Positions 1 to 64,000 of a stretch of DNA of 64,000 nt are shown in pieces. The notes below the pieces were generated by a model. It saw only the letters and a list, made by a program, of their open reading frames with translations. It made no database searches and was not told the origin of the DNA. Source of the stretch: a virus. The DNA is taken from positions 8,190 through 72,189 of IMG/VR virus record IMGVR_UViG_3300042893_001103; one strand, written 5' to 3'. The position numbers were made by a program, and so were the translations under genes. Numbering within the stretch: the first letter of the stretch is position 1; every line of letters starts with the position of its first letter.

Positions 1-439
1 CGCTAACTCCAGAAACACCACTAATACCAGATACGCCCGATGGTCCAGTTGGTCCACCGGCAGGACCAGAAGGACCGGCAGGACCAGAAGGACCCACTAC
101 TGTTGCGTTAACCCATTCCGTTCCATTGTAAGAAAGTAATTGACCGGGAGACGGTGTAGTTATTATCGGTGTAAATATGTCTCTTGCGTTTACGTAGCCA
201 AGTACGTACATTTCGTCGTTGGACATGCTTGTAAAAGCGCAAAGAACCTGCTCGTCAACTAACAGGGGGCTATTAATGTTTGAATTAGCAACTCGTAGTG
301 GACCTATCGTATTGCCGAGTTTTGGTATTGATACAAACACTCTTCCATCGGCAGCAATTGTTTTTACAATACCGACATAAATACCACCCATTGGGCTTGG
401 GTGTGAAGAAGCCTTGCTTCTATTGACTACGTTAACCAC
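1..439 (-). CDS. Baseplate spike-like protein (gpV/gp5 OB-fold N-terminus) fused to collagen-like repeats; truncated at window start
   Basis: My translation from GTG at 439 (overlapping the hub stop): MVNVVNRSKASSHPSPMGGIYVGIVKTIAADGRVFVSIPKLG...DEQVLCAF...MYVLGY, then GPSGPAGPSGPAGGPTGPSGVSGISGVSGVS. Not in the ORF track because it has no stop inside the window. Confidence 0.7.
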   Translation of the reverse strand, partial: MVNVVNRSKASSHPSPMGGIYVGIVKTIAADGRVFVSIPKLGNTIGPLRVANSNINSPLLVDEQVLCAFTSMSNDEMYVLGYVNARDIFTPIITTPSPGQLLSYNGTEWVNATVVGPSGPAGPSGPAGGPTGPSGVSGISGVSGVS

Positions 440-2741
440 CACAAACTCCTATGTATGGGACCGGCGCTGGTCCGTATGTGACCAGGTTTAACCATGTTAC
501 CTGAATGGTATTAAGGTTTTGAATATATGTAACTGCATCAGCAGTATTACCACTAGCAAATTTTCCCAAATGCTTTCCTGTGGTCAAGTAATAATCCCGA
601 GCGTCTGCATCTGAATAAATTCTTCCGTTAATAACTGGGGTGTACACAACTTCATTGGCTCCGTCGTTAAAATAAGAACTCAACAAAGTGCTAATTGAAC
701 CATCAGTATTCTTTACTAAAGGTCTAGAAGTTAGCGTAATGTTTCCAGCCACAAGCGGAGTTGGTCCAGATGACGGGTAAAGGGTGGAAGGAAGTCCTGC
801 TGCCGATATCTGCCCACTCGTTGGGTATATAGGCATGTCAACCGTCCATGGCTTAGCAGTCCTATTCAGTATACTTTCTACTGATTTTGGAAATCTGTAT
901 TCAAGAACTTCTTTTTGTATTAAAACCAATAGTTCTATATATTTATTTGCCTTTTCTCTACTAAGAAATATTCCATGATGCAAGTCTTCTGATTCATATT
1001 TTGTTTCTGCTTGGGCTGTTGTTAGTACCGTTGGTACGTTGTCGCACCAAAGGCGTTCCGTTACAACAAATACGCCAGCAATAGAAAATACCCACGAAGC
1101 AAGAGTTCCAGAACCACCAAATGCAGTGCAATCCATTGTCAAAGTTGTGCCCACAACAGTAATAATACCTTCCATGTAGTTTGCTGCGTTTGCCGTGCTG
1201 GAAGCGCGAACTTTTTGACCAGTTGCAAAAGAATTGACTGATGGTGTGATTGTAAACACTTTTGAGCCAGTTCCTATTGCTCGTGAGGTTGTTGACACAG
1301 CCAAAATAAAACCAGCATCTAAAGGAATTCCTGTTGCTGCTATTGGATAAACGTGAGGATTTAAGGTTGGACCTGCCAATGCTCCGTATTCATACTCAAG
1401 ACTGATAGGCCTGTTGTAGCAATCAATATTTCCAGCAACTAAAATATCCGCAGGAATTAATCCAGAACCTTTAAAAGAAAGTAGTTCCGATTTTGAAATT
1501 GGATAAGTTTTGAGTCTTCTTGAGTTTGGAATTTTTGCAACATTCTGAGGGCCGACAGGATTTATCGTTGTGCCAACTCCAACAAATTCTGGAGTTCTTT
1601 CACCGAAAATTGGAAGACCAATACTTGTTGCTCCAAGTTTTGGTGAAGGCTGAAAATAGGAACTCTCAAATTTTTTACCTACTGGTAGTTGAGGTATCTT
1701 AGGCTCTTTTCCATTTACCTTCAAACGCTCTGGTGTTCTAAATTCAACAGAAACTGGGTCTGTTATCTGTTCCCCAAAAGAAACGCTGGTAATCAAATAA
1801 AAACTACTCATGTTGGGAACGTTGTTTATTCTGATTGTCATTCCGGGTCTTAGTTGAACACCGTTGTCTCTGGCAACAAGGAGGTTCCCCTGACCTTCAA
1901 GCGGGTCGTTACCCGAGTCTCGCAACGAAGGAAGACTCAATACTTCAAATTTTCTAGTATTTGACCTAAGAGATAGACCAGAAGAACTGTTGTAATAATC
2001 AGTTGGAGCGTATTCCATTGGAATAAAAAATCTGTCTGCATATTTTTCAGGAAGTTTATTTGCGCCAATTATTGGCTTACCATTTTTTAATTTTATTCTT
2101 CCTTCAATTTTTTCAGTTCCCCATTTATACATAAGCCATTTATGTGTACCAAAATATAAAGTTCCATCAGCAACAAATACTACATATTGAGAATTATCTG
2201 CAATACTTTTAATTACTGTCCATACTGAGTCCTGTTGATTATCGCCAGAGTTTTTGGAAGCACTTTTTATTCTTGCACTTTTTTCACCAACAAAACGAAG
2301 ACCATAAAAGTTTGCCGCTTTTTGAACAAAAGCATAACCAGAGCCACCAATAGCGCTCGGTTTCTTGTCTCTCTTCATTTGCTGAATTGCTTTTGGCATA
2401 GCCTCAATTGACCATTGAGGAGACGCACTTCCTTGCTGCTGAACACTTACAGAAGCAATCTCGTAAATATGTCTTTGTCTGTTTATGATTGGTTCTCCAG
2501 TCGTTCCTGGAGAGTTAGCAATTTTTATTTTTGACACTGAAGTCGTTTCATAAACTACATCACGGCCAATAATGAAATAATTACTAGAAGCCATTTCAAA
2601 ACCAGGGTCAATTACGGTAAACGATAACTGACTAGCCATATCCATTGTGTAACTAATGTTTAGTGTCAATAAGTTTGACGCTACTGAAGACATTTGTTTT
2701 GTTGTTAAGTCACCTATTTGTAGTGATGTTGATGTAAACAT
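432..2741 (-). CDS. Baseplate hub / tail protein (gp27/gpD-like) with C-terminal extension
   Basis: Position after the tape measure and tube-initiator genes; hub-like motifs DSVWTVIKSIA..YVVFVADGTLYFG and LRPGMTIRINNV...YLITSVSF; duplicated LVAGNI..RP domain at the C-terminus. Confidence 0.65.
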   Translation of the reverse strand: MFTSTSLQIGDLTTKQMSSVASNLLTLNISYTMDMASQLSFTVIDPGFEMASSNYFIIGRDVVYETTSVSKIKIANSPGTTGEPIINRQRHIYEIASVSVQQQGSASPQWSIEAMPKAIQQMKRDKKPSAIGGSGYAFVQKAANFYGLRFVGEKSARIKSASKNSGDNQQDSVWTVIKSIADNSQYVVFVADGTLYFGTHKWLMYKWGTEKIEGRIKLKNGKPIIGANKLPEKYADRFFIPMEYAPTDYYNSSSGLSLRSNTRKFEVLSLPSLRDSGNDPLEGQGNLLVARDNGVQLRPGMTIRINNVPNMSSFYLITSVSFGEQITDPVSVEFRTPERLKVNGKEPKIPQLPVGKKFESSYFQPSPKLGATSIGLPIFGERTPEFVGVGTTINPVGPQNVAKIPNSRRLKTYPISKSELLSFKGSGLIPADILVAGNIDCYNRPISLEYEYGALAGPTLNPHVYPIAATGIPLDAGFILAVSTTSRAIGTGSKVFTITPSVNSFATGQKVRASSTANAANYMEGIITVVGTTLTMDCTAFGGSGTLASWVFSIAGVFVVTERLWCDNVPTVLTTAQAETKYESEDLHHGIFLSREKANKYIELLVLIQKEVLEYRFPKSVESILNRTAKPWTVDMPIYPTSGQISAAGLPSTLYPSSGPTPLVAGNITLTSRPLVKNTDGSISTLLSSYFNDGANEVVYTPVINGRIYSDADARDYYLTTGKHLGKFASGNTADAVTYIQNLNTIQVTWLNLVTYGPAPVPYIGVCGG

Positions 2742-2743
2742 TC

Positions 2744-4357
2744 TTAACCTACGGTGGGTGTTTTTTCTGGAAGAGCAATTGAGGGCTGATTTCCCATAGG
2801 GGTAGGAGTAAGAAAATTTTTCCCGGTTAAAAGATTATTTTTTGGGTTTGCGGGCGTGCACGGTTTTGGTTTACATGCCTTGGGCACCGGGTTGTCTGGA
2901 GCCAATGGTGGGAGGGGAATAATGTCTCTGGCAATAATTGGGTATTCGTTCAAAGTTATTGAAACTTCTGCTGCTGCCATTTTGCGACCATTTGGTGTCA
3001 TTCTTGTTGCTGTAATTGACATGTCGGCAATTACCCATTGGATATTGCGAGTGTTGTTTACATATGGAAATCTAAAAGAGGTAGACGTCAATGTGTTTAA
3101 GTTATGCAAGATAACTGGATATGGCCCACCACCCATTGCTCTCAGGTTTTCTATTTGTCCTTCAATATCAACATCAAGTCCATCGTTTACCACTACTGAT
3201 TTTACATTAGCGGTGCCGGCGTCAATTGTGTCCGTTCTTTTGCCAGCAATTAAAAATCTAAAAGTACACTTAGTTAAGTTATATTTAGACCAATCAACCA
3301 TTGCGTAGTTTCCACTTCTTTCAACCTCGTTCCAGACTGAAGAAAGTTGACTAAATTCAAAACTATTAGGAATTATATTAAACACGTGAGTTCTAATTAT
3401 TCTTTCACGGGTATTGGTAACTGAATTAAAATCCGTAATAGTCTGCTGCATATATGGAAGATTAGTATTCTGTCCACCTATTTTTCTATCCGGCAAAAAA
3501 TTAAGAACGGCTGTTGATTCGCCGTAAGATGGGTTCCCTCTTGCTATGGCATATCCATTTGGATTTTTTTTACCACCGGATACGCTTGGGTTGCTTCCGC
3601 CACCAGGCGATGCGACGGTGCCAACACCGAAACCTAATGCTTCTTCCGCTTCGCGTGCTGAGGTGAATCTTCTGGTGGCGGCTCCTGCGCCAAATCCACT
3701 GTTTCCATTTGCGTCTGTTCTGTTCATTTGAGCAGGAGTCAGTCCGGCACCAAATCCACTATTTCCGTTTGCGTCTGTTCTGTTAATGGCTGAAGCACCG
3801 CTTCTACCATTTGATTCGGTGTACAAATAACTGTACATCTCTTCCATTTCTCTAAATGATTTAGTAAGAACGCTTACTAATTTAGAGTCAGCACCAGTTG
3901 AAGCAACGGTAGTTGTTGACTCAGCAGAAGTTACTGGTTCACCTTTTATGAACTTATAATCAGAGTCAGTAATGCTTATAAATATAAACGACCCCCAGTT
4001 CTTTACACTGTATTGACCACCTCTGTTGAGTCTTTTTATTACAACGGCACTGGAGTAAGTAATTTTTGCTCCGCTAGAAGAAACGGCTGATGGTTCGTTT
4101 CCGGATTTACCCATGTTTACAAGAACTTTATAAACAGTTGTTGGTTTTTGTGTTGCTGTGTTAAAAAGCGCCCATACTGGTTCATCGTTCAATGACTTGT
4201 ATGAAGTACAAACGTACGTATCTCCACTTATTGGGTCGTCTGCGTATTTTCCTGCAATCTGACTGTCAAATGCCTTTTTCCCTTTTTCCCACAAAAGAGA
4301 ACCGCTAGACGAATAAAACCTAATTGGGTTTTGATAAGAGTTTCCTTCTTTTGACAT
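2744..4357 (-). CDS. Tail tube initiator / baseplate protein (gpU-like C-terminal domain)
   Basis: Directly downstream of the tape measure; C-terminal PNSFEFSQLSSVWNEVERSG...WVIADMSITATR...AEVSITLNEY. Confidence 0.5.
   Translation of the reverse strand: MSKEGNSYQNPIRFYSSSGSLLWEKGKKAFDSQIAGKYADDPISGDTYVCTSYKSLNDEPVWALFNTATQKPTTVYKVLVNMGKSGNEPSAVSSSGAKITYSSAVVIKRLNRGGQYSVKNWGSFIFISITDSDYKFIKGEPVTSAESTTTVASTGADSKLVSVLTKSFREMEEMYSYLYTESNGRSGASAINRTDANGNSGFGAGLTPAQMNRTDANGNSGFGAGAATRRFTSAREAEEALGFGVGTVASPGGGSNPSVSGGKKNPNGYAIARGNPSYGESTAVLNFLPDRKIGGQNTNLPYMQQTITDFNSVTNTRERIIRTHVFNIIPNSFEFSQLSSVWNEVERSGNYAMVDWSKYNLTKCTFRFLIAGKRTDTIDAGTANVKSVVVNDGLDVDIEGQIENLRAMGGGPYPVILHNLNTLTSTSFRFPYVNNTRNIQWVIADMSITATRMTPNGRKMAAAEVSITLNEYPIIARDIIPLPPLAPDNPVPKACKPKPCTPANPKNNLLTGKNFLTPTPMGNQPSIALPEKTPTVG
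3684..3784. repeat. Two-copy coding repeat with 60-nt period (NRTDANGNSGFGAG x2)
   Basis: ccaaatccact(g/a)tttcc(a/g)tttgcgtctgttctgtt at about 3690 and 3750. Confidence 0.85.
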
Positions 4358-7300
4358 TACATTCTCTCCGAGTTAGAACGTTCTGTGTCCTTAACTCTTT
4401 GCATAACTATGTTTGCTATCTCATTAGCCGAAGCGTTTTGGCTACCAGTTACATAGAAGTTGTACTGATTACCCTTACCGCCTGAACCCATAACCATAGG
4501 TTGCTGAGGCAAACCGGCAACTGGCATTCCAGTGTCGCCCATTGCACCAGAACCAGGAACAACATGAAGGTGTCTTGATTTGTTAACTCCGTGGAATTCA
4601 GCAAAACCACCAGTTGACCTTACAAGGGATTGGTACTGTCCGAGGTTTTGTCCAACAAGGTCATATGCTCTTCCGGTCACATGGTCGGAGTTCATTGAGC
4701 CAAGACCGTAGTTTCTGTATCCGGAAGTAACAGTTCTCTTTCCAGTTAGCATTCCGTTCATTGACGCATGGCGACTCATTGTCTGAGAAAGACGACTTGA
4801 CGTTGTGTCGCCAAACGCCTGTCCACGTGGGGTGGAAGTGTCGTTCTTTTCCCACCAAGATGGTGGCGTGTTGTACCAAGAAGGAACTGCCTTGTCTGTC
4901 TCGGAGAAAAAGATTTTCATTTGGTCAATGAGTTGCGTTGTTTTGTTTGCCATTTCTTCAGGAAGTTTAGCCAGGTCTATGTTGTCTTGTTTTGCTGCTG
5001 CTGTTGATGTGACCAGGTCGCCCATACCAATCATTGTTAACAACGCTTTTGTAGCATCTCCACCTGCTGCTTCAACCAGGTCCATACCGGCTCGCCCGGA
5101 AGGTAATGCAAAACCTGACGCTGATGCTTCCTGAAGTTTTGCTTGTTGTTCCGGAGAAAGCGTTTTGAATCTTTTTGTAAATTCGTTTGCGTCAATTGAC
5201 TTGCCGGACTTCAATAGTTTTGTATTCAGGTTTCCACCATATTCGTTGCCTAGTTCTGTTCCTGTTTTATCAAGATATTCCAAGAACGCAGGGCTCTTCA
5301 TGAAGTCAAGTTGTTTAGGGTCAATATTTTGAAAAGTTCTACCTTTATTAAAAGCCCCACCTTGCTCATAGTCTATACGCATTTGCGCAAACGCTTTTCC
5401 GCCTTCACCAAAGTAAGCGGTGTAATTTTTGGCCTGGTCAGAAAGATATGTATTTATATCTTCTTCTTTTACTTTTCCGCCACCTGCGGCAAGTTCTCTC
5501 AAAGACTCTGCTCGTTCGTCAATTATTTTGGGAGCAGCAAGAGATTTGTTACGTGCATCAAAAATTGATGTATTATCTATCACTATGCTTGTTGTGGCTG
5601 CTGCTATTTGCTGAGCAGTTTTAACTGTTGTCAAGCCAAGTTCTTTAAGAACTTCAGTAAAGTCTTTAGTGCTGTCCATCAAGTTGACGCCCATTGTTTT
5701 AGCAAGGGCTATGTTCTCTTGGTCAGATTTTCCTGTTATTTTTGCCAGAGCATCAAGACGACTGTTGTAGTTCTTTTGAAGTGGAGCCATCGCTGCTTCG
5801 CTGACTTCCATATCTTTTCGCATTTTTCTCAAAGCCTCTCCAGGCTTCTTCATCATGTCTTTGTATTGCTTTTCTGAAATTGATGTTCCGTACTTGGATT
5901 GATTTCTATAAACATTAGTTAATGTTGATTCTTGCTTCTGCCTGTCAACGTCTTTTTTGTTATTTGTTCCATAGCCGAGAGGATTCAAAACCCTGTTATC
6001 CAAAAGGCTCTTACCACCAAGTTTGGAAACAATACCAGCAGTAACGTTTCCTATTATGTCCATGTTTGTAGTTATGCCACCAAGAAGTTTTCTTGCAATT
6101 TTTGGCATTCTTTTACCAGTTAGGTTTTCAAATGCAAGTCCTGCTTGTCCACCAGTAGCGCCACGGTTAAGAACATCGGGAACTATTCCAGCGTAGTTCT
6201 TTCTATTTAGTGGAACCCCTTCCGTGTCTGCAAGGAGTTGTTTATTGTATTTTGATGCAGTTCCAAAAGCGTCTCTAGTTGCGCTTCTGCCAACCCCAGT
6301 TTCTTTACGTACGGCATCAAGAGTAAACGAAAGCGAGTTATTAATAATGCTCTGTACTGCTTCACCAGCAGCGGCTTTTGATGCTTTGACTTCTAGTTTT
6401 TTCTTATTGAGGGTTCCCATGATTGCGCCAGAAACAGAACCAATAAGACCACCAATAATTGCACCTGCCGCTATTCCTAGAGGGCCACCCATCGTGCCAA
6501 TCATTGCACCAGCCGCAGCACCGCCAGCAAGACCACTAACCGCACCGCCTGTTGCCGTTCTTGATTTAAATGCAGTTCCAAGACCTGCTACAGCAATACC
6601 TGCAAGTGGGTTAACTGAACCTACGGCACCACCTAAAGCAAGCGCACCCTGTGCCTCTTCTGGGGCAAACTGAGACATTGCACCGAGAGCAAGACCTGTT
6701 CCCATCCTTGCTCCTGCCGAACCTTGGAACTTTTCCATTCTTTTATAGCCCTTGGACTGTCTGTCTCCAGAACGAGCAGCACGTTGCGCCGCTGTTCTTC
6801 TTGCCAGTTTTGCTCTTGTTGTTAATTCACCTTTTTTGTTGGTTCGGTTCATTTTGTTGGTTAGTGCTTTTTCACCCGTGGGGTCTCCGGCATCCGCAGT
6901 AAAAGTGTCGTATGAAGCCTGTCTTGCGAGAGTTGAAAGCATGGCCAATTTAGGATTTTTAAATTTTGAAACGCCAACTTTATAATCACGCGAGTTGTAA
7001 ATTATGTTCCCGCTTGGGGATGTTTGTTGTGAACTATACGTTCCGGAAGGAACTGCCATTCTTCCACCAAGTGAAGACGATGGACCAACAGGACCAGTGA
7101 ATCCCACTCTTCCTAAAGCGCTAGGACCAGCAATTCCAAAAGCAGGACTGCCAGGCCCACGTGGACCGTAAACGCCACCAGGTCCACCTGTTGCCGATGA
7201 AAAACTACCGCCACGCAAAGGCATGACCCCACCACCTCCGGGAAGCACGCCGCCCGAAGGAGCAACACGGGTTCCGGGAAATACAGGACCACCAGGACCG

Positions 7301-9078
7301 TAATGAGCCCCAGTTGTTCCCAGTCCACCGCCACCAGTTACTCCGCCTGCTCCGCCACCTGGAGCATAACCACCAGGTCTTGAGTTAGTAACTATTGTTG
7401 CATTCGGAGCATTGATAGTTGCGTTTTTTGTAACGGCACTGGCGACCATTCCGCCTTTTGTGTTCTTCATTGCGTTCAGTCCGCCACGCATACCAAGCAT
7501 CATCGCAAGCGCGCCTATGGTTCCTCCGCCACTTAATGAACGCATACCCTTCATGAAACTTGTCATTTGGCTAACCATCGCAGAAATACCATTGACAACA
7601 TCGTTAATAAAAGGCATTAAGTCTTGTAGCAACTTTTTCATTTCTGCTTGAAACTTCATTATCTCGCCAATGAGTTCACCAATTCTATCTCCGAACTCAA
7701 TTACGGTTGCTTTGTTATTTACTAGCCAATCATTGAACTGTCCAAAACTTGATGCGGCAACATTCTTTACATGCACCCAAATTGCGCCAAACATGCTTTC
7801 AATTACACGCGCACCATCTATGAATGGTCTTAGTCTGTCAAGCGTGGCATCCCAGCCGTATCTAAACTCTTTCCACCATCCAGCCATCTTGTTAAACATT
7901 CCAGTAACAGAGCCAAGGTTTTCGTTAATCAAGTTAACTGAAAGGTCTGTAAGTTTTTGAACCATGCTTACAAGACCATCAAGCATTGACGTCATGCCGA
8001 ATCTTTGTGTGCTTCCTGAAATCTTTGCAAACCCACGACTAAGAATATTGAAAATCTTAAACATTGATTCTTTAATTGGCTCCAGAAGCGGTTGACCCAT
8101 GTCTCCAAATTGAACTTTAAGAAGATTAAAGTATCCTTTAAGTTTGCTAATCAACGTTCCGGACACTGCTTCAAACTGACCTTCAAGACCAGCAGCCTTT
8201 GAAAGTTCACCAGAGGTGATTGCTGCTTCAAGAGATTTCTTGTTAGTTATTTTTAACTTCTTAAACGCTTCGTCAACTTTTGCTTTATCAGGAAATAGTT
8301 TTTGTGCGGAAACTTTTGCTTCAGAGAATGATTTCTTTGAATCTTGAAGAAGCGCAACCAGGTCTGCTGCTTTTTTAATTCCTTCTTCAATCGGCTGACC
8401 TGCTGAAGCGAAGTCCATGAGTCCTTTAAGAAGCCCTTGGCTTTTTCCTGTGAAGGTTGAAGTTTTTGAGATGGTGGCAAAAGCAACGTTTAGATTTTCT
8501 ACGCCAACAGAAGCAAGGTCCACGTCAGCATGAAGACCACGCATGACTTGTCTTGTTTGGTTGAGGCTAGAACCGAACTGACCTTTGCTGGTCGTTTTGT
8601 ACGCAAACATTGCGGCTTGCTGTTCACGTATTGCAGCCGACGCAGCAGCCGCAGCAGCCACTACAGCGGCCATACCAGCAGCAAGTGGACCCATAGTAGA
8701 CCTCATGAGTTTCATGGCTCCATTACCCAGCAGGAACGCAGCATGAACACCTAGCATTGCAGCACCCATGAGTGCCATTTCTATTGTGGCACCTTTTAGG
8801 GAAAGACTCAAACCTTTTAATCCGACGGTTCCAACCATCTTGATTGCTTTGTCAAATTGGTCAAAAGAGCGTTTCCATTTAACGAGGGTTTTTGTAATAG
8901 GACTAGAACCGCCAGCACCCCCGCCTGCGCCCCCGCCAGTGCTTGACGCAAAACCAGAACCAATTTTATTGATTCTTCTCTCAAGTTTGTCAACAGAACT
9001 TTCAACGCTCTTGAGTTGTGCTTTAGCCCTAGCAGCACCGTCTACATCAATCTGTAGTTCAATTTTCGCTTCGGCCAT
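4357..9078 (-). CDS. Tape measure protein with C-terminal M15/Hedgehog-type Zn peptidase domain
   Basis: 1573 aa, helical and Ala/Gly-rich, follows the tail chaperone; C-terminal TSGYR...SDHVTGRAYD...HLHV. Confidence 0.85.
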   Translation of the reverse strand: MAEAKIELQIDVDGAARAKAQLKSVESSVDKLERRINKIGSGFASSTGGGAGGGAGGSSPITKTLVKWKRSFDQFDKAIKMVGTVGLKGLSLSLKGATIEMALMGAAMLGVHAAFLLGNGAMKLMRSTMGPLAAGMAAVVAAAAAASAAIREQQAAMFAYKTTSKGQFGSSLNQTRQVMRGLHADVDLASVGVENLNVAFATISKTSTFTGKSQGLLKGLMDFASAGQPIEEGIKKAADLVALLQDSKKSFSEAKVSAQKLFPDKAKVDEAFKKLKITNKKSLEAAITSGELSKAAGLEGQFEAVSGTLISKLKGYFNLLKVQFGDMGQPLLEPIKESMFKIFNILSRGFAKISGSTQRFGMTSMLDGLVSMVQKLTDLSVNLINENLGSVTGMFNKMAGWWKEFRYGWDATLDRLRPFIDGARVIESMFGAIWVHVKNVAASSFGQFNDWLVNNKATVIEFGDRIGELIGEIMKFQAEMKKLLQDLMPFINDVVNGISAMVSQMTSFMKGMRSLSGGGTIGALAMMLGMRGGLNAMKNTKGGMVASAVTKNATINAPNATIVTNSRPGGYAPGGGAGGVTGGGGLGTTGAHYGPGGPVFPGTRVAPSGGVLPGGGGVMPLRGGSFSSATGGPGGVYGPRGPGSPAFGIAGPSALGRVGFTGPVGPSSSLGGRMAVPSGTYSSQQTSPSGNIIYNSRDYKVGVSKFKNPKLAMLSTLARQASYDTFTADAGDPTGEKALTNKMNRTNKKGELTTRAKLARRTAAQRAARSGDRQSKGYKRMEKFQGSAGARMGTGLALGAMSQFAPEEAQGALALGGAVGSVNPLAGIAVAGLGTAFKSRTATGGAVSGLAGGAAAGAMIGTMGGPLGIAAGAIIGGLIGSVSGAIMGTLNKKKLEVKASKAAAGEAVQSIINNSLSFTLDAVRKETGVGRSATRDAFGTASKYNKQLLADTEGVPLNRKNYAGIVPDVLNRGATGGQAGLAFENLTGKRMPKIARKLLGGITTNMDIIGNVTAGIVSKLGGKSLLDNRVLNPLGYGTNNKKDVDRQKQESTLTNVYRNQSKYGTSISEKQYKDMMKKPGEALRKMRKDMEVSEAAMAPLQKNYNSRLDALAKITGKSDQENIALAKTMGVNLMDSTKDFTEVLKELGLTTVKTAQQIAAATTSIVIDNTSIFDARNKSLAAPKIIDERAESLRELAAGGGKVKEEDINTYLSDQAKNYTAYFGEGGKAFAQMRIDYEQGGAFNKGRTFQNIDPKQLDFMKSPAFLEYLDKTGTELGNEYGGNLNTKLLKSGKSIDANEFTKRFKTLSPEQQAKLQEASASGFALPSGRAGMDLVEAAGGDATKALLTMIGMGDLVTSTAAAKQDNIDLAKLPEEMANKTTQLIDQMKIFFSETDKAVPSWYNTPPSWWEKNDTSTPRGQAFGDTTSSRLSQTMSRHASMNGMLTGKRTVTSGYRNYGLGSMNSDHVTGRAYDLVGQNLGQYQSLVRSTGGFAEFHGVNKSRHLHVVPGSGAMGDTGMPVAGLPQQPMVMGSGGKGNQYNFYVTGSQNASANEIANIVMQRVKDTERSNSERM

Positions 9079-9114
9079 GGGCTACTCCAGAATTACATGA
9101 GCGACCAAAGGTTT

Positions 9115-9309
9115 TTACGCTTTTTGCGCTTTTTGTTGTTCTTCGCGGTCGTTAGAAACCACTTTAGCACAAGCAAGGCGTATCAACCATTCATCATCGC
9201 TACAATCAAGGAGTCTTACAGGGTCTGTTCCAAACAGTTCACCTAATCGCGCAGCAGAGACGATTAGGGGGTCATTTACTAACTCCCCGAAGACTCCGTC
9301 GTAGGGTCC
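9115..9309 (-). CDS. Tail assembly chaperone C-terminal extension (gpGT-like) reached by -1 frameshift
   Basis: -1 frame reads YDGVFGELVNDPLIVSAARLGELFGTDPVRLLDCSDDEWLIRLACAKVVSNDREEQQKAQKA*. It has no usable start codon near its 5' end and overlaps the end of 9279-9818. Confidence 0.7.
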   Translation of the reverse strand, partial: GPYDGVFGELVNDPLIVSAARLGELFGTDPVRLLDCSDDEWLIRLACAKVVSNDREEQQKAQKA

Positions 9310-9818
9310 GAGGTGTCAATTGTATCCGAGTAACCGGAAGCGTCAAGAATCGCCAAAGCGGCGGCTTCAAGGTGAGGGTCTACACCAAAGAAGGCACGAA
9401 CTGCTTCTGGGATTGGTCTAGTTGTATCTGTCATCGCAAGAATGTCGGCTGCTGCGAAGTTCATCGTGTAGCCATTCTCGTCATAAACTTCTTCGTTATC
9501 AAAAACGATACCTACGGTGGTGCTTCCGATTACGTAGCAGGAGAACTTAATGGAGTCCATTCCGGCCTTGCTGTCTTCTCCGGAGTTCTTACGCCACTGA
9601 CGCAATTGGTGTTGCGTAATGTTTGGGCTGATTCGCAAAGAAACACCTGGACGTTCTGGCACGTCAAGACGAACGACTGGTCGTTCAACTTTCTTTTGAA
9701 TCACTTCTTTAAGGCGTGAAAGGACATTTGGTTCTTCAATCTTTTGAATTGATGAAGTCTTTGGCTCAGCCTTTTTCGGGGAATCAGGCTCGGTATAAAG
9801 GGAGTTATTTTCTGTCAT
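9279..9818 (-). CDS. Tail assembly chaperone (gpG-like)
   Basis: Between the tube and tape measure genes; ends DPTTESSGS and has an overlapping -1 frame. Confidence 0.75.
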   Translation of the reverse strand: MTENNSLYTEPDSPKKAEPKTSSIQKIEEPNVLSRLKEVIQKKVERPVVRLDVPERPGVSLRISPNITQHQLRQWRKNSGEDSKAGMDSIKFSCYVIGSTTVGIVFDNEEVYDENGYTMNFAAADILAMTDTTRPIPEAVRAFFGVDPHLEAAALAILDASGYSDTIDTSDPTTESSGS

Positions 9819-9882
9819 GACAGCACATTAGCACAACATCACATGGATGGCGCAACTAGGCTGTAAAACGTTTATTTAATTT

Positions 9883-10338
9883 TTAGACAACGCCTTGAAC
9901 AGCAAATGTGAGAGCAAACGTTGCTGGAGCACCAGATGATGAATCACCGTCTGGTTCAGTCATTCCAACGAGAAGGCAATTTGCATAGGTGCGGTCAAGA
10001 CCTTGAACTTTGATGTCGCAGTCGTACGTTGTGACAGTTACGTCGTAGTACACGCGACCAATAAGCGGTCTCAATGTCTTAATCTTGGCTGCGATACCGG
10101 TTTGGGTGTCTGATTCCACTCTGTCGTCATCGTAGTGAGCAGTAAGTGTAATGTCACCAATCTCTGCTGGTGCACAAAGAACTTCCGGGAACTTTGCTCC
10201 ACCTGGGTAGATTTTCTCAACGGATGCGGTGATTTCTCCACCTGAAACCTGGGCAAATCTAAAACCTGTCCATTTTGGTGAATTAGCGCCAATTGGCGCA
10301 ATTTCTGCGAGGATTTGCCTCTGTGATACTTTAGCCAT
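9883..10338 (-). CDS. Tail tube protein (T4 gp19-like)
   Basis: 151 aa directly after the sheath; FAQVSGGEI...YPGG...GDITLT...TFALTF. Confidence 0.8.
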   Translation of the reverse strand: MAKVSQRQILAEIAPIGANSPKWTGFRFAQVSGGEITASVEKIYPGGAKFPEVLCAPAEIGDITLTAHYDDDRVESDTQTGIAAKIKTLRPLIGRVYYDVTVTTYDCDIKVQGLDRTYANCLLVGMTEPDGDSSSGAPATFALTFAVQGVV

Positions 10339-10351
10339 CGCTTACTCCTGA

Positions 10352-11827
10352 TTATACTGTAACAGTTGCTGTTAGATTTGATTTGACAATTGTAACTTCA
10401 ATCTTGTCACCGATTGGCGAAACTCGTACACCGAGTTGCGCTTTCACTGTTCCTCCTGCAAGTTGTGCAGTCGTATTGATTGAAGCGTCGCACTTGACCG
10501 AGTAACCAGGGTCAATAAGTTTTCCGTTGACATCAAGTGCTTCGTAAAGAGCACCGATAGCCTTCATTCTTTCGCAGATTCCGGTCAGTCTTCCCTCAAT
10601 TGAGGAGAACAAACCACCGCGACCATCAACAACGGCGAAGATTAGGTCTTCCATTGAAGCGTTAGCCTCAGCGACAACGCTGTTGACCGTATCTTGAGTC
10701 GTAATAAATCTGAAGTTTTCTGTGTCTAGTGAAAGAGAGCGCGCTCCGTAGATTCTTACCGTGTTGGCAATAATTCTGATTGCGTTTACGTAGTCTGTAT
10801 CAAGCGAGTCTCCAAGAGTTCTATTGACATCAACTTCAACACCAGTAACAAAACGAGCAGCAGAGATGAGACCAGCATATGGCTGATGAGGGCCAGTCTG
10901 GTTGTGTGCAAGTGCACGCTTTCCAGCAGCGTAACCATCTGGTGGAATCAATCTTGTTACACCAGCAACGTCTGTTGGAACGTAAACCCAAGGATAGTAG
11001 AGGGCGGCATGCTCAGAACCCGTTTCAGCAGCAAGTGATGCTGCTGCTGCGGTAATTCCCGTTGCTGCTTCTGCAAGGTGGCAGATTGCAATTCTGTTGT
11101 ATGTGTTTGCGTGAGCAATTAGGTCTGCGTTGATTGCGTTTGTCTCTGGGCAAGAAACTGCACCAGGTCCAAAAGAATCGTTGAACAAAGAAAGAGCAGT
11201 AGAAAATGCTGTGAATGTAGTATCAACCGTGTTTTCAGTTCTGTCGTCATCACCATCAACAAAAGTTCCAGCACCAAACGCTGTTACTGCACTGACTTCT
11301 GGCATTCCGTCTGTCAACTTTACAGCCGTCATGTACTTTGAGGCAATGGCACTACTATTAATTGCGGTAACTAGTTGCAACGTTGTTGACTTGAGTCCTG
11401 TTGCAAAAACAAGAACATCGTTGTAGTACAACTTAATATTTTTACTTGAGCCACTAGCAACAACTTCAATATCCATATCGTGTGCCCATGTACCAGGGCC
11501 ATTTGCCGTAAGGCGAATACAGTTAGCACCACCTACACCACCTACGTTAAGAAGGACTTGTGCCGAAGTTGCGCCAGGTCCTACGACTCTTGCGATGTAG
11601 CACTGTGTGCCACCTTCTTCAAAGAAGGTTTGAACGGTTGGGTGAAGGTATGCATATGTTACATATCCACCGAATGTTTCTTCAAACTCTGCAAGGCTTG
11701 TTACGAGAACTGCCTCATCAGCAGGACCGCGCTCAGCGAGTCCAACGAAAAATGCCTGCGACGAAGCGCGCACTGTTGTGCTTGTAGGACCTGTTCTAAC
11801 TGCTGTAGTAATTGTTACGCCTGGCAT
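10352..11827 (-). CDS. Contractile tail sheath protein
   Basis: MPGV...FFVGLAERGP...VTSLAEFEETFG...FFEEGG..CYIARV; ALYYPWV; IPPDG..AG; VNAIR...IYGARSL. Confidence 0.95.
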   Translation of the reverse strand: MPGVTITTAVRTGPTSTTVRASSQAFFVGLAERGPADEAVLVTSLAEFEETFGGYVTYAYLHPTVQTFFEEGGTQCYIARVVGPGATSAQVLLNVGGVGGANCIRLTANGPGTWAHDMDIEVVASGSSKNIKLYYNDVLVFATGLKSTTLQLVTAINSSAIASKYMTAVKLTDGMPEVSAVTAFGAGTFVDGDDDRTENTVDTTFTAFSTALSLFNDSFGPGAVSCPETNAINADLIAHANTYNRIAICHLAEAATGITAAAASLAAETGSEHAALYYPWVYVPTDVAGVTRLIPPDGYAAGKRALAHNQTGPHQPYAGLISAARFVTGVEVDVNRTLGDSLDTDYVNAIRIIANTVRIYGARSLSLDTENFRFITTQDTVNSVVAEANASMEDLIFAVVDGRGGLFSSIEGRLTGICERMKAIGALYEALDVNGKLIDPGYSVKCDASINTTAQLAGGTVKAQLGVRVSPIGDKIEVTIVKSNLTATVTV

Positions 11828-11841
11828 GTGACCTCCGTGTC

Positions 11842-12219
11842 TTAAAGTTCGTCGCTGTTAAGCGTCTTACTGTCGTCTGGCAAGTCTAATTGTACAGAAA
11901 CTTGCTCGGTAGAATCTGCAACTGTTGTTAAAGTTTCTTCTTTTACTTTTTCAACTTTTGTTTCTTCAATTTTTGTTTTTTTGGACTTTTCTTTTGTTTC
12001 TTCTGTCTTGACAATTTCAAGTTTGTAAGACTTTACGGCAGAAAGGATTTCCGGGTTATCGTCGCAAGAAAATGCTTCATCCTCCGGGTATAGCAAAACA
12101 GGGGGCAAACCAATAGTTATATTTCTTCCGGAAATATTCTTGACAACAATATGTCCAGAGCCGTCATTTTCAAAGTCGGATTGGCCTTTGATTTTTTCAA
12201 CTTTGTGTGAATGGGTCAT
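11842..12219 (-). CDS. Hypothetical protein (neck/tail region), Lys/Glu-rich C-terminus
   Basis: ORF with AGGAG SD and upstream TACACT, inside the tail operon. Confidence 0.55.
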   Translation of the reverse strand: MTHSHKVEKIKGQSDFENDGSGHIVVKNISGRNITIGLPPVLLYPEDEAFSCDDNPEILSAVKSYKLEIVKTEETKEKSKKTKIEETKVEKVKEETLTTVADSTEQVSVQLDLPDDSKTLNSDEL

Positions 12220-12258
12220 TTTTGCTCCTGATTGACTTTAATTAGTGTACATCACTAT

Positions 12259-12843
12259 TTACGGCGTTAAGTCTAGATTACTAAATTCAATTACAACAGA
12301 AGATGCATCAGCGAGTGGTCTTCTGTCAACAACTTCGTCAATAGATAAGTCATAAGATATGTATGCCCCAGCAAGGACTCTGTCCCCCTTGAGGAGCGTT
12401 AAGTCAGAAAATTGTTCCTGCATTGAGCCTTCGTCTATCTGCAAGCGAAACGTTTCTTGTGGGTCTGTTGCTTTTAGACATGGGTAATCTAAAAGAGCCG
12501 ACCTAACGACCGTCGTGAATCTGTCTCTCATTAGTGTTGTTTCTGCGGAACCAACATCTCTAACCCATACGTAGGTGCGCATTGTGTAGTTAACCCTGTA
12601 GAGGGGGTTGGAGTCGGAATACCCGATTCTTTCAATTCTGTTGGTTGACATGACAACGGTTATTATTGTTGGCCATTCGTCTAAAGCAATCGGCTCGTAA
12701 GTAAGAAACTTGACCGGAGTTGGGAGTTGCTCATCGTCTGCGTTCCAGCCATTTCTGTAGTCAATAATTCTTATAGGAATATCGTCACTAAGGTAAGAAT
12801 TAACATAAGCCTTGGCAAATTGAGCACCGTACATCAGTTCCAT
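12259..12843 (-). CDS. Putative tail terminator / tail completion protein
   Basis: Position before the sheath; WPTIITV... beta-rich pattern; translationally coupled. Confidence 0.5.
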   Translation of the reverse strand: MELMYGAQFAKAYVNSYLSDDIPIRIIDYRNGWNADDEQLPTPVKFLTYEPIALDEWPTIITVVMSTNRIERIGYSDSNPLYRVNYTMRTYVWVRDVGSAETTLMRDRFTTVVRSALLDYPCLKATDPQETFRLQIDEGSMQEQFSDLTLLKGDRVLAGAYISYDLSIDEVVDRRPLADASSVVIEFSNLDLTP

Positions 12844-13286
12844 TAGTTGCCCTCGGCGATGTAGCGCTCAGCATCTTTGGCTAGTTTCTTTGCAAACATA
12901 GGAGGTTCAAAAATAATCTCACGTTTTGGCATGCTCCAGGTTCCATATTGATGAAATTTTGCCACTGGTGCGTCGGTACCAAATCTCGCTGATTGACGAT
13001 TTATTTCGCTAACTGAAAATGTTTCAATACTTTTAAACAATCCGCCAGACCTAACAAGTGTTGGTGCACCTGGAAAACGAACAGACTTCCATGCCCCATA
13101 TTCGGCATCTAGCGGAGCCCATTTACCACTGCCGTTAGATAAGAAATGTTTTGTGTAGATGTCTGATAAATCTTTTTTTGCTCTTCTAAAAACAGGGCGC
13201 AAGTCTTCCACTCTGTCTCTTACGTCTTGCAGGAGTTCCTGTGCATCGTTCGTGTTTACTTCAACCCGTACGCGCATTTTACGCAA
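12843..13286 (-). CDS. Phage virion morphogenesis / tail completion protein (Mu gpG-like)
   Basis: WAPL...LVRSGGL..SI...FGT...AKFHQYGT..MPKR motif. Confidence 0.8.
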   Translation of the reverse strand: MRKMRVRVEVNTNDAQELLQDVRDRVEDLRPVFRRAKKDLSDIYTKHFLSNGSGKWAPLDAEYGAWKSVRFPGAPTLVRSGGLFKSIETFSVSEINRQSARFGTDAPVAKFHQYGTWSMPKREIIFEPPMFAKKLAKDAERYIAEGN

Positions 13287-14166
13287 CCCTGACTCTTCTG
13301 TATTTTTTAACAGACATTAGTTCTCTGTCGGTAAATCCTGTTTCAAGTGGAGCGACATTTCTTGGCTCTAAATCTTTAATACCGACAACGTCATCATGCA
13401 TGTTCTGCATTTCCCTAGTTGCTGCTCTAAGAATCAAAAGTTTGAATACTGGTATTGAGGCTCCATCCAATCCGGCCTCATAGGTAATCGTTACAGTATC
13501 GTCAGCAACAATGTTGAAAATGTCTATTCCGTATCTTCTTACTGTGTAGTTGCTACCTATTGCCTCTGCAAAACCTCCAGAAACATAGGCGGATAAAGCG
13601 CCAGCCTCAACTACAACAACAAACGTATTCGCAGTAACTTCTGTTATTTTTTTATTTAGAACATTGTAACCAATAGGCGTAATTCCCGTAACTGTTACAT
13701 ATTGACCAACTGTAAATTTATGATTAGCAGAGGTAAACGTTATTTTTGTTCCGACTTTAGTAGCCGAAGTAACAGTTGCTTCCCTGCTCACCGCTTCACC
13801 CAGGTATGTAGGTGTTGTCCATTGGTTTTGTATCTGAACACTTAATACTCGGGCAACGGGAGAATTACGAAGATAGATAGTTTCTGGCGGCATTGCGTAG
13901 TTCATTGAAGATTGACTTGAGTTGCCGTTGGCGGTATAAAAAGAAGACTCAAGACTACTTTGGTAAAAAAATGAAGACATTGGTATGGCGTTGTGAGTAG
14001 TGGGAACTTTATACTCCTCAACAAATTCAACTACCTCAATTGGTCTTCTTAGGTATGATTCCAGTTCGCTTTGAAGACCGGACAGCACAATTTCAGCAGC
14101 ATCTTGCTGCCTTAGGGACAGCGATATGTCCATGTATGTTACGAGGTCTCGTACTTCAACTAGCAT
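13279..14166 (-). CDS. Head-tail adaptor/connector with an inserted beta domain
   Basis: LV..DL..Y...ELESYLRRP, LRNSPV..V.SV, VTITYEAG...L.KYRR; internal TFTSANHKFTVGQYVTVTG insert. Confidence 0.7.
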   Translation of the reverse strand: MLVEVRDLVTYMDISLSLRQQDAAEIVLSGLQSELESYLRRPIEVVEFVEEYKVPTTHNAIPMSSFFYQSSLESSFYTANGNSSQSSMNYAMPPETIYLRNSPVARVLSVQIQNQWTTPTYLGEAVSREATVTSATKVGTKITFTSANHKFTVGQYVTVTGITPIGYNVLNKKITEVTANTFVVVVEAGALSAYVSGGFAEAIGSNYTVRRYGIDIFNIVADDTVTITYEAGLDGASIPVFKLLILRAATREMQNMHDDVVGIKDLEPRNVAPLETGFTDRELMSVKKYRRVRVA

Positions 14167-14191
14167 TGATTCCCCCTCGGGGATGTATTAA

Positions 14192-14389
14192 TTATCTTCC
14201 AGGACGACCACGACGGAAAAGGGCGTTAGCACCTTCTCTTACAATGTCTCTGGCTCGTTCGCCCTGAACTCCGCCTCTACCCAAGCGCCTGCGACCTGTC
14301 TGGAGAATGGAGCGAGCAGTACGGCGAACACGGCCGGCGCGTTCGGCTCCTAGAACTCTTCTTAAAAAACCAGTTTTTGGTACGTCCAT
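14192..14389 (-). CDS. Small Arg/Gly-rich basic protein
   Basis: 65 aa with AAGGAG SD and upstream TACAAT; very Arg-rich. Confidence 0.6.
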   Translation of the reverse strand: MDVPKTGFLRRVLGAERAGRVRRTARSILQTGRRRLGRGGVQGERARDIVREGANALFRRGRPGR

Positions 14390-14433
14390 TGCTTAACTCC
14401 TTGAATTGGGTGCTCGGCAAATTGTACCATTAA

Positions 14434-14985
14434 TCACCTATCGGCATTTGGTGGACGCTCAATAGCGACCTGTAATTCCGTTGCTTTCGCGTCTGCTTCA
14501 ACTGGAACCCATGCACGAGAATAGTTGTGTTCTGAAATTTTACGATGTTTAAGCAGGGACCCATCAAGCATTAAGTGAAACTCGTCGTGATGCATCTGTA
14601 GGAGTTCTTGAAAATCTTCTTTACAGTATTTTTTTGAATTAATTAAATTCCTAACAATGCTAGATACTGGCTTAGCAAGAAGATTTCCCCGAGAACGGTT
14701 AAGCCTAAGATGCATGAATTGAGCGTCAAGACTGTCGCATTCAACATAAATGACAGGACAATCATCCTTCATGAGGCTCTTTACGTGCTTGTTTTTGGTA
14801 GCAAGCATAAATCGCTCGTTTCCATCAATAATGATATTTGTGTCTTTTTGTACAACTATTGGCAACATAAACCCAAAATCCATCAAAGACCTAGAAAGCG
14901 CAAGAAGGTCAGGTCGCAGCATGTACGTAGCCTTAAATGAGGCCACTTGTAACTCCGAGAATGGAACCATCTCAATATTGTTCAT
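14434..14985 (-). CDS. ParB/Srx-like protein (IbrB-like)
   Basis: LSRSLMDFGFMLPIVV...IIDGNERF...LRLNRSRG; coupled to an IbrA-like gene. Confidence 0.75.
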   Translation of the reverse strand: MNNIEMVPFSELQVASFKATYMLRPDLLALSRSLMDFGFMLPIVVQKDTNIIIDGNERFMLATKNKHVKSLMKDDCPVIYVECDSLDAQFMHLRLNRSRGNLLAKPVSSIVRNLINSKKYCKEDFQELLQMHHDEFHLMLDGSLLKHRKISEHNYSRAWVPVEADAKATELQVAIERPPNADR

Positions 14986-16114
14986 TATTTAACTCCTGCT
15001 CGGCTGCTTTCGCCCTAAGTGTATGTGCTTTAGTTTTTGGCCCCACTGGTGCTGCTGCGGAAACTGTTATCTCATTAAGAATCAGGTTTCTAATAAGCCA
15101 GTTGATTGGGTATGAGTATGGGTCCTTGATGTGCTTTTTTCTAAAATCTGCCGTATACGCCCGAGCGCGTCGTTTGTCAATCTCGTCAAGCATGTTTTCG
15201 TTAATGCAGCGTTTAGCACCTTCAAAACCATCAATTGCATAACTTTCAATAAACTTCTCAATATTAAAATCCGGCCACCAGCGCCTCTGCGCGTCAATGT
15301 TGGGCCATATGTCGCAAAGGGTGTCATAGAAGCCTGGCTCTGTTGCAACTAGGTCACCGATGCGCCTGATGGCCACTGCGTGCAATGGTACGCCAACTCG
15401 GGTATTGGAGCCGGTCATGGCGGCAAGGTCGTAGTACTCGCAGTACTCGGCATCGTGCTCTTCTGATATGAATTTAAGAACATCATCCATTTGCCAGTCG
15501 TAAATGACTTTAGCAAATTTAAGAGGTATTGACTTTTTCATTTTATAGGGAGAGACGATGTAGTTTTCATGTATCTTCTGAACTAGCGACCTATACCGAA
15601 CCATTGATTCGTTTGCCCTGACTCCAGTTATGAAAGCAATGCTTCCAGTCTTTCCCTGCATTGTGTAGTAGTCAATGCCTTCTGGCATCACTTCGTCACC
15701 AGGAAGACCGAAATGTCCAGCATGAATTGCCCATTCTGGCATTTCTCTGACTAGACGACCTTCTCGTTTTCTAAAAGAATCCCATGAAAGGATATTTTCC
15801 CTAACACCAAGAACCCACACTTCTTGCGGATACGGAAGGCAGTACCACTCCATGTCAACCCAGTCGTACTGTCTGACCTTATTGACATAGTCATGAACGA
15901 GCGGACTGACCATTTCTTGGTCTCTGAAAATTACTTTTACAGGACCAAGACCACGCTCTTCGTGAATTTCTTTAGCAAGATACAAGACGGCAGTTGAGTC
16001 TTTTCCACCAGAAAACTGGACACATACAGTGTCAAAGTTGTCATAGACATGGCGAATTCTCTGACGAGCAGCATCAACGCACGATATGTCCAAGAACATT
16101 CTCTGCTTAGTCAT
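14972..16114 (-). CDS. PAPS-reductase-family protein (IbrA/DUF3440-like)
   Basis: PP-loop FSGGKDS, FRDQE, GVRANES..R, IYDW..DV. Confidence 0.85.
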   Translation of the reverse strand: MTKQRMFLDISCVDAARQRIRHVYDNFDTVCVQFSGGKDSTAVLYLAKEIHEERGLGPVKVIFRDQEMVSPLVHDYVNKVRQYDWVDMEWYCLPYPQEVWVLGVRENILSWDSFRKREGRLVREMPEWAIHAGHFGLPGDEVMPEGIDYYTMQGKTGSIAFITGVRANESMVRYRSLVQKIHENYIVSPYKMKKSIPLKFAKVIYDWQMDDVLKFISEEHDAEYCEYYDLAAMTGSNTRVGVPLHAVAIRRIGDLVATEPGFYDTLCDIWPNIDAQRRWWPDFNIEKFIESYAIDGFEGAKRCINENMLDEIDKRRARAYTADFRKKHIKDPYSYPINWLIRNLILNEITVSAAAPVGPKTKAHTLRAKAAEQELNNEQY

Positions 16115-16284
16115 TAGTATTTTGCAATCTGCGATAGGCGAGAAACTTCTGCCTGAAGTTCGTCTACTTGACGAAGTAGAGAATCACGTTCTTCGGTCAT
16201 CTTTTGAAGTTCTTCCCAATAAGAAGGAACACCAGTGACGGTATGGGCTCTATTGATACGGTTTTTGTATTCGTCTATGTTCAT
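16114..16284 (-). CDS. Small coiled-coil hypothetical protein
   Basis: Fills the gap between coupled genes; ATG at 16284 follows GAGG. Confidence 0.5.
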   Translation of the reverse strand: MNIDEYKNRINRAHTVTGVPSYWEELQKMTEERDSLLRQVDELQAEVSRLSQIAKY

Positions 16285-16285
16285 C

Positions 16286-17077
16286 TCAAACCTCGGTATG
16301 CATGTCAATAAAGTCAATTAATTTTTCTGCTGTAGTAACTCCAGATATTCCTGGGTCATTTCGGAGATAGCGTACAAAGTCATACCATCTACGCTGCTGG
16401 TCTGGGTTGTCAAAAACTATTGTGTACTGAACCACTGCTTGCGGTGAAGAGCCAGGAGAAACAAGAGTGCTTCCGCTAACTGCCACTTGGTTGTGGTCAA
16501 CGTTGTTGCCAGCAACAATTCGTCTAACACCATCTTCCGATTCTTCAATATTTATATTGATTGGAGTACTGATAGGAATGTTTCCGTCTGGGTTCTGGAT
16601 TGTTGGAGTGAAGTACGCATCTGCAATGGGGGAAATAATTTCTGATGAAATCTGAGTCTCCTCCATTGCTGCCACTTCAAACTCGTCCCATCCAAGACCC
16701 TCAAAGAGTTCGGGGTAGTCTTGATACAGGTCAATCACCATGTCGTTAAGCAGCGACGGGTCAGTGTGTCCCAATTCCATCGTCCTGTTGTCGGCAAGTG
16801 CAAACGCAATCGCTTCGTCGTTATTGGCGTCCATTTTGACGACAGCAATCTTGCTCCACCCAAGACGCCTAGCAGCCTCCAGTTGGTGGTTTCCAGCAAT
16901 GACTGTAAATGTTCCGTTGTCGTTAGGGCGAGCAACTATTGGCTTCATCTGCCCGAACTCTTCGTAGGAAGCCATAATTGCTTCAATGTTTCCCTTGCGA
17001 GGATTTTTCTCTAAAGGGATAAGAGAATCCATCTCTACAGCAAGGGGTTTAAGGTCTTCCGAAATGTTATTTTTCAT
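16286..17077 (-). CDS. ParB N-terminal-domain protein
   Basis: L.P.EKNPRKG..I..S..EFGQ.KPIV...VIAGNHQLEAA..LGW...ALADNRT. Confidence 0.85.
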   Translation of the reverse strand: MKNNISEDLKPLAVEMDSLIPLEKNPRKGNIEAIMASYEEFGQMKPIVARPNDNGTFTVIAGNHQLEAARRLGWSKIAVVKMDANNDEAIAFALADNRTMELGHTDPSLLNDMVIDLYQDYPELFEGLGWDEFEVAAMEETQISSEIISPIADAYFTPTIQNPDGNIPISTPININIEESEDGVRRIVAGNNVDHNQVAVSGSTLVSPGSSPQAVVQYTIVFDNPDQQRRWYDFVRYLRNDPGISGVTTAEKLIDFIDMHTEV

Positions 17078-17421
17078 TGTCCTACCTGAACTCTGACGTT
17101 AGCGTTTAGGGTTCGCATAGCATCAATAGAAGTGCGGAGAGAAAGAAGTTTCTCTCGTTTAGCCTTCAAGAGAGCCTCGGCAATTTTGTAATCAAAGTTT
17201 TCGTCAGCAAGTTTGTAATCTGCCCATGCTTCACGTTCTTTGATTGAGCCTTTTGCTGATAGATATTCTTTAGCCCAATTTGCTTTGTAGAGAGATTCTT
17301 TTTTTGCAGAATCTTCCGCAAGTGACTCAAACGCTTCTGTTTCTTCTTCCAACATCTCAAGGAGTCGCATTAACTCGTGTTCAATATCTACTTGACTAAT
17401 AGGACTATTTCGCGAAATCAT
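17074..17421 (-). CDS. Helical hypothetical protein in the recombination block
   Basis: Coupled ORF, coiled-coil character. Confidence 0.6.
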   Translation of the reverse strand: MISRNSPISQVDIEHELMRLLEMLEEETEAFESLAEDSAKKESLYKANWAKEYLSAKGSIKEREAWADYKLADENFDYKIAEALLKAKREKLLSLRTSIDAMRTLNANVRVQVGQ

Positions 17422-17944
17422 TATTCTCCATTAAGTGTTCCATTGGTGACCAATCTATCTTTTCAAAAGAAGAAAGTTGCTCTTTGGTCCATTGATATGC
17501 AGATAATCCTACTTTAGTAATGGCCATCTGTTCAAGCACCCATGCATCACATTCGTCATTGCCCGAAGCGCCGCTAAAAATAATTCCAGTCTTTGCCGAG
17601 ATTGCCGAGATTACTTCTCCCTTTGATGCATTTCCTCGTCCAGTTGCAAACTTTGCTCGGCAGGTAGGCGGTATTTCAACAATCGGAATACTGCATTCAA
17701 ACAGCGTCATTCTGATACAGCCACCCAATTCACCAATACTGAACGCTTGACCACTACGGGAGGCAAACGAGTACCCCTCAATTACCACGCAGTCAATTTC
17801 GTTTTCTAGACACTCATGCAATACGCTCTTTGTAACCTCGGACAAACGCTCGGCACCTCGTGCTTTGGAGCGGACAACGCTAGTTACGCCGTCCATGGAC
17901 ATACCCGTAGATGTAAGCGAAAGGTCAAGACCCATGAGTCTCAT
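17405..17944 (-). CDS. ruvC: RuvC-like Holliday junction resolvase
   Basis: GLDLSLTSTG, VVIEGYSF, ELGG, KFATGRGNASK, NDECDA; ATGA overlap at 17941-17944. Confidence 0.85.
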   Translation of the reverse strand: MRLMGLDLSLTSTGMSMDGVTSVVRSKARGAERLSEVTKSVLHECLENEIDCVVIEGYSFASRSGQAFSIGELGGCIRMTLFECSIPIVEIPPTCRAKFATGRGNASKGEVISAISAKTGIIFSGASGNDECDAWVLEQMAITKVGLSAYQWTKEQLSSFEKIDWSPMEHLMENNDFAK

Positions 17945-18243
17945 CTCTCCCAACCTCTTTTGGCTAAACCCAGGTCAAATGCAAGTTGAGGATAGTTTCC
18001 TATACGGGTGTGACAGGGGCGACATACAGCCATCAGATTATCTTCTTCAAGAATAGAGCCACCCTGGGAGCGGCGAACTATTTCGTGAATATCCTGCGAA
18101 GAACGACGCACATACGTTGCAAGTCCGTCATGTTCGGCAAATACTGGACAGGCTTCGCATAGTGGTCTCTCTTCAAGAAGTTTCTCCACAAGGGGCCTAC
18201 GGAGTCTATATTCCGCTTCTTTTTTCTTTGACCTGTGACGCAC
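17941..18243 (-). CDS. HNH endonuclease
   Basis: CEAC...DIHE...RSQGGS...NLMAVCRPCH. Confidence 0.85.
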   Translation of the reverse strand: MRHRSKKKEAEYRLRRPLVEKLLEERPLCEACPVFAEHDGLATYVRRSSQDIHEIVRRSQGGSILEEDNLMAVCRPCHTRIGNYPQLAFDLGLAKRGWER

Positions 18244-18287
18244 GGACAGAGTCTAGTTCAATTTATAACCAGTAGACGAGATGCGTA

Positions 18288-18794
18288 CTACAAATTTCTT
18301 TCATTAATGTCATCAAATTCCCAGTTGCCATTTATTGCAGCCCATAAAGCCCTGTCAATTGATGTGTCCTCAAGGTCGTATTCTCGTAAAAGGTTTTTAT
18401 GTTTAATGATTGCATTTTCAAGAAACGAAGCCCTACCCCAGCCGTCGGAAGATACTGTTTCTCCGGTTTCTATCATTGTCATAACTTCATCAAGGCGATG
18501 ATTTACATAGAATTTAAATCTGTCAATCTTTTTTATTCGGTGCTGATATTCACGAGCCGCTTCAGCAGCAAGTCTCTCGCCACTCCTGCCCATTGACAAA
18601 TATCTTTCAGCATCGGCATCGGCATCGTCCTTTATGCCCTCAATCTGAATGTCAAGGTTTTCAACCAAAAGAAGCAAACCGTCTTTCCATCTGTGCCAAT
18701 TTTCAGGCTCAAGAAGGATTTGTTTCTGAACGGAAGAAAGTTTGTTTTTAACTTCCTCAGATACCATTCGTGCGAATACGTCGTCGTTAATCAT
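18288..18794 (-). CDS. Hypothetical protein
   Basis: ATGA overlap with the upstream gene; helical protein. Confidence 0.65.
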   Translation of the reverse strand: MINDDVFARMVSEEVKNKLSSVQKQILLEPENWHRWKDGLLLLVENLDIQIEGIKDDADADAERYLSMGRSGERLAAEAAREYQHRIKKIDRFKFYVNHRLDEVMTMIETGETVSSDGWGRASFLENAIIKHKNLLREYDLEDTSIDRALWAAINGNWEFDDINERNL

Positions 18795-19549
18795 GACCGC
18801 CATGCAGGACATATCTTTTTAAAGGAACACCAATTACAGAGTATTGATTTGTTTGGTTCAAACTCGCCAGTCTCGCACTTTATGTCTATTTTCTTTTTTG
18901 TCTCAGTCACGGTTGCTTCAACTTTGTAAAGGTCTTCCTCGGTTACTGCCTGACTAAACTGAACGCCGTCTTTTAGATACAGGAGTTCAACTGTAGTTGC
19001 TTTACCAACGCCTGTTGATTCAAGCAAATGAGAGTAAATCAAGAGTTGAAAAAACTTATCGCTAATCCAGTTTTTCTTTGGGGTTTTACCAGTTTTATAG
19101 TCCGAAATAGTAAAACCAGTTTCGTTCTTGTCAAATCTATCTATAAACCCCTTGATACGAACTCCGCCTATTTCGCCATTTAGTTCATGCTCAAGACCTA
19201 TTGGGGCAACAAGGGTAGGTTCTTCTATTCTCCACAGGTTCTGAATGCACCACCAGGATTTCCACCTAAACATACGCAATGCTTCGTCGCCACGAACCCA
19301 CGGCTTAACTCTGTCGCTCCACCCATTTTCCCATAGTTGGGCCGCTATGAGTTTTGCTTCGTCCTGCGTTCTCTCTTCGTGATTGCAGTGATAAAGAGTT
19401 TCTAGAACATCGTGCACAAAGTTACCCATCAGGGTTGCTTCTGTTGGGTCGTCTTTAAGCATGTCAATTTTTGAATACTTAAATTTTAATGGACACTGCT
19501 CAAAGGTCCCCATTGACGATGGGGACAAATGTGGCGGAGGGGTAAACAT
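18791..19549 (-). CDS. Cas4/RecB-like PD-(D/E)XK exonuclease
   Basis: LSPSS..F.QCP, G..VH, G.IDR, DYKTGK, QL.IY, C..C....CP (four Cys). Confidence 0.9.
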   Translation of the reverse strand: MFTPPPHLSPSSMGTFEQCPLKFKYSKIDMLKDDPTEATLMGNFVHDVLETLYHCNHEERTQDEAKLIAAQLWENGWSDRVKPWVRGDEALRMFRWKSWWCIQNLWRIEEPTLVAPIGLEHELNGEIGGVRIKGFIDRFDKNETGFTISDYKTGKTPKKNWISDKFFQLLIYSHLLESTGVGKATTVELLYLKDGVQFSQAVTEEDLYKVEATVTETKKKIDIKCETGEFEPNKSILCNWCSFKKICPAWRS

Positions 19550-20290
19550 TTATTGACCGTCGTTAATGCTGTACAAAATACACTGCTCAATAAGGGCGTG
19601 TAGGTCAACAACGGTTGCTGTTGTCTTTGTTGGTTTTGGTCTATCCCCAGCATGCTCAATCCAGAAAGAATTCAGTTTTGTCTTCATTTCTGAAGTCAAA
19701 CCCTTAGACAGGCTGACGAACTGTTCCCACAATTCTTCAATCATCGGGTCAATAGAAACTTCTGCTTCAATTTCCATTGCCTCTTCTGAGCGAGCAAGGT
19801 AAAGACCAATGCCAAGCGCTTGAGCGGCTTTTTTCAATGCGTCAGAAACAGCCCCCTTGAATTCGTCACCGAGGTCAACAATATCGCCAGCCTTTGTACG
19901 CTTAATCTTCTGACCACCAAATCCGTCTTTCACAACGTTGATAAAGTCGTCTTTTGAAAGCACGCTGAGACGTACGTGAGCAACAATAAATTCTGGGTCA
20001 AGAGCATCACGTTCACACTTGATGATTTCATATGCCCAACCGTCAAATCCAAGAACTTTATTAAGTCGTGAAATTACTTCGCTGACAGGAATGTAAGTTA
20101 GGGAAGTTCCGCCTTTTTTGAGTTGACGTTCAACTTCTTTGGGAAACGGCTCGTTTAAAGATGCTTGAATATCGTTTCTCCCAGCAATTGCCTTAATGCG
20201 AAGTTCTTCTTGACGACGCAACCACACATCTACATCAATCATATTTTCTTCAGTCTCAGTATTGTCTAGAGCAATTTTTTTAGCAGTCAT
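19550..20290 (-). CDS. Rad52/Rad22-family single-strand annealing protein
   Basis: LTYI....VISRLNKVLGFDGW...KGAVSDALKKAA..LGIG.YL. Confidence 0.9.
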   Translation of the reverse strand: MTAKKIALDNTETEENMIDVDVWLRRQEELRIKAIAGRNDIQASLNEPFPKEVERQLKKGGTSLTYIPVSEVISRLNKVLGFDGWAYEIIKCERDALDPEFIVAHVRLSVLSKDDFINVVKDGFGGQKIKRTKAGDIVDLGDEFKGAVSDALKKAAQALGIGLYLARSEEAMEIEAEVSIDPMIEELWEQFVSLSKGLTSEMKTKLNSFWIEHAGDRPKPTKTTATVVDLHALIEQCILYSINDGQ

Positions 20291-20292
20291 TG

Positions 20293-20790
20293 TTATTTTT
20301 CACCTTTTGTATAGATAGCGATATTTGTTTTTGGTTCACCAACTTCGCAGTACTGGTCTGCGTTGATGCCTAAGTCGTTTAGTGCGCCAACACGCCAGTA
20401 CGAGGGTTGGACATAATCAAGTATTCTATTGACAATTTCTTCAGTTGACAACGTCACTTCGCCAGTATCCATATCAACGGAAGACTGCTGAAGTCGTTCA
20501 AACACTTGCATCATAAGGCCTTTGCTGTCCCATGATTTACGAGCAGAGCCAACTTTGCATTTGATTTCAGCACCGGTACTAAGTGTTAATTCTGTCTTCT
20601 TTTCGGACTGCATTTTGTCAACCATCTTGGTTGCAAACGAATCGTAAATTGAAGCAATATCTTTCTTTACGTGGTTAAGCATTACAAGATGCTCAGACCA
20701 GACGTCAAGGTCGGCTTCGGTGACGCCTTCGCTATTGAGGAAGTTGTCAAGGGTTACGAGCATGATTCGTAAATCCGCTGGAGTTATCAT
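20293..20790 (-). CDS. Hypothetical protein
   Basis: Clean ORF heading the recombination operon. Confidence 0.65.
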   Translation of the reverse strand: MITPADLRIMLVTLDNFLNSEGVTEADLDVWSEHLVMLNHVKKDIASIYDSFATKMVDKMQSEKKTELTLSTGAEIKCKVGSARKSWDSKGLMMQVFERLQQSSVDMDTGEVTLSTEEIVNRILDYVQPSYWRVGALNDLGINADQYCEVGEPKTNIAIYTKGEK

Positions 20791-20802
20791 TTTGTTTCCG
20801 TC

Positions 20803-20838
20803 TAGTAGTAGGTACCTATGGTTAGTAGTGGGTACCTA
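20803..20838. repeat. Direct repeat TAGTAGT(A/G)GGTACCTA x2 in the 5' region of the recombination operon
   Basis: tagtagtaggtaccta at 20803 and tagtagtgggtaccta at 20823, next to a minus-strand TATCAT. Confidence 0.6.
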
Positions 20839-22143
20839 GACGATGATACTGACGATTTTCCTCTGTGGCAACCCCAGGCCAGTCAAATGTGTAAATGCCC
20901 CAACAACCGAGTCAACCTGGTCGTCGTGGTCGCAAGCCTCTGGAAACGACGACATTTCGTCCAACCAGTCGCTCAACCACGTACCCCTTACAACTCTTAC
21001 GTTTCCATTGGCTACAGCAGCCGCAAAGGGTCTAGCACGAGTCAATTTATCGCCAGTTGCCCGTATTCCTGAAAAATCAAACCCTGGAACAACGTATCTG
21101 GCGTATTGGTCCACGAGGGCTTTTCCTGACGAACCAGGCTCTTGCTCCATCCTAATGGCAACTCCTCTTCCGTCCTCGTAGGCAGTCTGGGCAACTAGTT
21201 GCTCCACCTTCTCTCCCTTCACACGAGCCCTCTTAACGTCCAAGACGTAAGCAACCCCACCGTCAAAAAGGACCAAAGTTCCAACTGTCCAGTCGGGGTT
21301 GGGTGTCTGTGGGGAAGGTTCGGTGGCTGCAAGGTCCCAGAAACGCACAGCCCTGGCCGCTGACGTGACGGTTGGCACCTCAATACTGTCAATTATTACG
21401 ATGTTTTCTCTCTCAAATAGAGTTCCCAAGGTGGTGCTCCACCAGTCTCCCTCTTCAAGCCTGCGCCGTTCAATTGGGTCAAGAGCCTGCAGGGCTTGGC
21501 GATAGGAGTCAGCGTCAATTCCAGGGTTGTCCGTCAGTTTACTGGGAACGAAAATTCTTCCTTTTTCGGTTCCCTCAACGATAAATCTCTGCCTAACCCA
21601 GTTTGGAGCAGGGTTTGAGGCACACCGCATTCTCAATGGAACCTGAGATAACGGTCCTGAGTTGGGGCGGCGCAAACGGGAGAACATGTACCGATAGTCC
21701 GATTCACGGATTTCGGTGACCTCATCCATTCCAATAAACTGAAATTCTGACCCTTTATAACGAAGGTAGTCGTTTGTGTTGTTTAGGTACCCAAAAGATA
21801 TTCTTGCTCCAGAAGGAAATGTCGCTACGTAACTGTTTGCGTTCCAGTGAATATCGTCATGACCGTCTATCCATGTCTTGAATCTATCCATGAGGGCACC
21901 AGGGAGCGCCAAGTCAGCATATGTACGACGAAACAAAATGGCTGAATATCCAGGAACATCAACATATTGCAGGGCTGACATTAAAAGTGCTGAACTTTTT
22001 CCACCGCCTGCGGCACCACCGAATAATGCTTCAATACCATTCGTTCTCAAAAAAACTCTTTGAGTGATAGATGCCTCTTCTGGACAGAATTCAGGTTTCT
22101 TTGGTTCTAAGTATTCAAGAACTTTTATCCAGTCAGTAGTCAT
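20836..22143 (-). CDS. terL: Terminase large subunit
   Basis: Walker A FGGAAGGGKS, Walker B GMDEVT, motif III ASNP, nuclease WDLAA...HDDQVD. Confidence 0.95.
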   Translation of the reverse strand: MTTDWIKVLEYLEPKKPEFCPEEASITQRVFLRTNGIEALFGGAAGGGKSSALLMSALQYVDVPGYSAILFRRTYADLALPGALMDRFKTWIDGHDDIHWNANSYVATFPSGARISFGYLNNTNDYLRYKGSEFQFIGMDEVTEIRESDYRYMFSRLRRPNSGPLSQVPLRMRCASNPAPNWVRQRFIVEGTEKGRIFVPSKLTDNPGIDADSYRQALQALDPIERRRLEEGDWWSTTLGTLFERENIVIIDSIEVPTVTSAARAVRFWDLAATEPSPQTPNPDWTVGTLVLFDGGVAYVLDVKRARVKGEKVEQLVAQTAYEDGRGVAIRMEQEPGSSGKALVDQYARYVVPGFDFSGIRATGDKLTRARPFAAAVANGNVRVVRGTWLSDWLDEMSSFPEACDHDDQVDSVVGAFTHLTGLGLPQRKIVSIIV

Positions 22144-22204
22144 GGTTTTCTTTCTATAAGGCAATTGCACACTAGGCATGTTTTATGCGCTACGGTGTGA
22201 GCAT

Positions 22205-22429
22205 ATGAATAATTTCATCACTAAAACGAAGTCTGCAAGTGTAAAGAGTATTAAGTTTTTATGGGGGGCGATAAAAGAATTAGCGACTCGCCCATTCTTT
22301 GCCAACGTTTTAATGGTAGGATTTATATTATTTACAAGTATAGGGGCGAGCATGGTTTCGCCTGCTTTGGGTTTCATTTCGGCGGGTGTTACATGCGGAA
22401 TTTTAGGTTTCTTGCTAGGTCTTGAGTAG
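22205..22429 (+). CDS. Small two-TM membrane protein upstream of the portal
   Basis: Two hydrophobic segments (FFANVLMVGFILFTSIGA; ALGFISAGVTCGILGFLLG). Confidence 0.6.
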   Translation: MNNFITKTKSASVKSIKFLWGAIKELATRPFFANVLMVGFILFTSIGASMVSPALGFISAGVTCGILGFLLGLE

Positions 22430-22432
22430 AAA

Positions 22433-24487
22433 ATGGCTTGGAATAACTTTAATAATAAATCACTGAACAATCAGTCCACAAAGAGCGTCGGTCCTGGCGC
22501 TCCAATTGCGCACAACCCTGGCTATGCCGGAAAAGCGTATTCTGACTCGTGGGATATTGAGCGTGTTTATAAAGAAGGAATGCAGAAGGTAACTTGGGTT
22601 GCTCGTTGTATTGACGCAATTGCTGGAAACCAAGCAAGACTCCCAGTGATTCTTAGGAAAGACAACTCTCCGCAGGGTGAGATTATTGTAGGTTCAAAAG
22701 CAAAAAATTCAGAGATATTAAAAATTCTGAACACAAAATCCAATATAGGTGAAAATTCATTTATATTTAGATACAGGCTTTCTTCTCAACTCTTAATGAG
22801 CACACGAGGGGTGTTTATTGAAAAAATTTATGGCAGGGACGGCGGAGTAATTGCTCTCAACCTTCTACCCCCACAAAGCACTTCACCAATTCCTGACCCA
22901 AGAAATTTTGTTGCTGGTTACGAAGTGAAGATGCCAAACGGCGGCACCATAATCATGAAACCAAAAGATGTTATTTGGATTCGCAAACCACATCCATTAG
23001 ACCCATACCTATCAATGACCCCATTAGAGGCTGCTGGTATTGCTGTTGAGATTGAAAACTTGGCAAAGGTTTACAATAGAAACTACCTTCTAAACGATGG
23101 TCGTCCAGGAGGTCTTCTTGTTCTTCGTGGAGAAATTGACGATGATGACAAAGAAGAACTAAAGAGCAGATTCAGGGGAAACATTGCTCGTGCTGGAGCA
23201 ACGACCGTTATCTCTTCTGACGATGGTGCTGACTTTGTTGATACATCCGCCAGTCCTCGTGACGCTGCATATATTCAAATGCGTCAAATTACTAAGGAAG
23301 AAATTCTTGCATCTTTTGGTGTTCCGGAATCAGTTATCGGAAACGCTGCTGGCAGAACATTCTCTAACGCTGGTGAAGAAATCCGAGTCTTTTGGAACGA
23401 AACAATGCTTCCGCATTTAGAGCCAATTGCTCGTGCCTTAGATGAACTTGACGACCAGCATTACATTGACTTTGACGTCAGGAATGTTCCTGTTCTTATT
23501 CTTTACGAACAGGAAAGAAACAGATACCTCAAGGATGAACTTGGTCAAGGTCTAATCAGCACAAACGAATACAGAACTGGAACTGGCAGAAAAGAAGTTG
23601 AGAGCGACCTTGCCGATTCTCTTTTATGGAACCCAAACCTCACTCCGATTGCAAACACGAAGAAGAAGATGGAAGAGCCTGCTCAGGCCGGTGTAATGGG
23701 GGCTCCAGGAGTCCCTGGGGCACCAGGAATGCCCGGAATGCCAGGAATGCCAGGAATGCCTCCAGGTGCAGAGGGAATGCCTCCAGACCCAACAACCATG
23801 CAGGGTGCTATGGAACTCGCAACACAGGGTGAACAGATGGCTCAAAACGCAGGAATGCCACCAGTTGACGGTGTCATGTCTCCAGAGCAGGGAGCCATGC
23901 CAACCGCGCCAGCGCAAGCATCCGCAAACTACTCGGCGCTTCAAAGCAAGAGCGAACAAGAGTGGCAAACAAAAGTTGACACAACATTTAACCGATGGAC
24001 AGAGATTCTTGATAGAAGCCTGGAAAGAGTATTTGAGAGACAACAGAGAGTTGTTCTTGAGAAAGCCTCTGGTATTAAATCTAGAAAACTATTGGCAACA
24101 GGAGCGCTTGATGTGGAAAGCATTTTCAGCGCAGATGTATGGGCTAAACAGATGGACGAAGACATTAGGCCTGTTCTTAACGCAATTATCAATGATGCAC
24201 AAACAACATATTCCGAAAAAAATCTTGTCAAGATGCCGTTAAAAAAAGAAGATATCGTCGCTCATGTCAACTCGCAAATAACCAGAATCAAGTCAGTCAA
24301 CGATGAAACTGCACAGGAAATCAACAATGCCGTGTTTGCAACACTTGGCGTACATGGCGAAGAAGACAAGGTAACTACTTTGCGCACTGCTCTTGTTGGA
24401 ACATTTACCAATCTCCTAGCAAAAAAGAAATCGCAAATTGCTGAAGACGAAACGCGTCGGGCGTGGTCAATGGGTTCAAACATCTAA
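22433..24487 (+). CDS. Portal protein (HK97 family) fused to a truncated MuF/gp7-like domain
   Basis: WVARCIDAIA, GEN.F.FR, MTPLEAA, NDGRPGGLL, EILASFGVPES.IG..TFSN; PGM linker; C-terminal FERQQRVVL...IAEDETRRAW. Confidence 0.9.
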   Translation: MAWNNFNNKSLNNQSTKSVGPGAPIAHNPGYAGKAYSDSWDIERVYKEGMQKVTWVARCIDAIAGNQARLPVILRKDNSPQGEIIVGSKAKNSEILKILNTKSNIGENSFIFRYRLSSQLLMSTRGVFIEKIYGRDGGVIALNLLPPQSTSPIPDPRNFVAGYEVKMPNGGTIIMKPKDVIWIRKPHPLDPYLSMTPLEAAGIAVEIENLAKVYNRNYLLNDGRPGGLLVLRGEIDDDDKEELKSRFRGNIARAGATTVISSDDGADFVDTSASPRDAAYIQMRQITKEEILASFGVPESVIGNAAGRTFSNAGEEIRVFWNETMLPHLEPIARALDELDDQHYIDFDVRNVPVLILYEQERNRYLKDELGQGLISTNEYRTGTGRKEVESDLADSLLWNPNLTPIANTKKKMEEPAQAGVMGAPGVPGAPGMPGMPGMPGMPPGAEGMPPDPTTMQGAMELATQGEQMAQNAGMPPVDGVMSPEQGAMPTAPAQASANYSALQSKSEQEWQTKVDTTFNRWTEILDRSLERVFERQQRVVLEKASGIKSRKLLATGALDVESIFSADVWAKQMDEDIRPVLNAIINDAQTTYSEKNLVKMPLKKEDIVAHVNSQITRIKSVNDETAQEINNAVFATLGVHGEEDKVTTLRTALVGTFTNLLAKKKSQIAEDETRRAWSMGSNI
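23700..23765 (+). repeat. 9-nt coding tandem repeat (CCAGGAATG; PGM) in the portal linker
   Basis: GAPGVPGAPGMPGMPGMPGMPPG. Confidence 0.85.
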
Positions 24488-24595
24488 TTTCTGTAAATAG
24501 CAAAACCTATTTAAAGAAACGTTAATATCTGTATTCAATACTTGCAATCGTTTGACTCCTTATCCTTTATTATCAATTAAGACATTAGGAGCGAC

Positions 24596-27500
24596 ATGAG
24601 TCAGCAAGATATTCAATTTAAAGCCATTCCAGGCCAATTCAACATTGACGAGGCCCAAGGCGTCGTTGAGTGTTTCGTCGCCGGCATCGGCAATAAGGAC
24701 TCAGTAGGAGACGTTCTAATTACTGGAGCATTCACCAAAAGCCTTACCCGCCGCAAGCCCCGTGTTGTTTGGGGACACAACTGGAACGACCCAATCGGTA
24801 AAGTTCTTGAGATTTACGAAGTTGCCCCAGGGGACAGAAGACTTCCAACAAAGATGCTCAACGCCGGTATTGGTGGCTTGTACGCAAAGGTTCAATTCAA
24901 TCTCAACTCAGAAAAAGGTCGGGAAGCCTTCGCCAACGTCGCGTTCTTCGGACAAGAACAAGAGTGGTCAATCGGATACAAAACGCTTGATTCAATTTTT
25001 GACCCGAACATCCAAGCAAACATTCTAAAAGAAGTTGAACTTTACGAAGTATCGCCAGTACTACATGGTGCCAATCAATTGACTGGAACAATTTCTGTAA
25101 AGTCTGACGAAACAGCCGAAAAGCACATGCCCGGAATGATGATGCCTCACCATACTGGAATGAACCAAGGTCCAAAAATTATCGTCGTTAGACAGGGTGA
25201 TGATGACGACGATGACGACGACAAACCAATTTTCTCAGAGGGTCTTGCTCGGGCGCTTGGTGACAATGAAAAAGAAAGATTGACACGCGAACTACAAAGC
25301 AGAAGCGGTTCCTCAATTCAACTAGTTTCCGCTACTGAAAGCACGGCAAAGTTCAGAAGAATGACCTCTGATGGTCGTTCTGTAATGTACAGAATCGGAT
25401 ATCACACTCCAGACAATTACGTTACCTTTATGTTTGGCAAGCCTGAACTGGCAGACGGACAACAACCGAGTGGTTCACGTACGGTTGTTCCGTCACAGAT
25501 GCCTTCAATGCCAATGCAGGTCAAGCCTGGCGTGCCAACTGGCGCAACGAACTTCGTTGTTAGTCCTGAATACGTAATGCCTAAAGGTGAGGATTATGAA
25601 AAATCAGCCTTTGACGAAGAACTAGAAAATCTTGCTCAGATTCTTGACGAGACATTTGATGTAAAAGTTGGAAGAACGCTTAGTTCCCGCAATATGTCAA
25701 AACTAAAAACAGTCCTAGAGACACTTCAAGACATTGTTTCATCAGCGGAAAAAGATGTTGAATCAAAAAGTGATTACCTAATTCCTGTCAAACTGGAAAA
25801 CGCGTTTGAGACCAAGCAATTACTTGACCCAATTTTTGATTATCACAGGGTTGAATCTCACGTGACGGAAGATGGCATTGTCATCACAACCGAAGTAACA
25901 CAAGAATTTATAGAGGCTATTGGCGTAGCCGAAAAAGCCCTGGGGCGAACGCTAAGCGGGGGCCTGGGAAAATTAGGCCGCGCCGGTAGGGGCGCGGTAA
26001 ACTTTGACCCAAAAGCATGGGACGGTGACGGAGACGGAATCGTACAAGAAGGAACGCCGTACTCACGTCCTGCAATTCCTGGAGTAAACGACCGTGCATC
26101 TGGTGGAAGAGTTGACACCAATGCTGCAACCCGCGCATGGCAAAATCAACGCAGAAGCGGAATGGCTTCCCGTATGGGTAGCGATGACAACGCAGATGAA
26201 TACGACGAAGCAATGGGACCACCAATGCGACGCCCAAGCAGAGGTATGGCTGACGACCCAGTTGGTGACGCTGCTTCAGAAAACCTTGATAGAGACAGAA
26301 ACGCTGGCGCTGTAAGAAGTGGACTTAGTTCAAGCACTGCAGGTGTTGTCAAAATTGATATTCCTCAAATTGACAATGCCATAGAAGAATTGGCAGCCAA
26401 AGACATAGGAATGTCTCTTAAAAGATTCAGAGAACTAACAGACGAGGGTCGTCTTCCGGAACGTTATCAAAAAGCATTTTCGGACAGAGTTAAAGTTCTT
26501 AATGATATTTTTTCTAATTTAAGCAAAGAAAAACTAGACGAAAGTCCTGGAAAAGTGCTTTCAGAAATTAGAAAAAAATTAGTTGACACTCTTTCTTCTG
26601 ACGACAAAGAAGGCGACGGTTTCATTAGCCAATTTAACGATAGAAGAGAAATACAAAACTTTATAGACGGAATTGAAGAAGTTCTTAACTTGGCTTTTGA
26701 CGACTATGTTGACAGGGCTAGAGAAAATGGAACAGGCGAAGAAGCGGACGACCTTCAGGCCGAGTTGTTGTCTGACTTCACACAATCTTTAAAAAAAATA
26801 TCCGAAAAATCAAAGAACCTTTTTGATGCAAGAACAAAATCCTTCCGTGGAACAGAACCAGCAAAAGCCAAAAAGGAATCAGAATCAGAAAAAGAAAGAT
26901 TATTTGACTTGCTCAAAAATCTTCTTGACATGGAAGAACTTGCTAGGTACCTAGACAGCACAGAGGGCGTTGTTCCTACGGATGCATTTATTGACAGAAT
27001 CAGAAAGGGAAACATAAGTGACGAAGACCTAGTACAACTAAATGGCTTTTTTGAAGATGCACTAGAAAATATTATTACCCTTGACCCAAGCCTTGACCCA
27101 GAAAAATTAGCAAAAGAATTTTCTGATGCAATTAGAGAAGGTGCAAAAAATGATGAATCAGGAGTAATTCAGCGTATTGCAAAAGAACTGGGTGACGATG
27201 GCGTCAGTGAGGACCTCGTTCAATACCTCAAGGATGGTAGAGAAGGTTCTCCATTCCTTCCGAATAGAGGTAAAAAGGAAAGAGAAATACTTCGCGGCTT
27301 TGCTTCCAGAACCGGCGGTGGTGACTCAAAAGGTAAAAAATTTGATGTTAGGGATAGAAAACAAAGAGAAGACAAAATCGTTGAAATGTACAACGACGGT
27401 GAAACTGTTGGCGACATATCTCGCTTTTTAAGTTCCCAGCCTGGTTCAAATGGTATTTTTACGGAACTTGCTAACATTCGCAATGTTATAGATAAAAGAA

Positions 27501-30500
27501 GAAAAGCGGGAGACGTTCCTCTTCGTTCCGTCAATCCAAACAAGGAAAGACAAGCAACAACTAACCTACGTAATGAAATCATTAGACTTTATAACGATAA
27601 TGATGAATTGTCGTATCGTGAAATAGCAAAACTTACTGGTACAACCCAAGCCAATGTTACAAACACCCTTTCTTCAATGCGTAGAGGAAATGATTCTCGC
27701 ATTAGAAGCGGGGACAAAGTAAGAGGCTTTTCGTCTTCTACCGGTAGTGATGGAGAGAGTGGACTTGGTTCCTCATCTGACAAGCGCGAAATGGACATGA
27801 CGCTTGCTGAATATGCAGAACTAAATGAAGTTCTTAAAAAATATATGGATGAAAGCCAACTAGACGGCATCGGTGCCGACGAAGACATGCAAGTCATCCA
27901 GAACATTCTGGACAAACTTGATGAGAGTTCAGCCGCAAACGACTCAATCCCTCTTACGGATAAAGAAATTGACGACTACATGGACACTCTCACAAGAATG
28001 AGAGACAATGGTCCGGTTGAAGATTCAGACGATAAAGAATCAATAGATAAATTGATTGACTCTTTGAAGAAAACAAAAGACTCAAAAGATGGAACCTACG
28101 AATCAGATGCTCTTCAGCAGGCTGGAACCAGGCTTTCCCGTCCTTCTCGTGATGGACAAGGTGGCGGTCGTGGAAGAACAGCAAAACGCCCTCGCGGCTT
28201 TAAGAGTTCCAATGGAACAATAAACCCACACAAAAAACTTGATATAGAACTAGATGATTCTGAAATCGGCGAACTTCGTGACGAACTTCAGGGTTTTATG
28301 AAAATGACAGACAACCCTGCTCCGCTCAGGGCCATTGCTGAAAAACTTGAAAAAGCCACAAACGGCAAATTTTCAGTTGATAAAGACGAATACGAAGCAG
28401 TCATAAAAGAAATAGACAAAATGCGAACCGACAGAGGAGTGGTCACGTCTGATGTGGTTGGGGTTCTTGAGCAAGCAGCAGAATCTCAAAAAGGAAAATA
28501 CTCCAGTATTGATGTTCGTGGTGGACGAGGCTTTGAATCATCTACTGGTGGTGGCAAAAACAACGGAGCACCATCCGACATTCCTGAGACAATGCAAAAG
28601 CAACTCATCATGTGGGGTAGACAGCAGGGCGGACTCAGACTTGTCCAAGAAGCAATTCAGAGGTTTGACAAAGACAAGGGAACAATGCCGGCGTCGTACT
28701 GGAAGAGATTGCGCACCATGTATGAAAACATGGGGCCAGGTTCCGCTAGTGGTGCTGCTCGCAGAACTGGACGTAGGGGCATATTCGGTCGCGGAAAAGA
28801 TACAGACACTTCACCACGTGGTAGTGCTGGATTTATAATTGACGACAGACCAGTACCTAAAGGCTTGCTTGATAACACAATGTCAAACAACCCGATTGTT
28901 ACAGATGACTTCGTAGACACCAATTCTGGCCCCATGGGTGGCTCACAGGGTGGCGGCGTATTCAAGGACCCCAAGACTGGTAAGGAATATTACATCAAGC
29001 CGCCAAAGTCACAAACTCATGCAGAAAACGAATCACTAATGTCTCGTTTCTATGAAAGATTAGGTATTCCTGCTGGAAAAGTAAAAGTAGGAACCTACAA
29101 AGGTCGTCCAAAAATTGTTAGCGAAATGGTTCCAGGGGCAAAACAGGTTGACCATGAATCCGAAATAAAGAACTCAGCATGGAAGAAGGCAGTTCAAGAC
29201 ACTTTTGTGGCTAATGCATGGCTTGCAAACTGGGACGCTGTTTCAAACTCGGGAAACACCATTAAGGGCGGAGACGGTAAAGCGTACGTCATTGATGTTG
29301 GTGGTGCTGGTCTTTTCCGAGCAAGAGGAGAAGCAAAGGGCTCGGCGTTCGGTCCTATCGTCGGGGAAATGGAATCCTTGAGAGACCCAAATCAGTCGGG
29401 CGCTAGACGTGGTGTTGCATACTGGGGAGACATTCCTCCAGCAGAAATTGCTCGTCAGGTAAAAGCAATTGGAGCAGTATCAGATTCTGAAATCAAAGAA
29501 ATGGTTGATGCTGTAATTTCCGACAAAGGTGAAGCAAAGAAACTTTCTGACACCCTTATTGCGCGACGTGACTATCTGGTACAAAACTGGTCCACTGGCA
29601 AAAATAGTGGAACTGGCAGAAGAGGTCGTACTGGCTTTTCTTCGGAAACCGATAATTACGAAAGAAGAAACAAGAGGCCTGGCGTAGCGCCAGCAATGAG
29701 ACCTGCCGACTTTGAAGTACGTCCTCGTGACGGCGAGCCTACGGGTGTTGGCAAGGGTGGAGTAATGGGAACAAAGCCCGACCCCAAGTTCACTGGAGAC
29801 TCTTTTGACCAAGCCAAACCAGAAGAATGGGAAAAACTTACAATTGATGAAAAATGGGGTTGGATGCTTGGGGAAGGAAACCCTGAAAAGGGTGGAACGA
29901 TGTCCCCTGCCGCCTATCAGGGTGCAATGAGGAAACTTGGCGAAGAAGAAGCCAGGGAAGAAACAAAGCGCATGACTCCAGAAGAACGAAGAAAATCCCG
30001 TTCAGAATCAAGACAAAGCGCCATGGATGAACGTTCTGACAACGAGAAAGAAAGACTCACTTCCGAAAGAGAAGAGCGTCAAAAAGAAGCACAAGAATCA
30101 TCTAAGCGAGTTAAGGAAGAAGCAACTGCGGAGCAAGCGAAAGCCAAGAGACAGGCGCGTCTTGATGCTTTCAATGAATGGATTGATGACTCAATTCGTG
30201 AACTTTCAGGAATGGAATACGACGAAACAGACATCAATCCTGATTCTGAAGACATCTGGGACACTGTTTCCACAATCCTTGGCGTTGAAGACATCACTCC
30301 AAAGTCGCTAAAAGAAGCAATTGACGAACTTTCATCATATATTGACATTACTTCAGGAGAAAATGCTTACGAAAAGAAGAGTGTCGCTCGTGCTAACGCA
30401 CTATTGAAGAAACTCTTAAAGATGCAATCAGAGTATTCGGAAGACAAGTGGTTTAACGACAGAGAGGGTGGAGTGTCTGGATTCCAGTCTTCAACTGGCG

Positions 30501-31120
30501 ACAAACCTCGCCCTCCAAGAGACGGTAGACCGGCACGTCCTGGAACACCAGAAACGCCTCAATCAAATGCCAAACGCGAAGGGGAAATTAAAAAACTATC
30601 TACGCTGATTGAGCAGGTTGTTGCAGAACTTGATGAAAAACGTCAAAACCCTTCACCAAAAAAGGGAAGAATGGGATTCTCCTCATCAACCGGCAAAACG
30701 ATGATTACTGACGAAGCAACCTTTTTTAAGGACATTGAGAATTCTCTTGCAAAAGAGATTAGAGCCGCGCAAAAGGCTAGAAACACTAAAGCAGCATCAG
30801 GATTAACAAAACTTCAAGAGATTATAAAAAGAAGTGAAGCCTCAAAAACAGGCGACAGAAGAACAAACGTCGGAAGTATCTACATGACGATGGATGAAGT
30901 TGACTTAATTCTTGACGGTCTTCAATTTGCCCTTGACCAACAGGTACAGGCTGGTGGAGATAAAAGAATTGGCTGGTACTCAAGACTAATTGAAAAAGTT
31001 GCCGGCGCAGCCATGTCTACATTTATTGATAAAAGTACATCAGAAATTGGTTCAACAAGAAGAACAGTCACAAACAAAGACGGCGTGAAGAAAAAAATCA
31101 ATATTGTCCCAGAAGCATAA
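24596..31120 (+). CDS. HK97-family prohead protease fused to a ~2000-aa multidomain extension (DGDGDG tag, HTH modules, HipA/PI3-4-kinase-like domain)
   Basis: N-terminal GNKDSVGD...GAF...WGHNW..PIG...WSIGY...ELYEVSPVLHGAN; HTH LSYREIAKLTG; kinase-like GGSQGG..YYIK...ENE....FY..LG...WLANWD...N....IDVG. Confidence 0.9.
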   Translation: MSQQDIQFKAIPGQFNIDEAQGVVECFVAGIGNKDSVGDVLITGAFTKSLTRRKPRVVWGHNWNDPIGKVLEIYEVAPGDRRLPTKMLNAGIGGLYAKVQFNLNSEKGREAFANVAFFGQEQEWSIGYKTLDSIFDPNIQANILKEVELYEVSPVLHGANQLTGTISVKSDETAEKHMPGMMMPHHTGMNQGPKIIVVRQGDDDDDDDDKPIFSEGLARALGDNEKERLTRELQSRSGSSIQLVSATESTAKFRRMTSDGRSVMYRIGYHTPDNYVTFMFGKPELADGQQPSGSRTVVPSQMPSMPMQVKPGVPTGATNFVVSPEYVMPKGEDYEKSAFDEELENLAQILDETFDVKVGRTLSSRNMSKLKTVLETLQDIVSSAEKDVESKSDYLIPVKLENAFETKQLLDPIFDYHRVESHVTEDGIVITTEVTQEFIEAIGVAEKALGRTLSGGLGKLGRAGRGAVNFDPKAWDGDGDGIVQEGTPYSRPAIPGVNDRASGGRVDTNAATRAWQNQRRSGMASRMGSDDNADEYDEAMGPPMRRPSRGMADDPVGDAASENLDRDRNAGAVRSGLSSSTAGVVKIDIPQIDNAIEELAAKDIGMSLKRFRELTDEGRLPERYQKAFSDRVKVLNDIFSNLSKEKLDESPGKVLSEIRKKLVDTLSSDDKEGDGFISQFNDRREIQNFIDGIEEVLNLAFDDYVDRARENGTGEEADDLQAELLSDFTQSLKKISEKSKNLFDARTKSFRGTEPAKAKKESESEKERLFDLLKNLLDMEELARYLDSTEGVVPTDAFIDRIRKGNISDEDLVQLNGFFEDALENIITLDPSLDPEKLAKEFSDAIREGAKNDESGVIQRIAKELGDDGVSEDLVQYLKDGREGSPFLPNRGKKEREILRGFASRTGGGDSKGKKFDVRDRKQREDKIVEMYNDGETVGDISRFLSSQPGSNGIFTELANIRNVIDKRRKAGDVPLRSVNPNKERQATTNLRNEIIRLYNDNDELSYREIAKLTGTTQANVTNTLSSMRRGNDSRIRSGDKVRGFSSSTGSDGESGLGSSSDKREMDMTLAEYAELNEVLKKYMDESQLDGIGADEDMQVIQNILDKLDESSAANDSIPLTDKEIDDYMDTLTRMRDNGPVEDSDDKESIDKLIDSLKKTKDSKDGTYESDALQQAGTRLSRPSRDGQGGGRGRTAKRPRGFKSSNGTINPHKKLDIELDDSEIGELRDELQGFMKMTDNPAPLRAIAEKLEKATNGKFSVDKDEYEAVIKEIDKMRTDRGVVTSDVVGVLEQAAESQKGKYSSIDVRGGRGFESSTGGGKNNGAPSDIPETMQKQLIMWGRQQGGLRLVQEAIQRFDKDKGTMPASYWKRLRTMYENMGPGSASGAARRTGRRGIFGRGKDTDTSPRGSAGFIIDDRPVPKGLLDNTMSNNPIVTDDFVDTNSGPMGGSQGGGVFKDPKTGKEYYIKPPKSQTHAENESLMSRFYERLGIPAGKVKVGTYKGRPKIVSEMVPGAKQVDHESEIKNSAWKKAVQDTFVANAWLANWDAVSNSGNTIKGGDGKAYVIDVGGAGLFRARGEAKGSAFGPIVGEMESLRDPNQSGARRGVAYWGDIPPAEIARQVKAIGAVSDSEIKEMVDAVISDKGEAKKLSDTLIARRDYLVQNWSTGKNSGTGRRGRTGFSSETDNYERRNKRPGVAPAMRPADFEVRPRDGEPTGVGKGGVMGTKPDPKFTGDSFDQAKPEEWEKLTIDEKWGWMLGEGNPEKGGTMSPAAYQGAMRKLGEEEAREETKRMTPEERRKSRSESRQSAMDERSDNEKERLTSEREERQKEAQESSKRVKEEATAEQAKAKRQARLDAFNEWIDDSIRELSGMEYDETDINPDSEDIWDTVSTILGVEDITPKSLKEAIDELSSYIDITSGENAYEKKSVARANALLKKLLKMQSEYSEDKWFNDREGGVSGFQSSTGDKPRPPRDGRPARPGTPETPQSNAKREGEIKKLSTLIEQVVAELDEKRQNPSPKKGRMGFSSSTGKTMITDEATFFKDIENSLAKEIRAAQKARNTKAASGLTKLQEIIKRSEASKTGDRRTNVGSIYMTMDEVDLILDGLQFALDQQVQAGGDKRIGWYSRLIEKVAGAAMSTFIDKSTSEIGSTRRTVTNKDGVKKKINIVPEA

Positions 31121-31229
31121 ATAGTATGCGTTCTCGCTCAGAGGCGCATGCTAAGTTATACTTTTATAAACTATTCATAATGTGATATTGACACTCGTGT
31201 CTTTACTCGCTAAAAAACAGGAGTTACCA

Positions 31230-32606
31230 ATGAGCGAAAAAGTTGAAGTCAGTGTTGATGCGGACGGCAATGTTCTTAAGTGTGCCAAGGGCGCAAATGT
31301 TGCCGACTGCGGGTTTACCCCAGGTGCAAAAGTGTGCGGTAAGTGCGGAGCAATGCCTATCCAGATGAAGATGGTTCCAGTCACCGATGATGACTATGAA
31401 GTCAAGGGTGGAGACAAATGGGACGATAGTGAAATGTTTGACGCTATGAAAAAGCGTCAAAAGGGCACGGGCATGGGAATGCCTGGCGAAGAAGATGATG
31501 ACGAAGAGATGGATGACGAAGACGAGATGGCGTCAATGCCGTCATCCAAGAAGAAAATGTCTCTTGAAATTGAAGAAGACGACGAAGAAGAATACGACGA
31601 AGACGACGAAGAAGAAGACGACGAAGACGCCGAGATGAAAATGTACGACGGAGAAGTTGACCTAGAAGCAGCAAGAAAGAAACGTCTTGCCAACATGGGT
31701 GAAAAAGTCGCAGAACTTGGAAGAAACGCATACATGTGTGCTGTTGAAAGAAAAGTTTACCCAGGTGGTTCAGGCGTCTGTGACGATTGTCCTGGTGGAT
31801 GCTTGCCAGAGCGCGGAATGCCAGGTCTTCTTTCTGTTGAAGGAATTGCCGAAGAAATGTTTAAGGGCAAGGTTCTTGACTCTGGATATTCTTCAGATGC
31901 AGACATGTTCGTGGTTGACATTCAATCAAAGAGCGGCCGTGCGGTTGAAGTCTTTATTGATGGTACAACTGCAGAAGTTCTCGGTTTCCACAAACTTGAT
32001 GACAATGCCTTTGAGCAGAAGTCAGCACTTGATTCAATGATGGTAATTGACTTCCACGAAGCAGCAGAGATTGCAGTTAAGTCCATTCAGGGTGACGTTG
32101 TTGCTGTTGAGCCAGACATCTTTGAAGGCTTTGATGCATACGCAGTTGAAATTGAAGGAATTGACGGAAAGTCTTACGACGTATTCGTTTCACTTGACGG
32201 TGAAGTTCTTGGATACGACAAGTATGAGCCAGAAGAAGCAGAAGCCATTGAAGCAGAAGCCGCAGAGATTGCATTAAAGCGTGCATTCAATGAAGACATG
32301 CGCACACAAATGGCAGAAGAAGGAAAAGCACTTCCAGACGGTTCCTTTCCTATTTCTAACGTAGAAGACCTCAAGAACGCAATCAGCGCATACGGTCGTG
32401 CAAAAGACAAAGAAGCAGCAAAGAATCACATTATGAAGCAAGCCAAGGCTATGGGTCAGGAAAAACTTATCCCCGCCAACTGGGTAACCGGTGGAGCAAA
32501 ACTTGTTGAAGAAAAATCCGGAGAAGTTGACTCTGACCTTATGGCATCGCTTGTTGAGTTTGAACTCCTTGAGGCCGAGGTCAAAGACTCAGAACCAACA
32601 ATCTAG
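31230..32606 (+). CDS. Acidic head-associated protein with Cys clusters, tandem PepSY-like domains and a C-terminal DUF6582-like domain
   Basis: AGGAG SD before ATG 31230; AEEMFKGKVL...EVFIDGTTAEVLG and AAEIAVKSIQGDVVAVE...YAVEI...DVFVSLDGEVLG; ALPDGSFPISNVEDLKNAISAYGRA. Confidence 0.7.
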   Translation: MSEKVEVSVDADGNVLKCAKGANVADCGFTPGAKVCGKCGAMPIQMKMVPVTDDDYEVKGGDKWDDSEMFDAMKKRQKGTGMGMPGEEDDDEEMDDEDEMASMPSSKKKMSLEIEEDDEEEYDEDDEEEDDEDAEMKMYDGEVDLEAARKKRLANMGEKVAELGRNAYMCAVERKVYPGGSGVCDDCPGGCLPERGMPGLLSVEGIAEEMFKGKVLDSGYSSDADMFVVDIQSKSGRAVEVFIDGTTAEVLGFHKLDDNAFEQKSALDSMMVIDFHEAAEIAVKSIQGDVVAVEPDIFEGFDAYAVEIEGIDGKSYDVFVSLDGEVLGYDKYEPEEAEAIEAEAAEIALKRAFNEDMRTQMAEEGKALPDGSFPISNVEDLKNAISAYGRAKDKEAAKNHIMKQAKAMGQEKLIPANWVTGGAKLVEEKSGEVDSDLMASLVEFELLEAEVKDSEPTI

Positions 32607-32622
32607 AGAAAGCGTGGCCCGT

Positions 32623-35600
32623 ATGACGGGGGTGGACATTAATAAAATTCGCCATTACGCGCCTGGATTCAATAATAGAACAACGCGTCTTGATGCGGAT
32701 ATGTCTGCATTGCTTTTCAAGGCCGGAACAAGGATTATTTCATCATCGGAAAGATTAATAGCCGACGTCTCTATTAAGGCAGCAATGGGAGCGGGTGCTC
32801 CTGCCGAAGATAAAAAAAGAGGACTTCAAAGCGCTGGAAAATCCAAGTACATAAACATCAATGGTCTTGTCTATGACCCAGAAGCCAAAAAACAAGAGGG
32901 CCAATTCTTTAAGCCGTGGGTTACGGAAAGAGAAAGAATTAACGCAATGCGCTCAAACGACCCAGTTCCCAACTGGGGATGGGTTGACAGGAATCCGGAG
33001 AATCAAAATAGACTCCAAGAGCCAAAAAACGCAAAAGGCAAAGTAACAAGGTATCCAGTAAACCCCAAAACTGGTGAACCAATGAAAAATTACGGAGTTG
33101 AACAAGAGTTTAAATCTCTTGGACCAACGCTTGCTGAAAGAAATCCTGGCGGAAAACTTCTTGCACGAACAGCAAAGTCTTTCGGTGTGGTAGTTGATGC
33201 TCTTGGAAAATTTAGATGCCCTCCTGGGACGCCAGCAGCAAACAGATTTACTAACTTCAGAGGTGAAGGATGTTTTGACATTTCAGTAGCCCAGGTACGT
33301 AACTTGATTGGTTCTCTAACTCAATCAATGCAGGCACCACAGAGCGGGTCTCAAACAATATCCTCCCTTACTTCTGCAGGGGTAAGTATCGCCGAAATTA
33401 GAAAATCATTTAAAGAAAATGGAATTGCTGGCCTTGCCAGTCTTGCAAAGCGGGTTGGAATTGCTCATGTCGGTGATAAATGGAACGACATGTCTTACGT
33501 ATCGCAAATAGCGGTAAGACTTAGAGAAGTTTCTGGCTTGACAATGGGTGCGCAGTCAAGAATGGAAAAAATTGCTCAGAAAAAAGCAGACACAATTAAT
33601 TTTCTTGCTGAATATTATGGAATAACAGAACCCAATGAATATAAAAAAATTGCACAAATAATTGAAAAAATGTCTGCTGACCCAGACTCTCCATTGGACC
33701 CAAATCAATTTAAACTTTTGTTTAGAGGTGGCTCTTTAGAAAGCCACGAAGAATGGGCCGTAGAAGCAATTATTAAAACACACATTGGGGCAATTGGCAG
33801 CAAACTTGGTATTGATGCAACTGATGCACTGGAAGCATACGAAGAAGCCAAGCGTAACGGAGAAATAACTCCGCTTACCCGATTTGTTGATGCCGCTTTA
33901 GATAGAGAAAGAGATTTTAGGCTTGGAGCATTTGAAGACATGCTTGTTGCTGCGTACGAGCAACCACACACATTCACATTGCCCGGAGGCAAGAAAAGAA
34001 TTTATACTGCTGGACCAATTCCAGACGGACCAGACGGAGAGAAATACAACGTTCCCCGATGGGACAGATACGACCTAAACGGATACGCGGAGCCAGAATT
34101 TATTTTAATTAACTCTGGACCAGCAATTCTAGGATTTAGGGGAGGAGTTCCACCAAGTGGATATATGGACCTGTACGAAGCAACCGGAGGAGACATTGAC
34201 GACCAGTGGAGAGCGGTTGCTTCAGAGATGGACAAAGACGAGCGTCTAAGGGCATATTCAGCACTGTGGAGTGTTGACCTGGCGGCAACAGAAGGAAGAG
34301 GTTGGAGAGATTTTGGTGCACAAACATCTGCTCACGAAAGAGCCCACTGGGGTCAGATGGATGCAATTTTTCAATACCATGCAGAAACTAGTCCTGGTGT
34401 AGCCATGAAGGATTTAAACAACCGTGAATTGATGGAATTAACTAACGAGTTCTTAACGAAAGCAACACCAGAGATATTACGAGATGTTTTTGGTGCCGAT
34501 ATTGAAGACTTGATTGATAAGCGTTTTGATGCACTTGCCGGTGCATACAGTCAAAAAGCACAGCAAGAGGCGCTTGAAGAACTAACAGGAGGAGGCAGCA
34601 GGGAAGACTTTAACTATTCTAGAAGCATTGCGCTACTAGAGACGCTCTCGGAATTAAAAGCAAACAAATCTGTCGGCCTCATAGGTGACGACCCCGAGTT
34701 GGATGCAATTCTTGACAAGATGACACCACTTCCTCCAATGTCTCCTGGTTCAATATCTCCATCTGGTGGAATCGTGCCATCACCCCCCGGTGGTTCACCA
34801 AGGCCAGTTAGGCCATCGCTGCCAAGTTCGGCACCATCGCTCCCTGCGAACGCCGGGAAGGTCGTTACCGTGATTCCAGGAAGAGGAAGCGGTCGTGGCG
34901 GTCGTGGCGCACGAGGACCTGTTGACCCGTTTGAGCGAGACAGATATGGAAAAGTTCCGACAATGATTAAAGAGGGTCGTTTTACTCTTGAAGACATTGA
35001 TGAGTTCTTGTACGGAGAAGACGGCAAGGGTGGACTAAGGCAAACGCTTGCACAAATTGCAAACATGAAAACTAAAAAGAACGGCTATTCAGAGCCTGCT
35101 TTAGTTGAAAGAAAACGGCTACTTAATGAACTTATTAACACGATGGGTATTTCGTTTCCTGAACTTGAAGCAATAGCGCTTAAAGCAAAGAGAGGAGAAG
35201 CATTAACCCCAGAAGAAAAATCAAAACTTGTTAATGCTGTTTCACATTTAAGAAATGGTGCAAATGAGTTTAAGGCCAAATCTGTTGAAGCAAGAAAAAA
35301 ATTTGAAGACTATCGGAGTGTTGATGTATCAAGGGCAACTGGTGACGGTTCTGAATATGACGACAAAGATACAAACAGCCTGAATCTTGAAAGAATACAA
35401 GCCGAAATTGAAATGTACGAATCACTCTTTCAAAGAGTTGGGCGCGGCATAGCGCCAGCAGTGCATGACATTCTTACAATTAGTGAAAATGGTCCATATC
35501 CTCCACGTCTAACCGCAAGAAAACCAGGTCCTCAACCTCTGGTTGGAATAGAAATTGACGGCGCTGACGGGATTGCAATTAAACAAGCGTCAAAACTTAA

Positions 35601-38286
35601 TCCTCAAGAACTTGCGGCACTATCTGAAGCGGTCACAAATCCACCAAGAATAATTTCATCTTTAAGTCCGCAAAACGTTTCTGAACTAACTTCAACTCTG
35701 GAAGATATTGAAAATGTTAGACAAGTTTTTGAACGTAATAACTTGACACCACCAACTACAGTTGCTGACGATGAACTTAAAAATGCAGCGCCTGTTATGT
35801 CGGGATTGGATAAATCAATTATCCCAGAAGACATGGTCGTTGAACTTGAGATTGATATGCCGGAGGATACCTCACCTGGCTCAATACATGAAATTCCTCA
35901 AATATCATCTGCTCAATTAATAACAGATTCAAACACGGAAGAAGTTAACATTCCAAGTTCAGGTTTTTCTTCAACAACTGGCGCTAGAACTAAGGCCGGA
36001 ATTGCTGGAAGACTTATCGCAAGCCAGAGAACTAGAAAGTTGCTTGAAAAAGCAGGAATTGATGCAGAAAGAACAGACGTTGTTCAGTTAATGAGCGAAG
36101 TTGCTATTGGTTTTTCTATTGGAGGGCCGTACGGTGCCCTCTTGCCAATAGCACGACGCGGAAGTCGTGACGCTGCAGAGCAAGCACTAAGAATGATGGT
36201 TGAACGCGGATGGATTGAGCAAGACATTGCTGACAAAATTGAAAAATACGGTCTTGACAGGATTGCTACAGAAGGTTTACCAGACGAAATACTTAATTTA
36301 GCAGAATCAGCCAAAGGTAAACTTTTGACAGACGATTCAAAACGTAAGGCTCTTGAATTTGGTTCAGTCCTACAGGATAGAAGTATTGAATTATCCGACG
36401 TCGCTCGTGAGAAAGCATCAGCAATGGCTGCCTCCGGAAAAGAAAAGGCTCGTGAACTTACTGGTGCTGGAAGAGAAACGGCAAGAAGATTAAGAAATCG
36501 TCTTGGTGGTGGTTCCGAAGAAATAGACGCAACTGACGCATTCTCGCTCCCTCCGTCTGGTAGTCCTTTTGATATACCAGCACCAGATATTGACCCGTTT
36601 AAGTCCGCATTTGTTGACATTGAATTCAAGCAACTCGGAACTTCCCTTATGGAACAAAAGCAGGGAAAGAAAACTAAAGTTAGAATTGCTGTACCTGCTG
36701 GCTCAAAAGGAAAAATTGAAGCAGGAAAAACAAAAGCAAGCAATATGATTCTTCCCCCAGGAAAAGTAAAATTTACTGGAGTTGGCGAAGACGGAGTTCC
36801 TGAAGCAGAGATTTTTGACCAAATGTCCGCTGAACAATACATGAAAAACGTTGAAAAGATATCTCTAGAAGTTTCCTCATCTTCCAATAAACCAAGTATC
36901 AAAAAATCAGCAAAATTGAGAGCAGACACTGCTAAAAAAATGCGCCAAGAAATGGTTGCCAAGTCAGGAACACCCCAGTCAATGTCTGGTATTTCAAAAA
37001 TTGTATTTGATAAATCAAACTCAATAATGGAAAGAGGCGAAGCGGCTGGAATTAATTTCTTTACTTTAGAGAAGATAAAAAATAACGATACGGATATTGA
37101 CGTATCGGAGTATGTGCGCCTCTACCAAGAAAAACTCATATCAACAATTAATAATTACAGCAAATCTTTACCAACCCGTCTTTTTGATGACGGAATAAGT
37201 GCGGATACCAAAAAGTTTATTTATGGAACTCCTATTAAAGAAGTGGTAAAAGCAGTTAACGAAGTAGCCGTGTTGATTCATAATGACATAGACAGAAGAG
37301 CACGTGTTTCAATGTCTAAATCGTCATTAGAACAATTTGTTGGTTCTGGAAAAATTGCAAACATTGATGTTGATAGTGAATCTTTAAAGATTTTAAAAAC
37401 CAAACGAGACGCAATGCTTGGAAATGCCCCCGGGATTAAAGAATTTTCATTTACGCCTATTGAGTTGATACACGGAATACTTATTGAAAAAGTTGAAGAA
37501 AATCTTTACAAAAACGGAACACACGTTGGCTCTGAAGAATTTACAGATTACGGAAGAGGCATAGAATTGGTGCTTCGCGCAGAAAATTCTCCAAGAATTG
37601 GATACGGAAGAAAAGAGTCATACAAAAATGGTGGAATTTTTGTACAGATAAACGAAGAAGACGAACAAATTATTCAAGCAGCAATTTTTGGACAAATGTT
37701 TATGTCAACAAGTGGTGCAGAAGAATATCTAGCGGAGATTATTGAAGCAAGCCTTTCAAAAGACTATTCAAAACTTATAAAGAAAAACGACGAAGATATA
37801 TTTGAGGCGTTTATAGTTGGTGAAATATCACTCAACGATGTTGAGCACATTAAAATACCTTTGTCAATATTCAACATCAGAAAGAAAAGAGTCTCCAAGA
37901 GCAGTATGATTGGTGGGGCAGACTCAATAAATATGATATTTATGAACAGAAGCGTTCCAAAAGAAAAAATCAAAGACTTCTTTGACGGTGAAGGAACCAT
38001 AGGTGGAGGGTATACGCCTAAGCATCTGTCTTATTTAAACGAACTAGAGGCTGCAGAAGAATTCAAAGAAAATCTAATATCTCTTGGCATTGATGAAGTG
38101 TTATTTACGAATAAAGATGGAATTGACATCATGAGCGAAGATACATGGAGGACCCCTCCTCCAACAAAGAAAAAGGGCAAGGACGCACTAAGAGAGATAG
38201 CAAGACGAGAAGTTATGTCAATTATTGACAAAATTGCTCCTGCACCTAAAAAAGCAGAACCCAAAAAGGAAACTGTAAAGAAATGA
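32623..38286 (+). CDS. Giant multidomain protein: RCPPG..RFT motif, HExxH zincin, degenerate ART-like and DUF3626-like domains
   Basis: About 1890 aa; SAHERAHWG at 34333; RIAVPAGSKG...MILPPG; EAFIVGEISLNDVEHI. Confidence 0.75.
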   Translation: MTGVDINKIRHYAPGFNNRTTRLDADMSALLFKAGTRIISSSERLIADVSIKAAMGAGAPAEDKKRGLQSAGKSKYININGLVYDPEAKKQEGQFFKPWVTERERINAMRSNDPVPNWGWVDRNPENQNRLQEPKNAKGKVTRYPVNPKTGEPMKNYGVEQEFKSLGPTLAERNPGGKLLARTAKSFGVVVDALGKFRCPPGTPAANRFTNFRGEGCFDISVAQVRNLIGSLTQSMQAPQSGSQTISSLTSAGVSIAEIRKSFKENGIAGLASLAKRVGIAHVGDKWNDMSYVSQIAVRLREVSGLTMGAQSRMEKIAQKKADTINFLAEYYGITEPNEYKKIAQIIEKMSADPDSPLDPNQFKLLFRGGSLESHEEWAVEAIIKTHIGAIGSKLGIDATDALEAYEEAKRNGEITPLTRFVDAALDRERDFRLGAFEDMLVAAYEQPHTFTLPGGKKRIYTAGPIPDGPDGEKYNVPRWDRYDLNGYAEPEFILINSGPAILGFRGGVPPSGYMDLYEATGGDIDDQWRAVASEMDKDERLRAYSALWSVDLAATEGRGWRDFGAQTSAHERAHWGQMDAIFQYHAETSPGVAMKDLNNRELMELTNEFLTKATPEILRDVFGADIEDLIDKRFDALAGAYSQKAQQEALEELTGGGSREDFNYSRSIALLETLSELKANKSVGLIGDDPELDAILDKMTPLPPMSPGSISPSGGIVPSPPGGSPRPVRPSLPSSAPSLPANAGKVVTVIPGRGSGRGGRGARGPVDPFERDRYGKVPTMIKEGRFTLEDIDEFLYGEDGKGGLRQTLAQIANMKTKKNGYSEPALVERKRLLNELINTMGISFPELEAIALKAKRGEALTPEEKSKLVNAVSHLRNGANEFKAKSVEARKKFEDYRSVDVSRATGDGSEYDDKDTNSLNLERIQAEIEMYESLFQRVGRGIAPAVHDILTISENGPYPPRLTARKPGPQPLVGIEIDGADGIAIKQASKLNPQELAALSEAVTNPPRIISSLSPQNVSELTSTLEDIENVRQVFERNNLTPPTTVADDELKNAAPVMSGLDKSIIPEDMVVELEIDMPEDTSPGSIHEIPQISSAQLITDSNTEEVNIPSSGFSSTTGARTKAGIAGRLIASQRTRKLLEKAGIDAERTDVVQLMSEVAIGFSIGGPYGALLPIARRGSRDAAEQALRMMVERGWIEQDIADKIEKYGLDRIATEGLPDEILNLAESAKGKLLTDDSKRKALEFGSVLQDRSIELSDVAREKASAMAASGKEKARELTGAGRETARRLRNRLGGGSEEIDATDAFSLPPSGSPFDIPAPDIDPFKSAFVDIEFKQLGTSLMEQKQGKKTKVRIAVPAGSKGKIEAGKTKASNMILPPGKVKFTGVGEDGVPEAEIFDQMSAEQYMKNVEKISLEVSSSSNKPSIKKSAKLRADTAKKMRQEMVAKSGTPQSMSGISKIVFDKSNSIMERGEAAGINFFTLEKIKNNDTDIDVSEYVRLYQEKLISTINNYSKSLPTRLFDDGISADTKKFIYGTPIKEVVKAVNEVAVLIHNDIDRRARVSMSKSSLEQFVGSGKIANIDVDSESLKILKTKRDAMLGNAPGIKEFSFTPIELIHGILIEKVEENLYKNGTHVGSEEFTDYGRGIELVLRAENSPRIGYGRKESYKNGGIFVQINEEDEQIIQAAIFGQMFMSTSGAEEYLAEIIEASLSKDYSKLIKKNDEDIFEAFIVGEISLNDVEHIKIPLSIFNIRKKRVSKSSMIGGADSINMIFMNRSVPKEKIKDFFDGEGTIGGGYTPKHLSYLNELEAAEEFKENLISLGIDEVLFTNKDGIDIMSEDTWRTPPPTKKKGKDALREIARREVMSIIDKIAPAPKKAEPKKETVKK

Positions 38287-38693
38287 AAGCGGTATTGGTA
38301 GGGACCGTTTTTGGAGACAAAAAACTGTTTTATGTAATTGATGCAAAAGACGAAAAAACCGATGGAATACTTGATGATGGCGTCAAACCAAAGGTTGTTA
38401 ATTTTTGGGCAACCGCTATGAATGCCAGAAATCTAGTACCATTACGTTCAACGAAGTTTCATGATTTTTTATGGGATGGAGCGTCTTGGGATAATAGCGA
38501 TGAATGGGAAAGGGTTTTCATAAGAAAAACTCAGGTTGTTTCCCCAAGAATGTCTTCTGGTGTTGTTTTTTCCTCAGATGCAATGAAATCAAAAGCAAAA
38601 GAAAAATCAATCAATCATCGTGCTACAGAATTTAAAACACTGATGCAGACGCAAAACATAAATATAGTACGCTCCAGAACGGGTAAACAATGA
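38283..38693 (+). CDS. Hypothetical protein
   Basis: ATGA-type overlaps at both ends. Confidence 0.7.
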   Translation: MKAVLVGTVFGDKKLFYVIDAKDEKTDGILDDGVKPKVVNFWATAMNARNLVPLRSTKFHDFLWDGASWDNSDEWERVFIRKTQVVSPRMSSGVVFSSDAMKSKAKEKSINHRATEFKTLMQTQNINIVRSRTGKQ

Positions 38694-39289
38694 ACAGCAG
38701 AGACATTAAGGCAGACCCCCTTGGTGGGATAATCCCGCAGGAACTGGTTACTGGAGACCTACTCAAAGGTCGCGGACCAAGAAGAGGAAATCTTGAGCGC
38801 CTTCTTCGCTATTGGCGGCCAATCATGAAAAAACCAGGCGGCTTTAGGCGTTGCAAAGTCATCCTTGCCGACCATCCAGAGTTGTACCCGTTGAACAATA
38901 TCTGTGCTTGGTTGCATCACGAAACTACTGGTCTTTGGCCAAACGAGGGATGTCATCACCCTGGCATGAAAAACTGCCGCAAGAAAATTAAAAAAGGAAT
39001 AAACGGTACTCTTTTCTCTGACTCTCAATTTGATAACAGAGTAAGGAAACTTGCTGGAAATAGCAAGAAATCTTTACAACAAGAAACCGAACGATACGAA
39101 GACTCGGTAGTAACTAATGCCGACGAAAAACACTCAGTCTTGGTGATGCGTGACTTTTCTGAGATGGAACCAGATTTCTGTAAAACCATGTCCGACGATT
39201 CAAGTTGGGAAATAGAAGGCGAAGACGAAATGGGGAATACCAAGTCCGTTCCCTACGATTCTGAACAGGATGACGACGTTGAGCAATAG
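38690..39289 (+). CDS. Head-associated protein with an LxRYW..PGxFxRC..CAxLH..TGxWP domain
   Basis: The motif resembles a domain I recall in actinophage capsid-maturation/MuF proteins. Confidence 0.6.
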   Translation: MNSRDIKADPLGGIIPQELVTGDLLKGRGPRRGNLERLLRYWRPIMKKPGGFRRCKVILADHPELYPLNNICAWLHHETTGLWPNEGCHHPGMKNCRKKIKKGINGTLFSDSQFDNRVRKLAGNSKKSLQQETERYEDSVVTNADEKHSVLVMRDFSEMEPDFCKTMSDDSSWEIEGEDEMGNTKSVPYDSEQDDDVEQ

Positions 39290-41276
39290 AGAAATAAATT
39301 TCGTCAAAAGAAGAATTACTCTTCTTTCCGTAAAAACGGTTCGTAAGGTAAATCCCGTAATAACCATGCGCTTAAACGGCCAACAAAACGTAATAGATTA
39401 CAAGGCTTTAGCAAAGCGCTCCGGTCTGACACGCAAGTACAGTGTGAAGGTCGGAATACTTGGTACGCATTCTACAATTGGTCAAGGAGCGCAGGCCATC
39501 GGTTCGGCAGCCATTCCGGGCAACCTGAGCCCTCTACGAAGCCCTATCAGGTCTGGTGCGTGGGGTGCCCTAACTCCCGGAAAACCAAGAATCCCTGGCG
39601 GTACTGGTGGAGCAAATCGTGCTAGTCGTTGCCCAGAGGGGTATCAATACGGCGGTCGTTTTACCGACTCGCGTTTTTCCACATGTGGCGCAAAACTGTT
39701 TGACATACCTTCTGCTATTGGTGTGGCAATCGGAGCACTAAGAAGAATAGCCCGTGGCGCTAGAGCAATTGCAGGACAGTCAACCCCAATCACTGGCGAG
39801 ACTCCACAAGATTCAATAGTTGATTCAAGACGTCCCCAGATTCCGAGAGTCGGAAACCCCAACCCAGTAGCACGCGCGGCTGCAGCAAAAAACATTGTCT
39901 CTCAAATCGGGCAGTCTGATGCGGCTGTCGTAAGAATGGTCAGAAAAGACGGGTTTGCGTTAGAACCAGTAGTTCCAGCACAGGTACTAAGAGCGATTCC
40001 AGACAACAGAGACATGGAAGGCGCTGATTACATATTGTCAGTTCAGGGCCTTCCTCAACTAGGCGGAGAAGAACTTGGACTCCTCTCAAATACTGGGGTA
40101 ACAAAACTTACGTACGTTCTTCCAGGAGGCTCAACGCTGTCCCTTGAAAAGAAGAGACAACTAACTGTTGGTGAAAGAAGAAAACTTGGACGCACGGTTA
40201 ATGCTGCGTCAAAAATTGACATTACCAATGACCCAACTGCACGATTAAAAGAAGTGGTTGCTCAAACTGGTGACGGAATAGGTTATTCAGAAAATTTCAT
40301 AAATGTAAAAAACCCCAATGAAGTTGTTTCCGCAGGTGGGAAATCACTCCCACGATGGGCTGATGAATTGTTTGGTAAGGGCAGAAAAGCGAAGCCACTA
40401 GCCAATGCAGAAAGAGCAACAGACTCAAATAGCGCCGTAGGAAAAAACATAACAAGCGTTGACGCTGCAGTTGACCAAATAATGTCTGGAAGACCACTTT
40501 CGGAAATTGACCCAATGATTTTACAGCAAGCACTTACAAAGGCAAACGTATTCAAGAGACAAAAATTGGACCAAAGAAGAGAATTGCTTGAAACGCCTAA
40601 TGGCAATAAGTACATGCTCTATTCCTCGTCTGGAAAATATGAGCACCTTGGTCAAAAACTTGCAAGCGATATCCAGCAGCATCTTGGTCTTGAGTCGCCA
40701 GACGTTTTCTTTGTCGGTGAAGGAGATAAGAGAAAATACATAGTTGAGGATGCCTCTTCTCTAATTAGAGGATTTCAGGTTGACCGCAGGCGCAAATTCT
40801 CTGACTACAAACCAGAAGATGTGGCAAAAATGCTTGTATCCGACTGGCTCACAGACCAGAGAGACAGAGACCCTGGTTCTATAGTTCCAGTTTCAAATGG
40901 AACAGACACGAAACCGGTTGTTACCAATAACTTCACTTCCGGACTTGCGGACCTTGATGAAGTGTCAATTGTTGAGCGTCAAAAACTGACCTTCTCTCAA
41001 TTCATGGATGTAAAAAGAACTGAAACATACTCACAGTATTTTCAAAACCTGCAGCAACAGCAAAGATTTGCCTTCAGAAGAGAGATTGACGCTCTACTAT
41101 TAAGAGCAAGACAATTTAACTTTACACAATTCAAAAATCGCCTTTACAGTGATGGTCGCTTAACTGATGCTGAAAAAGCCCACCTAAATATTATTGGGCG
41201 TATTTTAGAAACAAGAATTCAAAACTACGCAGGTAGTAGGGAAAATTTAATGGAAATCCTCGGAGTCAAAAAATGA
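39270..41276 (+). CDS. Protein with RCPEG..GRFT motif and C-terminal degenerate HipA-like kinase domain
   Basis: KLASDI..HLGLESP...MLVSDWLTDQRDRDPGSIV (HipA DRH..N-like but altered). Confidence 0.7.
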   Translation: MTTLSNREINFVKRRITLLSVKTVRKVNPVITMRLNGQQNVIDYKALAKRSGLTRKYSVKVGILGTHSTIGQGAQAIGSAAIPGNLSPLRSPIRSGAWGALTPGKPRIPGGTGGANRASRCPEGYQYGGRFTDSRFSTCGAKLFDIPSAIGVAIGALRRIARGARAIAGQSTPITGETPQDSIVDSRRPQIPRVGNPNPVARAAAAKNIVSQIGQSDAAVVRMVRKDGFALEPVVPAQVLRAIPDNRDMEGADYILSVQGLPQLGGEELGLLSNTGVTKLTYVLPGGSTLSLEKKRQLTVGERRKLGRTVNAASKIDITNDPTARLKEVVAQTGDGIGYSENFINVKNPNEVVSAGGKSLPRWADELFGKGRKAKPLANAERATDSNSAVGKNITSVDAAVDQIMSGRPLSEIDPMILQQALTKANVFKRQKLDQRRELLETPNGNKYMLYSSSGKYEHLGQKLASDIQQHLGLESPDVFFVGEGDKRKYIVEDASSLIRGFQVDRRRKFSDYKPEDVAKMLVSDWLTDQRDRDPGSIVPVSNGTDTKPVVTNNFTSGLADLDEVSIVERQKLTFSQFMDVKRTETYSQYFQNLQQQQRFAFRREIDALLLRARQFNFTQFKNRLYSDGRLTDAEKAHLNIIGRILETRIQNYAGSRENLMEILGVKK

Positions 41277-44200
41277 AAAAAGTATCTACCCTATTTGATG
41301 CGTTGCGTAATGAAAAGTTTGCTATTGCTGTTCAGGACGACTATGGAGTTAAATACTACGGCTCTGAAGGTCAAGCAAGAGAATGGGCGGACTGGGCAAA
41401 CTCTTTTAATACCAAGACACTTGACACAAATAATCTTCCAGCAGGAATTATTCAGGGTCCATATAAAAACGTTAGTGAGCATTCTCTCAAGTCCTTACTG
41501 AATGCTTTTGGTAACAACGTTACGGAAATTAACAACTCTTTCACCGACTCTAAGGCGTACTCATATAAAAGTTCCATGAAGATGGATAATGGCGCTCGCG
41601 TTCCAGCAGTAATGGACACACCAATTGGGCACTTTACTAAATCCCAATACGCAAGCGCAGTAAATTACAAAGGTCTAGTTATTCGTACTCAAATCAAAGA
41701 AGGAAGTTTTCTTTTTGAGGCAAAAGTAAATAATTATGCATTTAACTTTGAAAACTGGATGTACAACTCAACTCCTTCAAAAGCGGAGATTAAATCCCTT
41801 CGCAACAGAATTGATACAAACGTAGGTCGTTCTTCGGAAAGACGTTTAGGAATGAAACTGAAGGCCGCCCTCGTTGAAAGAGACGGACGCTACAGAATTG
41901 GGTATGCACAAACCCTAGAAACCAAGTCGCTTGAAGATTCTCTTGAGGTAAAAGGAATTGGCGAAAGAATAGGCGGAGGAGCACGCATCGGAAGAAGAGC
42001 GGCTCGTAGTATGGCCATGTTTGACCCAAAGGCTTGGGACGGCGATGGTGACGGCGTAGTTCAAGAAGGTACTCCTTTTGAGAGACCAGCAATTCCTGGA
42101 GTCAACGACAAAACAACTGGTGGAGTTGTTGATGCAGATGCTGCAAAAAAGGCATGGAAAGAATCTCAGAAGACTCCAGGCAGTTCAACGCCTTCAAGAG
42201 AGTCAAGCCCTAGACGCAGGGTTTCCAACGCAGCAGGCTCAGCAGATAGACAAGTTTTTACTACTCGCACGCCAGCCGCAGCAGGTCGCAAAATACCTGA
42301 CTCAAAGCCGATAAGTAGAAGCGGTCTAGCGTCACGAACACAGGCTGATATTGATAAAGAAGTATCAAAGCAAGTCACAGACACGGCAAAAGAAGTTCTT
42401 ACCAAGAAATCAACGTCCACCGATTTACGTTCACTGATTAGTGGCCTCGGTCCTGACGGAGCAACAGAACTAAGCAGAGACCAGCAAGACAGAATTAACG
42501 ACATTATTGATGCGTTTGATAATGACGAATATGAAAATAATGAAGATTTTATTTCGGAAATTGCAAATGTTTTGCAAAAAAAGATTCCCGTAAATCAAAA
42601 ACCAAAACAAACAGGCATGCGTTCACGTGTTGGTAAAGCACAAATGGATAGACAGGTTCAGGGTCTTGCGTCACGTAGTGGTCGTTCAAAAACAAAATCA
42701 AAACTTAAAGCAACACCAGGCCGTGATGCTGTTGACGAAAAAGATGGTTCCCTTTGGGCTTCACTTACTCCGGAACAACAGGATGTTGTAAAGAAAAACA
42801 CACAAGCAGCGTACGACGGACTTCAGACATACATCAAGAAAGATAAATACCTAAGCACGTGGTGGAATGACTTTTTGAGTCTTAATCGCAAAAAGAAAGC
42901 AACTGACGCAGACGGAAAACCCTGGTCCGACCAGTCAAGAATTTCTGGAGAAGCATTTACTTCTTTTGAAGTTGCGTTAAACGGTGCTCTTTCTGGTGAA
43001 AATTCAGACATAGCGTCTGCAGAGTCTGGTCTTGCAGCAATGAGGGCCACTCTGTCCGATGCTGAAATCAAAAAAGCAGAAAATAGAATTGCAGCACAGA
43101 AAAAAAGAGTTGAAAGACTTCAAAAAGTCTTAGACGACCTTAGAACTTATGACCAAATGGATAAATCTGACGACTGGTCGCTTCTTGAGCACCTTCACCC
43201 AGAACAAAGAAAAAAGTCTTTTGGTCTTGGACTTAGCAAGAGTGAAGCCGACATGACGGTAAGTCCTTTTGCTGATGGAAAACTTCCAAAGGGAATGAAG
43301 GTTGGGGAGCCATCAACCATCTTTGAAGAAGTTGGTGGAATGAAGAGAGCCGCTCCACGACTCATCGGAGAAAAAGGTGACGCAAAACTTGAAGACCTTG
43401 CAAACAGAATTCTTCGCCCGAATCCGCAAAGAGCAGCACGTCGCGCTGTTAGAAAACAGAAAAAGGCTGGTCGTTCAGGTTTCAGAATTGAACAAGAAGA
43501 CAAACCTGATATTACAAGCAAGATTAAAAAAAGAATTAAAAAAGCCAAACGAGCAGTCAAAAGAACCTTTGGAAAACAAAGAAACGAATCAAAAATTCTT
43601 AACGGAATCAGAAGAGAACAAACTGTTAGAATTTTTGAAAGAGACCCAGATGGAAAAATTGTTATTGGAAAAGAAACAATTCAACTACTTGACGAAGTCG
43701 TTAATAAGGCACGCCAGAATAACGGTCGTGGAGAATTCAAGGGTCAAGCAGACGCAAACATGCTCCTTGGTTTCTTGTGGGAAAACAATGGCTTCAACAG
43801 ACAGCCAGCCCGCTTATCGGAAGATGAAGCAATGGCTTTGATTGATGCTGGATGGCACCCAATCAAGAGAGGCGTTTCTGCTGAAGAATATGCGGATGAA
43901 TATTTAACAGAATCTCGCAGAAGAATTACTGGTTCCAACGGAGAAATGGAAGGACCTGGAGAATACTGGTCAAATGCTGTTTCAACAAACTGGGATGACC
44001 CAAGATATTGGGGTAAACCGACCGAAAGCAATGGATTGTTTGGATTTCTAAGTCCTGATTATAGGGTTGCTTCAAGAGTTGATAGAGAACGTATGGCTTC
44101 GGAATATCAAAAGTTTGCACAAGCATTTGAAAATGTAATTTCTGTAATGCCCAAAGGCGAAGCAGAAAAAATGGAACCCGCAGATTTCATGAGAGAACTA

Positions 44201-44560
44201 CGTACCGCTCTTTCAAGGAACGTTGCAGACGGCGACCCAGTATGGGATGGCGAAGTTGGACAAATGTGGTCTTCGTTGATGAGTGCTTACGAATCATCCA
44301 GTGGACCAGAAAAAACACAACTATGGAATGTAATTAATTTTATGTCTACTCAACTTACAAGACAAACAAGATGGGAAAACTATGTTCCTTTAATTTTAGG
44401 CTACGATGGCATTGATACCGGAGACAACACAGTAAGAACTGGTGGAACGGCCGCTGGAAAACAAGTCCTTATTTTCAATAGACAGGGCCTTGCTGTTCTT
44501 GACACGCCAATAAGCATTAAGGGAATTAATGACATTCTTAAGGAAGCAGATAAAAAATGA
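41273..44560 (+). CDS. Giant protein with DGDGDG tag and C-terminal ADP-ribosyltransferase-like domain
   Basis: FDPKAWDGDGDGVVQEGTPFERP; C-terminal IKRGV...GPGEYW...LGYDGID...VLIFNR. Confidence 0.7.
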   Translation: MKKVSTLFDALRNEKFAIAVQDDYGVKYYGSEGQAREWADWANSFNTKTLDTNNLPAGIIQGPYKNVSEHSLKSLLNAFGNNVTEINNSFTDSKAYSYKSSMKMDNGARVPAVMDTPIGHFTKSQYASAVNYKGLVIRTQIKEGSFLFEAKVNNYAFNFENWMYNSTPSKAEIKSLRNRIDTNVGRSSERRLGMKLKAALVERDGRYRIGYAQTLETKSLEDSLEVKGIGERIGGGARIGRRAARSMAMFDPKAWDGDGDGVVQEGTPFERPAIPGVNDKTTGGVVDADAAKKAWKESQKTPGSSTPSRESSPRRRVSNAAGSADRQVFTTRTPAAAGRKIPDSKPISRSGLASRTQADIDKEVSKQVTDTAKEVLTKKSTSTDLRSLISGLGPDGATELSRDQQDRINDIIDAFDNDEYENNEDFISEIANVLQKKIPVNQKPKQTGMRSRVGKAQMDRQVQGLASRSGRSKTKSKLKATPGRDAVDEKDGSLWASLTPEQQDVVKKNTQAAYDGLQTYIKKDKYLSTWWNDFLSLNRKKKATDADGKPWSDQSRISGEAFTSFEVALNGALSGENSDIASAESGLAAMRATLSDAEIKKAENRIAAQKKRVERLQKVLDDLRTYDQMDKSDDWSLLEHLHPEQRKKSFGLGLSKSEADMTVSPFADGKLPKGMKVGEPSTIFEEVGGMKRAAPRLIGEKGDAKLEDLANRILRPNPQRAARRAVRKQKKAGRSGFRIEQEDKPDITSKIKKRIKKAKRAVKRTFGKQRNESKILNGIRREQTVRIFERDPDGKIVIGKETIQLLDEVVNKARQNNGRGEFKGQADANMLLGFLWENNGFNRQPARLSEDEAMALIDAGWHPIKRGVSAEEYADEYLTESRRRITGSNGEMEGPGEYWSNAVSTNWDDPRYWGKPTESNGLFGFLSPDYRVASRVDRERMASEYQKFAQAFENVISVMPKGEAEKMEPADFMRELRTALSRNVADGDPVWDGEVGQMWSSLMSAYESSSGPEKTQLWNVINFMSTQLTRQTRWENYVPLILGYDGIDTGDNTVRTGGTAAGKQVLIFNRQGLAVLDTPISIKGINDILKEADKK

Positions 44561-44886
44561 GTGACAAAGATACGTTTCATGAAAAACACTTGGAGTATTC
44601 AAAACTAACAAAATACCCTCCCTTTACAATTAGTTTGAAAAAGGCTCGCGAATTTGGGAATGACTTTTTAAAAGAAGAAGACAGGATTTTTTCTGAAGTT
44701 GATTCCGGTAACGAAGATGCATGGGCTCGCGCATTTTCAACAATGGAAGTAAAATGGGATGACGATATTGAGGAAGCACGTCTTTACCAAAAACGATACG
44801 GTGACAATATTCTTGAGGCAAGAAAAGCAGCAATGAAATTAAACAACCTAACCGAAGACGACAAAGACGTTCCTCTGTTTATTTAA
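44557..44886 (+). CDS. Small acidic hypothetical protein (possible partner of the upstream toxin-like domain)
   Basis: 109 aa, ATGA-coupled to 41273-44560. Confidence 0.6.
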   Translation: MSDKDTFHEKHLEYSKLTKYPPFTISLKKAREFGNDFLKEEDRIFSEVDSGNEDAWARAFSTMEVKWDDDIEEARLYQKRYGDNILEARKAAMKLNNLTEDDKDVPLFI

Positions 44887-44888
44887 TT

Positions 44889-47264
44889 ATGGAAGATTCG
44901 CTTGTTGGTAAAATTGCTGCCGTTAGGCAAGCAGCGGACATGGGCTGCTTCGGCGCGCATCAAATTTCAAATGGCGATTGGCTTCCATGCTCATCAACTA
45001 AACAGTTTTTGACAATTATGAACGGATTTGATGTCAAGTCAAGAATTTCTCTTGACGAGATGGAGAACTGGTCTTCAATAAGAAAGTCAAAAGGCAAAAA
45101 ACGCAAGAAGCGTTGGGAAAAACTTCGCGAGAGAAGAATTCTAGGAATTGAATCACTTGACAACGGTGGTCTTGTTTCTCCAAGAAATTCAATGAATATG
45201 GTTAATGGTGGCACTAACCCCCCAATAACTTATGGTGCTTCAAATCCTTCAAGCATGTCTACGAAGAGCATTCAGCCAGCATTCATGCCCAGAGACAATG
45301 ACCCTGACGTATTTGTGGACATTGAATCAGCAAGAAAAAGAGCACAACAACTTGGATGCATCGGTATAAGTAGAAGAATGTCAAAAGGCGGCAAAACCGT
45401 ATGGATGCCATGTACCAACATTACCGACTACAACAATTTGACAGGAATGACTGCTCTTGGAAGAAATAATCTTCAGAAAAGAAATGAAAAAATAGTCAGA
45501 ACCGTTATAAAAGAAAATCTTAAAAAGAAAAAAACAACGATTCAAGAAGATATATACGGCAAGGCTCTTGGCCCAAGAATACGAGGCATAGCCCGTGCGG
45601 CAATGTCTAGATTTGACCCTGATGCTTTTGACGGAGACGAAGATGGAATTATCCAGGACGGAACAGCGTTTGAAAGACCCAACACTCCGAATGCTCGCAT
45701 CCCCAAGACTGTAGATAGGGAAGTTTCTCCCTCCGAAGTTTCGGCAGTACGCAAGTGGATGAGTGCCATGACTTCTTCAGATATGGATTCCTTCCGAGGC
45801 GAACCGATTGAAGCATACGATGGTGTTCCTGGTTCAAGACGTGGCTTGGCATCTAGTGGGCCCGGTTTCATTATTGACCCCAAGGGTCCAAAACAAATGG
45901 GCGGAAGAATGGCACCAAAGCCATTGGCCATAACAGAACTAAGAAACCCAGAAGCCAGTCCGACCAATCCGTTTAGAAATCTTGGTGGAAGATTGATGAG
46001 CAAATTGATTAGAGGAATGGTAAAGCCCGAACACAGACGTAAGCAAGAGAGAACAACCTATCTAATTGGAGGCAATACTGGTTCCGGAAAAACCACCGTA
46101 CTTGACGAACACTTAATACCAAAAGGATTGGTTCCTTCACACGAAGAGGCTGCCCTTATTGACCCAGACTTTATTAAGAAAGGTCTTGTTGGATATGACG
46201 ATGGACAAGGCGCTGGTCGTGTTCACAGAGAGTCTCAAGCATCAACCGACAAGACAATCAGGGATGCCGTTTTGGACGAACTGGACATGGTAATTACGGG
46301 TTCTGGGGCATCAAGACAAATCCAACACATGCGTGAAGCGTCTGAGCGTGGTGAAAAAGTAGTGGGCCACTGGGTTCATGTTCCGCAACGAGAAGCATCT
46401 AGACGCATTAAGAAGAGAGTGGATGAGACCAACAGGTATATACCTGACAACACCGCCCACATGGCACAAAGCATTCCTAAGGTTATTTCAACAGGCTTTG
46501 AAGAAGACTTACTAGACGAGTTCTATTTATGGGACAACGATGTTCCAGCAGGTTCACCACCAAAACTAATTGCAAAAAAATCCAAAGGAAAAGATTTTGA
46601 GATATTTGACCAGTCAAAATTTGAAGAATTTGCTGGAAGTAAAAAATGGGCAGACACGTGGGTGGAAACGTCAGAAGACAGAGACGTGTCAAGAAAAGGT
46701 TTTGAGTCCTCAAGTTACACAGGCAAAGAAGCCGCAGTTGCTTTAAGAGAGTCTGGTTTTGAAGTAATCATTGACAAAAATATAGAAGTTCGTCTTCCTG
46801 CAGGAAGTGATGCAGAAAAATTCTTTATAGAACGAGTTCTACCATATATGCCAAACAAATTTGGAAGAACGAACACACACGCGTCACGACTTACCCTGCC
46901 AGGGATTCCAATTGTTGAAGACGTACAAAAGTTGCTCGGGGTGAGTATTGATAAAAGAAAAATTGTTGACAAAAACTATCGTAAAAAATTTAAAATGCAA
47001 CTCATGTCAAACGACCTAGAAGTTTTAGCAGAACTTTTTGCTAAAGCCCCTATTGTTGGTCCAAACGGCGAATCAAGGTTTGGCGATATGTTGCTTACTA
47101 ACGTTGGTGTTGAGTTTGATGAAACAGTAAAGCAAATTGCTAAAAAGGCTGGTTTTTTGGAAAAAGAAATTTCAATGTTGATAAGTGAAGGGTTCACGAA
47201 AGAAGATATTGAGAAAATGTCAAAAGAAGAAATACAAGAACTACTAGACGCGCTTCCGGAATGA
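44889..47264 (+). CDS. Protein with two DUF3721-like Cys modules, DGDEDG tag and zeta-toxin-like P-loop kinase
   Basis: AADMGCFGAHQ..WLPC and AQQLGCIG...WMPC; GGNTGSGKTT...IDPDFIK...VHRES...RIKKR...RYIP. Confidence 0.8.
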   Translation: MEDSLVGKIAAVRQAADMGCFGAHQISNGDWLPCSSTKQFLTIMNGFDVKSRISLDEMENWSSIRKSKGKKRKKRWEKLRERRILGIESLDNGGLVSPRNSMNMVNGGTNPPITYGASNPSSMSTKSIQPAFMPRDNDPDVFVDIESARKRAQQLGCIGISRRMSKGGKTVWMPCTNITDYNNLTGMTALGRNNLQKRNEKIVRTVIKENLKKKKTTIQEDIYGKALGPRIRGIARAAMSRFDPDAFDGDEDGIIQDGTAFERPNTPNARIPKTVDREVSPSEVSAVRKWMSAMTSSDMDSFRGEPIEAYDGVPGSRRGLASSGPGFIIDPKGPKQMGGRMAPKPLAITELRNPEASPTNPFRNLGGRLMSKLIRGMVKPEHRRKQERTTYLIGGNTGSGKTTVLDEHLIPKGLVPSHEEAALIDPDFIKKGLVGYDDGQGAGRVHRESQASTDKTIRDAVLDELDMVITGSGASRQIQHMREASERGEKVVGHWVHVPQREASRRIKKRVDETNRYIPDNTAHMAQSIPKVISTGFEEDLLDEFYLWDNDVPAGSPPKLIAKKSKGKDFEIFDQSKFEEFAGSKKWADTWVETSEDRDVSRKGFESSSYTGKEAAVALRESGFEVIIDKNIEVRLPAGSDAEKFFIERVLPYMPNKFGRTNTHASRLTLPGIPIVEDVQKLLGVSIDKRKIVDKNYRKKFKMQLMSNDLEVLAELFAKAPIVGPNGESRFGDMLLTNVGVEFDETVKQIAKKAGFLEKEISMLISEGFTKEDIEKMSKEEIQELLDALPE

Positions 47265-47403
47265 AAGTTTCAACAATTACAACAAACATGTGATACCTCC
47301 ACTACAGCCCTTGAAATAAGGTTATTATTTTTTAATAGGGCTTGGTGCTTACCTGGGCCGTCCAATCAATAAACAAAAATAATTCCAACCAGGAGAAAAT
47401 ACA

Positions 47404-48765
47404 ATGTCAGACCAAGCAAGACTTACAGAATTGCAATCAACCCTTCGTGCCAAGATGGCAGACAACAAGGCGATTGCAGACTCATTCCGTATTGAAGAAG
47501 GAACCGTTGTTGTCAACGCTCAGCAAAAGAGCGCATTTGACAAAAACATGACCGACATCAAGGAAATCAAGGGACTCATTGAGGGCCTTGAGGCAATGAA
47601 CACAGTTGAATCATGGGGCTCACAAGCACCAGCAGAATCAGTTGCAGTTGCTGCAGCAGCAGGCTATTCATTGAAGGGCCTCGGCGCTTCATACTCAATC
47701 GGTGACTTGTTCCTCAACTCACCAGAGTTCAAGACCCTTTTGGGTGGTAAGAATGGCGCAAACATGCCTTCCCCATTCCAACTCGGAGCATCACTCACAA
47801 CTCACGGCGCATACGGCGTTAAGGACGTTTACTCAGCACTTCCATCAGGCACACTAGCCCGTGGTGCATCTGCTGACTTCGGTTCAATCCAGCGCGACCC
47901 AATGGTCATGTCACCACAGCGTGTAAAGCGTGTTCGTGACTTGTTCCCAAGCCGCACCACTTCAGCAGCAGTTATTGAATACTTCCGCATGCTTGGTTTC
48001 ACCGCAACAGGCGGCGGAACCAACAATGCAGGAGTTGTTGCTGAGCGTAACGCAGGAAACACCGCGTTTGCCGCTAAGCCACAGTCCTCAATGGTATTTG
48101 AAGGCCACCAGGCCCCAGTACGCACCATTGCTCACTGGGAAGCAGCACACCGTAACGTCCTTGCGGACGAGCCACAGTTGCGTTCAATCATTGACAACGA
48201 ATTGATGTACGGTCTCCGTCTTCAAGAAGATGCTCAAATCCTCAACGGTGATGGAACTGGCGAAAACCTTACTGGTGTTCTTCAGACTTCAGGTATCCAG
48301 AACTACTCATGGTCAAGCGGTTTGTACTCAGCAACCGCAGGAATGTCAGACACAAAGGCAGACGCAATCCGTCGCGCCGCTACACTGTCGTTCCTCGCTT
48401 ACTACGAGCCATCTGGTGTCGTTCTTCACCCGAACGATTGGGAAGACATTGAGTTGACCAAGGATGGCAATGGCCAGTATCTCGTTGCAGTTTCGGTTGC
48501 AATGGGCGGCGAGCCAAAGGTATGGCGTTTGCCAGTCGTTGAGACCCCTGCAATTCCAGAAGGCACCGCACTTGTCGGCGCATTCGGTACGGGCGCACAG
48601 TTGTACGACCGTGAGCAGGCTTCAATCCGCATCTCAGAGCAGCACTCGGACTTCTTCGTTCGCAACGCAATCGTTGTACTCGCAGAACAGCGCCTCGCCC
48701 TTGCGGTTAAGCGCCCAGAGTCATTCGTCAAAGTTACATTTGACAACGCTCCAACAGCCGAATAA
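47404..48765 (+). CDS. Major capsid protein, HK97 fold with N-terminal delta-like scaffold
   Basis: AGGAG SD; RVRDLF, VRTIAHW, LADEPQL.SII.NEL.YGL...ED.QILNGDG.GEN, LHP.DW..I.L.KD.NG.Y, F.RN....AEQRL.LAV.RPESF. Confidence 0.97.
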   Translation: MSDQARLTELQSTLRAKMADNKAIADSFRIEEGTVVVNAQQKSAFDKNMTDIKEIKGLIEGLEAMNTVESWGSQAPAESVAVAAAAGYSLKGLGASYSIGDLFLNSPEFKTLLGGKNGANMPSPFQLGASLTTHGAYGVKDVYSALPSGTLARGASADFGSIQRDPMVMSPQRVKRVRDLFPSRTTSAAVIEYFRMLGFTATGGGTNNAGVVAERNAGNTAFAAKPQSSMVFEGHQAPVRTIAHWEAAHRNVLADEPQLRSIIDNELMYGLRLQEDAQILNGDGTGENLTGVLQTSGIQNYSWSSGLYSATAGMSDTKADAIRRAATLSFLAYYEPSGVVLHPNDWEDIELTKDGNGQYLVAVSVAMGGEPKVWRLPVVETPAIPEGTALVGAFGTGAQLYDREQASIRISEQHSDFFVRNAIVVLAEQRLALAVKRPESFVKVTFDNAPTAE

Positions 48766-48776
48766 CTACTAAGCGG

Positions 48777-48813
48777 AACCCCGCTCGTTCCTTTGGGGAT
48801 GGGCGGGGTTTTT
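48777..48813 (+). terminator. Intrinsic terminator after the major capsid gene
   Basis: aaccccgctcgttcc / gggatgggcggggtt stem followed by a T run. Confidence 0.85.
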
Positions 48814-48835
48814 GCTATATATGGGATAATTCATT

Positions 48836-49384
48836 ATGAAGGAAAACGATGCGTTTAAATTTATTGGAGACATGCCATCTTTCAATGAACTTCTCGGTGA
48901 TGTCTCGTCCCTAACCCCAGAAGACTGGTTGAAATACGTGCAACGTAAAAAAATTGGCGGTGCAGCAGGGGGTAATACTGACACCATCCCATTGGTCTAT
49001 GACGTGATGCAAAAACTCAACTCGGACGTAGTGCACGAACATTACAGACAATTTAGTAAGTATCTAGATGAAGTCGTTCTTGCCACGATGGAAACAATTG
49101 GAGAAGTAAAAATTCAACAATCAATACTGGCAAGACTTAGGGCAAAAACAACTATTCCCAAACATAAAGATGTCGGAAATCCATTAACCGCAAAAATCCA
49201 TAGCCAGACTCACAGAATACACGTTCCAGTTATAACCAATGAAAATTGCATATTTACCATTGGTGATGAATCAAAGAACCTAAAGCCTGGCCAAATATGG
49301 ATTGTAGACAACGTAGGAAGACACCATGGTGTCAAGAATAGTGGAGACGAAGACCGAGTGCACCTAATCATAGACGCCATCTGA
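48836..49384 (+). CDS. Asp/Asn beta-hydroxylase-like 2OG-Fe(II) oxygenase
   Basis: IPKHKD...RIHVPVITN...G.IW...HGVKN...RVHLIID. Confidence 0.85.
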   Translation: MKENDAFKFIGDMPSFNELLGDVSSLTPEDWLKYVQRKKIGGAAGGNTDTIPLVYDVMQKLNSDVVHEHYRQFSKYLDEVVLATMETIGEVKIQQSILARLRAKTTIPKHKDVGNPLTAKIHSQTHRIHVPVITNENCIFTIGDESKNLKPGQIWIVDNVGRHHGVKNSGDEDRVHLIIDAI

Positions 49385-49424
49385 ACTGTGGGACAATTAA
49401 GACATGCCACCTTAGGGCTAATCC

Positions 49425-49469
49425 AGGAAATCTCTCGTCCTTGTTTTGAAGGCGGGGGATTTCTTGTTT
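49425..49469 (+). terminator. Probable intrinsic terminator
   Basis: aggaaatctctcgtcctt / aaggcgggggatttctt stem. Confidence 0.6.
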
Positions 49470-49537
49470 AATAGGGTTATCTGGGCGTTTTGCGTTTATG
49501 AACTACAATTTGTTCATGACATATAAAGTTGATTGTT

Positions 49538-49702
49538 GTGCCTAGAAGAGACGAAGACGAGCCACTGGACAAATACATCCAATACGTCAGTAAACTAAGA
49601 GGCGCGCCCGACGATTTTGAAGATTGGGCAGTAGACAACAATGTAAAGTTGCCTGCAAAAAAGAAAACAAACAAACCAGAGGATAATTATGACGATACCT
49701 AG
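49538..49702 (+). CDS. Small hypothetical protein (54 aa, below the track cutoff)
   Basis: GTG start; MPRRDEDEPLDKYIQYVSKLRGAPDDFEDWAVD...; overlaps the next ORF start. Confidence 0.4.
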   Translation: MPRRDEDEPLDKYIQYVSKLRGAPDDFEDWAVDNNVKLPAKKKTNKPEDNYDDT

Positions 49703-49886
49703 TCCGGACGCATTCAAAGATAAGGGAACATGGGAAAGATGGAAGAAAAGAAACTCTCCCGGAATGTCACCTGAAGAAATAATTAAGTCAATGGAAGCAG
49801 CGCCGCATCCTTTTACAAAAGACCCAAATAATCCCTTCACAATTCTCAAGAGAGAACGAGAAATAAGAGAAGCCGGCGAACAGTGA
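49689..49886 (+). CDS. Small hypothetical protein
   Basis: GAGG SD; GTGA overlap with the next gene. Confidence 0.55.
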   Translation: MTIPSPDAFKDKGTWERWKKRNSPGMSPEEIIKSMEAAPHPFTKDPNNPFTILKREREIREAGEQ

Positions 49887-50149
49887 TACTCAAGCCAGGA
49901 ACAGACCCAGAAGAAGCCGCAAAACTGAGGGCTTCAATGAATAAAATTCATCAGCAGATTGATGACTTCTTAACACTCAAAGACACTATTGAGTCAGACA
50001 ATCCTGCAAAGGATGCGTGGAAAGCGGTATATGGGTGGGACAATCCAGCGCTTGACGAGAACACAAAAGAAGGCAAAGCGTTGAAAGCCAGAATAGCAAG
50101 AATGTTCGGTAAAGATATTGATACTCAAGAAAAAGACGAGAAAAACTAA
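49883..50149 (+). CDS. Small hypothetical protein
   Basis: Coupled to neighbours at both ends. Confidence 0.6.
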   Translation: MILKPGTDPEEAAKLRASMNKIHQQIDDFLTLKDTIESDNPAKDAWKAVYGWDNPALDENTKEGKALKARIARMFGKDIDTQEKDEKN

Positions 50150-51153
50150 TGGATTCAATTTTTTCTTTTGACGAAAGCAAATGGTCTGTTTTTGATGTTT
50201 CGTACTCTATTGAACTCAAAGAACAGTACCCAGAGATTTGGGCTATGTCTGGTGGCTCCAAGTCAGACTACATACATGAAGTCTTGTTAGAGATATTTGA
50301 AAGTGGTGGAGTGGCGACAACACCGGAACAAGTGGAAGTTCTTGAACTGAGAGAATCATGGATTAACAGGCATGTTTACGACAGTCAGCCAGCAGGTTAC
50401 GTGGCTCAAGTTAAGTGGCTTGCCGTATCTTCAAATGGCGAAGCGTGGCAGAAAAGAAAAATCAACGAAGAAGTTTCAAAATTCCACACAAGAACAGAAT
50501 GGATTCTTGAAAAAGGTCTTCCCTGCTGGAAGGGCTACGAGCAAGTCGGAATGAAGATGGGGAAAAAGGGGAAAATGGTTCCCAACTGTGTCCCCATTAA
50601 GACCAAGAGCGCTCAACTCAAAGACCCCAAAGGCGGCCTTACCGCCGCAGGACGAAAGTTCTTTAAACGCACGGAGGGGGCAGACCTGAAACCTGGAGTA
50701 AAAGGCGCTGCCAACACCCCAGAGAAGATGCGCAGAAAAGGGTCGTTCCTCACCAGATTCTTCACCAACCCGTCTGGGCCAATGAAGGACGACAGGGGAC
50801 GCCCTACGCGTCTTGCTTTGTCGGCTGCAGCGTGGGGGGAACCTGTCCCTCAGGACGCCTCAGACGCTGCTGCGCTGGCTGCTAAGGGCCGCAGAATGCT
50901 TGATAGGTACGAGAGAGCCAAGAAAAAAGATTCTTTTGAAAACATTGAAACAAAAGTATTTACTGATTCTTCTAATGAAGGAAAATTCAAGAGTTATATT
51001 GATTCTTTAGACGACAAAAAGTTTGAAGAATTATTTCCAGACGATGACCAAAGTAGTTGGAATATACCAACGGAAGAAAAGTGGATATTTGATGTTGCTG
51101 GTGCTTTCCTGAGAAGGTCAATAACAAACAGACGGCGCAAAAGAAGAAGGTAA
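50149..51153 (+). CDS. Modular head-associated protein (CWKGY..VPNCVP motif and DUF6321-like domain)
   Basis: PCWKGYEQVGMK..KGKMVPNCVP; KDPKGGLTAAGRK...RRKGSF..RF...PTRLALSAAAWG. Confidence 0.7.
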   Translation: MDSIFSFDESKWSVFDVSYSIELKEQYPEIWAMSGGSKSDYIHEVLLEIFESGGVATTPEQVEVLELRESWINRHVYDSQPAGYVAQVKWLAVSSNGEAWQKRKINEEVSKFHTRTEWILEKGLPCWKGYEQVGMKMGKKGKMVPNCVPIKTKSAQLKDPKGGLTAAGRKFFKRTEGADLKPGVKGAANTPEKMRRKGSFLTRFFTNPSGPMKDDRGRPTRLALSAAAWGEPVPQDASDAAALAAKGRRMLDRYERAKKKDSFENIETKVFTDSSNEGKFKSYIDSLDDKKFEELFPDDDQSSWNIPTEEKWIFDVAGAFLRRSITNRRRKRRR

Positions 51154-51156
51154 ATA

Positions 51157-51609
51157 ATGACCACATGGGGAGAATACAAGGGCGAAATAAAGGGTTTCAG
51201 GTTTGAAACAAAGGCGGATAAGAAATGCCCTCCAGCGACACAAGACATTGCTATAAACATAAAGAACCGTCAGAAGGCTATTCAGTCCGCAGCGTATGGA
51301 CCCCTCAACCCCAAGCAGCCAAACGATAAGTTTTGGCAGGATAAAGCAGATAGATGGGACGTATCTATCCCTTCGGCAAAGAAGCAGAAATGTGGAAACT
51401 GCATTCTTTTCGTACGTTCGCCAAGAATTCTTGACTGCATTGAAACAGGACTCGGGAACGAGTCTGGCGCAGCGTGGGACGTAATTGAAGCAGGAAAGAT
51501 TGGCTACTGCGAAGCATTTGACTTCAAGTGCCACGCCGAACGCACCTGCGACGCATGGGTCGTGGGTGGGCCAACCGTAACGGACAACGACAGTCGGAAA
51601 CCAGACTAA
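51157..51609 (+). CDS. Cys-rich phage protein with HiPIP-like CxxC..C..C..C..W pattern
   Basis: CPPATQD...YGPLNP...CGNC..F...GYCEAFDFKC...RTCDAW. Confidence 0.65.
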   Translation: MTTWGEYKGEIKGFRFETKADKKCPPATQDIAINIKNRQKAIQSAAYGPLNPKQPNDKFWQDKADRWDVSIPSAKKQKCGNCILFVRSPRILDCIETGLGNESGAAWDVIEAGKIGYCEAFDFKCHAERTCDAWVVGGPTVTDNDSRKPD

Positions 51610-52013
51610 TGACAAACGAAAGATTCTGGTACGGAGCAACCCTGTTAAAAGTTATTGATGGTGACACAATTGAACTCATGATTGACCTTGGGTTTAATAT
51701 CCATCACAAAATTCGTGTTCGTCTTTACGGAGTAAACACTCCAGAATCACGCACCAAAGACCTTGCCGAAAAAGCAATGGGTCTTAAAGCAAAGGCTTAT
51801 ACGCAGGATTGGCTAACCAATCATAAGTGGGTATTTGTTAATACGATTCCCGATAAGAACGACAAATACGGGCGTATTTTGGCTCGTATTTTTTCTTCGG
51901 ACGATATTGATGACCCGACCACCGCTTGTCTCAACAAAGACATTATCCAGTCTGGCTACGCTCGTGAATATTTTGGCGTAGGCGACAAAACTTGGACTGA
52001 GTTTAAGAAATAA
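51609..52013 (+). CDS. Thermonuclease (SNase-like)
   Basis: VIDGDT..L.IDLGF...RVRLYGVNTPE...DKYGRIL. Confidence 0.92.
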   Translation: MTNERFWYGATLLKVIDGDTIELMIDLGFNIHHKIRVRLYGVNTPESRTKDLAEKAMGLKAKAYTQDWLTNHKWVFVNTIPDKNDKYGRILARIFSSDDIDDPTTACLNKDIIQSGYAREYFGVGDKTWTEFKK

Positions 52014-52044
52014 AAAACCCCACCCCAATTAAGGAGCGGGGTTT
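52012..52044 (-). terminator. Intrinsic terminator between convergent genes
   Basis: Minus strand aaaccccgctcc-ttaatt-ggggtggggttt followed by T's. Confidence 0.75.
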
Positions 52045-52066
52045 CTTACTACTTAGGAGGTAATGA

Positions 52067-52459
52067 TTAGTCGTTTACGCCGTCGGCTTGAATGTGTGTT
52101 GCGTCTGATACTTCAGAAACAGTGAAAGTTGCTGTTGCACCAGTTCCTGCTGTACCAGAACCAACGGTCAAGATATCAAGGTGAACAAGTGCGCCCTTTG
52201 CAAAAGCGAGGTTTGATGCAGTTGCCGAGAGTGTTCCATCTGCTGAAGTTCCAGAGGCTGCTACCGAGAAGGTTGCTGCAGTGTTTGCTCCAACAAGAAG
52301 TCCTGCGGTAAGTGCTGAACCTGCTGGTGCGCCAGTAACTGCCAATGTAGCACCAGTGATTACGCCCTTGTAAGGCATTCTCATGGTTACGACGCTGGTT
52401 GTTGCAAGCGTTCCTGGGATTGTCAGAGTGATTGTCTGTGGTGCGATAATTGCTGTCAT
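52067..52459 (-). CDS. Ala/Thr/Gly-rich beta protein, possibly a virion decoration protein
   Basis: Own promoter (TATTAT), AGGAG SD and terminator; composition resembles structural beta-sandwiches. Confidence 0.5.
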   Translation of the reverse strand: MTAIIAPQTITLTIPGTLATTSVVTMRMPYKGVITGATLAVTGAPAGSALTAGLLVGANTAATFSVAASGTSADGTLSATASNLAFAKGALVHLDILTVGSGTAGTGATATFTVSEVSDATHIQADGVND

Positions 52460-52541
52460 TTTGTTCTCCTATGCCGAACTGTTTTTTTGCCTTTCGGCGC
52501 TTAATGTAAATAATACATCATGGGTGACCCCGTGTGCGGAA

Positions 52542-54587
52542 TTACCCCTGATTGTCCTTAATAAATTTTATTTCGCATGAATCCGTTGTGCAGTAAGACT
52601 CCCCGATTGCATCGGCAGCCATTCCTGCATATACGCCCGTGAAGTCAATAGGAAATAATGATTTACCTGCCTCTTCATATACGCTCTGCTCTATCTGTGT
52701 GTACGGCATTTGCGGATAGGTGAAGTTTCCTTGGGGCAAGAACGACACAGTTTTAAGTTGACCGTCATACATGTGGAGTACGGTGCCGATGTGTTCTTTT
52801 TCTTTCTCTGCGTCAAAGGAAATCGTAACTGACACCGAGTTGTCCGACCAGTAGCGTTGTGCAACTGCTGCTAGTGACATCTTTTCAAAGATTGTTACGT
52901 CCTTTTCGGAGCGACGTGCGTCTGACTTGATTGGGAAGAACACTACGGATGTTGTATCTGGAGATTCCGAGGCAGGCTCAACTCTATAGTTGGCCATTCT
53001 GAACAATGGAAGCATTGGGTCTTCATTAGAGAATCTAATCGCTCTATCAAAATACTCACCGCCTGGAGTCCAATGAACACCAGGAGATTCGCCGGCAAGG
53101 ATAGAAACTGTTCCAGATGGTTTTACTGTTGTCATCTTGATTGACTCACGAATTCCGAGCCACTCCGAGTAAGAAACATCATAATTCTTTACCGTGTTGT
53201 ACCCAGTGTCCATCCACTCACGAAGAACTGGCATTCCCACGCGGTCAGCGAAGTTAGCAACACCGGACATTGAAGTACCGATGCGACGATTGCGTTGCAT
53301 GATTGCGTTTGTCTCTTCCCAGTGGGTAGGAAGAAGCGTTACGGTCTTTGCGTAAAGATATGCAAACTTCAAGGTTCGCTTGTAATCATCCAAAGAATCA
53401 TGGCGATTGAGGTATGTCTCCACGAGAGTACAGCACTCATATGACTCAAGAGATTGTTCTGCACATGGGTTATATCCAGCAACACGCCAGTCTTTGTTGT
53501 TTGCAGGGTCTGCAAGACGACCGTATTTACGAGACATGTCAAGCCAGATAACTCCTGGCTCTCCATTGAGCGCAATTCCGTCAACAATCTTAGAAAGGTC
53601 CTTGCCTACAGAGGTTTCAACGGAGTTGTTTGACATCCATCCCCAACCAAGTGATTCTGGGTCGTATGAGTTGCGCTCAGGAAATACTGATGAGTTTTTC
53701 AAGTTAAGAAATTCATCATCATCCAAACTACCAATCAGCAATTCTGCGGAGCGACGAACGTTTCCAGAAACAACACAAACACCAATCATGTTTCCAATGT
53801 CTGCAATATCAACCTTTGTAATTAATTGACCATTGCGGTTTTCAAACATCTTTCTAATGTATTTATGCAGTCGTTCTAACGAAGCGTGACCAGCAGCAGT
53901 ACCACCAAATGTTTTGATAGGTGTTCCTGCAGGGCGAATTAGTGAATAATCAAAGATGATTGGTGACTGGTCTTGCTTTAAGTAAGAATTAATCAACATG
54001 CTGACAGAAGAAACCCAGCCTTCTCGGCTGTCTTCAATGACTTCTGTAACTGGTGGCTTTGTTGGCTCATAGATAGTGAATTCTTTTTCTGCACCCTTGT
54101 TGTCAAAACCAACACCGACACCAAGCATTGATGCTTCCATAAGAAACGCAAAAGGCTTTGCAGGATTGTTCTTTGTCATTTCAGATGTTGATACAAATGC
54201 ACAGTTCTGCAACGCAGCAGAGTTTTTCTGAACATTGACTAACGGAGTTCCCATAACCCACAAGCCACGACCAGGTGGAGTCCACTTCAGGTTAAACAAA
54301 CGGTCAAACGCTTCTTTTGCAGATGCTTGTGCTTTGGAATCGTTCCAGGGTAGACGATTTGTTTTGCAGTGGTCTTTCTGCAGGGAGTACATACCGTTGA
54401 TTACGCGTTCACAAACATCTGACCATGTTTCTTTTGTTCCGTCTTCTTTTAAGCGCGAATAAGTACGCAAAAAAGTTATTTCTCCTACAGAGTTACCGCC
54501 GGCATCAACATAACCAAATGGTGCTTTTTTTGTTCTGTAAGAACTAATAAAATCTTCTGATAGGCGGAATGTGAAAAATGAAGACAC
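52542..54587 (-). CDS. nrdJ: Class II (AdoCbl-dependent) ribonucleotide reductase, monomeric RTPR type
   Basis: PPGRGLW, NCAF, GNVRRSAE, NPCAEQ.L...CCTLVE, TTVKPSGT, C-terminal CTTDSC. Confidence 0.95.
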   Translation of the reverse strand: MSSFFTFRLSEDFISSYRTKKAPFGYVDAGGNSVGEITFLRTYSRLKEDGTKETWSDVCERVINGMYSLQKDHCKTNRLPWNDSKAQASAKEAFDRLFNLKWTPPGRGLWVMGTPLVNVQKNSAALQNCAFVSTSEMTKNNPAKPFAFLMEASMLGVGVGFDNKGAEKEFTIYEPTKPPVTEVIEDSREGWVSSVSMLINSYLKQDQSPIIFDYSLIRPAGTPIKTFGGTAAGHASLERLHKYIRKMFENRNGQLITKVDIADIGNMIGVCVVSGNVRRSAELLIGSLDDDEFLNLKNSSVFPERNSYDPESLGWGWMSNNSVETSVGKDLSKIVDGIALNGEPGVIWLDMSRKYGRLADPANNKDWRVAGYNPCAEQSLESYECCTLVETYLNRHDSLDDYKRTLKFAYLYAKTVTLLPTHWEETNAIMQRNRRIGTSMSGVANFADRVGMPVLREWMDTGYNTVKNYDVSYSEWLGIRESIKMTTVKPSGTVSILAGESPGVHWTPGGEYFDRAIRFSNEDPMLPLFRMANYRVEPASESPDTTSVVFFPIKSDARRSEKDVTIFEKMSLAAVAQRYWSDNSVSVTISFDAEKEKEHIGTVLHMYDGQLKTVSFLPQGNFTYPQMPYTQIEQSVYEEAGKSLFPIDFTGVYAGMAADAIGESYCTTDSCEIKFIKDNQG

Positions 54588-54657
54588 TTACTCGCTCCTC
54601 TTTCTATTTGTATGTTTAGGAAATCAATCATACAACCAACACCCTGTTTACACCCGT

Positions 54658-54960
54658 CTAAGCAATGCCCAAATTTTTTGCTTTCTCAAGTGTTACGTAT
54701 GAACCTTTATGATGAATAATCACACGTGCTTTTGTGAATGGAGTGATTTGCCTATCTTCGTAGATGTCTTCTTCTACTAAAAATGTCTGCAGTTCTTTTA
54801 ATGTTTCAATAACTCCGGTAAGACCAACAATTTTTTTTGGTGGACCATCTTCTCCGTCGCAATCACCTGTAGGGTGACCGCAAACTGGACAAGGTTCACG
54901 AGTTGCTCTTAGAATAGATATTCCGTCGCCAAGTTTTTCAGTTGCGGAATCTCTAAACAT
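54658..54960 (-). CDS. Small protein with CPxCGH..C motif
   Basis: PCPVCGHPTGDC; TAAAAT 5 nt before ATG 54960. Confidence 0.65.
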   Translation of the reverse strand: MFRDSATEKLGDGISILRATREPCPVCGHPTGDCDGEDGPPKKIVGLTGVIETLKELQTFLVEEDIYEDRQITPFTKARVIIHHKGSYVTLEKAKNLGIA

Positions 54961-55050
54961 ACTCAATTTTACCTCGCCTGGTTCACCTGGTCGGTGAACT
55001 GTGTCTTATAAACACAGTCTAAACATAAGGTTCAATTCCTTAGGCGAGGA

Positions 55051-55680
55051 CTAATAGAAAACCTGAAGGTGAAAACCGAGGTTATTAATTGCTTCCGCTG
55101 CATCGTCTTCATCTTTTTCGTTGACAATATATTGTTCCATTATTGTCTTGTACAAAAGTGCTGGATAACTCTTGTCACGCAATGTTCTTACCGCTCCGTC
55201 TGGATAAACAGTAATCGGCTTAAAAATCATCCTATTTTGGGCTAGATATTCATAAGAAATTGAAACAAGCGTTAGTTCTGCTCCTCCCATTTCGTCACTT
55301 TCGGCGTGAGTTACAGTAATGCACTCATTTACTCCGGTAGTTTCGTCAAGAAATGCTTTCTGAAGGTCAAGTCCTCGTGTTTTTTCTATATCCGGAGAAC
55401 AGTACCCCTCGGCCACCATGGAGAGGCTGTCAATATCCCAGAAACCCTTAAGAATCCCAAGCATTGCCGCGCATCTTTGAAGCCTGTCTATTGGTTTTTC
55501 CTGCATGTGCTTCTTACTTAACTGCACAATGGCGAGAACCTTGCCATCTTTCCATCCAATAAAATTGAATGCCAAATCTTCCCCGACTCCTAACTCACTA
55601 ACAAAACCTTGTTTTGCTAATTGAGCAGATGTCAAGGCTAATGCTATTTTTGAAAATTCGTCTGGGTATAAATCATCCAC
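55051..55680 (-). CDS. Hypothetical protein
   Basis: 209-aa ORF with TAATGT 6 nt before GTG. Confidence 0.7.
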   Translation of the reverse strand: MDDLYPDEFSKIALALTSAQLAKQGFVSELGVGEDLAFNFIGWKDGKVLAIVQLSKKHMQEKPIDRLQRCAAMLGILKGFWDIDSLSMVAEGYCSPDIEKTRGLDLQKAFLDETTGVNECITVTHAESDEMGGAELTLVSISYEYLAQNRMIFKPITVYPDGAVRTLRDKSYPALLYKTIMEQYIVNEKDEDDAAEAINNLGFHLQVFY

Positions 55681-55716
55681 ACGCCCACATTAGTGCACTT
55701 AATGCTATAGTCGGGG

Positions 55717-56049
55717 ATGTCCTATGGGGCCAAAAATCTTAACAAAGAAAGACAAGACATGAGTAAGCAACCAGCAAAGAAAACAGCAGCGAAGAAGACG
55801 GCAACAAAAAAAGCCGCTCCCAAGAAGAAGGCTGCTCCTGCGAAGAAGGCTGCAACAAAAAAGGCAGACCCAGTAAAGCGCGCCTACAACAAAGTTGAAA
55901 AAGTTGCCAAAGAAAATGGCATTGATTTTGATACTTACGAAGAAAAAGCAATTGAAGCAATTGAAGAAGCGTCAGAAAAAGTAGTCGCCGAATTTGTAAA
56001 AAATCGCAAGGGCTTACTCAGCAAACTGTTTGCTTGGATTAAGAAGTAA
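55717..56049 (+). CDS. Histone H1-like (AKK-repeat) basic protein
   Basis: PAKKTAAKKTATKKAAPKKKAAPAKKAATKK; start at 55717 or 55759. Confidence 0.75.
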   Translation: MSYGAKNLNKERQDMSKQPAKKTAAKKTATKKAAPKKKAAPAKKAATKKADPVKRAYNKVEKVAKENGIDFDTYEEKAIEAIEEASEKVVAEFVKNRKGLLSKLFAWIKK

Positions 56050-56060
56050 AAAACCACTCA

Positions 56061-56107
56061 AAACAACCCCTGGGGCGAAAATTTGTTCGCCTCGGGGGTT
56101 GTTTTAT
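56061..56107 (+). terminator. Intrinsic terminator
   Basis: aaacaacccctggggcgaa / ttcgcctcgggggttgttt stem with a T tail. Confidence 0.8.
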
Positions 56108-56151
56108 TTATATGCCTAGATACGCTTTCTTTTAATAAAGGAAGGTCTCAG

Positions 56152-56370
56152 ATGGCAAGAACACATGGCAACAAAGAGTTTGCCGCCGTAGTGCGAGAGA
56201 TTGAACGCATCGGCTTCAGGGTTGAACAGACCAAGCGTGGCGTTTACAAGATTTACCCGCCACTCAGTATTGGTGGGCGTATGTACACAACCCACGGAAC
56301 ACCAAAGGCGATGAAAGCCATCAAAAGCGAGTTTCGTAAAATCTACGGCATTGACTTGGCCTCAATATGA
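56152..56370 (+). CDS. HicA-like small protein
   Basis: IERIGFRVEQTKRGVYKIYPP...YTTHGTP; the usual G-x-H is replaced by GVY. Confidence 0.55.
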   Translation: MARTHGNKEFAAVVREIERIGFRVEQTKRGVYKIYPPLSIGGRMYTTHGTPKAMKAIKSEFRKIYGIDLASI

Positions 56371-56744
56371 TTTACCCAGAAAAAGAGATGTATGGCGTTC
56401 TGGAGCCACAACCACCAGAAGTAAGACTGTCGGCAGAGCCGCTTCTTGCTCTTTTTAGGATTGAGGGCTCCGAAAATAGCATTTCGGCTCTAGCAATGCG
56501 CTTAGGAACAGAACGCAACGCCATCTACAGGTGGATAGAGAACGGCATCAACCTCAGAGTCGCCGAAAACATGGCTGAGAAAATAAACACCCATCCTGCC
56601 TTGATTTGGGGTCCTGAATATCACATCGCAACCTACATGGAAGCAAACCGTCAAACCATAATGGCACGTAGAAAACGGGAAAAACTCGTTCTTCGGCGTT
56701 CTATTGCGAGAAAGGAAAAGAGAGATGAAAGAATCACACAATAA
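56367..56744 (+). CDS. HTH DNA-binding protein
   Basis: ISALAMRLGTERNAIYRWIENG...HPALIWG. Confidence 0.7.
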   Translation: MIYPEKEMYGVLEPQPPEVRLSAEPLLALFRIEGSENSISALAMRLGTERNAIYRWIENGINLRVAENMAEKINTHPALIWGPEYHIATYMEANRQTIMARRKREKLVLRRSIARKEKRDERITQ

Positions 56745-56994
56745 GAAAAAAATTTTCTACAGCCCTGAGCAGACAGCACTAACGCTTAACTTTATTGTTG
56801 ACTTCACCAAAGAACGTGGTTATCCACCGTCCGTTAGAGAAGTGGGCGAGAAAATCGGCGTTAGTTCGTCGTCAACTATCCATAAATTCATACGTCAATG
56901 CGTTGATGCAGGGTACGTAGACCTTGATGCACGCATCCCTCGGTCAATAAGAGTTTCCAAGATAGGCAAAAAGTACTTATCTTCGGCTCAATGA
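56725..56994 (+). CDS. LexA-type DNA-binding domain only (no S24 peptidase domain)
   Basis: FIVDFTKERGYPPSVREVGEKIGVSSSSTIH...GY......RSIRV, about 89 aa. Confidence 0.85.
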   Translation: MKESHNKKKIFYSPEQTALTLNFIVDFTKERGYPPSVREVGEKIGVSSSSTIHKFIRQCVDAGYVDLDARIPRSIRVSKIGKKYLSSAQ

Positions 56995-56995
56995 G

Positions 56996-57068
56996 TGCCC
57001 TTGGTTGGATTTGAACCAACGACCTGCGGATTAGAAGTCCGTTGCGCTATCCACTGCGCCACAAGGGC
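56996..57068 (-). tRNA. tRNA-Arg(TCT)
   Basis: Reverse complement GCCCTTGTGGCGCAGTGGATAGCGCAACGGACTTCTAATCCGCAGGTCGTTGGTTCAAATCCAACCAAGGGCA forms a cloverleaf with anticodon TCT; CCA not encoded. Confidence 0.93.
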
Positions 57069-57118
57069 TTATGGCTACAATCTAGCCTCTCCAGATAAAG
57101 AATGCAAGAAAGGCAAAA

Positions 57119-57616
57119 ATGGCATACAACTACATTGAGGCCTTCACCGAAGGTCATTCTTATAACAAAGTCGTTGCGAAGTATTTAATTGACAAAGGAA
57201 TACCGTGTACTGTCCCCGAACTGCAAATAGCAAAAAATCGTGAAGAGCGCCGGCAGATGACATTGACAGAAAAAGACATTACGCTTGATTTATTGCCACA
57301 TATCTTGGAAGTAAAGAACGTCAGCGTGGAATTTGGTTGGGACCCCAAAGACTTCCCGTTCCCCACAACGATTGTTGACACAGTTAACAGTTACGAAGAC
57401 AAACAACAGAAACCGCTTGCATATATTTTGCGCAGTAAGAAAACTGGCGCAATGCTCGCTGTGGGACCATCATCAAAAGACAGATGGAAGAACAAGAACC
57501 TGTACGACAAGAAACAGGAACTAACAGACAACTTCTACATAGTTGACAAACGTGACTTGCGAAGTATGGATGAACTTGTAGAGCACATCCTCAAACTCCA
57601 AAAACGTACTTCATAA
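57119..57616 (+). CDS. PD-(D/E)XK nuclease-like protein
   Basis: KDITL....ILEVK; AAGG SD and upstream TACAAT. Confidence 0.5.
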   Translation: MAYNYIEAFTEGHSYNKVVAKYLIDKGIPCTVPELQIAKNREERRQMTLTEKDITLDLLPHILEVKNVSVEFGWDPKDFPFPTTIVDTVNSYEDKQQKPLAYILRSKKTGAMLAVGPSSKDRWKNKNLYDKKQELTDNFYIVDKRDLRSMDELVEHILKLQKRTS

Positions 57617-57735
57617 CTAGATAAAACATGGCAGTTCCATATATCCACATCTTTATCATCGGTTCTATGTCATTTATAAAACTCATTAGATAAATCTATC
57701 CGCACACATCAACGATGTATTTGTATTTATGGGCG

Positions 57736-58329
57736 TCACTGTTCTAGCCAGTTCTTTTTAATCCATTTAGAAATGAACTCAGCACGCAATTTAGAACCCG
57801 TAGAACCGTAATGGACCTTATCAGGATTCAATAGAAACCGCCTACTTTGGATAAATCTATCCCAACCAACAACGTGCATATTGGTATTTCTACTAGCCCT
57901 GTCTTTAAGCATTACGTTCCATAAGGTCGCTGAGCGGTTGTTGCCCTTCTTCCAGCCTTTCCACACCGAAACCCAAGCAACATTCTTGCCTTTAAGTTCC
58001 CTCATGACTGCCGAAACGTTATTACCAAAAGCCTCTGGCTTATGAAGGCCAGTATCGTTCGTACCAAGCGCAATCACCCAACAAGCGTCCTTGTCAACGC
58101 GCTTCTTGTAGTACCTGACCGCTTCTAAGCCCGTGTGACGGTCGTTAGGCATCTTCGTAAACACCGACCTACTTCCGGCAGCAGAAATTATGGCGTCAGG
58201 CAAACCGATTTTTTTATATTCAGCAGCCTGAAACTGTTTTGAATGAAGCGTTAAAGAGTCCCCGATGTGGACCACGTTTGAACATGTCCCAGGGACATTC
58301 ATTAGTAGGGAGAACAAAAGACTATACAT
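57736..58329 (-). CDS. SGNH/GDSL hydrolase-like protein with hydrophobic N-terminus
   Basis: IGDSL, ALGTND, DKVH. Confidence 0.85.
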   Translation of the reverse strand: MYSLLFSLLMNVPGTCSNVVHIGDSLTLHSKQFQAAEYKKIGLPDAIISAAGSRSVFTKMPNDRHTGLEAVRYYKKRVDKDACWVIALGTNDTGLHKPEAFGNNVSAVMRELKGKNVAWVSVWKGWKKGNNRSATLWNVMLKDRASRNTNMHVVGWDRFIQSRRFLLNPDKVHYGSTGSKLRAEFISKWIKKNWLEQ

Positions 58330-58816
58330 ATCTATCAAGCACCTCATCTAAAAGGATTGGTTTGTAACCAGTCTGTTCAACGCTTACGCACTGATACCAG
58401 GGGTCTGGAAGGGATTCGGAGTGTAAGTGTCCATGAATGTTGCCTTTATAGCGGTATTTCTGGTGGTCAGAGACTGGAATGTGAGTTAAAACAAATCCGT
58501 CGTACGAAAAAGTGCCCATGATGTCATAAAAATATGGGGTGTAAACATTTAAAGGAAGTCTGTCGTGATTGCCCTTTATTAATAATTTCCTACCATGTAA
58601 GAACCGCATCGTTTTGACACCTTGCTTGTCTATGGCAACATCACCAAGGTGGATAACCGTATCCTCAGGGCCTACTGTCTCATTCCACAACTGAATCATC
58701 TCTTCGTCCATATCTGAAGCGGAATCCCACGGACGTAACTTGTCGCCGTGCTTGGCTGAGAACTCGCAAATGCGTTGGTGTCCCCAATGGGTGTCGGCGG
58801 TAACAAATATTGACAT
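58322..58816 (-). CDS. Calcineurin-like metallophosphoesterase
   Basis: ADTHWGH, HLGD, GNHD, THIP, HGHLH. Confidence 0.92.
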   Translation of the reverse strand: MSIFVTADTHWGHQRICEFSAKHGDKLRPWDSASDMDEEMIQLWNETVGPEDTVIHLGDVAIDKQGVKTMRFLHGRKLLIKGNHDRLPLNVYTPYFYDIMGTFSYDGFVLTHIPVSDHQKYRYKGNIHGHLHSESLPDPWYQCVSVEQTGYKPILLDEVLDRYV

Positions 58817-58985
58817 ATCTCCATCGTACCGGAGAGAAGTAGGAACTCAAACGTTTTGTATGGATTTATCCAATAGTGGGCTAGACCTCAAAATTTGTGG
58901 TGTGCCCCCCCACGCACGGCCGGCCCGTCTGAAAAGAAGCCCCGAGAATCGCCTTACGGGGTCAGAAAACGACCACTTATAGTAG

Positions 58986-59039
58986 TTATCCACACCCTGT
59001 GAATACCACCCCCTGTGGTTGTCCACACCCTGTGGATAA
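58986..59039. promoter_or_regulatory. Cluster of DnaA boxes in two inverted pairs
   Basis: TTATCCACA (58986)-ccc-TGTGAATAC (58998); TTGTCCACA (59019)-ccc-TGTGGATAA (59031). Confidence 0.75.
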
Positions 59040-59048
59040 AGGTCAAAG

Positions 59049-59077
59049 CGAACATCTGTACGACGAACACATGTACT
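59049..59077. promoter_or_regulatory. Tandem Gram-positive-type SOS-box-like sites
   Basis: CGAAC-ATCT-GTACG and CGAAC-ACAT-GTACT versus consensus CGAAC-N4-GTTCG. Confidence 0.5.
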
Positions 59078-59318
59078 ACAGGTACCTATGGAAGTGCCTA
59101 TGGACCCACCATATGAACACCTCATACAAACAGTGTCAAGTAAATAGCCCATCAACCATGACGCCATACCTGATTGTGAATATCACCCTCTGGCATATCC
59201 AAAAGTGCGCCTCTCAAGCACGCTTTTGCACACACATCAATCACATCACCAAGTCGCATCAAACTATTAGTTACACACACTTCACACACCACACAGCGAG
59301 GTGTTCTACAATGAATCA

Positions 59319-62300
59319 ATGCCCTTCTCTTATGACATAGAACCAAACGACTCGTCTCGTCTAAGACGTCACATGTCAAGAGTAAAGAGTGATGACGCTC
59401 AAAGAATAGAAGTCAAAGCACTAGGCATGAACCTAGGTCAACTCGCAAGAGGCGCACAAGTCTTTGACCCTAACGCATACGATGGTGATGGTGATGGACT
59501 AGTACAAGACAGCACACCCTTTGAAAGACCGGCGGTGTTGTCTAACATTGCCTCCATAGCAAGAGGTCTCTCAAGCACCACGGGTGGCTACGGGTCATAC
59601 ACACCAGCAGGTTCTTGGACAGTAGGCCTCACCAATGAAGAGGTGGCAGAGAGGGCAATACCTGACAACCCTGCTGTTTTCATTGGCATGCTCAACGCTC
59701 AAGGCCCCATGGGTAGTACAGATGTGTACCTACTAGAGGCTCTCAACGATGTTATCTTTGACCCTGAGGGCGTTGCTAAAATACGTCAATCACTAATTAA
59801 AACATTAGATGATAGACCTGCATTACGTTCTGCCTTTGACAGGTTTGGTTGTCCACCCATAGGTCTACACCCCAAGGGCAAGCCATACAAAGGTCAAGCA
59901 CATGGTCATTACGCTATCTTCATTAACGAAGCAGCCATAGATGAGGGCGCAGTATCACGCTGGCTAGGTAAAACACCGGCACTAGCAAAACTATTCAATG
60001 AATCCATGATAGCGCCCAAGATAAAGGGCGTGAAGCGAGCATTCTCAGGAGACAACGCAGAGGACACCATCACTCATGAGTGGGGTCACTACTTGAACTA
60101 CCTAGTAGCAAACATCGCACCAGACGCACAACTGCGTGAACTCGCAGCGGCAATGGCATCAGACTCGTGGGGTTATGCACAGTGGAGAAGAACAGCATTC
60201 ACAGCGTTACCCAAAGGGGCAGAAAGATTATTCTCCTACTTTGGCGAGATTACAAGCAGTGAAAACTGGAACAAGAAACATGAACTGCCCGATGAGGATG
60301 TTCCGTTCATCAAGAGCGTGTATGGAACCACATCACCAGTTGAGTTCTTTGCCGAATCAGTGCAAGCATACTTCTCCCCCAACCCTAAAGATAGTGAACT
60401 TCTCAACTACGAAGGAACAGTGATTGTTGAGCAAATGCTTGGCATTAGACAAGTATCTCGTAGTGGATTTTCGTCACAAACAAGCGGTCTCAAAAGCAGT
60501 ACGGGTAACTCCATGCGTGGTAAGACGCCACAAGAAATTGCAGACATTGTAGTACCTAAGACCAAAGAGGAAGCAATCGCATTAGCCGACGCACATAACG
60601 CTTTGCTTGTTGACCCAGGTGGTACTCCATACACCGCATCAGAACCAAACACACTGAAGTTGATTACCCCCAAGGGCATTGACGGTATGGACTTCTCACC
60701 AGAAGCAGTGTCTCGTATGAAAGAGATGATAGTAGAAGCATTATCAAACAACCCCAACTTCTATGAAGCAGTACAAAGATTCGGCATGCCACCTGTCATG
60801 ACAACCAAACCAGGGGAAAGACTAGATGGCTCCTACGCTGTTGCGGGTGTAGAAGGTTTTCCTGCTATCACTATTGACTCTACTGTTAGGGAAGAAGCCC
60901 TAGTCAATGGGTTCCCTAATCGCATGTGGGAAGATGAACCATTCATCAAGGGAACATCACAATTCCTAATGGACCCCACGAGTGATGGGATGTTCGTTCA
61001 TGAATGGGGTCATTATCTGAATCGTTTAGTGATGAACGTACACCCAGATGAAGACATGAAAGACTTAGCACGCTTTTGGTGGCTAGATACTTGGGACCTA
61101 GATGAATACATACCACGTATTTCAAAACTTCTACGCAGATTCATAAAGCCAGACGACAGAGTGTCAGGTAGATACTCTTACGCTCAGAGATTCGGTAAAG
61201 CAGTAAAAAATAATAAGTCAGTCAACTTCACGGGTTACCCCCATGTAAAGACTCAGTATGGGCAGTCACAACCATCAGAAGCGTTTGCCGAAGCAGTGAC
61301 AGCAGTGCTCTCTAGCGACATAGACGAGAAGGATATGGTCAGTCCTGAACTACGCAAGGACGTTCTTGACATACTCGGTTTCTCGCCATCAGCAAAAGAA
61401 GTAGATAGAGCGGGTAGTTCAGAAGGAAGAAGTGCTGGATTCGCCTCAAAGACAGTAACAAGAGGTCTTGGCGTAAGGCTTATTACCAAGTCCGACCCGT
61501 TCACTCCACTCAATGGTCCTGACTGGCTAAAAGATGCTACGGATGAAGAAATAGCAGAGGCTGTCGTACCTACAAACATGGATGACTCCATAGCGCTAAC
61601 CGTGATGAACACGGCGTACGGTGCAGACCCAGCAAATTTTCCCACAGAAGCAACAGTAATTGCTGAACTAGCGGAAAGATTGCTATTCAAAGCAGAATGC
61701 ACAGACAGTACGGGTGCCCTAATTCGTGATGCAAACGGAAACGCTGCTTTTGTGTTTGATGTACCGATTGACTTCACTCCAGCAGGTAGACAAAAAGCCA
61801 AAGACATGCTCAGACGAATGATGGCAGAATCACCAGAGTTTGCATGGATGATTAGACGCTTCGGGTGTCCACCGGTATTGATTATGGATGAACAAAAACT
61901 TACCGACCTAAGAAACCAGGTTCAGGCGCTGCGTGATTCAGGAATGGACATACAGTTGCCTCCCCATCTTGATAGTGACTCTATTGGTGGTTTTTCAATA
62001 GCAACTCTTGGTATTACGCTTAGAACAAAACCAGGCAGAGATGACTTGCCGATGGGCTTCAATAGAGGGATAGCAGCGAGAAGAAGAACGGGAAGAAAAA
62101 TAACTAACCCAGACGGCACCATAGAGGACGAAACAGAACACTGGATGAACAACTTCGGTATTTCTCTTCCTGATGTCGGTATTCATGAATGGGGTCACTG
62201 GTTTTATTCAACCGTTCTAGGAAACAAATTACTATACAAGACGTATGGAATTAGAGGAAAAATGGGAGACAGACAATCTCGTCTTTCGTACCTATTTCCT

Positions 62301-64000
62301 GGTGTTCCTACTGCGGACGTTGAAAAAATGACAAAAGAATTCCTTGATGCTTTTGACGCAGAGGGTTTTATTCCTTTCAACACCATGAGTGAAATGCATA
62401 TTGACTCAATAGCCAAAGCGGCATACAGAAGCATAGGTAACAACTTAAGAAACAGACCACTACCAGAACAACTGGCTGCTGCTCAAAGGTTCACCGACTT
62501 AGTACAAGACTATTTAAATAACGTAGTTAACTCATCACGCGGGTGGTCTCCATCACGCGCACAAGAGTTTGCTGACCAAATAGCGCTTGAGTTTCCGTAC
62601 CTAGTAAATGACATGCCTCCACTAATAGCGGGAACCTATGCAACAGCAACTCGTCAAGAACTGTGGGCAGAGGCAGTATTACTATTCTCTTCACCTGACT
62701 CAAAGTTGAAAGCCAAGTACCTAACGCCAGAGATAGAAGCGTTTATTGCTTACGCTTTTGGGTTGAAGCCAGACAGAGACCCCAATACTCCATATCAAAA
62801 ACCTTGGGCATCTCGCAGTGGCTTCTCTTCTTCTTCACGGGTAAGAAGACTTCATGCAGCAGAGGACAGTATTCCCGACAGAGTCTCTGACAAAGATGAC
62901 GGGTTAGCAAGCAGAACTACTGGAGCATCAACTGCAAAGATGAGTCGTGAAGCCTCTAGTACTTCACGTTTCACTGTTGGTGACTACGACTTTGACATAA
63001 CCGACGAAGACCTATCTACATACGATTGGGATACCGCCTACGACCAGTGGACAACATGGTCGGGTAACTGGCGTATGCGTCACTTATCCTCAGCAATGAT
63101 GGGTATAGAACAGCAACCAACCAAGGGTGGCGAAGAGTCATTATCAACCGTCCACGAGATAATGCGTTCGGGTGAACTGTCAAACGCACCAGACCACGTC
63201 AAAGAATCGGTTCGTGAATCTCTAATCAACACTCACAAGACTATGGAAAAGATATCCATGGGTGAGACTATTAGTGATAGACCCCTCTACAGAGGCTTGG
63301 GTTCTGTTCCTGACGATTCAGAGATACTCATGGCAGAACAAGGCGAGACGATAACATTCCCACTTAGTGCTTTCACTCCAGACAGAAGCCTTGCTACAAC
63401 GTTTGCTGACATGAATGCCGAGAGTGACAAAAAAGTAATCCTCCAACTCAGAGATGGTGCCCATGTAGCATCTAGCGATTACACGACACAAATAAGAGAC
63501 CTAGAAAGCGACTGGATAGAAGTACCTATTGAATCTGTTACTCAGGGAGAATTTACTGTCGTCTCCAAGAGCGAGAAAGACGGGTACACAGTAGTAGAAC
63601 TGTCTCATGTAAATACGTTTGACCCATTAGCAGGAAGAATGATTCCCACAAACGCTCGTGAAGGTTTTGCTTCTTCCAGTATGAGGCCAGAGCGACGAGT
63701 GTCAGATAGTGCCATCCGTACGCTGACGGACAATATGGACTTCCTTCGTGACAATCCACCAATCGGCAAGGGTGGCAAAGACCTAGATGACCAGTGGGCA
63801 CAGAAGACAATAGAGAAACTACGCAGTGGGGAGATATCCCAAGAAGACGCATTTGACCTAATGAATGTCGTCATTGAGATACTCAACAACGGGTTCAACG
63901 AAGACCCAAGCCAGAAAGAAAACCCAGACGGCAAACTTCTTGCTTACCAAAAACTATCCAAGCGTCTACGCAGGCTCGCTGTCGGCGCTATGGACAAAGA
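59319..64000 (+). CDS. Giant polyvalent protein (>1560 aa, runs off the window): DGDGDG tag, three tandem zincin modules, R-S-E-type ADP-ribosyltransferase-like module
   Basis: Hand-translated with no stop to 64000: EVKALG...FDPNAYDGDGDGLVQDSTPFERP; HEWGH at 60075, 60999 and 62184, each followed by Y....E.[FW]AE; PLYRGL...SAFT...IESVTQGEF near 63280-63560; TACAAT 6 nt upstream of the ATG. Confidence 0.9.
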   Translation, partial: MPFSYDIEPNDSSRLRRHMSRVKSDDAQRIEVKALGMNLGQLARGAQVFDPNAYDGDGDGLVQDSTPFERPAVLSNIASIARGLSSTTGGYGSYTPAGSWTVGLTNEEVAERAIPDNPAVFIGMLNAQGPMGSTDVYLLEALNDVIFDPEGVAKIRQSLIKTLDDRPALRSAFDRFGCPPIGLHPKGKPYKGQAHGHYAIFINEAAIDEGAVSRWLGKTPALAKLFNESMIAPKIKGVKRAFSGDNAEDTITHEWGHYLNYLVANIAPDAQLRELAAAMASDSWGYAQWRRTAFTALPKGAERLFSYFGEITSSENWNKKHELPDEDVPFIKSVYGTTSPVEFFAESVQAYFSPNPKDSELLNYEGTVIVEQMLGIRQVSRSGFSSQTSGLKSSTGNSMRGKTPQEIADIVVPKTKEEAIALADAHNALLVDPGGTPYTASEPNTLKLITPKGIDGMDFSPEAVSRMKEMIVEALSNNPNFYEAVQRFGMPPVMTTKPGERLDGSYAVAGVEGFPAITIDSTVREEALVNGFPNRMWEDEPFIKGTSQFLMDPTSDGMFVHEWGHYLNRLVMNVHPDEDMKDLARFWWLDTWDLDEYIPRISKLLRRFIKPDDRVSGRYSYAQRFGKAVKNNKSVNFTGYPHVKTQYGQSQPSEAFAEAVTAVLSSDIDEKDMVSPELRKDVLDILGFSPSAKEVDRAGSSEGRSAGFASKTVTRGLGVRLITKSDPFTPLNGPDWLKDATDEEIAEAVVPTNMDDSIALTVMNTAYGADPANFPTEATVIAELAERLLFKAECTDSTGALIRDANGNAAFVFDVPIDFTPAGRQKAKDMLRRMMAESPEFAWMIRRFGCPPVLIMDEQKLTDLRNQVQALRDSGMDIQLPPHLDSDSIGGFSIATLGITLRTKPGRDDLPMGFNRGIAARRRTGRKITNPDGTIEDETEHWMNNFGISLPDVGIHEWGHWFYSTVLGNKLLYKTYGIRGKMGDRQSRLSYLFPGVPTADVEKMTKEFLDAFDAEGFIPFNTMSEMHIDSIAKAAYRSIGNNLRNRPLPEQLAAAQRFTDLVQDYLNNVVNSSRGWSPSRAQEFADQIALEFPYLVNDMPPLIAGTYATATRQELWAEAVLLFSSPDSKLKAKYLTPEIEAFIAYAFGLKPDRDPNTPYQKPWASRSGFSSSSRVRRLHAAEDSIPDRVSDKDDGLASRTTGASTAKMSREASSTSRFTVGDYDFDITDEDLSTYDWDTAYDQWTTWSGNWRMRHLSSAMMGIEQQPTKGGEESLSTVHEIMRSGELSNAPDHVKESVRESLINTHKTMEKISMGETISDRPLYRGLGSVPDDSEILMAEQGETITFPLSAFTPDRSLATTFADMNAESDKKVILQLRDGAHVASSDYTTQIRDLESDWIEVPIESVTQGEFTVVSKSEKDGYTVVELSHVNTFDPLAGRMIPTNAREGFASSSMRPERRVSDSAIRTLTDNMDFLRDNPPIGKGGKDLDDQWAQKTIEKLRSGEISQEDAFDLMNVVIEILNNGFNEDPSQKENPDGKLLAYQKLSKRLRRLAVGAMDK

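Follow-up and report, generated by a model that had tools for sequence, protein, structure and literature searches.

Giant proteins of an uncultured phage of freshwater Actinobacteria carry, between their functional parts, a recurrent short motif that contains serine, which raises the question of what the motif is for and what recognizes it. We addressed this question in a 64-kb window, that is, the whole stretch of phage DNA that was analyzed (Table 1). The giant proteins that carry the motif are probably packaged in the particle and injected. Judging from sequence, the motif most likely marks putative cut sites at which precursor proteins would be divided into separate effectors. We assign a probability of roughly 0.55 to the reading that the motif is recognized in trans by a putative protease that cuts ejected polyproteins. 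The motif is regarded here as a short linear recognition site, whose form in the window is R-[SR]-G-[FLM]-[AS]-S-[SR]-T-G.

Enrichment of the motif and its position at module junctions

A preliminary description of this DNA had listed 22 motif peptides, and all 22 are translated exactly where it had placed them. The corresponding regular expression, G[FLM]xS[SRTKEQ], has 24 matches in five giant cargo proteins (A to E), 11 of which are in protein A. Two matches were absent from the original list: GLGSS at 27761, and GFISQ at 26618, the surroundings of which are atypical. Enrichment was assessed by applying 2000 within-protein shuffles to the five cargo proteins (7513 aa). In the shuffles, the 24 loose matches compare with a mean of 2.56 and a maximum of 10, and 19 matches to a tight expression, in which [TS] is required at +5, compare with 0.35 expected (maximum 3). 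Confining the shuffling to 40-aa blocks left the expectation unchanged. The preliminary description had suggested a comparison with the rest of the proteome: the other 59 ORFs (15868 aa) have 10 loose matches versus 4.9 expected, and two tight matches versus 0.73 expected.

Counted over the copies in the window, the invariant serine is encoded by 19 TCN and 5 AGY codons, and leucine by five different codons. Because the codons vary, selection acts at the protein level. The copies reside in short hydrophilic linkers (hydrophobic fraction 0.17 just upstream vs 0.36 for background), and tandem copies are present both in the window and in G001, an independent, complete related genome of 148,355 bp. 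As previously proposed, arginine is often found upstream: of 25 copies, 10 have it at -2 and 6 at -1.

Several of the modules between copies could be assigned. Residues 23-169 of protein A match Peptidase_S78 (44.4 bits vs a cut-off of 21), and the protein matches the PHROG head maturation protease (E 1.9e-27). For protein B, Pfam and PHROG profile searches gave no family match, and its N-terminal 256 aa are conserved in G001. Protein E is cut by the end of the contig; a homologue with 95% identity has 2193 aa. In the zincin modules, five residues (H, E, H, E and E) are invariant in 14 of 14 modules, and stand-alone zincin homologues stop right where the linker motif would begin. A weak zincin match was also found in Gordonia phage GMA6, although those of its head-module proteins that were checked are without the motif; no zincin turned up in G004 or G005, which are fragments (54% and 34% complete). 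The ADP-ribosyltransferase (ART)-like module of E has no Pfam ART match.

The copies flank whole units, such as the zeta toxin and the zincins in the window and, in homologues from relatives, the N- plus C-terminal domains of the UvrD helicase, ArdC-N plus MPTase (MPTase-PolyVal), and an array of pentapeptide repeats; sigma-70 region 4 is a further domain of homologues. None of 20 copies is inside a Pfam envelope. When relatives are compared by BLASTP, 104 of the 324 internal ends of homology blocks are no more than 5 aa away from a motif, versus a random mean of 16 (maximum 32, 2000 trials), although block ends are mutually nonindependent and a conserved motif can itself draw them. Relative L086 differs from L084 by a 558-aa insertion with one copy of the motif at each border. 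The earlier proposal that copies sit at domain boundaries is thus supported indirectly, by bracketed Pfam units, homology breaks, hydrophilic linkers, and the ends of stand-alone homologues. The preliminary description therefore holds with respect to a nonrandom linker element that is selected at the protein level and flanks autonomous modules of the head-module proteins.

Such a pattern might also arise if the motif were a passive junction, namely, a favored flexible linker that survives through cassette exchange at these places and has no reader. Homology blocks do start and end at copies, and gains and losses of entire cassettes take place between copies. However, the underlying DNA is not conserved, and the variation of the serine and leucine codons indicates that the motif is not a recombination sequence.

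Table 1. Features of the window that bear on the motif (aa, amino acids; numbers after protein letters are residues)
Feature	Coordinates	Strand	Remarks
Tape-measure-like tail protein	4360..9078	-	1573 aa; downstream of sheath and tube genes; same motif
Near-match SFSSAT(GG), residue 625	7189..7206	-	At about the position of relatives' own variant
Motif GFASS(TGGG), residue 42	8941..8955	-	Perfect GFASSTGGG; one of two tight noncargo matches
Protein A	24596..31120	+	ORF, 2174 aa; N-terminal S78 prohead protease, scaffold-like region, tag, ~1700 aa of motif-separated modules
S78 (HK97-type) prohead protease domain of A	24662..25102	+	Pfam; highly conserved in relatives
Tag of A, K447|ALG ... FDPKAWDGDGDGIVQEGTPYSRP	25934..26095	+	Conserved in relatives
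Motif GMASR, A 522	26159..26173	+	First copy past tag; position conserved across lineages
Motif GLSSS(T), A 576	26321..26335	+	Regex, translation; homology block with L001 ends here
Regex match GFISQ, A 675	26618..26632	+	Atypical context; probably no true copy
Motif GFASR(T), A 901	27296..27310	+	Regex, translation
Motif GFSSS(T), A 1044	27725..27739	+	Regex, translation; homology block with L001 starts here
Motif GLGSS, A 1056	27761..27775	+	Tandem partner of 1044 copy; homology block with L027 starts here; not in original list
Motif GFKSS, A 1201	28196..28210	+	Regex, translation
Motif GFESS(T), A 1312	28529..28543	+	Regex, translation
Motif GFSSE(T), A 1680	29633..29647	+	Regex, translation
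Motif GFQSS(T), A 1962	30479..30493	+	Regex, translation
Motif GFSSS(T), A 2027	30674..30688	+	Regex, translation
Protein B	32623..38286	+	ORF, 1887 aa; one motif copy
Motif GFSST(T), B 1114	35962..35976	+	Regex, translation
Protein C	41273..44560	+	1095 aa; tag (DGDGDG at residue 256); three motif copies
Tag of C, K227|GIG ... FDPKAWDGDGDGVVQEGTPFERP	41951..42112	+	Sequence
Motif GLASR(T), C 351	42323..42337	+	Regex, translation
Motif GMRSR, C 448	42614..42628	+	Regex, translation
Motif GLASR(S), C 464	42662..42676	+	Regex, translation
Protein D	44889..47264	+	791 aa; DUF3721, tag, zeta-toxin kinase module, C-terminal module
Tag of D, K225|ALG ... FDPDAFDGDEDGIIQDGTAFERP	45561..45704	+	Sequence
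Motif GLASS, D 319	45843..45857	+	Upstream of zeta toxin module
Zeta_toxin domain, D 383-524	46035..46460	+	PF06414, 34.3 bits vs cut-off 22.3; flanked by both motif copies
Motif GFESS, D 604	46698..46712	+	Downstream of zeta toxin module
Protein E	59301..63998	+	At least 1566 aa, cut by contig end; tag, three zincin modules, ART-like module, more
Tag of E, K39|ALG ... FDPNAYDGDGDGLVQDSTPFERP	59415..59555	+	Sequence
Motif GLSST(T), E 89	59565..59579	+	Regex, translation
Zincin module 1	59580..60464	+	HEWGH at residue 259, then EFFAE
Motif GFSSQ(T), E 389	60465..60479	+	Regex, translation
Motif GLKSS(T), E 396	60486..60500	+	Regex, translation; tandem partner
Zincin module 2	60501..61436	+	HEWGH at residue 567; homologue is a stand-alone 363-aa protein in G001
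Motif GFASK(T), E 713	61437..61451	+	Regex, translation
Zincin module 3	61452..62819	+	HEWGH at residue 962
Motif GFSSS(S), E 1174	62820..62834	+	Regex, translation
Motif GLASR(T), E 1201	62901..62915	+	Regex, translation
ADP-ribosyltransferase-like module (lead only)	62916..63662	+	Protein-atlas score 0.95, 172 features shared with ADPrib_exo_Tox clusters
Motif GFASS(S), E 1455	63663..63677	+	Regex, translation

Lineage variants and the tape-measure protein

To survey the clade, which is a large one of uncultured actinophages, 42 distinct giant proteins of at least 1200 aa that are fused to an S78 protease were searched for the core [FLM][SA]S[GRST], with 300 shuffles. The count exceeds every shuffle in 37 of the 42, and 5 show no enrichment. 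Among database homologues, 52 of 80 with at least 1300 aa are above the shuffle maximum (28 are not enriched), as are 5 of 40 shorter ones. The motif takes lineage-specific forms: GF[SA]S[SR]TG, RGMASR, GFASRG, GFAS[TS]S, GLAS[ST], R[FL]SSG, SLSSG, GLSSG, and GS[KR]S[ST]T. GFSSSTG is the variant of the window phage, and RFSSG, GFASRG, RGMASR, SLSSG, and GSKSTT belong to other lineages. The generalized form for the clade is x-[F/L/M, rarely S]-x-S-x. In G001, [RGSK][FLM]SSG occurs 21 times in three proteins versus 0.19 expected, and is absent from the other 196 ORFs (37,306 aa; 0.68 expected).

The one residue retained in all observed lineage variants is the serine at +3 of the motif as first described. 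The bulky hydrophobic residue after glycine, which had been put forward as matching a zincin preference at P1', is not universal, since one lineage has G-S-[KR]-S-[ST]-T; that serine and not the hydrophobic residue is retained weakens the P1' argument.

A retained serine could also indicate an acceptor of posttranslational modification, in which this serine is phosphorylated or glycosylated, or a nearby arginine ADP-ribosylated, by an enzyme of the phage as a label on ejected proteins. The frequency of upstream arginine (-2 in the window, as given above, and -1 in 20 of 21 copies in G001) and the kinase-fold and ART-like modules encoded in the cargo fit this idea, but we found no modifying enzyme conserved across lineages. 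G001 has no BLAST counterpart of the zeta-toxin or ART modules of the window. A conserved 668-aa head-module protein gave weak atlas leads only (scores of at most 0.86), and has no meaningful similarity to the protein A module that appears kinase-like by eye. Moreover, modification does not itself explain placement at module junctions, and we judge it decidedly improbable.

The preliminary description had also stated that the motif occurs only downstream of the K|xLG tag. All 24 copies in head proteins are so placed (chance 0.016 under uniform placement), but a restriction to tagged head cargo does not hold: the tape-measure protein also carries the motif, without a DGDGDG tag. At the position orthologous to its residue 42, relatives carry their own variants. 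The tape-measure proteins of seven of seven genomes contain solely the variant of their own lineage. Their gene is unlinked to the cargo genes, being in another module and on the other strand, and the shared variant therefore implies a recognition factor that acts in trans. A passive linker would hold neither one invariant serine together with one lineage-specific consensus in all copies, nor a consensus that matches that of the tape-measure gene in all seven genomes, and so we consider a passive junction extremely unlikely.

Candidate readers of the motif

Candidates for the putative protease are the S78 prohead protease, the zincin that resembles anthrax lethal factor, and a host enzyme; the S78 domain and the zincin modules encoded in the genome look intact. 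The preliminary description proposed recognition sites for a second protease, or else sites of phosphorylation or of binding related to ejection. Recognition in trans is indeed needed, but a second enzyme is not required. At the maturation boundary of the capsid protein in LSSG lineages, two of three genomes have the exact L-S-S core, so the S78 protease stays a candidate; other lineages have near matches at best. Yet a tail protein should be out of reach of a prohead protease. Zincins are expected to prefer a hydrophobic P1' residue, and this preference fails in the GSKSTT lineage; the results for GMA6 and for the fragments G004 and G005 given above likewise speak against a zincin as the reader.

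Under the protease reading, precursors would be brought into the prohead by fusion to the S78 protease and scaffold or by way of the K|xLG-DGDGDG tag. Cutting at the motif would release kinase-like, zeta toxin, zincin, and ART proteins and, in relatives, helicase, ArdC, sigma-like, and pentapeptide units. The reader of the motif would coevolve with each phage lineage. Because the tape-measure protein is a tail component with the same code, cutting may occur after ejection into the next host, by a coinjected protease, or may be the work of a soluble enzyme.

The motif-bearing proteins comprise the head-module giants and the tape-measure protein, and every one of them is expected to exit the particle via the tail. 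This would also suit a periodic, nonproteolytic docking site that is bound by a host or phage factor, for example, a chaperone or ATPase in the cytoplasm that would pull the unfolded chains stepwise through the tail channel as they are ejected (tape measure first, then cargo), or a partner that organizes the proteins before assembly. The hydrophilic linkers and tandem copies described above are consistent with docking, and lineage-specific variants could follow different hosts. However, a motif with one or zero hydrophobic residues is a poor site for chaperones of the DnaK type, and the motif has one such residue, or none in the GSKSTT lineage. Docking also leaves unexplained the exact flanking of whole units and the ends of stand-alone homologues at the junction, and a version confined to the capsid interior is hard to square with copies in a tail protein. 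Overall, docking seems unlikely.

Comparison with known systems

One close parallel is the S78 prohead protease of the HK97 gp4 type, with encapsidation by means of targeting peptides. The N terminus of protein A is an S78 protease (Pfam family), and the head module of the window has the order terminase, portal, protease, capsid protein. In contrast to HK97, cargo modules of ~2000 aa are fused downstream of the protease in A. HK97 cuts its capsid protein at K|SLG, a site that resembles the K|xLG tag and not the linker motif. The zincin modules resemble gluzincins of the anthrax lethal factor and MtfA types (M34, M90) in having HExxH and a downstream YG-x(4)-E-x-FAE-A. Lethal factor chains are the best PDB matches to a profile of the 14 modules (2l0r_A, E 0.0031, marginal), and Peptidase_M90 gives a faint match only (E 0.32). 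These scores are marginal and below Pfam cut-offs, and the rest of the phage module is unrelated.

T4 gp21 cleaves according to the rule L/I-x-E. In phage SPN3US, gp245 cuts ejection proteins after A-x-E (PMC10052503). Head proteases of T4-like and phiKZ-like phages read a short degenerate three-residue rule (residue-x-residue) in numerous proteins packaged in the head, some of which have more than one site, and the Phi-x-S core is alike in form. Their cuts mostly remove N-terminal propeptides (all but the self-cleavage, according to PMC10052503), whereas here 7 to 16 sites per protein lie between whole units. In addition, Glu is at P1 in those phages and Ser would be at P1 here, where a tail protein carries sites as well and cleavage is putative.

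The tail-associated lysin Tal of lactococcal phages TP901-1 and Tuc2009 is proteolytically processed at a Gly-rich junction motif (PMC11409707). In Tal, the short processed motif precedes a catalytic domain of a tail protein; the tape-measure copies are likewise followed by Gly-rich runs (GFASSTGGGAGGG in the window phage, RFSSGATGGGAGGGG in G001). However, Tal has a single site in one protein of unrelated phages, whereas the linker motif of the window lacks a Gly-rich character of its own and occurs in the head cargo as well.

For the polyvalent proteins of phages and conjugative elements, processing by embedded metallopeptidases was predicted (Iyer, Burroughs, Anand, de Souza, Aravind 2017, PMC5512222). 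As in that report, the giant polypeptides here mix disparate effector domains and, being in the virion module, are expected to be delivered with the DNA. That report places assemblin-like peptidases at the C terminus, whereas the S78 protease here is N-terminal. The available text of PMC5512222 names no cleavage or linker motif, and the word "linker" occurs 0 times in it. Relative to that text, three things are new: an explicit motif at the junctions, variants of it that differ between lineages, and its occurrence in a tape-measure protein.

Giant proteins and their common tag

The parent record comprises 72,189 nt, is rated 48% complete, and is represented for the most part by the window. As predicted from sequence, its gene set, including terminase, portal, major capsid, tail sheath and tape-measure-like genes (see table), is that of a contractile-tailed phage. 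A nucleotide search of phage records with the window gave no match. By portal protein, the nearest cultured phages are Brevibacterium phage Cantare and Gordonia phage GMA6, at only ~40% identity, and the head-module proteins checked in these two phages contain neither the motif nor the tag discussed here. WhiB genes occur in four of five related records (with none in the window's fragment), so Actinobacteria are the hosts of this clade. Among the relatives, G001 has a complete genome of 148,355 bp with terminal repeats. Between the tail and replication genes of the window are two neighboring genes, one PAPS-reductase-like (phrog_2302, E 8.6e-74) and the other for a ParB-like nuclease/partition protein, with a small ORF between them; both genes are conserved in G001, and their pairing suggests a DNA-modification module.

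The portal-to-capsid interval, of ~23 kb, codes for giant proteins. Protein A, the first of them (2174 aa), starts with an HK97-type S78 prohead protease and has further modules, and protein D carries DUF3721 plus a zeta toxin. The fifth giant, protein E, is encoded away from the portal-capsid cluster, and the record ends inside its gene; it contains three zincin modules plus an ART-like module. Proteins A, D and E thus each combine two or more disparate activities in one polypeptide, which is the definition of a polyvalent protein. Homologues of the giants carry UvrD, ArdC-N plus MPTase-PolyVal, sigma-70 region 4, pentapeptide and RNase_T domains. Among the homologues of E, one that is 95% identical is 2193 aa long and others reach 2658 and 3222 aa; these homologues vary by whole cassettes that are delimited by motif copies. 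The zincin of the related genomes G001 and G002 forms a protein by itself, of ~363-376 aa, and in G001 it is encoded beyond the ribonucleotide reductase gene, as is protein E in the window.

Four of the giants (A, C, D and E) share a tag of ~50-55 aa, in which K|[AG][LI]G is followed by a basic stretch rich in Gly and then by FDPxA[WFY]-DGD[GE]DG-x-[VI]Q[ED][GS]T-x-[FY]-x-RP. The distance from the tag Lys to the first motif copy is 50-124 residues. The tag is kept, with variations, in relatives, and has DRNxNG or similar in the most distant lineages. Its DGDGDG core fits the DxDxDG calcium-loop pattern, and its K|xLG resembles the HK97 capsid cleavage site, K|SLG. Given their location between portal and capsid genes, the fusion to a prohead protease and the common tag, the giants may be delivered with the DNA in the virion. 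Directly after the major capsid gene is a gene for an aspartyl/asparaginyl beta-hydroxylase (PF05118, E 1.5e-14), for which BLAST found no counterpart in G001; the Asp-rich tag is an obvious candidate for its substrate.

Positions of features. Positions are nucleotides of the window, except for the last three rows, which are residues of homologous giants
Feature	Position	Strand	Context
Tape-measure-like protein, 1573 aa	4360-9078	minus	downstream of sheath and tube genes
Tail sheath	10355-11827	minus	
PAPS-reductase-like and ParB-like genes	14975-17077		
Large terminase	20839-22179	minus	
Portal	22433-24484		
Protein A	24596-31120		
Tag of protein A	25934-26095		
474-aa head-module protein	31182-32603		
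Protein B	32623-38286		
668-aa head-module protein	39270-41273		
Protein C	41273-44560		
Tag of protein C	41951-42112		
Protein D	44889-47264		
Tag of protein D	45561-45704		
Major capsid protein	47404-48762		
N-terminal region of capsid protein	47404-47700		before [ST][IV]G[DE]xF
Beta-hydroxylase	48836-49381		
Protein E	59301-63998		
Tag of protein E	59415-59555		
UvrD helicase N- plus C-terminal domains	1244-1885		between copies at 1204 and 1911
ArdC-N plus MPTase-PolyVal	1043-1301		between copies at 1022 and 1498
Pentapeptide array	1117-1262		between copies at 1094 and 1358

Occurrence and variation of the junction motif

The preliminary description listed 22 copies of the motif G[FLM]xS[SRTKEQ], and translation of the window reproduces all 22. 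The five giants contain 24 matches versus a shuffle mean of 2.56, and 19 matches to a tight form, with [TS] at +5, versus 0.35 expected from shuffles. The expected count does not change when shuffling is confined to 40-aa blocks instead of whole proteins, and the two controls together rule out an artefact of Ser/Gly-rich linker composition. In the other 59 ORFs (15,868 aa), where equal frequency had been named as grounds for dropping the idea, there are 10 loose matches versus 4.9 expected and two tight matches versus 0.73. One of these two falls in the tape-measure protein, at residue 42, and is a perfect GFASSTGGG. The contention that copies occur only downstream of K|xLG therefore holds among the giants (24 of 24 copies; chance 0.016 under uniform placement), but not for the window as a whole. 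In its extended form, the window consensus is R(-2)-[SR](-1)-G-[FLM]-[AS]-S-[SR]-[TS]-G, which agrees with the earlier remark that Arg often precedes the motif. Copies lie in short hydrophilic stretches, with a hydrophobic fraction just upstream of 0.17 versus a background of 0.36. Column conservation around copies in orthologues of E is uninformative, overall identity being 78%.

The invariant Ser is encoded by TCN in 19 copies and by AGY in five, and Leu is encoded by five different codons. Because the motif DNA is not repeated and its codons are diverse, selection must act on the peptide. This wide codon variation rules out a DNA repeat or recombination signal.

Copies had been described as sitting at domain boundaries, and comparisons of homologues support this placement. 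Across three groups of giants, 14 proteins in all, 104 of the 324 internal ends of BLASTP blocks fall within 5 aa of a copy (mean of 2000 random trials, 16; maximum, 32), and 154 fall within 10 aa (30.7 at random), although the ends are mutually dependent and the conserved motif may itself attract them. A 558-aa insertion that L086 has relative to L084 is flanked by copies at 2354 and 2919, and copies mark where blocks of homology begin and end between the window and L001, the window and L027, and L066 and L070. The zeta toxin domain of protein D (residues 383-524) is bracketed by copies at 319 and 604 and the zincin modules are flanked by copies, both as first noticed, and three further cases in homologues are listed in the table. 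Elsewhere, zincin modules are separated by the variant of their own lineage (GFASR in genome G003, GLASS in G006), and the stand-alone zincin homologues of 363-376 aa stop right where the linker would start. None of 20 copies lies inside a Pfam envelope. The units bracketed by copies are whole functional units, not single folds, and copies thus lie between, and not within, autonomous functional units, as is expected of polyprotein junctions.

By using the portal protein, we recovered 80 loci, in which 42 distinct giants with a fused S78 protease are 1200 aa or longer. In 37 of these giants, a generalized core, [FLM][SA]S[GRST], is more frequent than in any of 300 shuffles; the exceptions are those of L010, L038, L054, L057 and L059. 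Each lineage has its own variant: GF[SA]S[SR]TG in the window lineage; RGMASR in L017; GFASRG in L066, L070 and L071; GFAS[TS]S in L012 and L016; GLAS[ST] in L027; R[FL]SSG in L024, L028, L033, L045 and others; SLSSG in L069, L076 and L078; and GLSSG in L060. In L056 (12117-22066), the S78 protease is a separate gene of 491 aa, the next giant begins directly with the tag, and G-S-[KR]-S-[ST]-T occurs eight times in the giant. A bulky hydrophobic residue after Gly, which had been proposed as characteristic, is therefore not a general feature. The Ser at +3 of the window motif is common to every lineage variant seen, and the first copy after the tag has the same alignment position across all lineages. 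The N-terminus of protein A matches at least 351 database clusters at E <= 1e-10; among the 120 matches listed, the motif core is enriched in 52 of 80 homologues of at least 1300 aa and in five of 40 shorter ones.

In G001, the variant [RGSK][FLM]SSG occurs 21 times versus 0.19 from shuffles: 12 times in a 3963-aa protease giant, seven times in a second giant of 3490 aa and twice in the 1703-aa tape-measure protein. The remaining 196 ORFs (37,306 aa) contain no copies, versus 0.68 expected. Past the N-terminal regions, hardly any homologous modules are common to the window giants and those of G001, and the junction motif therefore persists during turnover of the cargo.

The tape-measure gene belongs to the tail module and is on the opposite strand, yet its product follows the variant of its own lineage. 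Near residue 40, we found GFASS in the window, KLSSG in G001, RLSSG in G002 and a near match, GLATT, in G006, with no motif at this location in G004. In mid-protein, the motif is RFSSG in G001, RLSSG in G002, GMSSR in G004, GLASS in G006, GSKSTT in G008, and ALSSG plus SLSSG in G010; the L056 genome has GSKSTT at residue 625, and the window has a near match, SFSSATGG, at residue 625. When tape-measure proteins were scored against the motif classes, matches were to the genome's own class only, in five of five genomes and then in two of two more. Within one genome, the motif-bearing proteins thus follow one consensus, which shifts in concert between lineages. A passive linker or a history of duplication within a gene could not produce this pattern, whereas a factor that differs between lineages and reads the motif in trans could. 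That the motif is a passive recombination junction, as its coincidence with module ends might suggest, is contradicted both by this co-variation with a tail gene and by the codon diversity, and we regard that explanation as very improbable. Use of the motif as a docking or ratchet site for ejected chains, which could include the tape-measure protein, is a less remote alternative but still an unlikely one.

Candidate readers of the motif

The invariant Ser could be the center of a modification acceptor. We consider this quite improbable; no conserved modifying enzyme was found. A conserved kinase was sought as a reader of the Ser and rejected: the only atlas leads, for the 668-aa head-module protein, score at most 0.86, one of them to clusters that are partly annotated as PI3/PI4-kinase. 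This protein does not meaningfully resemble the protein A module that looks kinase-like by eye, and it matches no Pfam or PHROGs family; it is 46% identical to its G001 counterpart.

Among proteases, one candidate reader is the S78 prohead protease, which in protein A matches PF04586 with 44.4 bits (cut-off, 21; residues 23-169) and phrog_80 with E 1.9e-27. All relatives examined have this protease, which is joined to the largest of its putative substrates. Moreover, the core Phi-x-S follows the pattern of related head-protease rules, such as L/I-x-E (T4 gp21) and V/L/I-x-A|S (herpesvirus). For SPN3US, the rule described for head protease gp245 is A-x-E [PMC10052503]. The capsid proteins offer a further comparison. 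That of the window has an N-terminal region of ~95 aa and then a conserved [ST][IV]G[DE]xF; in an alignment from which G009 was left out, because the longest ORF at its locus is not a capsid protein, eight of eight proteins have Ser or Thr in front of [IV]G[DE]xF. The preceding residues vary by lineage and partly resemble the lineage's own junction motif (QLSSR in G001, SLSSR in G007), with an L-S-S core at the maturation boundary, 8 residues upstream, in two of three LSSG-lineage genomes. However, capsid proteins of the other five genomes show only near matches, K|xLG is closer than the motif to the HK97 capsid site, and an enzyme confined to the head should not meet the tape-measure protein.

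The second candidate is the lethal-factor/MtfA-like zincin, which was found in six of eight clade records including the window, both misses being fragments. In all 14 aligned modules, H183, E184, H187, E276 and E280 are invariant, so that both HExxH and a downstream Glu ligand are conserved. Searches of Pfam, PHROGs and PDB with single E modules gave nothing significant, Pfam M90 being matched below the cut-off (E 0.32); a profile of the 14 modules has lethal factor as a marginal best match in PDB (E 0.0031, ~30 residues). Zincins prefer a hydrophobic P1' residue, and basic residues lie upstream of the motif, whose hydrophobic residue would occupy P1'. Against this candidate, the GSKSTT lineage has no hydrophobic residue, and a weak match (E 2e-5) also occurs in GMA6, in which the head-module proteins checked, Orf14 among them, lack the motif. 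The GMA6 match (12494-12874) is the C-terminus of the 1010-aa Orf14, encoded between the portal and capsid genes.

Also in favor of the S78 protease, a cut after Ser would give a new N-terminus of S, G, R or T, and a cut before F or L would create an N-degron. A host protease is the third candidate.

The 474-aa head-module protein is 68% identical to its G001 counterpart over residues 141-467. Its N-terminal half is very acidic, and it has two repeats with a weak match to PepSY (E 0.0019, below the cut-off). PepSY domains inhibit M4 metallopeptidases, and by analogy this protein may be a zincin inhibitor.

Predicted processing and known polyvalent proteins

We slightly favor the view that the reader is an endopeptidase (probability roughly 0.55), which is predicted to cut at the motif. 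Autonomous units separated by junctions, a single consensus in each genome, back-up copies in tandem and proteases within the giants together constitute the anatomy of a polyprotein. Short junction rules have precedent in phage virion proteins [PMC5512222, PMC10052503, PMC11409707]. Since the tape-measure protein shares the code, cutting would most plausibly occur after ejection or in the cytoplasm, and not in the sealed head.

A fuller scenario, which we offer tentatively and think somewhat unlikely in its entirety, is that of polyprotein weaponry that is injected and then cut in the new host by a co-injected phage protease. The tape-measure protein and several giant precursors would leave the particle as long chains, and the protease would cut them, in the new host only, at the lineage-specific junction code, so that at least a dozen separate effectors are freed together. 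The protein with PepSY-like repeats might keep the zincin inactive up to ejection. Code and protease would co-evolve in trans, and the code would double as a universal splice point for swaps of effector cassettes between phages. If processing at the motif is correct, the motif allows giants that otherwise cannot be annotated to be split by eye into functional proteins, would explain the shuffling of effector cassettes, and would add a polyprotein logic of expression to the tailed phages.

The giants belong to the polyvalent proteins described by Iyer et al. 2017 [PMC5512222], who predicted that such proteins are processed by metallopeptidases but defined no site. The motif gives hundreds of proteins explicit candidate sites that can be mutated, and the sharing of each lineage's own variant with an unlinked tail gene amounts to a natural experiment, so the processing hypothesis is directly testable with recombinant fragments. 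Searches of the literature, supplements aside, on phage polyproteins and prohead protease sites and for literal motif strings found no description of the motif. Relative to these known systems, the novel element would be a defined, lineage-variable junction code in putatively virion-delivered multi-effector proteins that is common to the tape-measure protein.

Follow-up and report, generated by a model that had tools for sequence, protein, structure and literature searches.

The window, the whole stretch of 64,000 nucleotides analysed here, which forms the end of an IMG/VR record of 72,189 b, contains six giant ORFs, A to F, all open as first described (Table 1). Five of the six (A, B, C, D, E) lie between the portal and capsid genes, and residues 23-169 of ORF A form a Peptidase_S78 domain (Pfam, 44.4 bits, cut-off 21) that also matches the PHROG head maturation protease (E 1.9e-27), just as the first-pass annotation had it when it placed five of these ORFs in the head module and took one for the prohead protease itself. 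ORF F is found 10.5 kb past the capsid gene, beyond the head module, and its counterparts in relatives are 3100-3700 aa long. The capsid protein matches HK97 gp5 in the PDB at E 2.4e-52. The acidic protein encoded between A and B, a candidate scaffold, has no Pfam or PHROG match.

Table 1. Genes and features of the head module and giant ORFs, in window positions; a slash marks a putative cut.
Feature	Position	Strand	Evidence and remarks
Large terminase	20836..22179	-	Pfam Terminase_6C + Terminase_6N; transcribed divergently from head module
Portal protein	22433..24487	+	Pfam Phage_portal, E 3.8e-48; long Pro/Gly/Met-rich C-terminal extension
ORF A, 2174 aa	24596..31120	+	S78 protease, ~280-aa spacer region, K447/ALG, tag, cargo, 11 linker matches
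A, K447 site + Gly/Arg spacer + tag core, aa 447-492	25934..26071	+	Motif matches
A, module aa 901-1043, helix-turn-helix hints	27296..27724	+	Sigma70_r4_2, E 2.5e-4, below cut-off
A, module aa 1312-1679, protein/lipid-kinase-like (HipA / PI3-4K / CtkA-like; lead)	28529..29632	+	ESM Atlas, Foldseek
Acidic 474-aa protein, Cys-rich N-terminus	31182..32606	+	Homologues in 36 loci; conserved neighbour
ORF B, 1887 aa	32623..38286	+	EFK164/SLG, CPPGTPAANRFTNFRGEGC loop, HExxH aa 571, one linker aa 1114
ORF C, 668 aa	39270..41276	+	CPEGYQYGGRFTDSRFSTC loop aa 121-139
ORF D, 1095 aa	41273..44560	+	226-aa N-terminal domain, K227/GIG, tag aa 250-272, linkers 351/448/464
ORF E, 791 aa	44889..47264	+	K225/ALG, tag aa 242-264, linkers 319 + 604
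Major capsid protein, HK97-fold	47404..48765	+	Pfam Phage_capsid; delta-like N-terminal region ends SLK91/GLGASYS
ORF F, at least 1560 aa	59319..63998	+	Runs off contig end; 32-aa leader, K33/ALG, tag aa 49-71, 7 linkers

ORFs A, D, E and F share a motif that we call the tag, FDPxA[WFY]DGD[GE]DGxxQ[ED]xT[PA][FY]xRP, which follows a Gly/Arg spacer, is the only element common to the four and is predicted to fold (pLDDT 72-82). The corresponding regular expression matches once in each (from aa 470 in A, 250 in D, 242 in E and 49 in F) and nowhere else among the 10 ORFs tested, and the back-translated pattern finds four places on the forward strand, none on the reverse and none when reversed as a control. 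The codons of the four copies differ at synonymous sites, which rules out a recent DNA repeat and makes them old paralogues. Cys is almost lacking in these ORFs (A 1, D 0, E 4, F 3) and makes up 0.1% of their tagged relatives. The tag matches no Pfam or PHROG family; its profile finds 636 cluster representatives at E<=1e-3 (147 at <=1e-10), in which it occupies three preferred positions corresponding to the F, D/E and A types, and 331 of 573 candidate places in IMG/VR were confirmed. Each of the five long related phage records has between 3 and 5 tagged ORFs, 790-3222 aa in length, with gene order unchanged, and the order TerL-portal-A-acidic-B-C-D-E-MCP recurs at related loci. The phage of the window is one of a family of phages, uncultured and about 130-150 kb in size, whose capsid protein and protease are closest to those of actinobacterial myoviruses (Gordonia Bendigovirus, Brevibacterium phage Cantare).

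A K[AG][LI]G site lies 17-23 aa upstream of every tag in A, D, E and F, and the tag is invariably downstream of it; the regions before this K are unrelated to one another. In 52 orthologues of D, K227 and G230 are at least 90% conserved, and K227 sits inside a segment of pLDDT<50. The same type of site, SLK/GLG at aa 91, closes the helical N-terminal region of the capsid protein (the delta domain end); its K is present in all nine of the closest capsid proteins and is followed by [GS]LG in seven, while five more distant ones read EVK/EAVQ there, without [GS]LG. HK97 is cut at K103/SLGS and its mature chain begins at S104, a position that HMMER sets opposite capsid residues ~144-146 rather than 91, in a part where the alignment is weak. 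An untagged protease homologue of Gordonia phage Gray ends exactly in ...GLEVK, the same P-side as in D (LEVK/GIG) and F (IEVK/ALG). Together the capsid site, HK97 and Gray lend indirect support to the earlier suggestion that the S78 maturation protease trims the leaders at this K, and the strict pairing of tag with upstream K even in distant lineages, along with the same site in the capsid protein, points to proteolysis.

Downstream of the tag, the four ORFs are punctuated by a linker, G[FLM]xS[SRTKEQ], found 23 times in 4692 post-K residues (A 11, D 3, E 2, F 7) whereas 2000 shuffles gave 1.62 on average and never more than 7; with a stricter form, 16 matches compare with a shuffle mean of 0.14. 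The 928 pre-K residues of the tagged ORFs contain no linker, and 14 other ORFs (9673 residues) have 7 loose matches, 1 of them strict. At least one loose match (A aa 675, GDGFISQ) looks like chance. The arrangement described in the first-pass annotation for four giants, of K site, Gly/Arg segment, tag and linkers, is thus present in A, D, E and F, and it extends to relatives: of 57 distinct tagged ORFs in the loci, 55 are free of linkers before the tag and 47 carry one or more after it.

Linkers start in predicted disordered inter-domain segments (pLDDT<50) in three of three cases in D and seven of nine in A (binomial 0.007 and 0.009), the other two in A starting 1-2 residues past such a segment, although this test of domain boundaries is not fully independent because the alignments are thin and Gly/Ser-rich composition partly lowers pLDDT; some disordered segments carry no linker. 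One linker of D, within a disordered stretch, has an invariant G464 and at least 90% conservation of S467 and R468. Modules are shuffled among relatives at linkers, and homology break points fall within 15 aa of a linker more often than random positions do (A 32% vs 18%, D 49% vs 10%, E 39% vs 13%, F 62% vs 11%), these counts being drawn from related sequences and not from independent events. We consider it probable that the linkers are polyprotein cleavage sites. Arg occupies position -1 in only 23% of cases, so that the P1 is not of K/R type, and lineage-specific linker dialects (G[LM][SA]SG, GMxS, GL/GF) track the tag subgroup while the K site stays constant, which argues against one enzyme reading both.

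The modules between linkers are of the kinds typical of polyvalent proteins, comprising in the window and its relatives Zeta_toxin, ADPrib_exo_Tox, ART-PolyVal (in 2 of 37 tag-bearing relatives), NUDIX, PI3_PI4_kinase, HipA_2, DUF3626, HTH and HExxH. Two items of cargo named from the letters alone were borne out: a zeta-toxin-like P-loop kinase at aa 383-524 of E (Pfam Zeta_toxin, 34.3 bits, cut-off 22.3), which ORF also carries two DUF3721 motifs (Pfam, 44.5 bits), and four HExxH zincin motifs (B 571; F 253, 561 and 956), those of F in three paralogous modules. Others held in part. The HipA/PI-kinase-like domain (A aa 1312-1679) has no Pfam match and stands as a lead to a predicted kinase-like fold, from ESM Atlas scores of 0.90-0.93 to PI3_PI4_kinase, HipA_2 and LepB_N clusters and a Foldseek match to CtkA (3akk, E 8.4e-3, prob 1.00). 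Where several ART-like domains had been seen, one is a lead (F aa 1195-1448) and one is weak, the fold of D (C-terminal region 632 aa) resembling uncharacterised phage proteins and, more weakly, ART-PolyVal-like ones. The HTH matches stay below the Pfam cut-off in the window and are clear in relatives (HTH_28 in 4 of 18, Sigma70_r4_2 in 3 of 18).

ORFs B and C had been assigned an RCPxG..RFT motif after a similar K site. Both carry the motif, which is conserved in 21 distinct related ORFs and lies in loops, CPPGTPAANRFTNFRGEGC in B (aa 199-217) and CPEGYQYGGRFTDSRFSTC in C, that hold the only two Cys of each protein; B has EFK164/SLG, and the K site of C (YSVK/VGILG, aa 60) is weak. ORF C keeps a length of about 650-700 aa in relatives.

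In giant, head-module, multi-enzyme architecture, with zincin motifs amid ART-like, kinase-like and putative DNA-binding cargo, these ORFs resemble the polyvalent proteins of Iyer, Burroughs, Anand, de Souza and Aravind (2017, PMC5512222), which, as far as the text of that paper goes, are very large proteins of many domains whose genes lie among the virion genes in portal/terminase phages, with one to five zincin peptidase domains amid ART, kinase, NUDIX and DNA-binding domains, and are proposed to be packaged, injected and autoprocessed. That text yielded no counterpart of the K site, tag or linker motif, and lacks the words calcium, Excalibur, EF-hand, linker, low-complexity, disordered and glycine. 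MuF-fused toxins and actinophage 'capsid maturation protease and MuF-like fusion proteins' likewise join effector or minor-head domains to a head-assembly protein; a BFVD entry of the latter name is among the weak fold matches (E 0.14), and Pfam finds no MuF domain in the six ORFs. In T4 the capsid targeting sequence (CTS) is a short N-terminal peptide that is removed, the protease is of gp21 type with Glu-type sites and there is a separate scaffolding core, whereas here the tag would stay on the protein, being downstream of the putative cut, an S78/HK97-type protease would cut after Lys, the capsid protein bears its own delta-like region and the cargo consists of polyproteins with internal linkers. 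T4 internal proteins and Alt are diverse anti-host proteins with only the short conserved CTS in common, which loads them into the prohead, and CTS-bearing proteins are trimmed by the prohead protease (PMC3012670, in part). In the giant phages SPN3US and phiKZ, the prohead protease takes N-terminal propeptides of 20-254 residues off many head-internal ejection proteins at a shared motif, a range similar to that of the pre-K regions here (32-446 residues), but with another protease family and cleavage motif and without fusion to the protease, and the portions of PMC10052503 covered yielded no common post-cleavage tag or repeated inter-domain linkers. Literature searches found no description of the tag-plus-linker grammar, consistent with the earlier impression that it is new.

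Our preferred reading, to which as a whole we give a probability of roughly 0.55, takes A to F for effector polyproteins of the phage 'polyvalent' kind that form part of the head. Because no isolate carrying the tag was found, the matches with a source listed being all metagenomic, we infer packaging and cleavage from sequence, and on that footing it is very probable that the head takes up the giants and that the S78 prohead protease trims them. They would co-assemble into the prohead, A because it is itself the protease and the others as judged from gene position and the shared K site. The protease would cut capsid protein and giants alike C-terminal to the Lys in xx[VL]K/[AGS][LI]G, removing propeptides of 32 to 446 residues, so that mature proteins would begin with the Gly/Arg-rich arm and then the tag, a mini-domain of ~50 residues with a DxDxDG loop. 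The tag may serve all of them as a shared handle, keeping or placing cargo inside the head and perhaps guiding it out at infection; this is the least secure step. R-rich G[LMF]xS[SR][ST]G linkers in the disordered inter-domain segments would then be cut by a phage enzyme, whether the S78 protease or the zincins of B and F, which are conserved and putatively packaged, freeing kinase-like, ADP-ribosyltransferase-like, zeta-toxin-like, DNA-binding and peptidase modules. Linker cutting inside the head would leave the tag on the first module only. Release of individual effectors by a second protease is plausible, and the conserved zincin of B is a candidate for it.

The two-protease model of the first-pass annotation taken strictly, in which the tag is a transferable prohead-packaging or ejection address, S78 removes only the leader, and a packaged metalloprotease (the HExxH modules of B and F) acts on all linkers, cutting between G and [LMF] either inside the head or following injection, seems to us unlikely. 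It would account for the tag alone being common to ORFs with unrelated pre-K regions, for tags that are N-terminal behind only a short basic leader in some proteins, and for dialects that vary while the K site does not. An invariant G followed by L, M or F would also suit the hydrophobic P1' that many zincins prefer. Of 31 distinct ORFs or fragments of the B-type head-module protein, 23 retain an HExxH, as do 6 of the 9 that are complete; F brings three zincin modules of its own, and zincin (MPTase) autoprocessing is what Iyer et al. proposed for polyvalent proteins (PMC5512222, text). Yet every protease fusion inspected retains the tag, even though its protease domain ought to secure entry into the head and a simple packaging signal would seem to have nothing to add; the presence of linkers is not associated with an HExxH in the same protein (15/57 vs 20/54); and homologues of the F zincin module occur in only two of the five related records and were not found in the other three, all five being incomplete.

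It is more doubtful still that neither tag nor linkers serve in sorting or cleavage, the tag being an Excalibur/EF-hand-like, calcium-binding structural module that stabilises or regulates these proteins and the linkers being conserved flexible hinges, docking or modification sites or mere recombination joints at which modules are shuffled. The tag core DGDGDGxxQE does mirror the Excalibur loop DxDxDGxxCE, with Gln for Cys, one tag-profile match is an Excalibur protein by Pfam, and relatives shuffle modules at linkers; calcium binding by the tag is putative. The hhalign alignment to Excalibur P0075 spans only 21 columns (52% identity) at a probability of only 21.6%, and no protein of the window is matched by Pfam Excalibur at E<=0.01. 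In a variant of this reading, linker Ser would be phosphorylated or linker Arg ADP-ribosylated by the kinase-like and ART-like cargo encoded alongside. Against all this, the tag and an upstream K of the capsid type go strictly together, and a motif repeated at every inter-domain junction would, by analogy, be the usual signature of viral polyprotein processing.

That the giants are late cytoplasmic or assembly proteins (scaffold-like, host-takeover polyproteins) outside the virion, with self-cleavage at K447 releasing the protease part of A as the sole portion to be packaged, fits the location of F and the very large protein mass that the head would need to hold, but is very improbable given five genes in conserved order between portal and capsid genes, the capsid protein's type of cleavage site in the giants, cargo matching that of packaged polyvalent proteins (PMC5512222, text) and the near lack of Cys.

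On the reading of A to F as head-packaged polyproteins, the tag and linker grammar looks like an undescribed means by which these phages would load and dice injected effectors.

Four of the six giant ORFs in the window (A, D, E and F) share a mini-domain, FDPxA[WFY]DGD[GE]DGxxQ[ED]xT[PA][FY]xRP, hereafter the tag, and the description of it in the first-pass annotation holds: the expression matches once in each of the four and is absent from the remaining ORFs tested, and the motif K[AG][LI]G, in which a putative cut follows the lysine (the K site; cuts are marked by a bar below), lies 17-23 aa upstream of it in each, at the far end of a Gly/Arg-rich arm. A degenerate DNA pattern for the tag gives 4 forward matches, 0 reverse matches and 0 matches for a reversed-pattern control. 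Synonymous differences between the copies, together with an identity of 38-56% across 70 aa, mark them as old paralogues under protein-level constraint. The profile search that the annotation had called for, built from these four copies, recovers a widely found family: 636 cluster representatives at E<=1e-3 and 147 at <=1e-10 among 1.84 billion, with 331 of 573 candidate places confirmed in a scan of IMG/VR.

The tag lies near residue 25-60, 215-280 or 435-610 in proteins of the F, D/E and A types, respectively, and in 57 distinct tagged ORFs from the loci it is nearly always preceded by a Gly/Arg arm and, before that, by K[AGS][LI]G. An [IL]ExK| site likewise precedes the more distant variants, EPYDPDAxDGDGDGIVQ[ED]GTxWERP. 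All tag matches for which names were listed come from metagenomes or MAGs, none with an assigned name, and a scan of genome contigs yielded only six MAG loci, in Acidimicrobiia (two), Actinobacteria, Gammaproteobacteria (two) and Rhodothermales. Neither Pfam nor PHROGs holds a family for the tag, and no DGDxDG...[ED] motif occurs in any frame of the regions searched from Gordonia phage Gray (41 kb) and Brevibacterium phage Cantare (29 kb). When the 62-aa tag region was compared by tblastn with 50,697 GenBank phage records, nothing was returned at E<=1, which is weak evidence of absence since DGDGDG is probably masked by the low-complexity filter of BLAST. AlphaFold2 modelling of ORF D on a 52-row alignment (mean pLDDT 70.7) puts the K site and arm within a segment of pLDDT<50 (aa 202-243), and the tag (aa 250-299) is predicted at pLDDT 72-82. 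Membership in Excalibur (PF05901) was considered for the tag, whose core aligns with the DxDxDGxxCE loop over 21 columns with Gln in place of Cys, at an hhalign probability of 21.6%; there is no Pfam hit at E<=0.01, and we reject the assignment. A predicted complex of capsid protein (13-row alignment) and tag (38-row) scored 0.00 in two runs without controls, uninformative either way. That the Gly/Leu-rich stretch after the lysine might act in the manner of an encapsulin cargo-loading peptide is an idea on which nothing here is built.

The tagged giants are encoded among virion genes, and the prohead protease is one of them, as had been claimed; matches for portal, terminase and capsid protein support this, as does a gene order conserved across related records. 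The window covers the final 64 kb of an IMG/VR record of 72,189 b and 48% CheckV completeness, and all five long related records (86-132 kb) carry 3-5 tagged ORFs each, of 790-3222 aa.

Features of the head module and its flanks, in window coordinates
Feature	Position	Strand	Remarks
Large terminase	20836-22179	minus	divergent; facing the plus-strand head module
Portal	22433-24487	plus	first in head module
ORF A	24596-31120	plus	2174 aa; Peptidase_S78 at aa 23-169
Acidic protein	31182-32606	plus	474 aa; between ORF A and ORF B
ORF B		plus	1887 aa; after the acidic protein
199-aa ORF		plus	between ORF B and ORF C
ORF C		plus	668 aa
ORF D		plus	1095 aa
ORF E	from 44889	plus	791 aa
Major capsid protein	47404-48765	plus	HK97 fold; after ORF E
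ORF F	59319 to beyond contig end	plus	

The nearest named phages, Cantare and the Gordonia Bendigovirus phages, share 48% identity in the capsid protein and 41-45% in the protease domain; they possess sheath and tube genes, and several genes lie between their portal and protease, including a VIP2-like ADP-ribosyltransferase. In Gordonia phage Gray (locus 6739-19841), which has no tag, the corresponding interval holds an RNA ligase, a VIP2-like ADP-ribosyltransferase and a 971-aa HTH protein. Since untagged relatives keep effector genes there, this position in the head module is older than the tag system.

Several neighbours were also recorded. Past its Pfam domain (aa 56-382) the portal continues for ~300 aa as a C-terminal extension, which includes a low-complexity run rich in Pro, Gly and Met (PGMPGMPGMP...); a K|SVG at aa 17 of the portal could be another point of trimming. 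The acidic protein, which has long runs of Asp/Glu and, towards the N-terminus, 8 Cys, matches neither Pfam nor PHROG; homologues occur in 36 related loci, invariably directly after ORF A, making it a candidate scaffold or core. An Asp/Arg beta-hydroxylase-like protein (48836-49384; Pfam E 1.5e-14) immediately follows the capsid gene here and is present in 5 related loci. Four large minus-strand ORFs within 432-11827 (769, 537, 1573 and 491 aa) are without Pfam match and may be tail or other structural genes.

The protease domain of ORF A is a Peptidase_S78 by Pfam (44.4 bits against a cut-off of 21), falls in PHROG 80, head maturation protease (E 1.9e-27), and is 41-45% identical to annotated Gordonia phage capsid maturation proteases. 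The capsid protein matches Phage_capsid (Pfam, E 8.9e-44) and HK97 gp5 chains (E 2.4e-52), with HK97 fold and delta domain; its N-terminal ~90 aa, a helical extension, lie outside the fold match and end at SLK|GLGASYS (aa 91), a K site like those of the giants. This Lys is retained in all nine of the closest capsid proteins from related contigs and followed by [GS]LG in seven; five more distant ones have EVK|EAVQ at the site, and Cantare has EAK|SLGEAF. The 282-residue chain of the mature HK97 head begins at S104 of ...FNK103|SLGSD, as given by the offset between full-length and mature PDB chains. The untagged protease of phage Gray ends in ...FGLEVK, the same P-side as in ORF D (LEVK|GIG) and ORF F (IEVK|ALG), so that the fusions look like cargo joined to the natural C-terminus of the protease through a cut site of the capsid type. 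The proposal that the maturation protease trims the leader is thus indirectly supported by the capsid K|GLG, the HK97 K103|SLGS and the ...LEVK terminus, but HMMER places the HK97 cut opposite capsid residue ~145, in a weakly aligned stretch, which counts against the site at aa 91. That a packaged S78 would cut the capsid delta domain is likewise suggested by the shared K|[GS]LG and the HK97 precedent.

The linker, G[FLM]xS[SRTKEQ] between cargo domains, had been proposed as a second recurrent element, and it is strongly enriched: 23 follow the K sites, within 4692 residues for which 2000 shuffles averaged 1.6 and never exceeded 7, whereas the 928 residues before the K sites contain none and 14 other ORFs, totalling 9673 residues, contain 7. 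A stricter form occurs 16 times after the K sites against a shuffle mean of 0.14 and 1 occurrence in the 14 other ORFs. Across the family (342 distinct sites) the logo reads R-rich at -4 to -1, then G, [L49 M32 F19], [A42 R32 S11], S, [R37 S29 T13], [S30 T20 R14], G. Of the 57 distinct ORFs, 55 have no linker upstream of the tag and 47 have at least one downstream. One ORF D linker, in a disordered stretch, has an invariant G464 and at least 90% conservation of S467 and R468 among 52 orthologues down to 29% identity. Mapped onto predicted domain boundaries, as the annotation had suggested, 3 of 3 linkers in ORF D and 7 of 9 in the modelled part of ORF A (aa 500-1699, mean pLDDT 62.9) start in segments of pLDDT<50 (binomial 0.007 and 0.009), values to be read with the caveat that thin alignments and Gly/Ser-rich composition themselves depress pLDDT; the remaining two in ORF A start 1-2 residues past such a segment.

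Module order and content vary between orthologues by single-linkage clustering, which over-merged modules and did not resolve clean cassette families. Break points, counted over ~200 relatives as non-independent events and in the cargo zone only (the tag itself dominates otherwise), are concentrated near linkers: in A 32% of them lie no more than 15 aa from one, against 18% of random positions, and the corresponding figures are 49% against 10% in D, 39% against 13% in E and 62% against 11% in F. Judged from the sequences, the linker code is lineage-specific. The tag group of the window uses GL, GM and GF linkers, the PGVND[FY] tag subgroup G[LM][SA]SG (2.24 per 1000 aa) and RLSSG, and the PGINTN subgroup GMxS (2.56 per 1000 aa). 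Giant tagged relatives seemingly without linkers use other repeated junction motifs: GLSSG nine times in P0032, RGLASG nine times in P0029, R[GR]LSSG 13-14 times in P0076, and GDSSRSK 4-6 times (SSRS nine times) in P0069.

That the linkers are cleaved we consider probable. The largest share of that estimate goes to a zincin, as a tentative candidate. Among 31 distinct ORFs or fragments of the ORF B type, 23 keep HExxH, as do 6 of the 9 complete ones, so that a conserved candidate linker protease, presumably packaged, exists in the head module, and an invariant G followed by L, M or F would suit the hydrophobic P1' pocket of a zincin. Homologues of the F-type zincins were seen in 2 of 5 related records, all incomplete, and HExxH in cis is not associated with linkers, being present in 15 of 57 proteins that have three or more linkers and in 20 of 54 linker-free ones. 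The S78 protease is the other candidate because K sites and linkers are both small-hydrophobic-small; a single protease for both is weakened by the shift of linker dialects between lineages while the K site stays fixed, and we regard S78 as a rather doubtful linker protease. Cleavage by some third enzyme is very improbable.

The giant polypeptides A, E and F each join several unrelated domains: protease, HTH hints and a kinase-like region in A, DUF3721 and Zeta_toxin in E, three HExxH motifs and an ART-like region in F. The zeta toxin named in the first-pass annotation is recovered at aa 383-524 of E (PF06414, 34.3 bits against a cut-off of 22.3; 36.7 bits for the isolated module), the sole exception among 20 isolated modules whose Pfam matches at E<=1 were otherwise sub-threshold. 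The HipA/PI-kinase-like assignment of that annotation stands in part, as a lead: aa 1312-1679 of A resemble HipA, PI3-4-kinase and CtkA (ESM Atlas 0.90-0.93; Foldseek to CtkA, E 8.4e-3, probability 1.00), but Pfam did not confirm this and the isolated modules remained sub-threshold. An ART-like domain is tentatively indicated at aa 1195-1448 of F by ESM Atlas (0.95, with 171 features shared with ADPrib_exo_Tox clusters) but not by Pfam. The four HExxH motifs are present (B 571; F 253, 561 and 956), in modules that match no Pfam peptidase family. As Pfam matches are sub-threshold, the ART and zincin calls rest on motifs, ESM Atlas and weak fold matches. The ORF D model matched uncharacterised phage proteins, six of them at E<=1e-3, and, more weakly, ART-PolyVal-like entries (E 0.014-0.026); against the PDB, Foldseek gave none at E<=0.001, the best being an unusable match to a cyanophage A4 pre-ejectosome chain (E 0.38). 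The cargo of relatives adds NUDIX, DUF3626, ADPrib_exo_Tox, ART-PolyVal, PI3_PI4_kinase, HipA_2, RNase_T, GmrSD_C, HTH_28 and Sigma70_r4.

ORFs B and C carry the RCPxG..RFT motif reported for them, in the form RCPxG..RFT..C and kept in 21 distinct related ORFs; ORF B also has EFK|SLG at aa 164. The only two Cys of each protein lie inside this loop (33217-33273 in B; 39630-39686 in C), which suggests a disulfide or metal-binding knuckle and a second shared head-protein motif. The region of ORF E before the K site (44889-45560) contains two DUF3721 motifs, GCxGAH...PC, that hold all four of its Cys. Downstream of the capsid gene is a stand-alone DUF6321 protein (50149-51153); since DUF6321 occurs within a tag-bearing protein of another lineage (1 of 37 scanned), the module can be free or tagged cargo.

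Among known systems the giants fit best with the polyvalent proteins of Iyer et al. 2017 as characterised in its main text (PMC5512222), being multi-domain and encoded among the virion genes of a portal/terminase phage, and they would presumably be packaged and delivered to the host in the same manner. The commonest hub domain described there is a zincin-like MPTase with HExxH, and the window giants show HExxH motifs without a Pfam family; prohead-type peptidases are described there only at C-termini, whereas that of ORF A is N-terminal, and the main text as searched has no equivalent of tag or linker. The N-terminal propeptides of SPN3US ejection proteins (PMC10052503) parallel the regions that precede the K sites, and the capsid targeting sequence of T4 (PMC3012670) is a parallel in logic only; the window differs from both in protease family, position of the conserved element and polyprotein linkers. 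We reject a T4-type targeting sequence as such, the conserved element lying downstream of the putative cut and the protease being S78, not T4 gp21-type. A MuF head fusion is dismissed, as no Phage_Mu_F Pfam hit occurs in the six ORFs or their modules. Literature searches found no description of the K site, tag and linker grammar, in keeping with the view that this code was undescribed.

The first-pass observation is therefore confirmed and extended to a large family, and its interpretation partly supported, with whatever goes beyond sequence and predicted structure being inferred. Our joint reading, to which we give a probability of roughly 0.3, is that the tag is a head-loading address, that S78 frees the propeptide, and that the lineage-specific G[LMF]xS linkers are a cleavage code for a co-packaged zincin. 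An HK97-type prohead would then take up whatever cargo follows K|[AGS][LI]G, a Gly/Arg arm and the DxDxDG mini-domain, one virion would deliver some 20 separate effector domains, and the prohead protease would itself have become the vehicle for the largest string of effectors.

To our knowledge, how tailed phages select head-packed, injected proteins is known in detail for few models only (T4, P1, phiKZ-like). The family described here offers a widespread, sequence-defined candidate for head loading in HK97-type phages, made up of simple elements, namely a 50-residue tag, a recurring linker and a cut site that the capsid protein also has, and extends the polyvalent protein concept by an N-terminal prohead-protease carrier absent from the main text of the founding paper. 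If the joint reading is true, injected effector repertoires would be predictable straight from metagenomes, the cassette-wise shuffling of effector modules would be explained, and parts would be at hand for putting foreign proteins into HK97-fold shells, the tag, if transferable, being a natural cargo-loading signal for such capsids.
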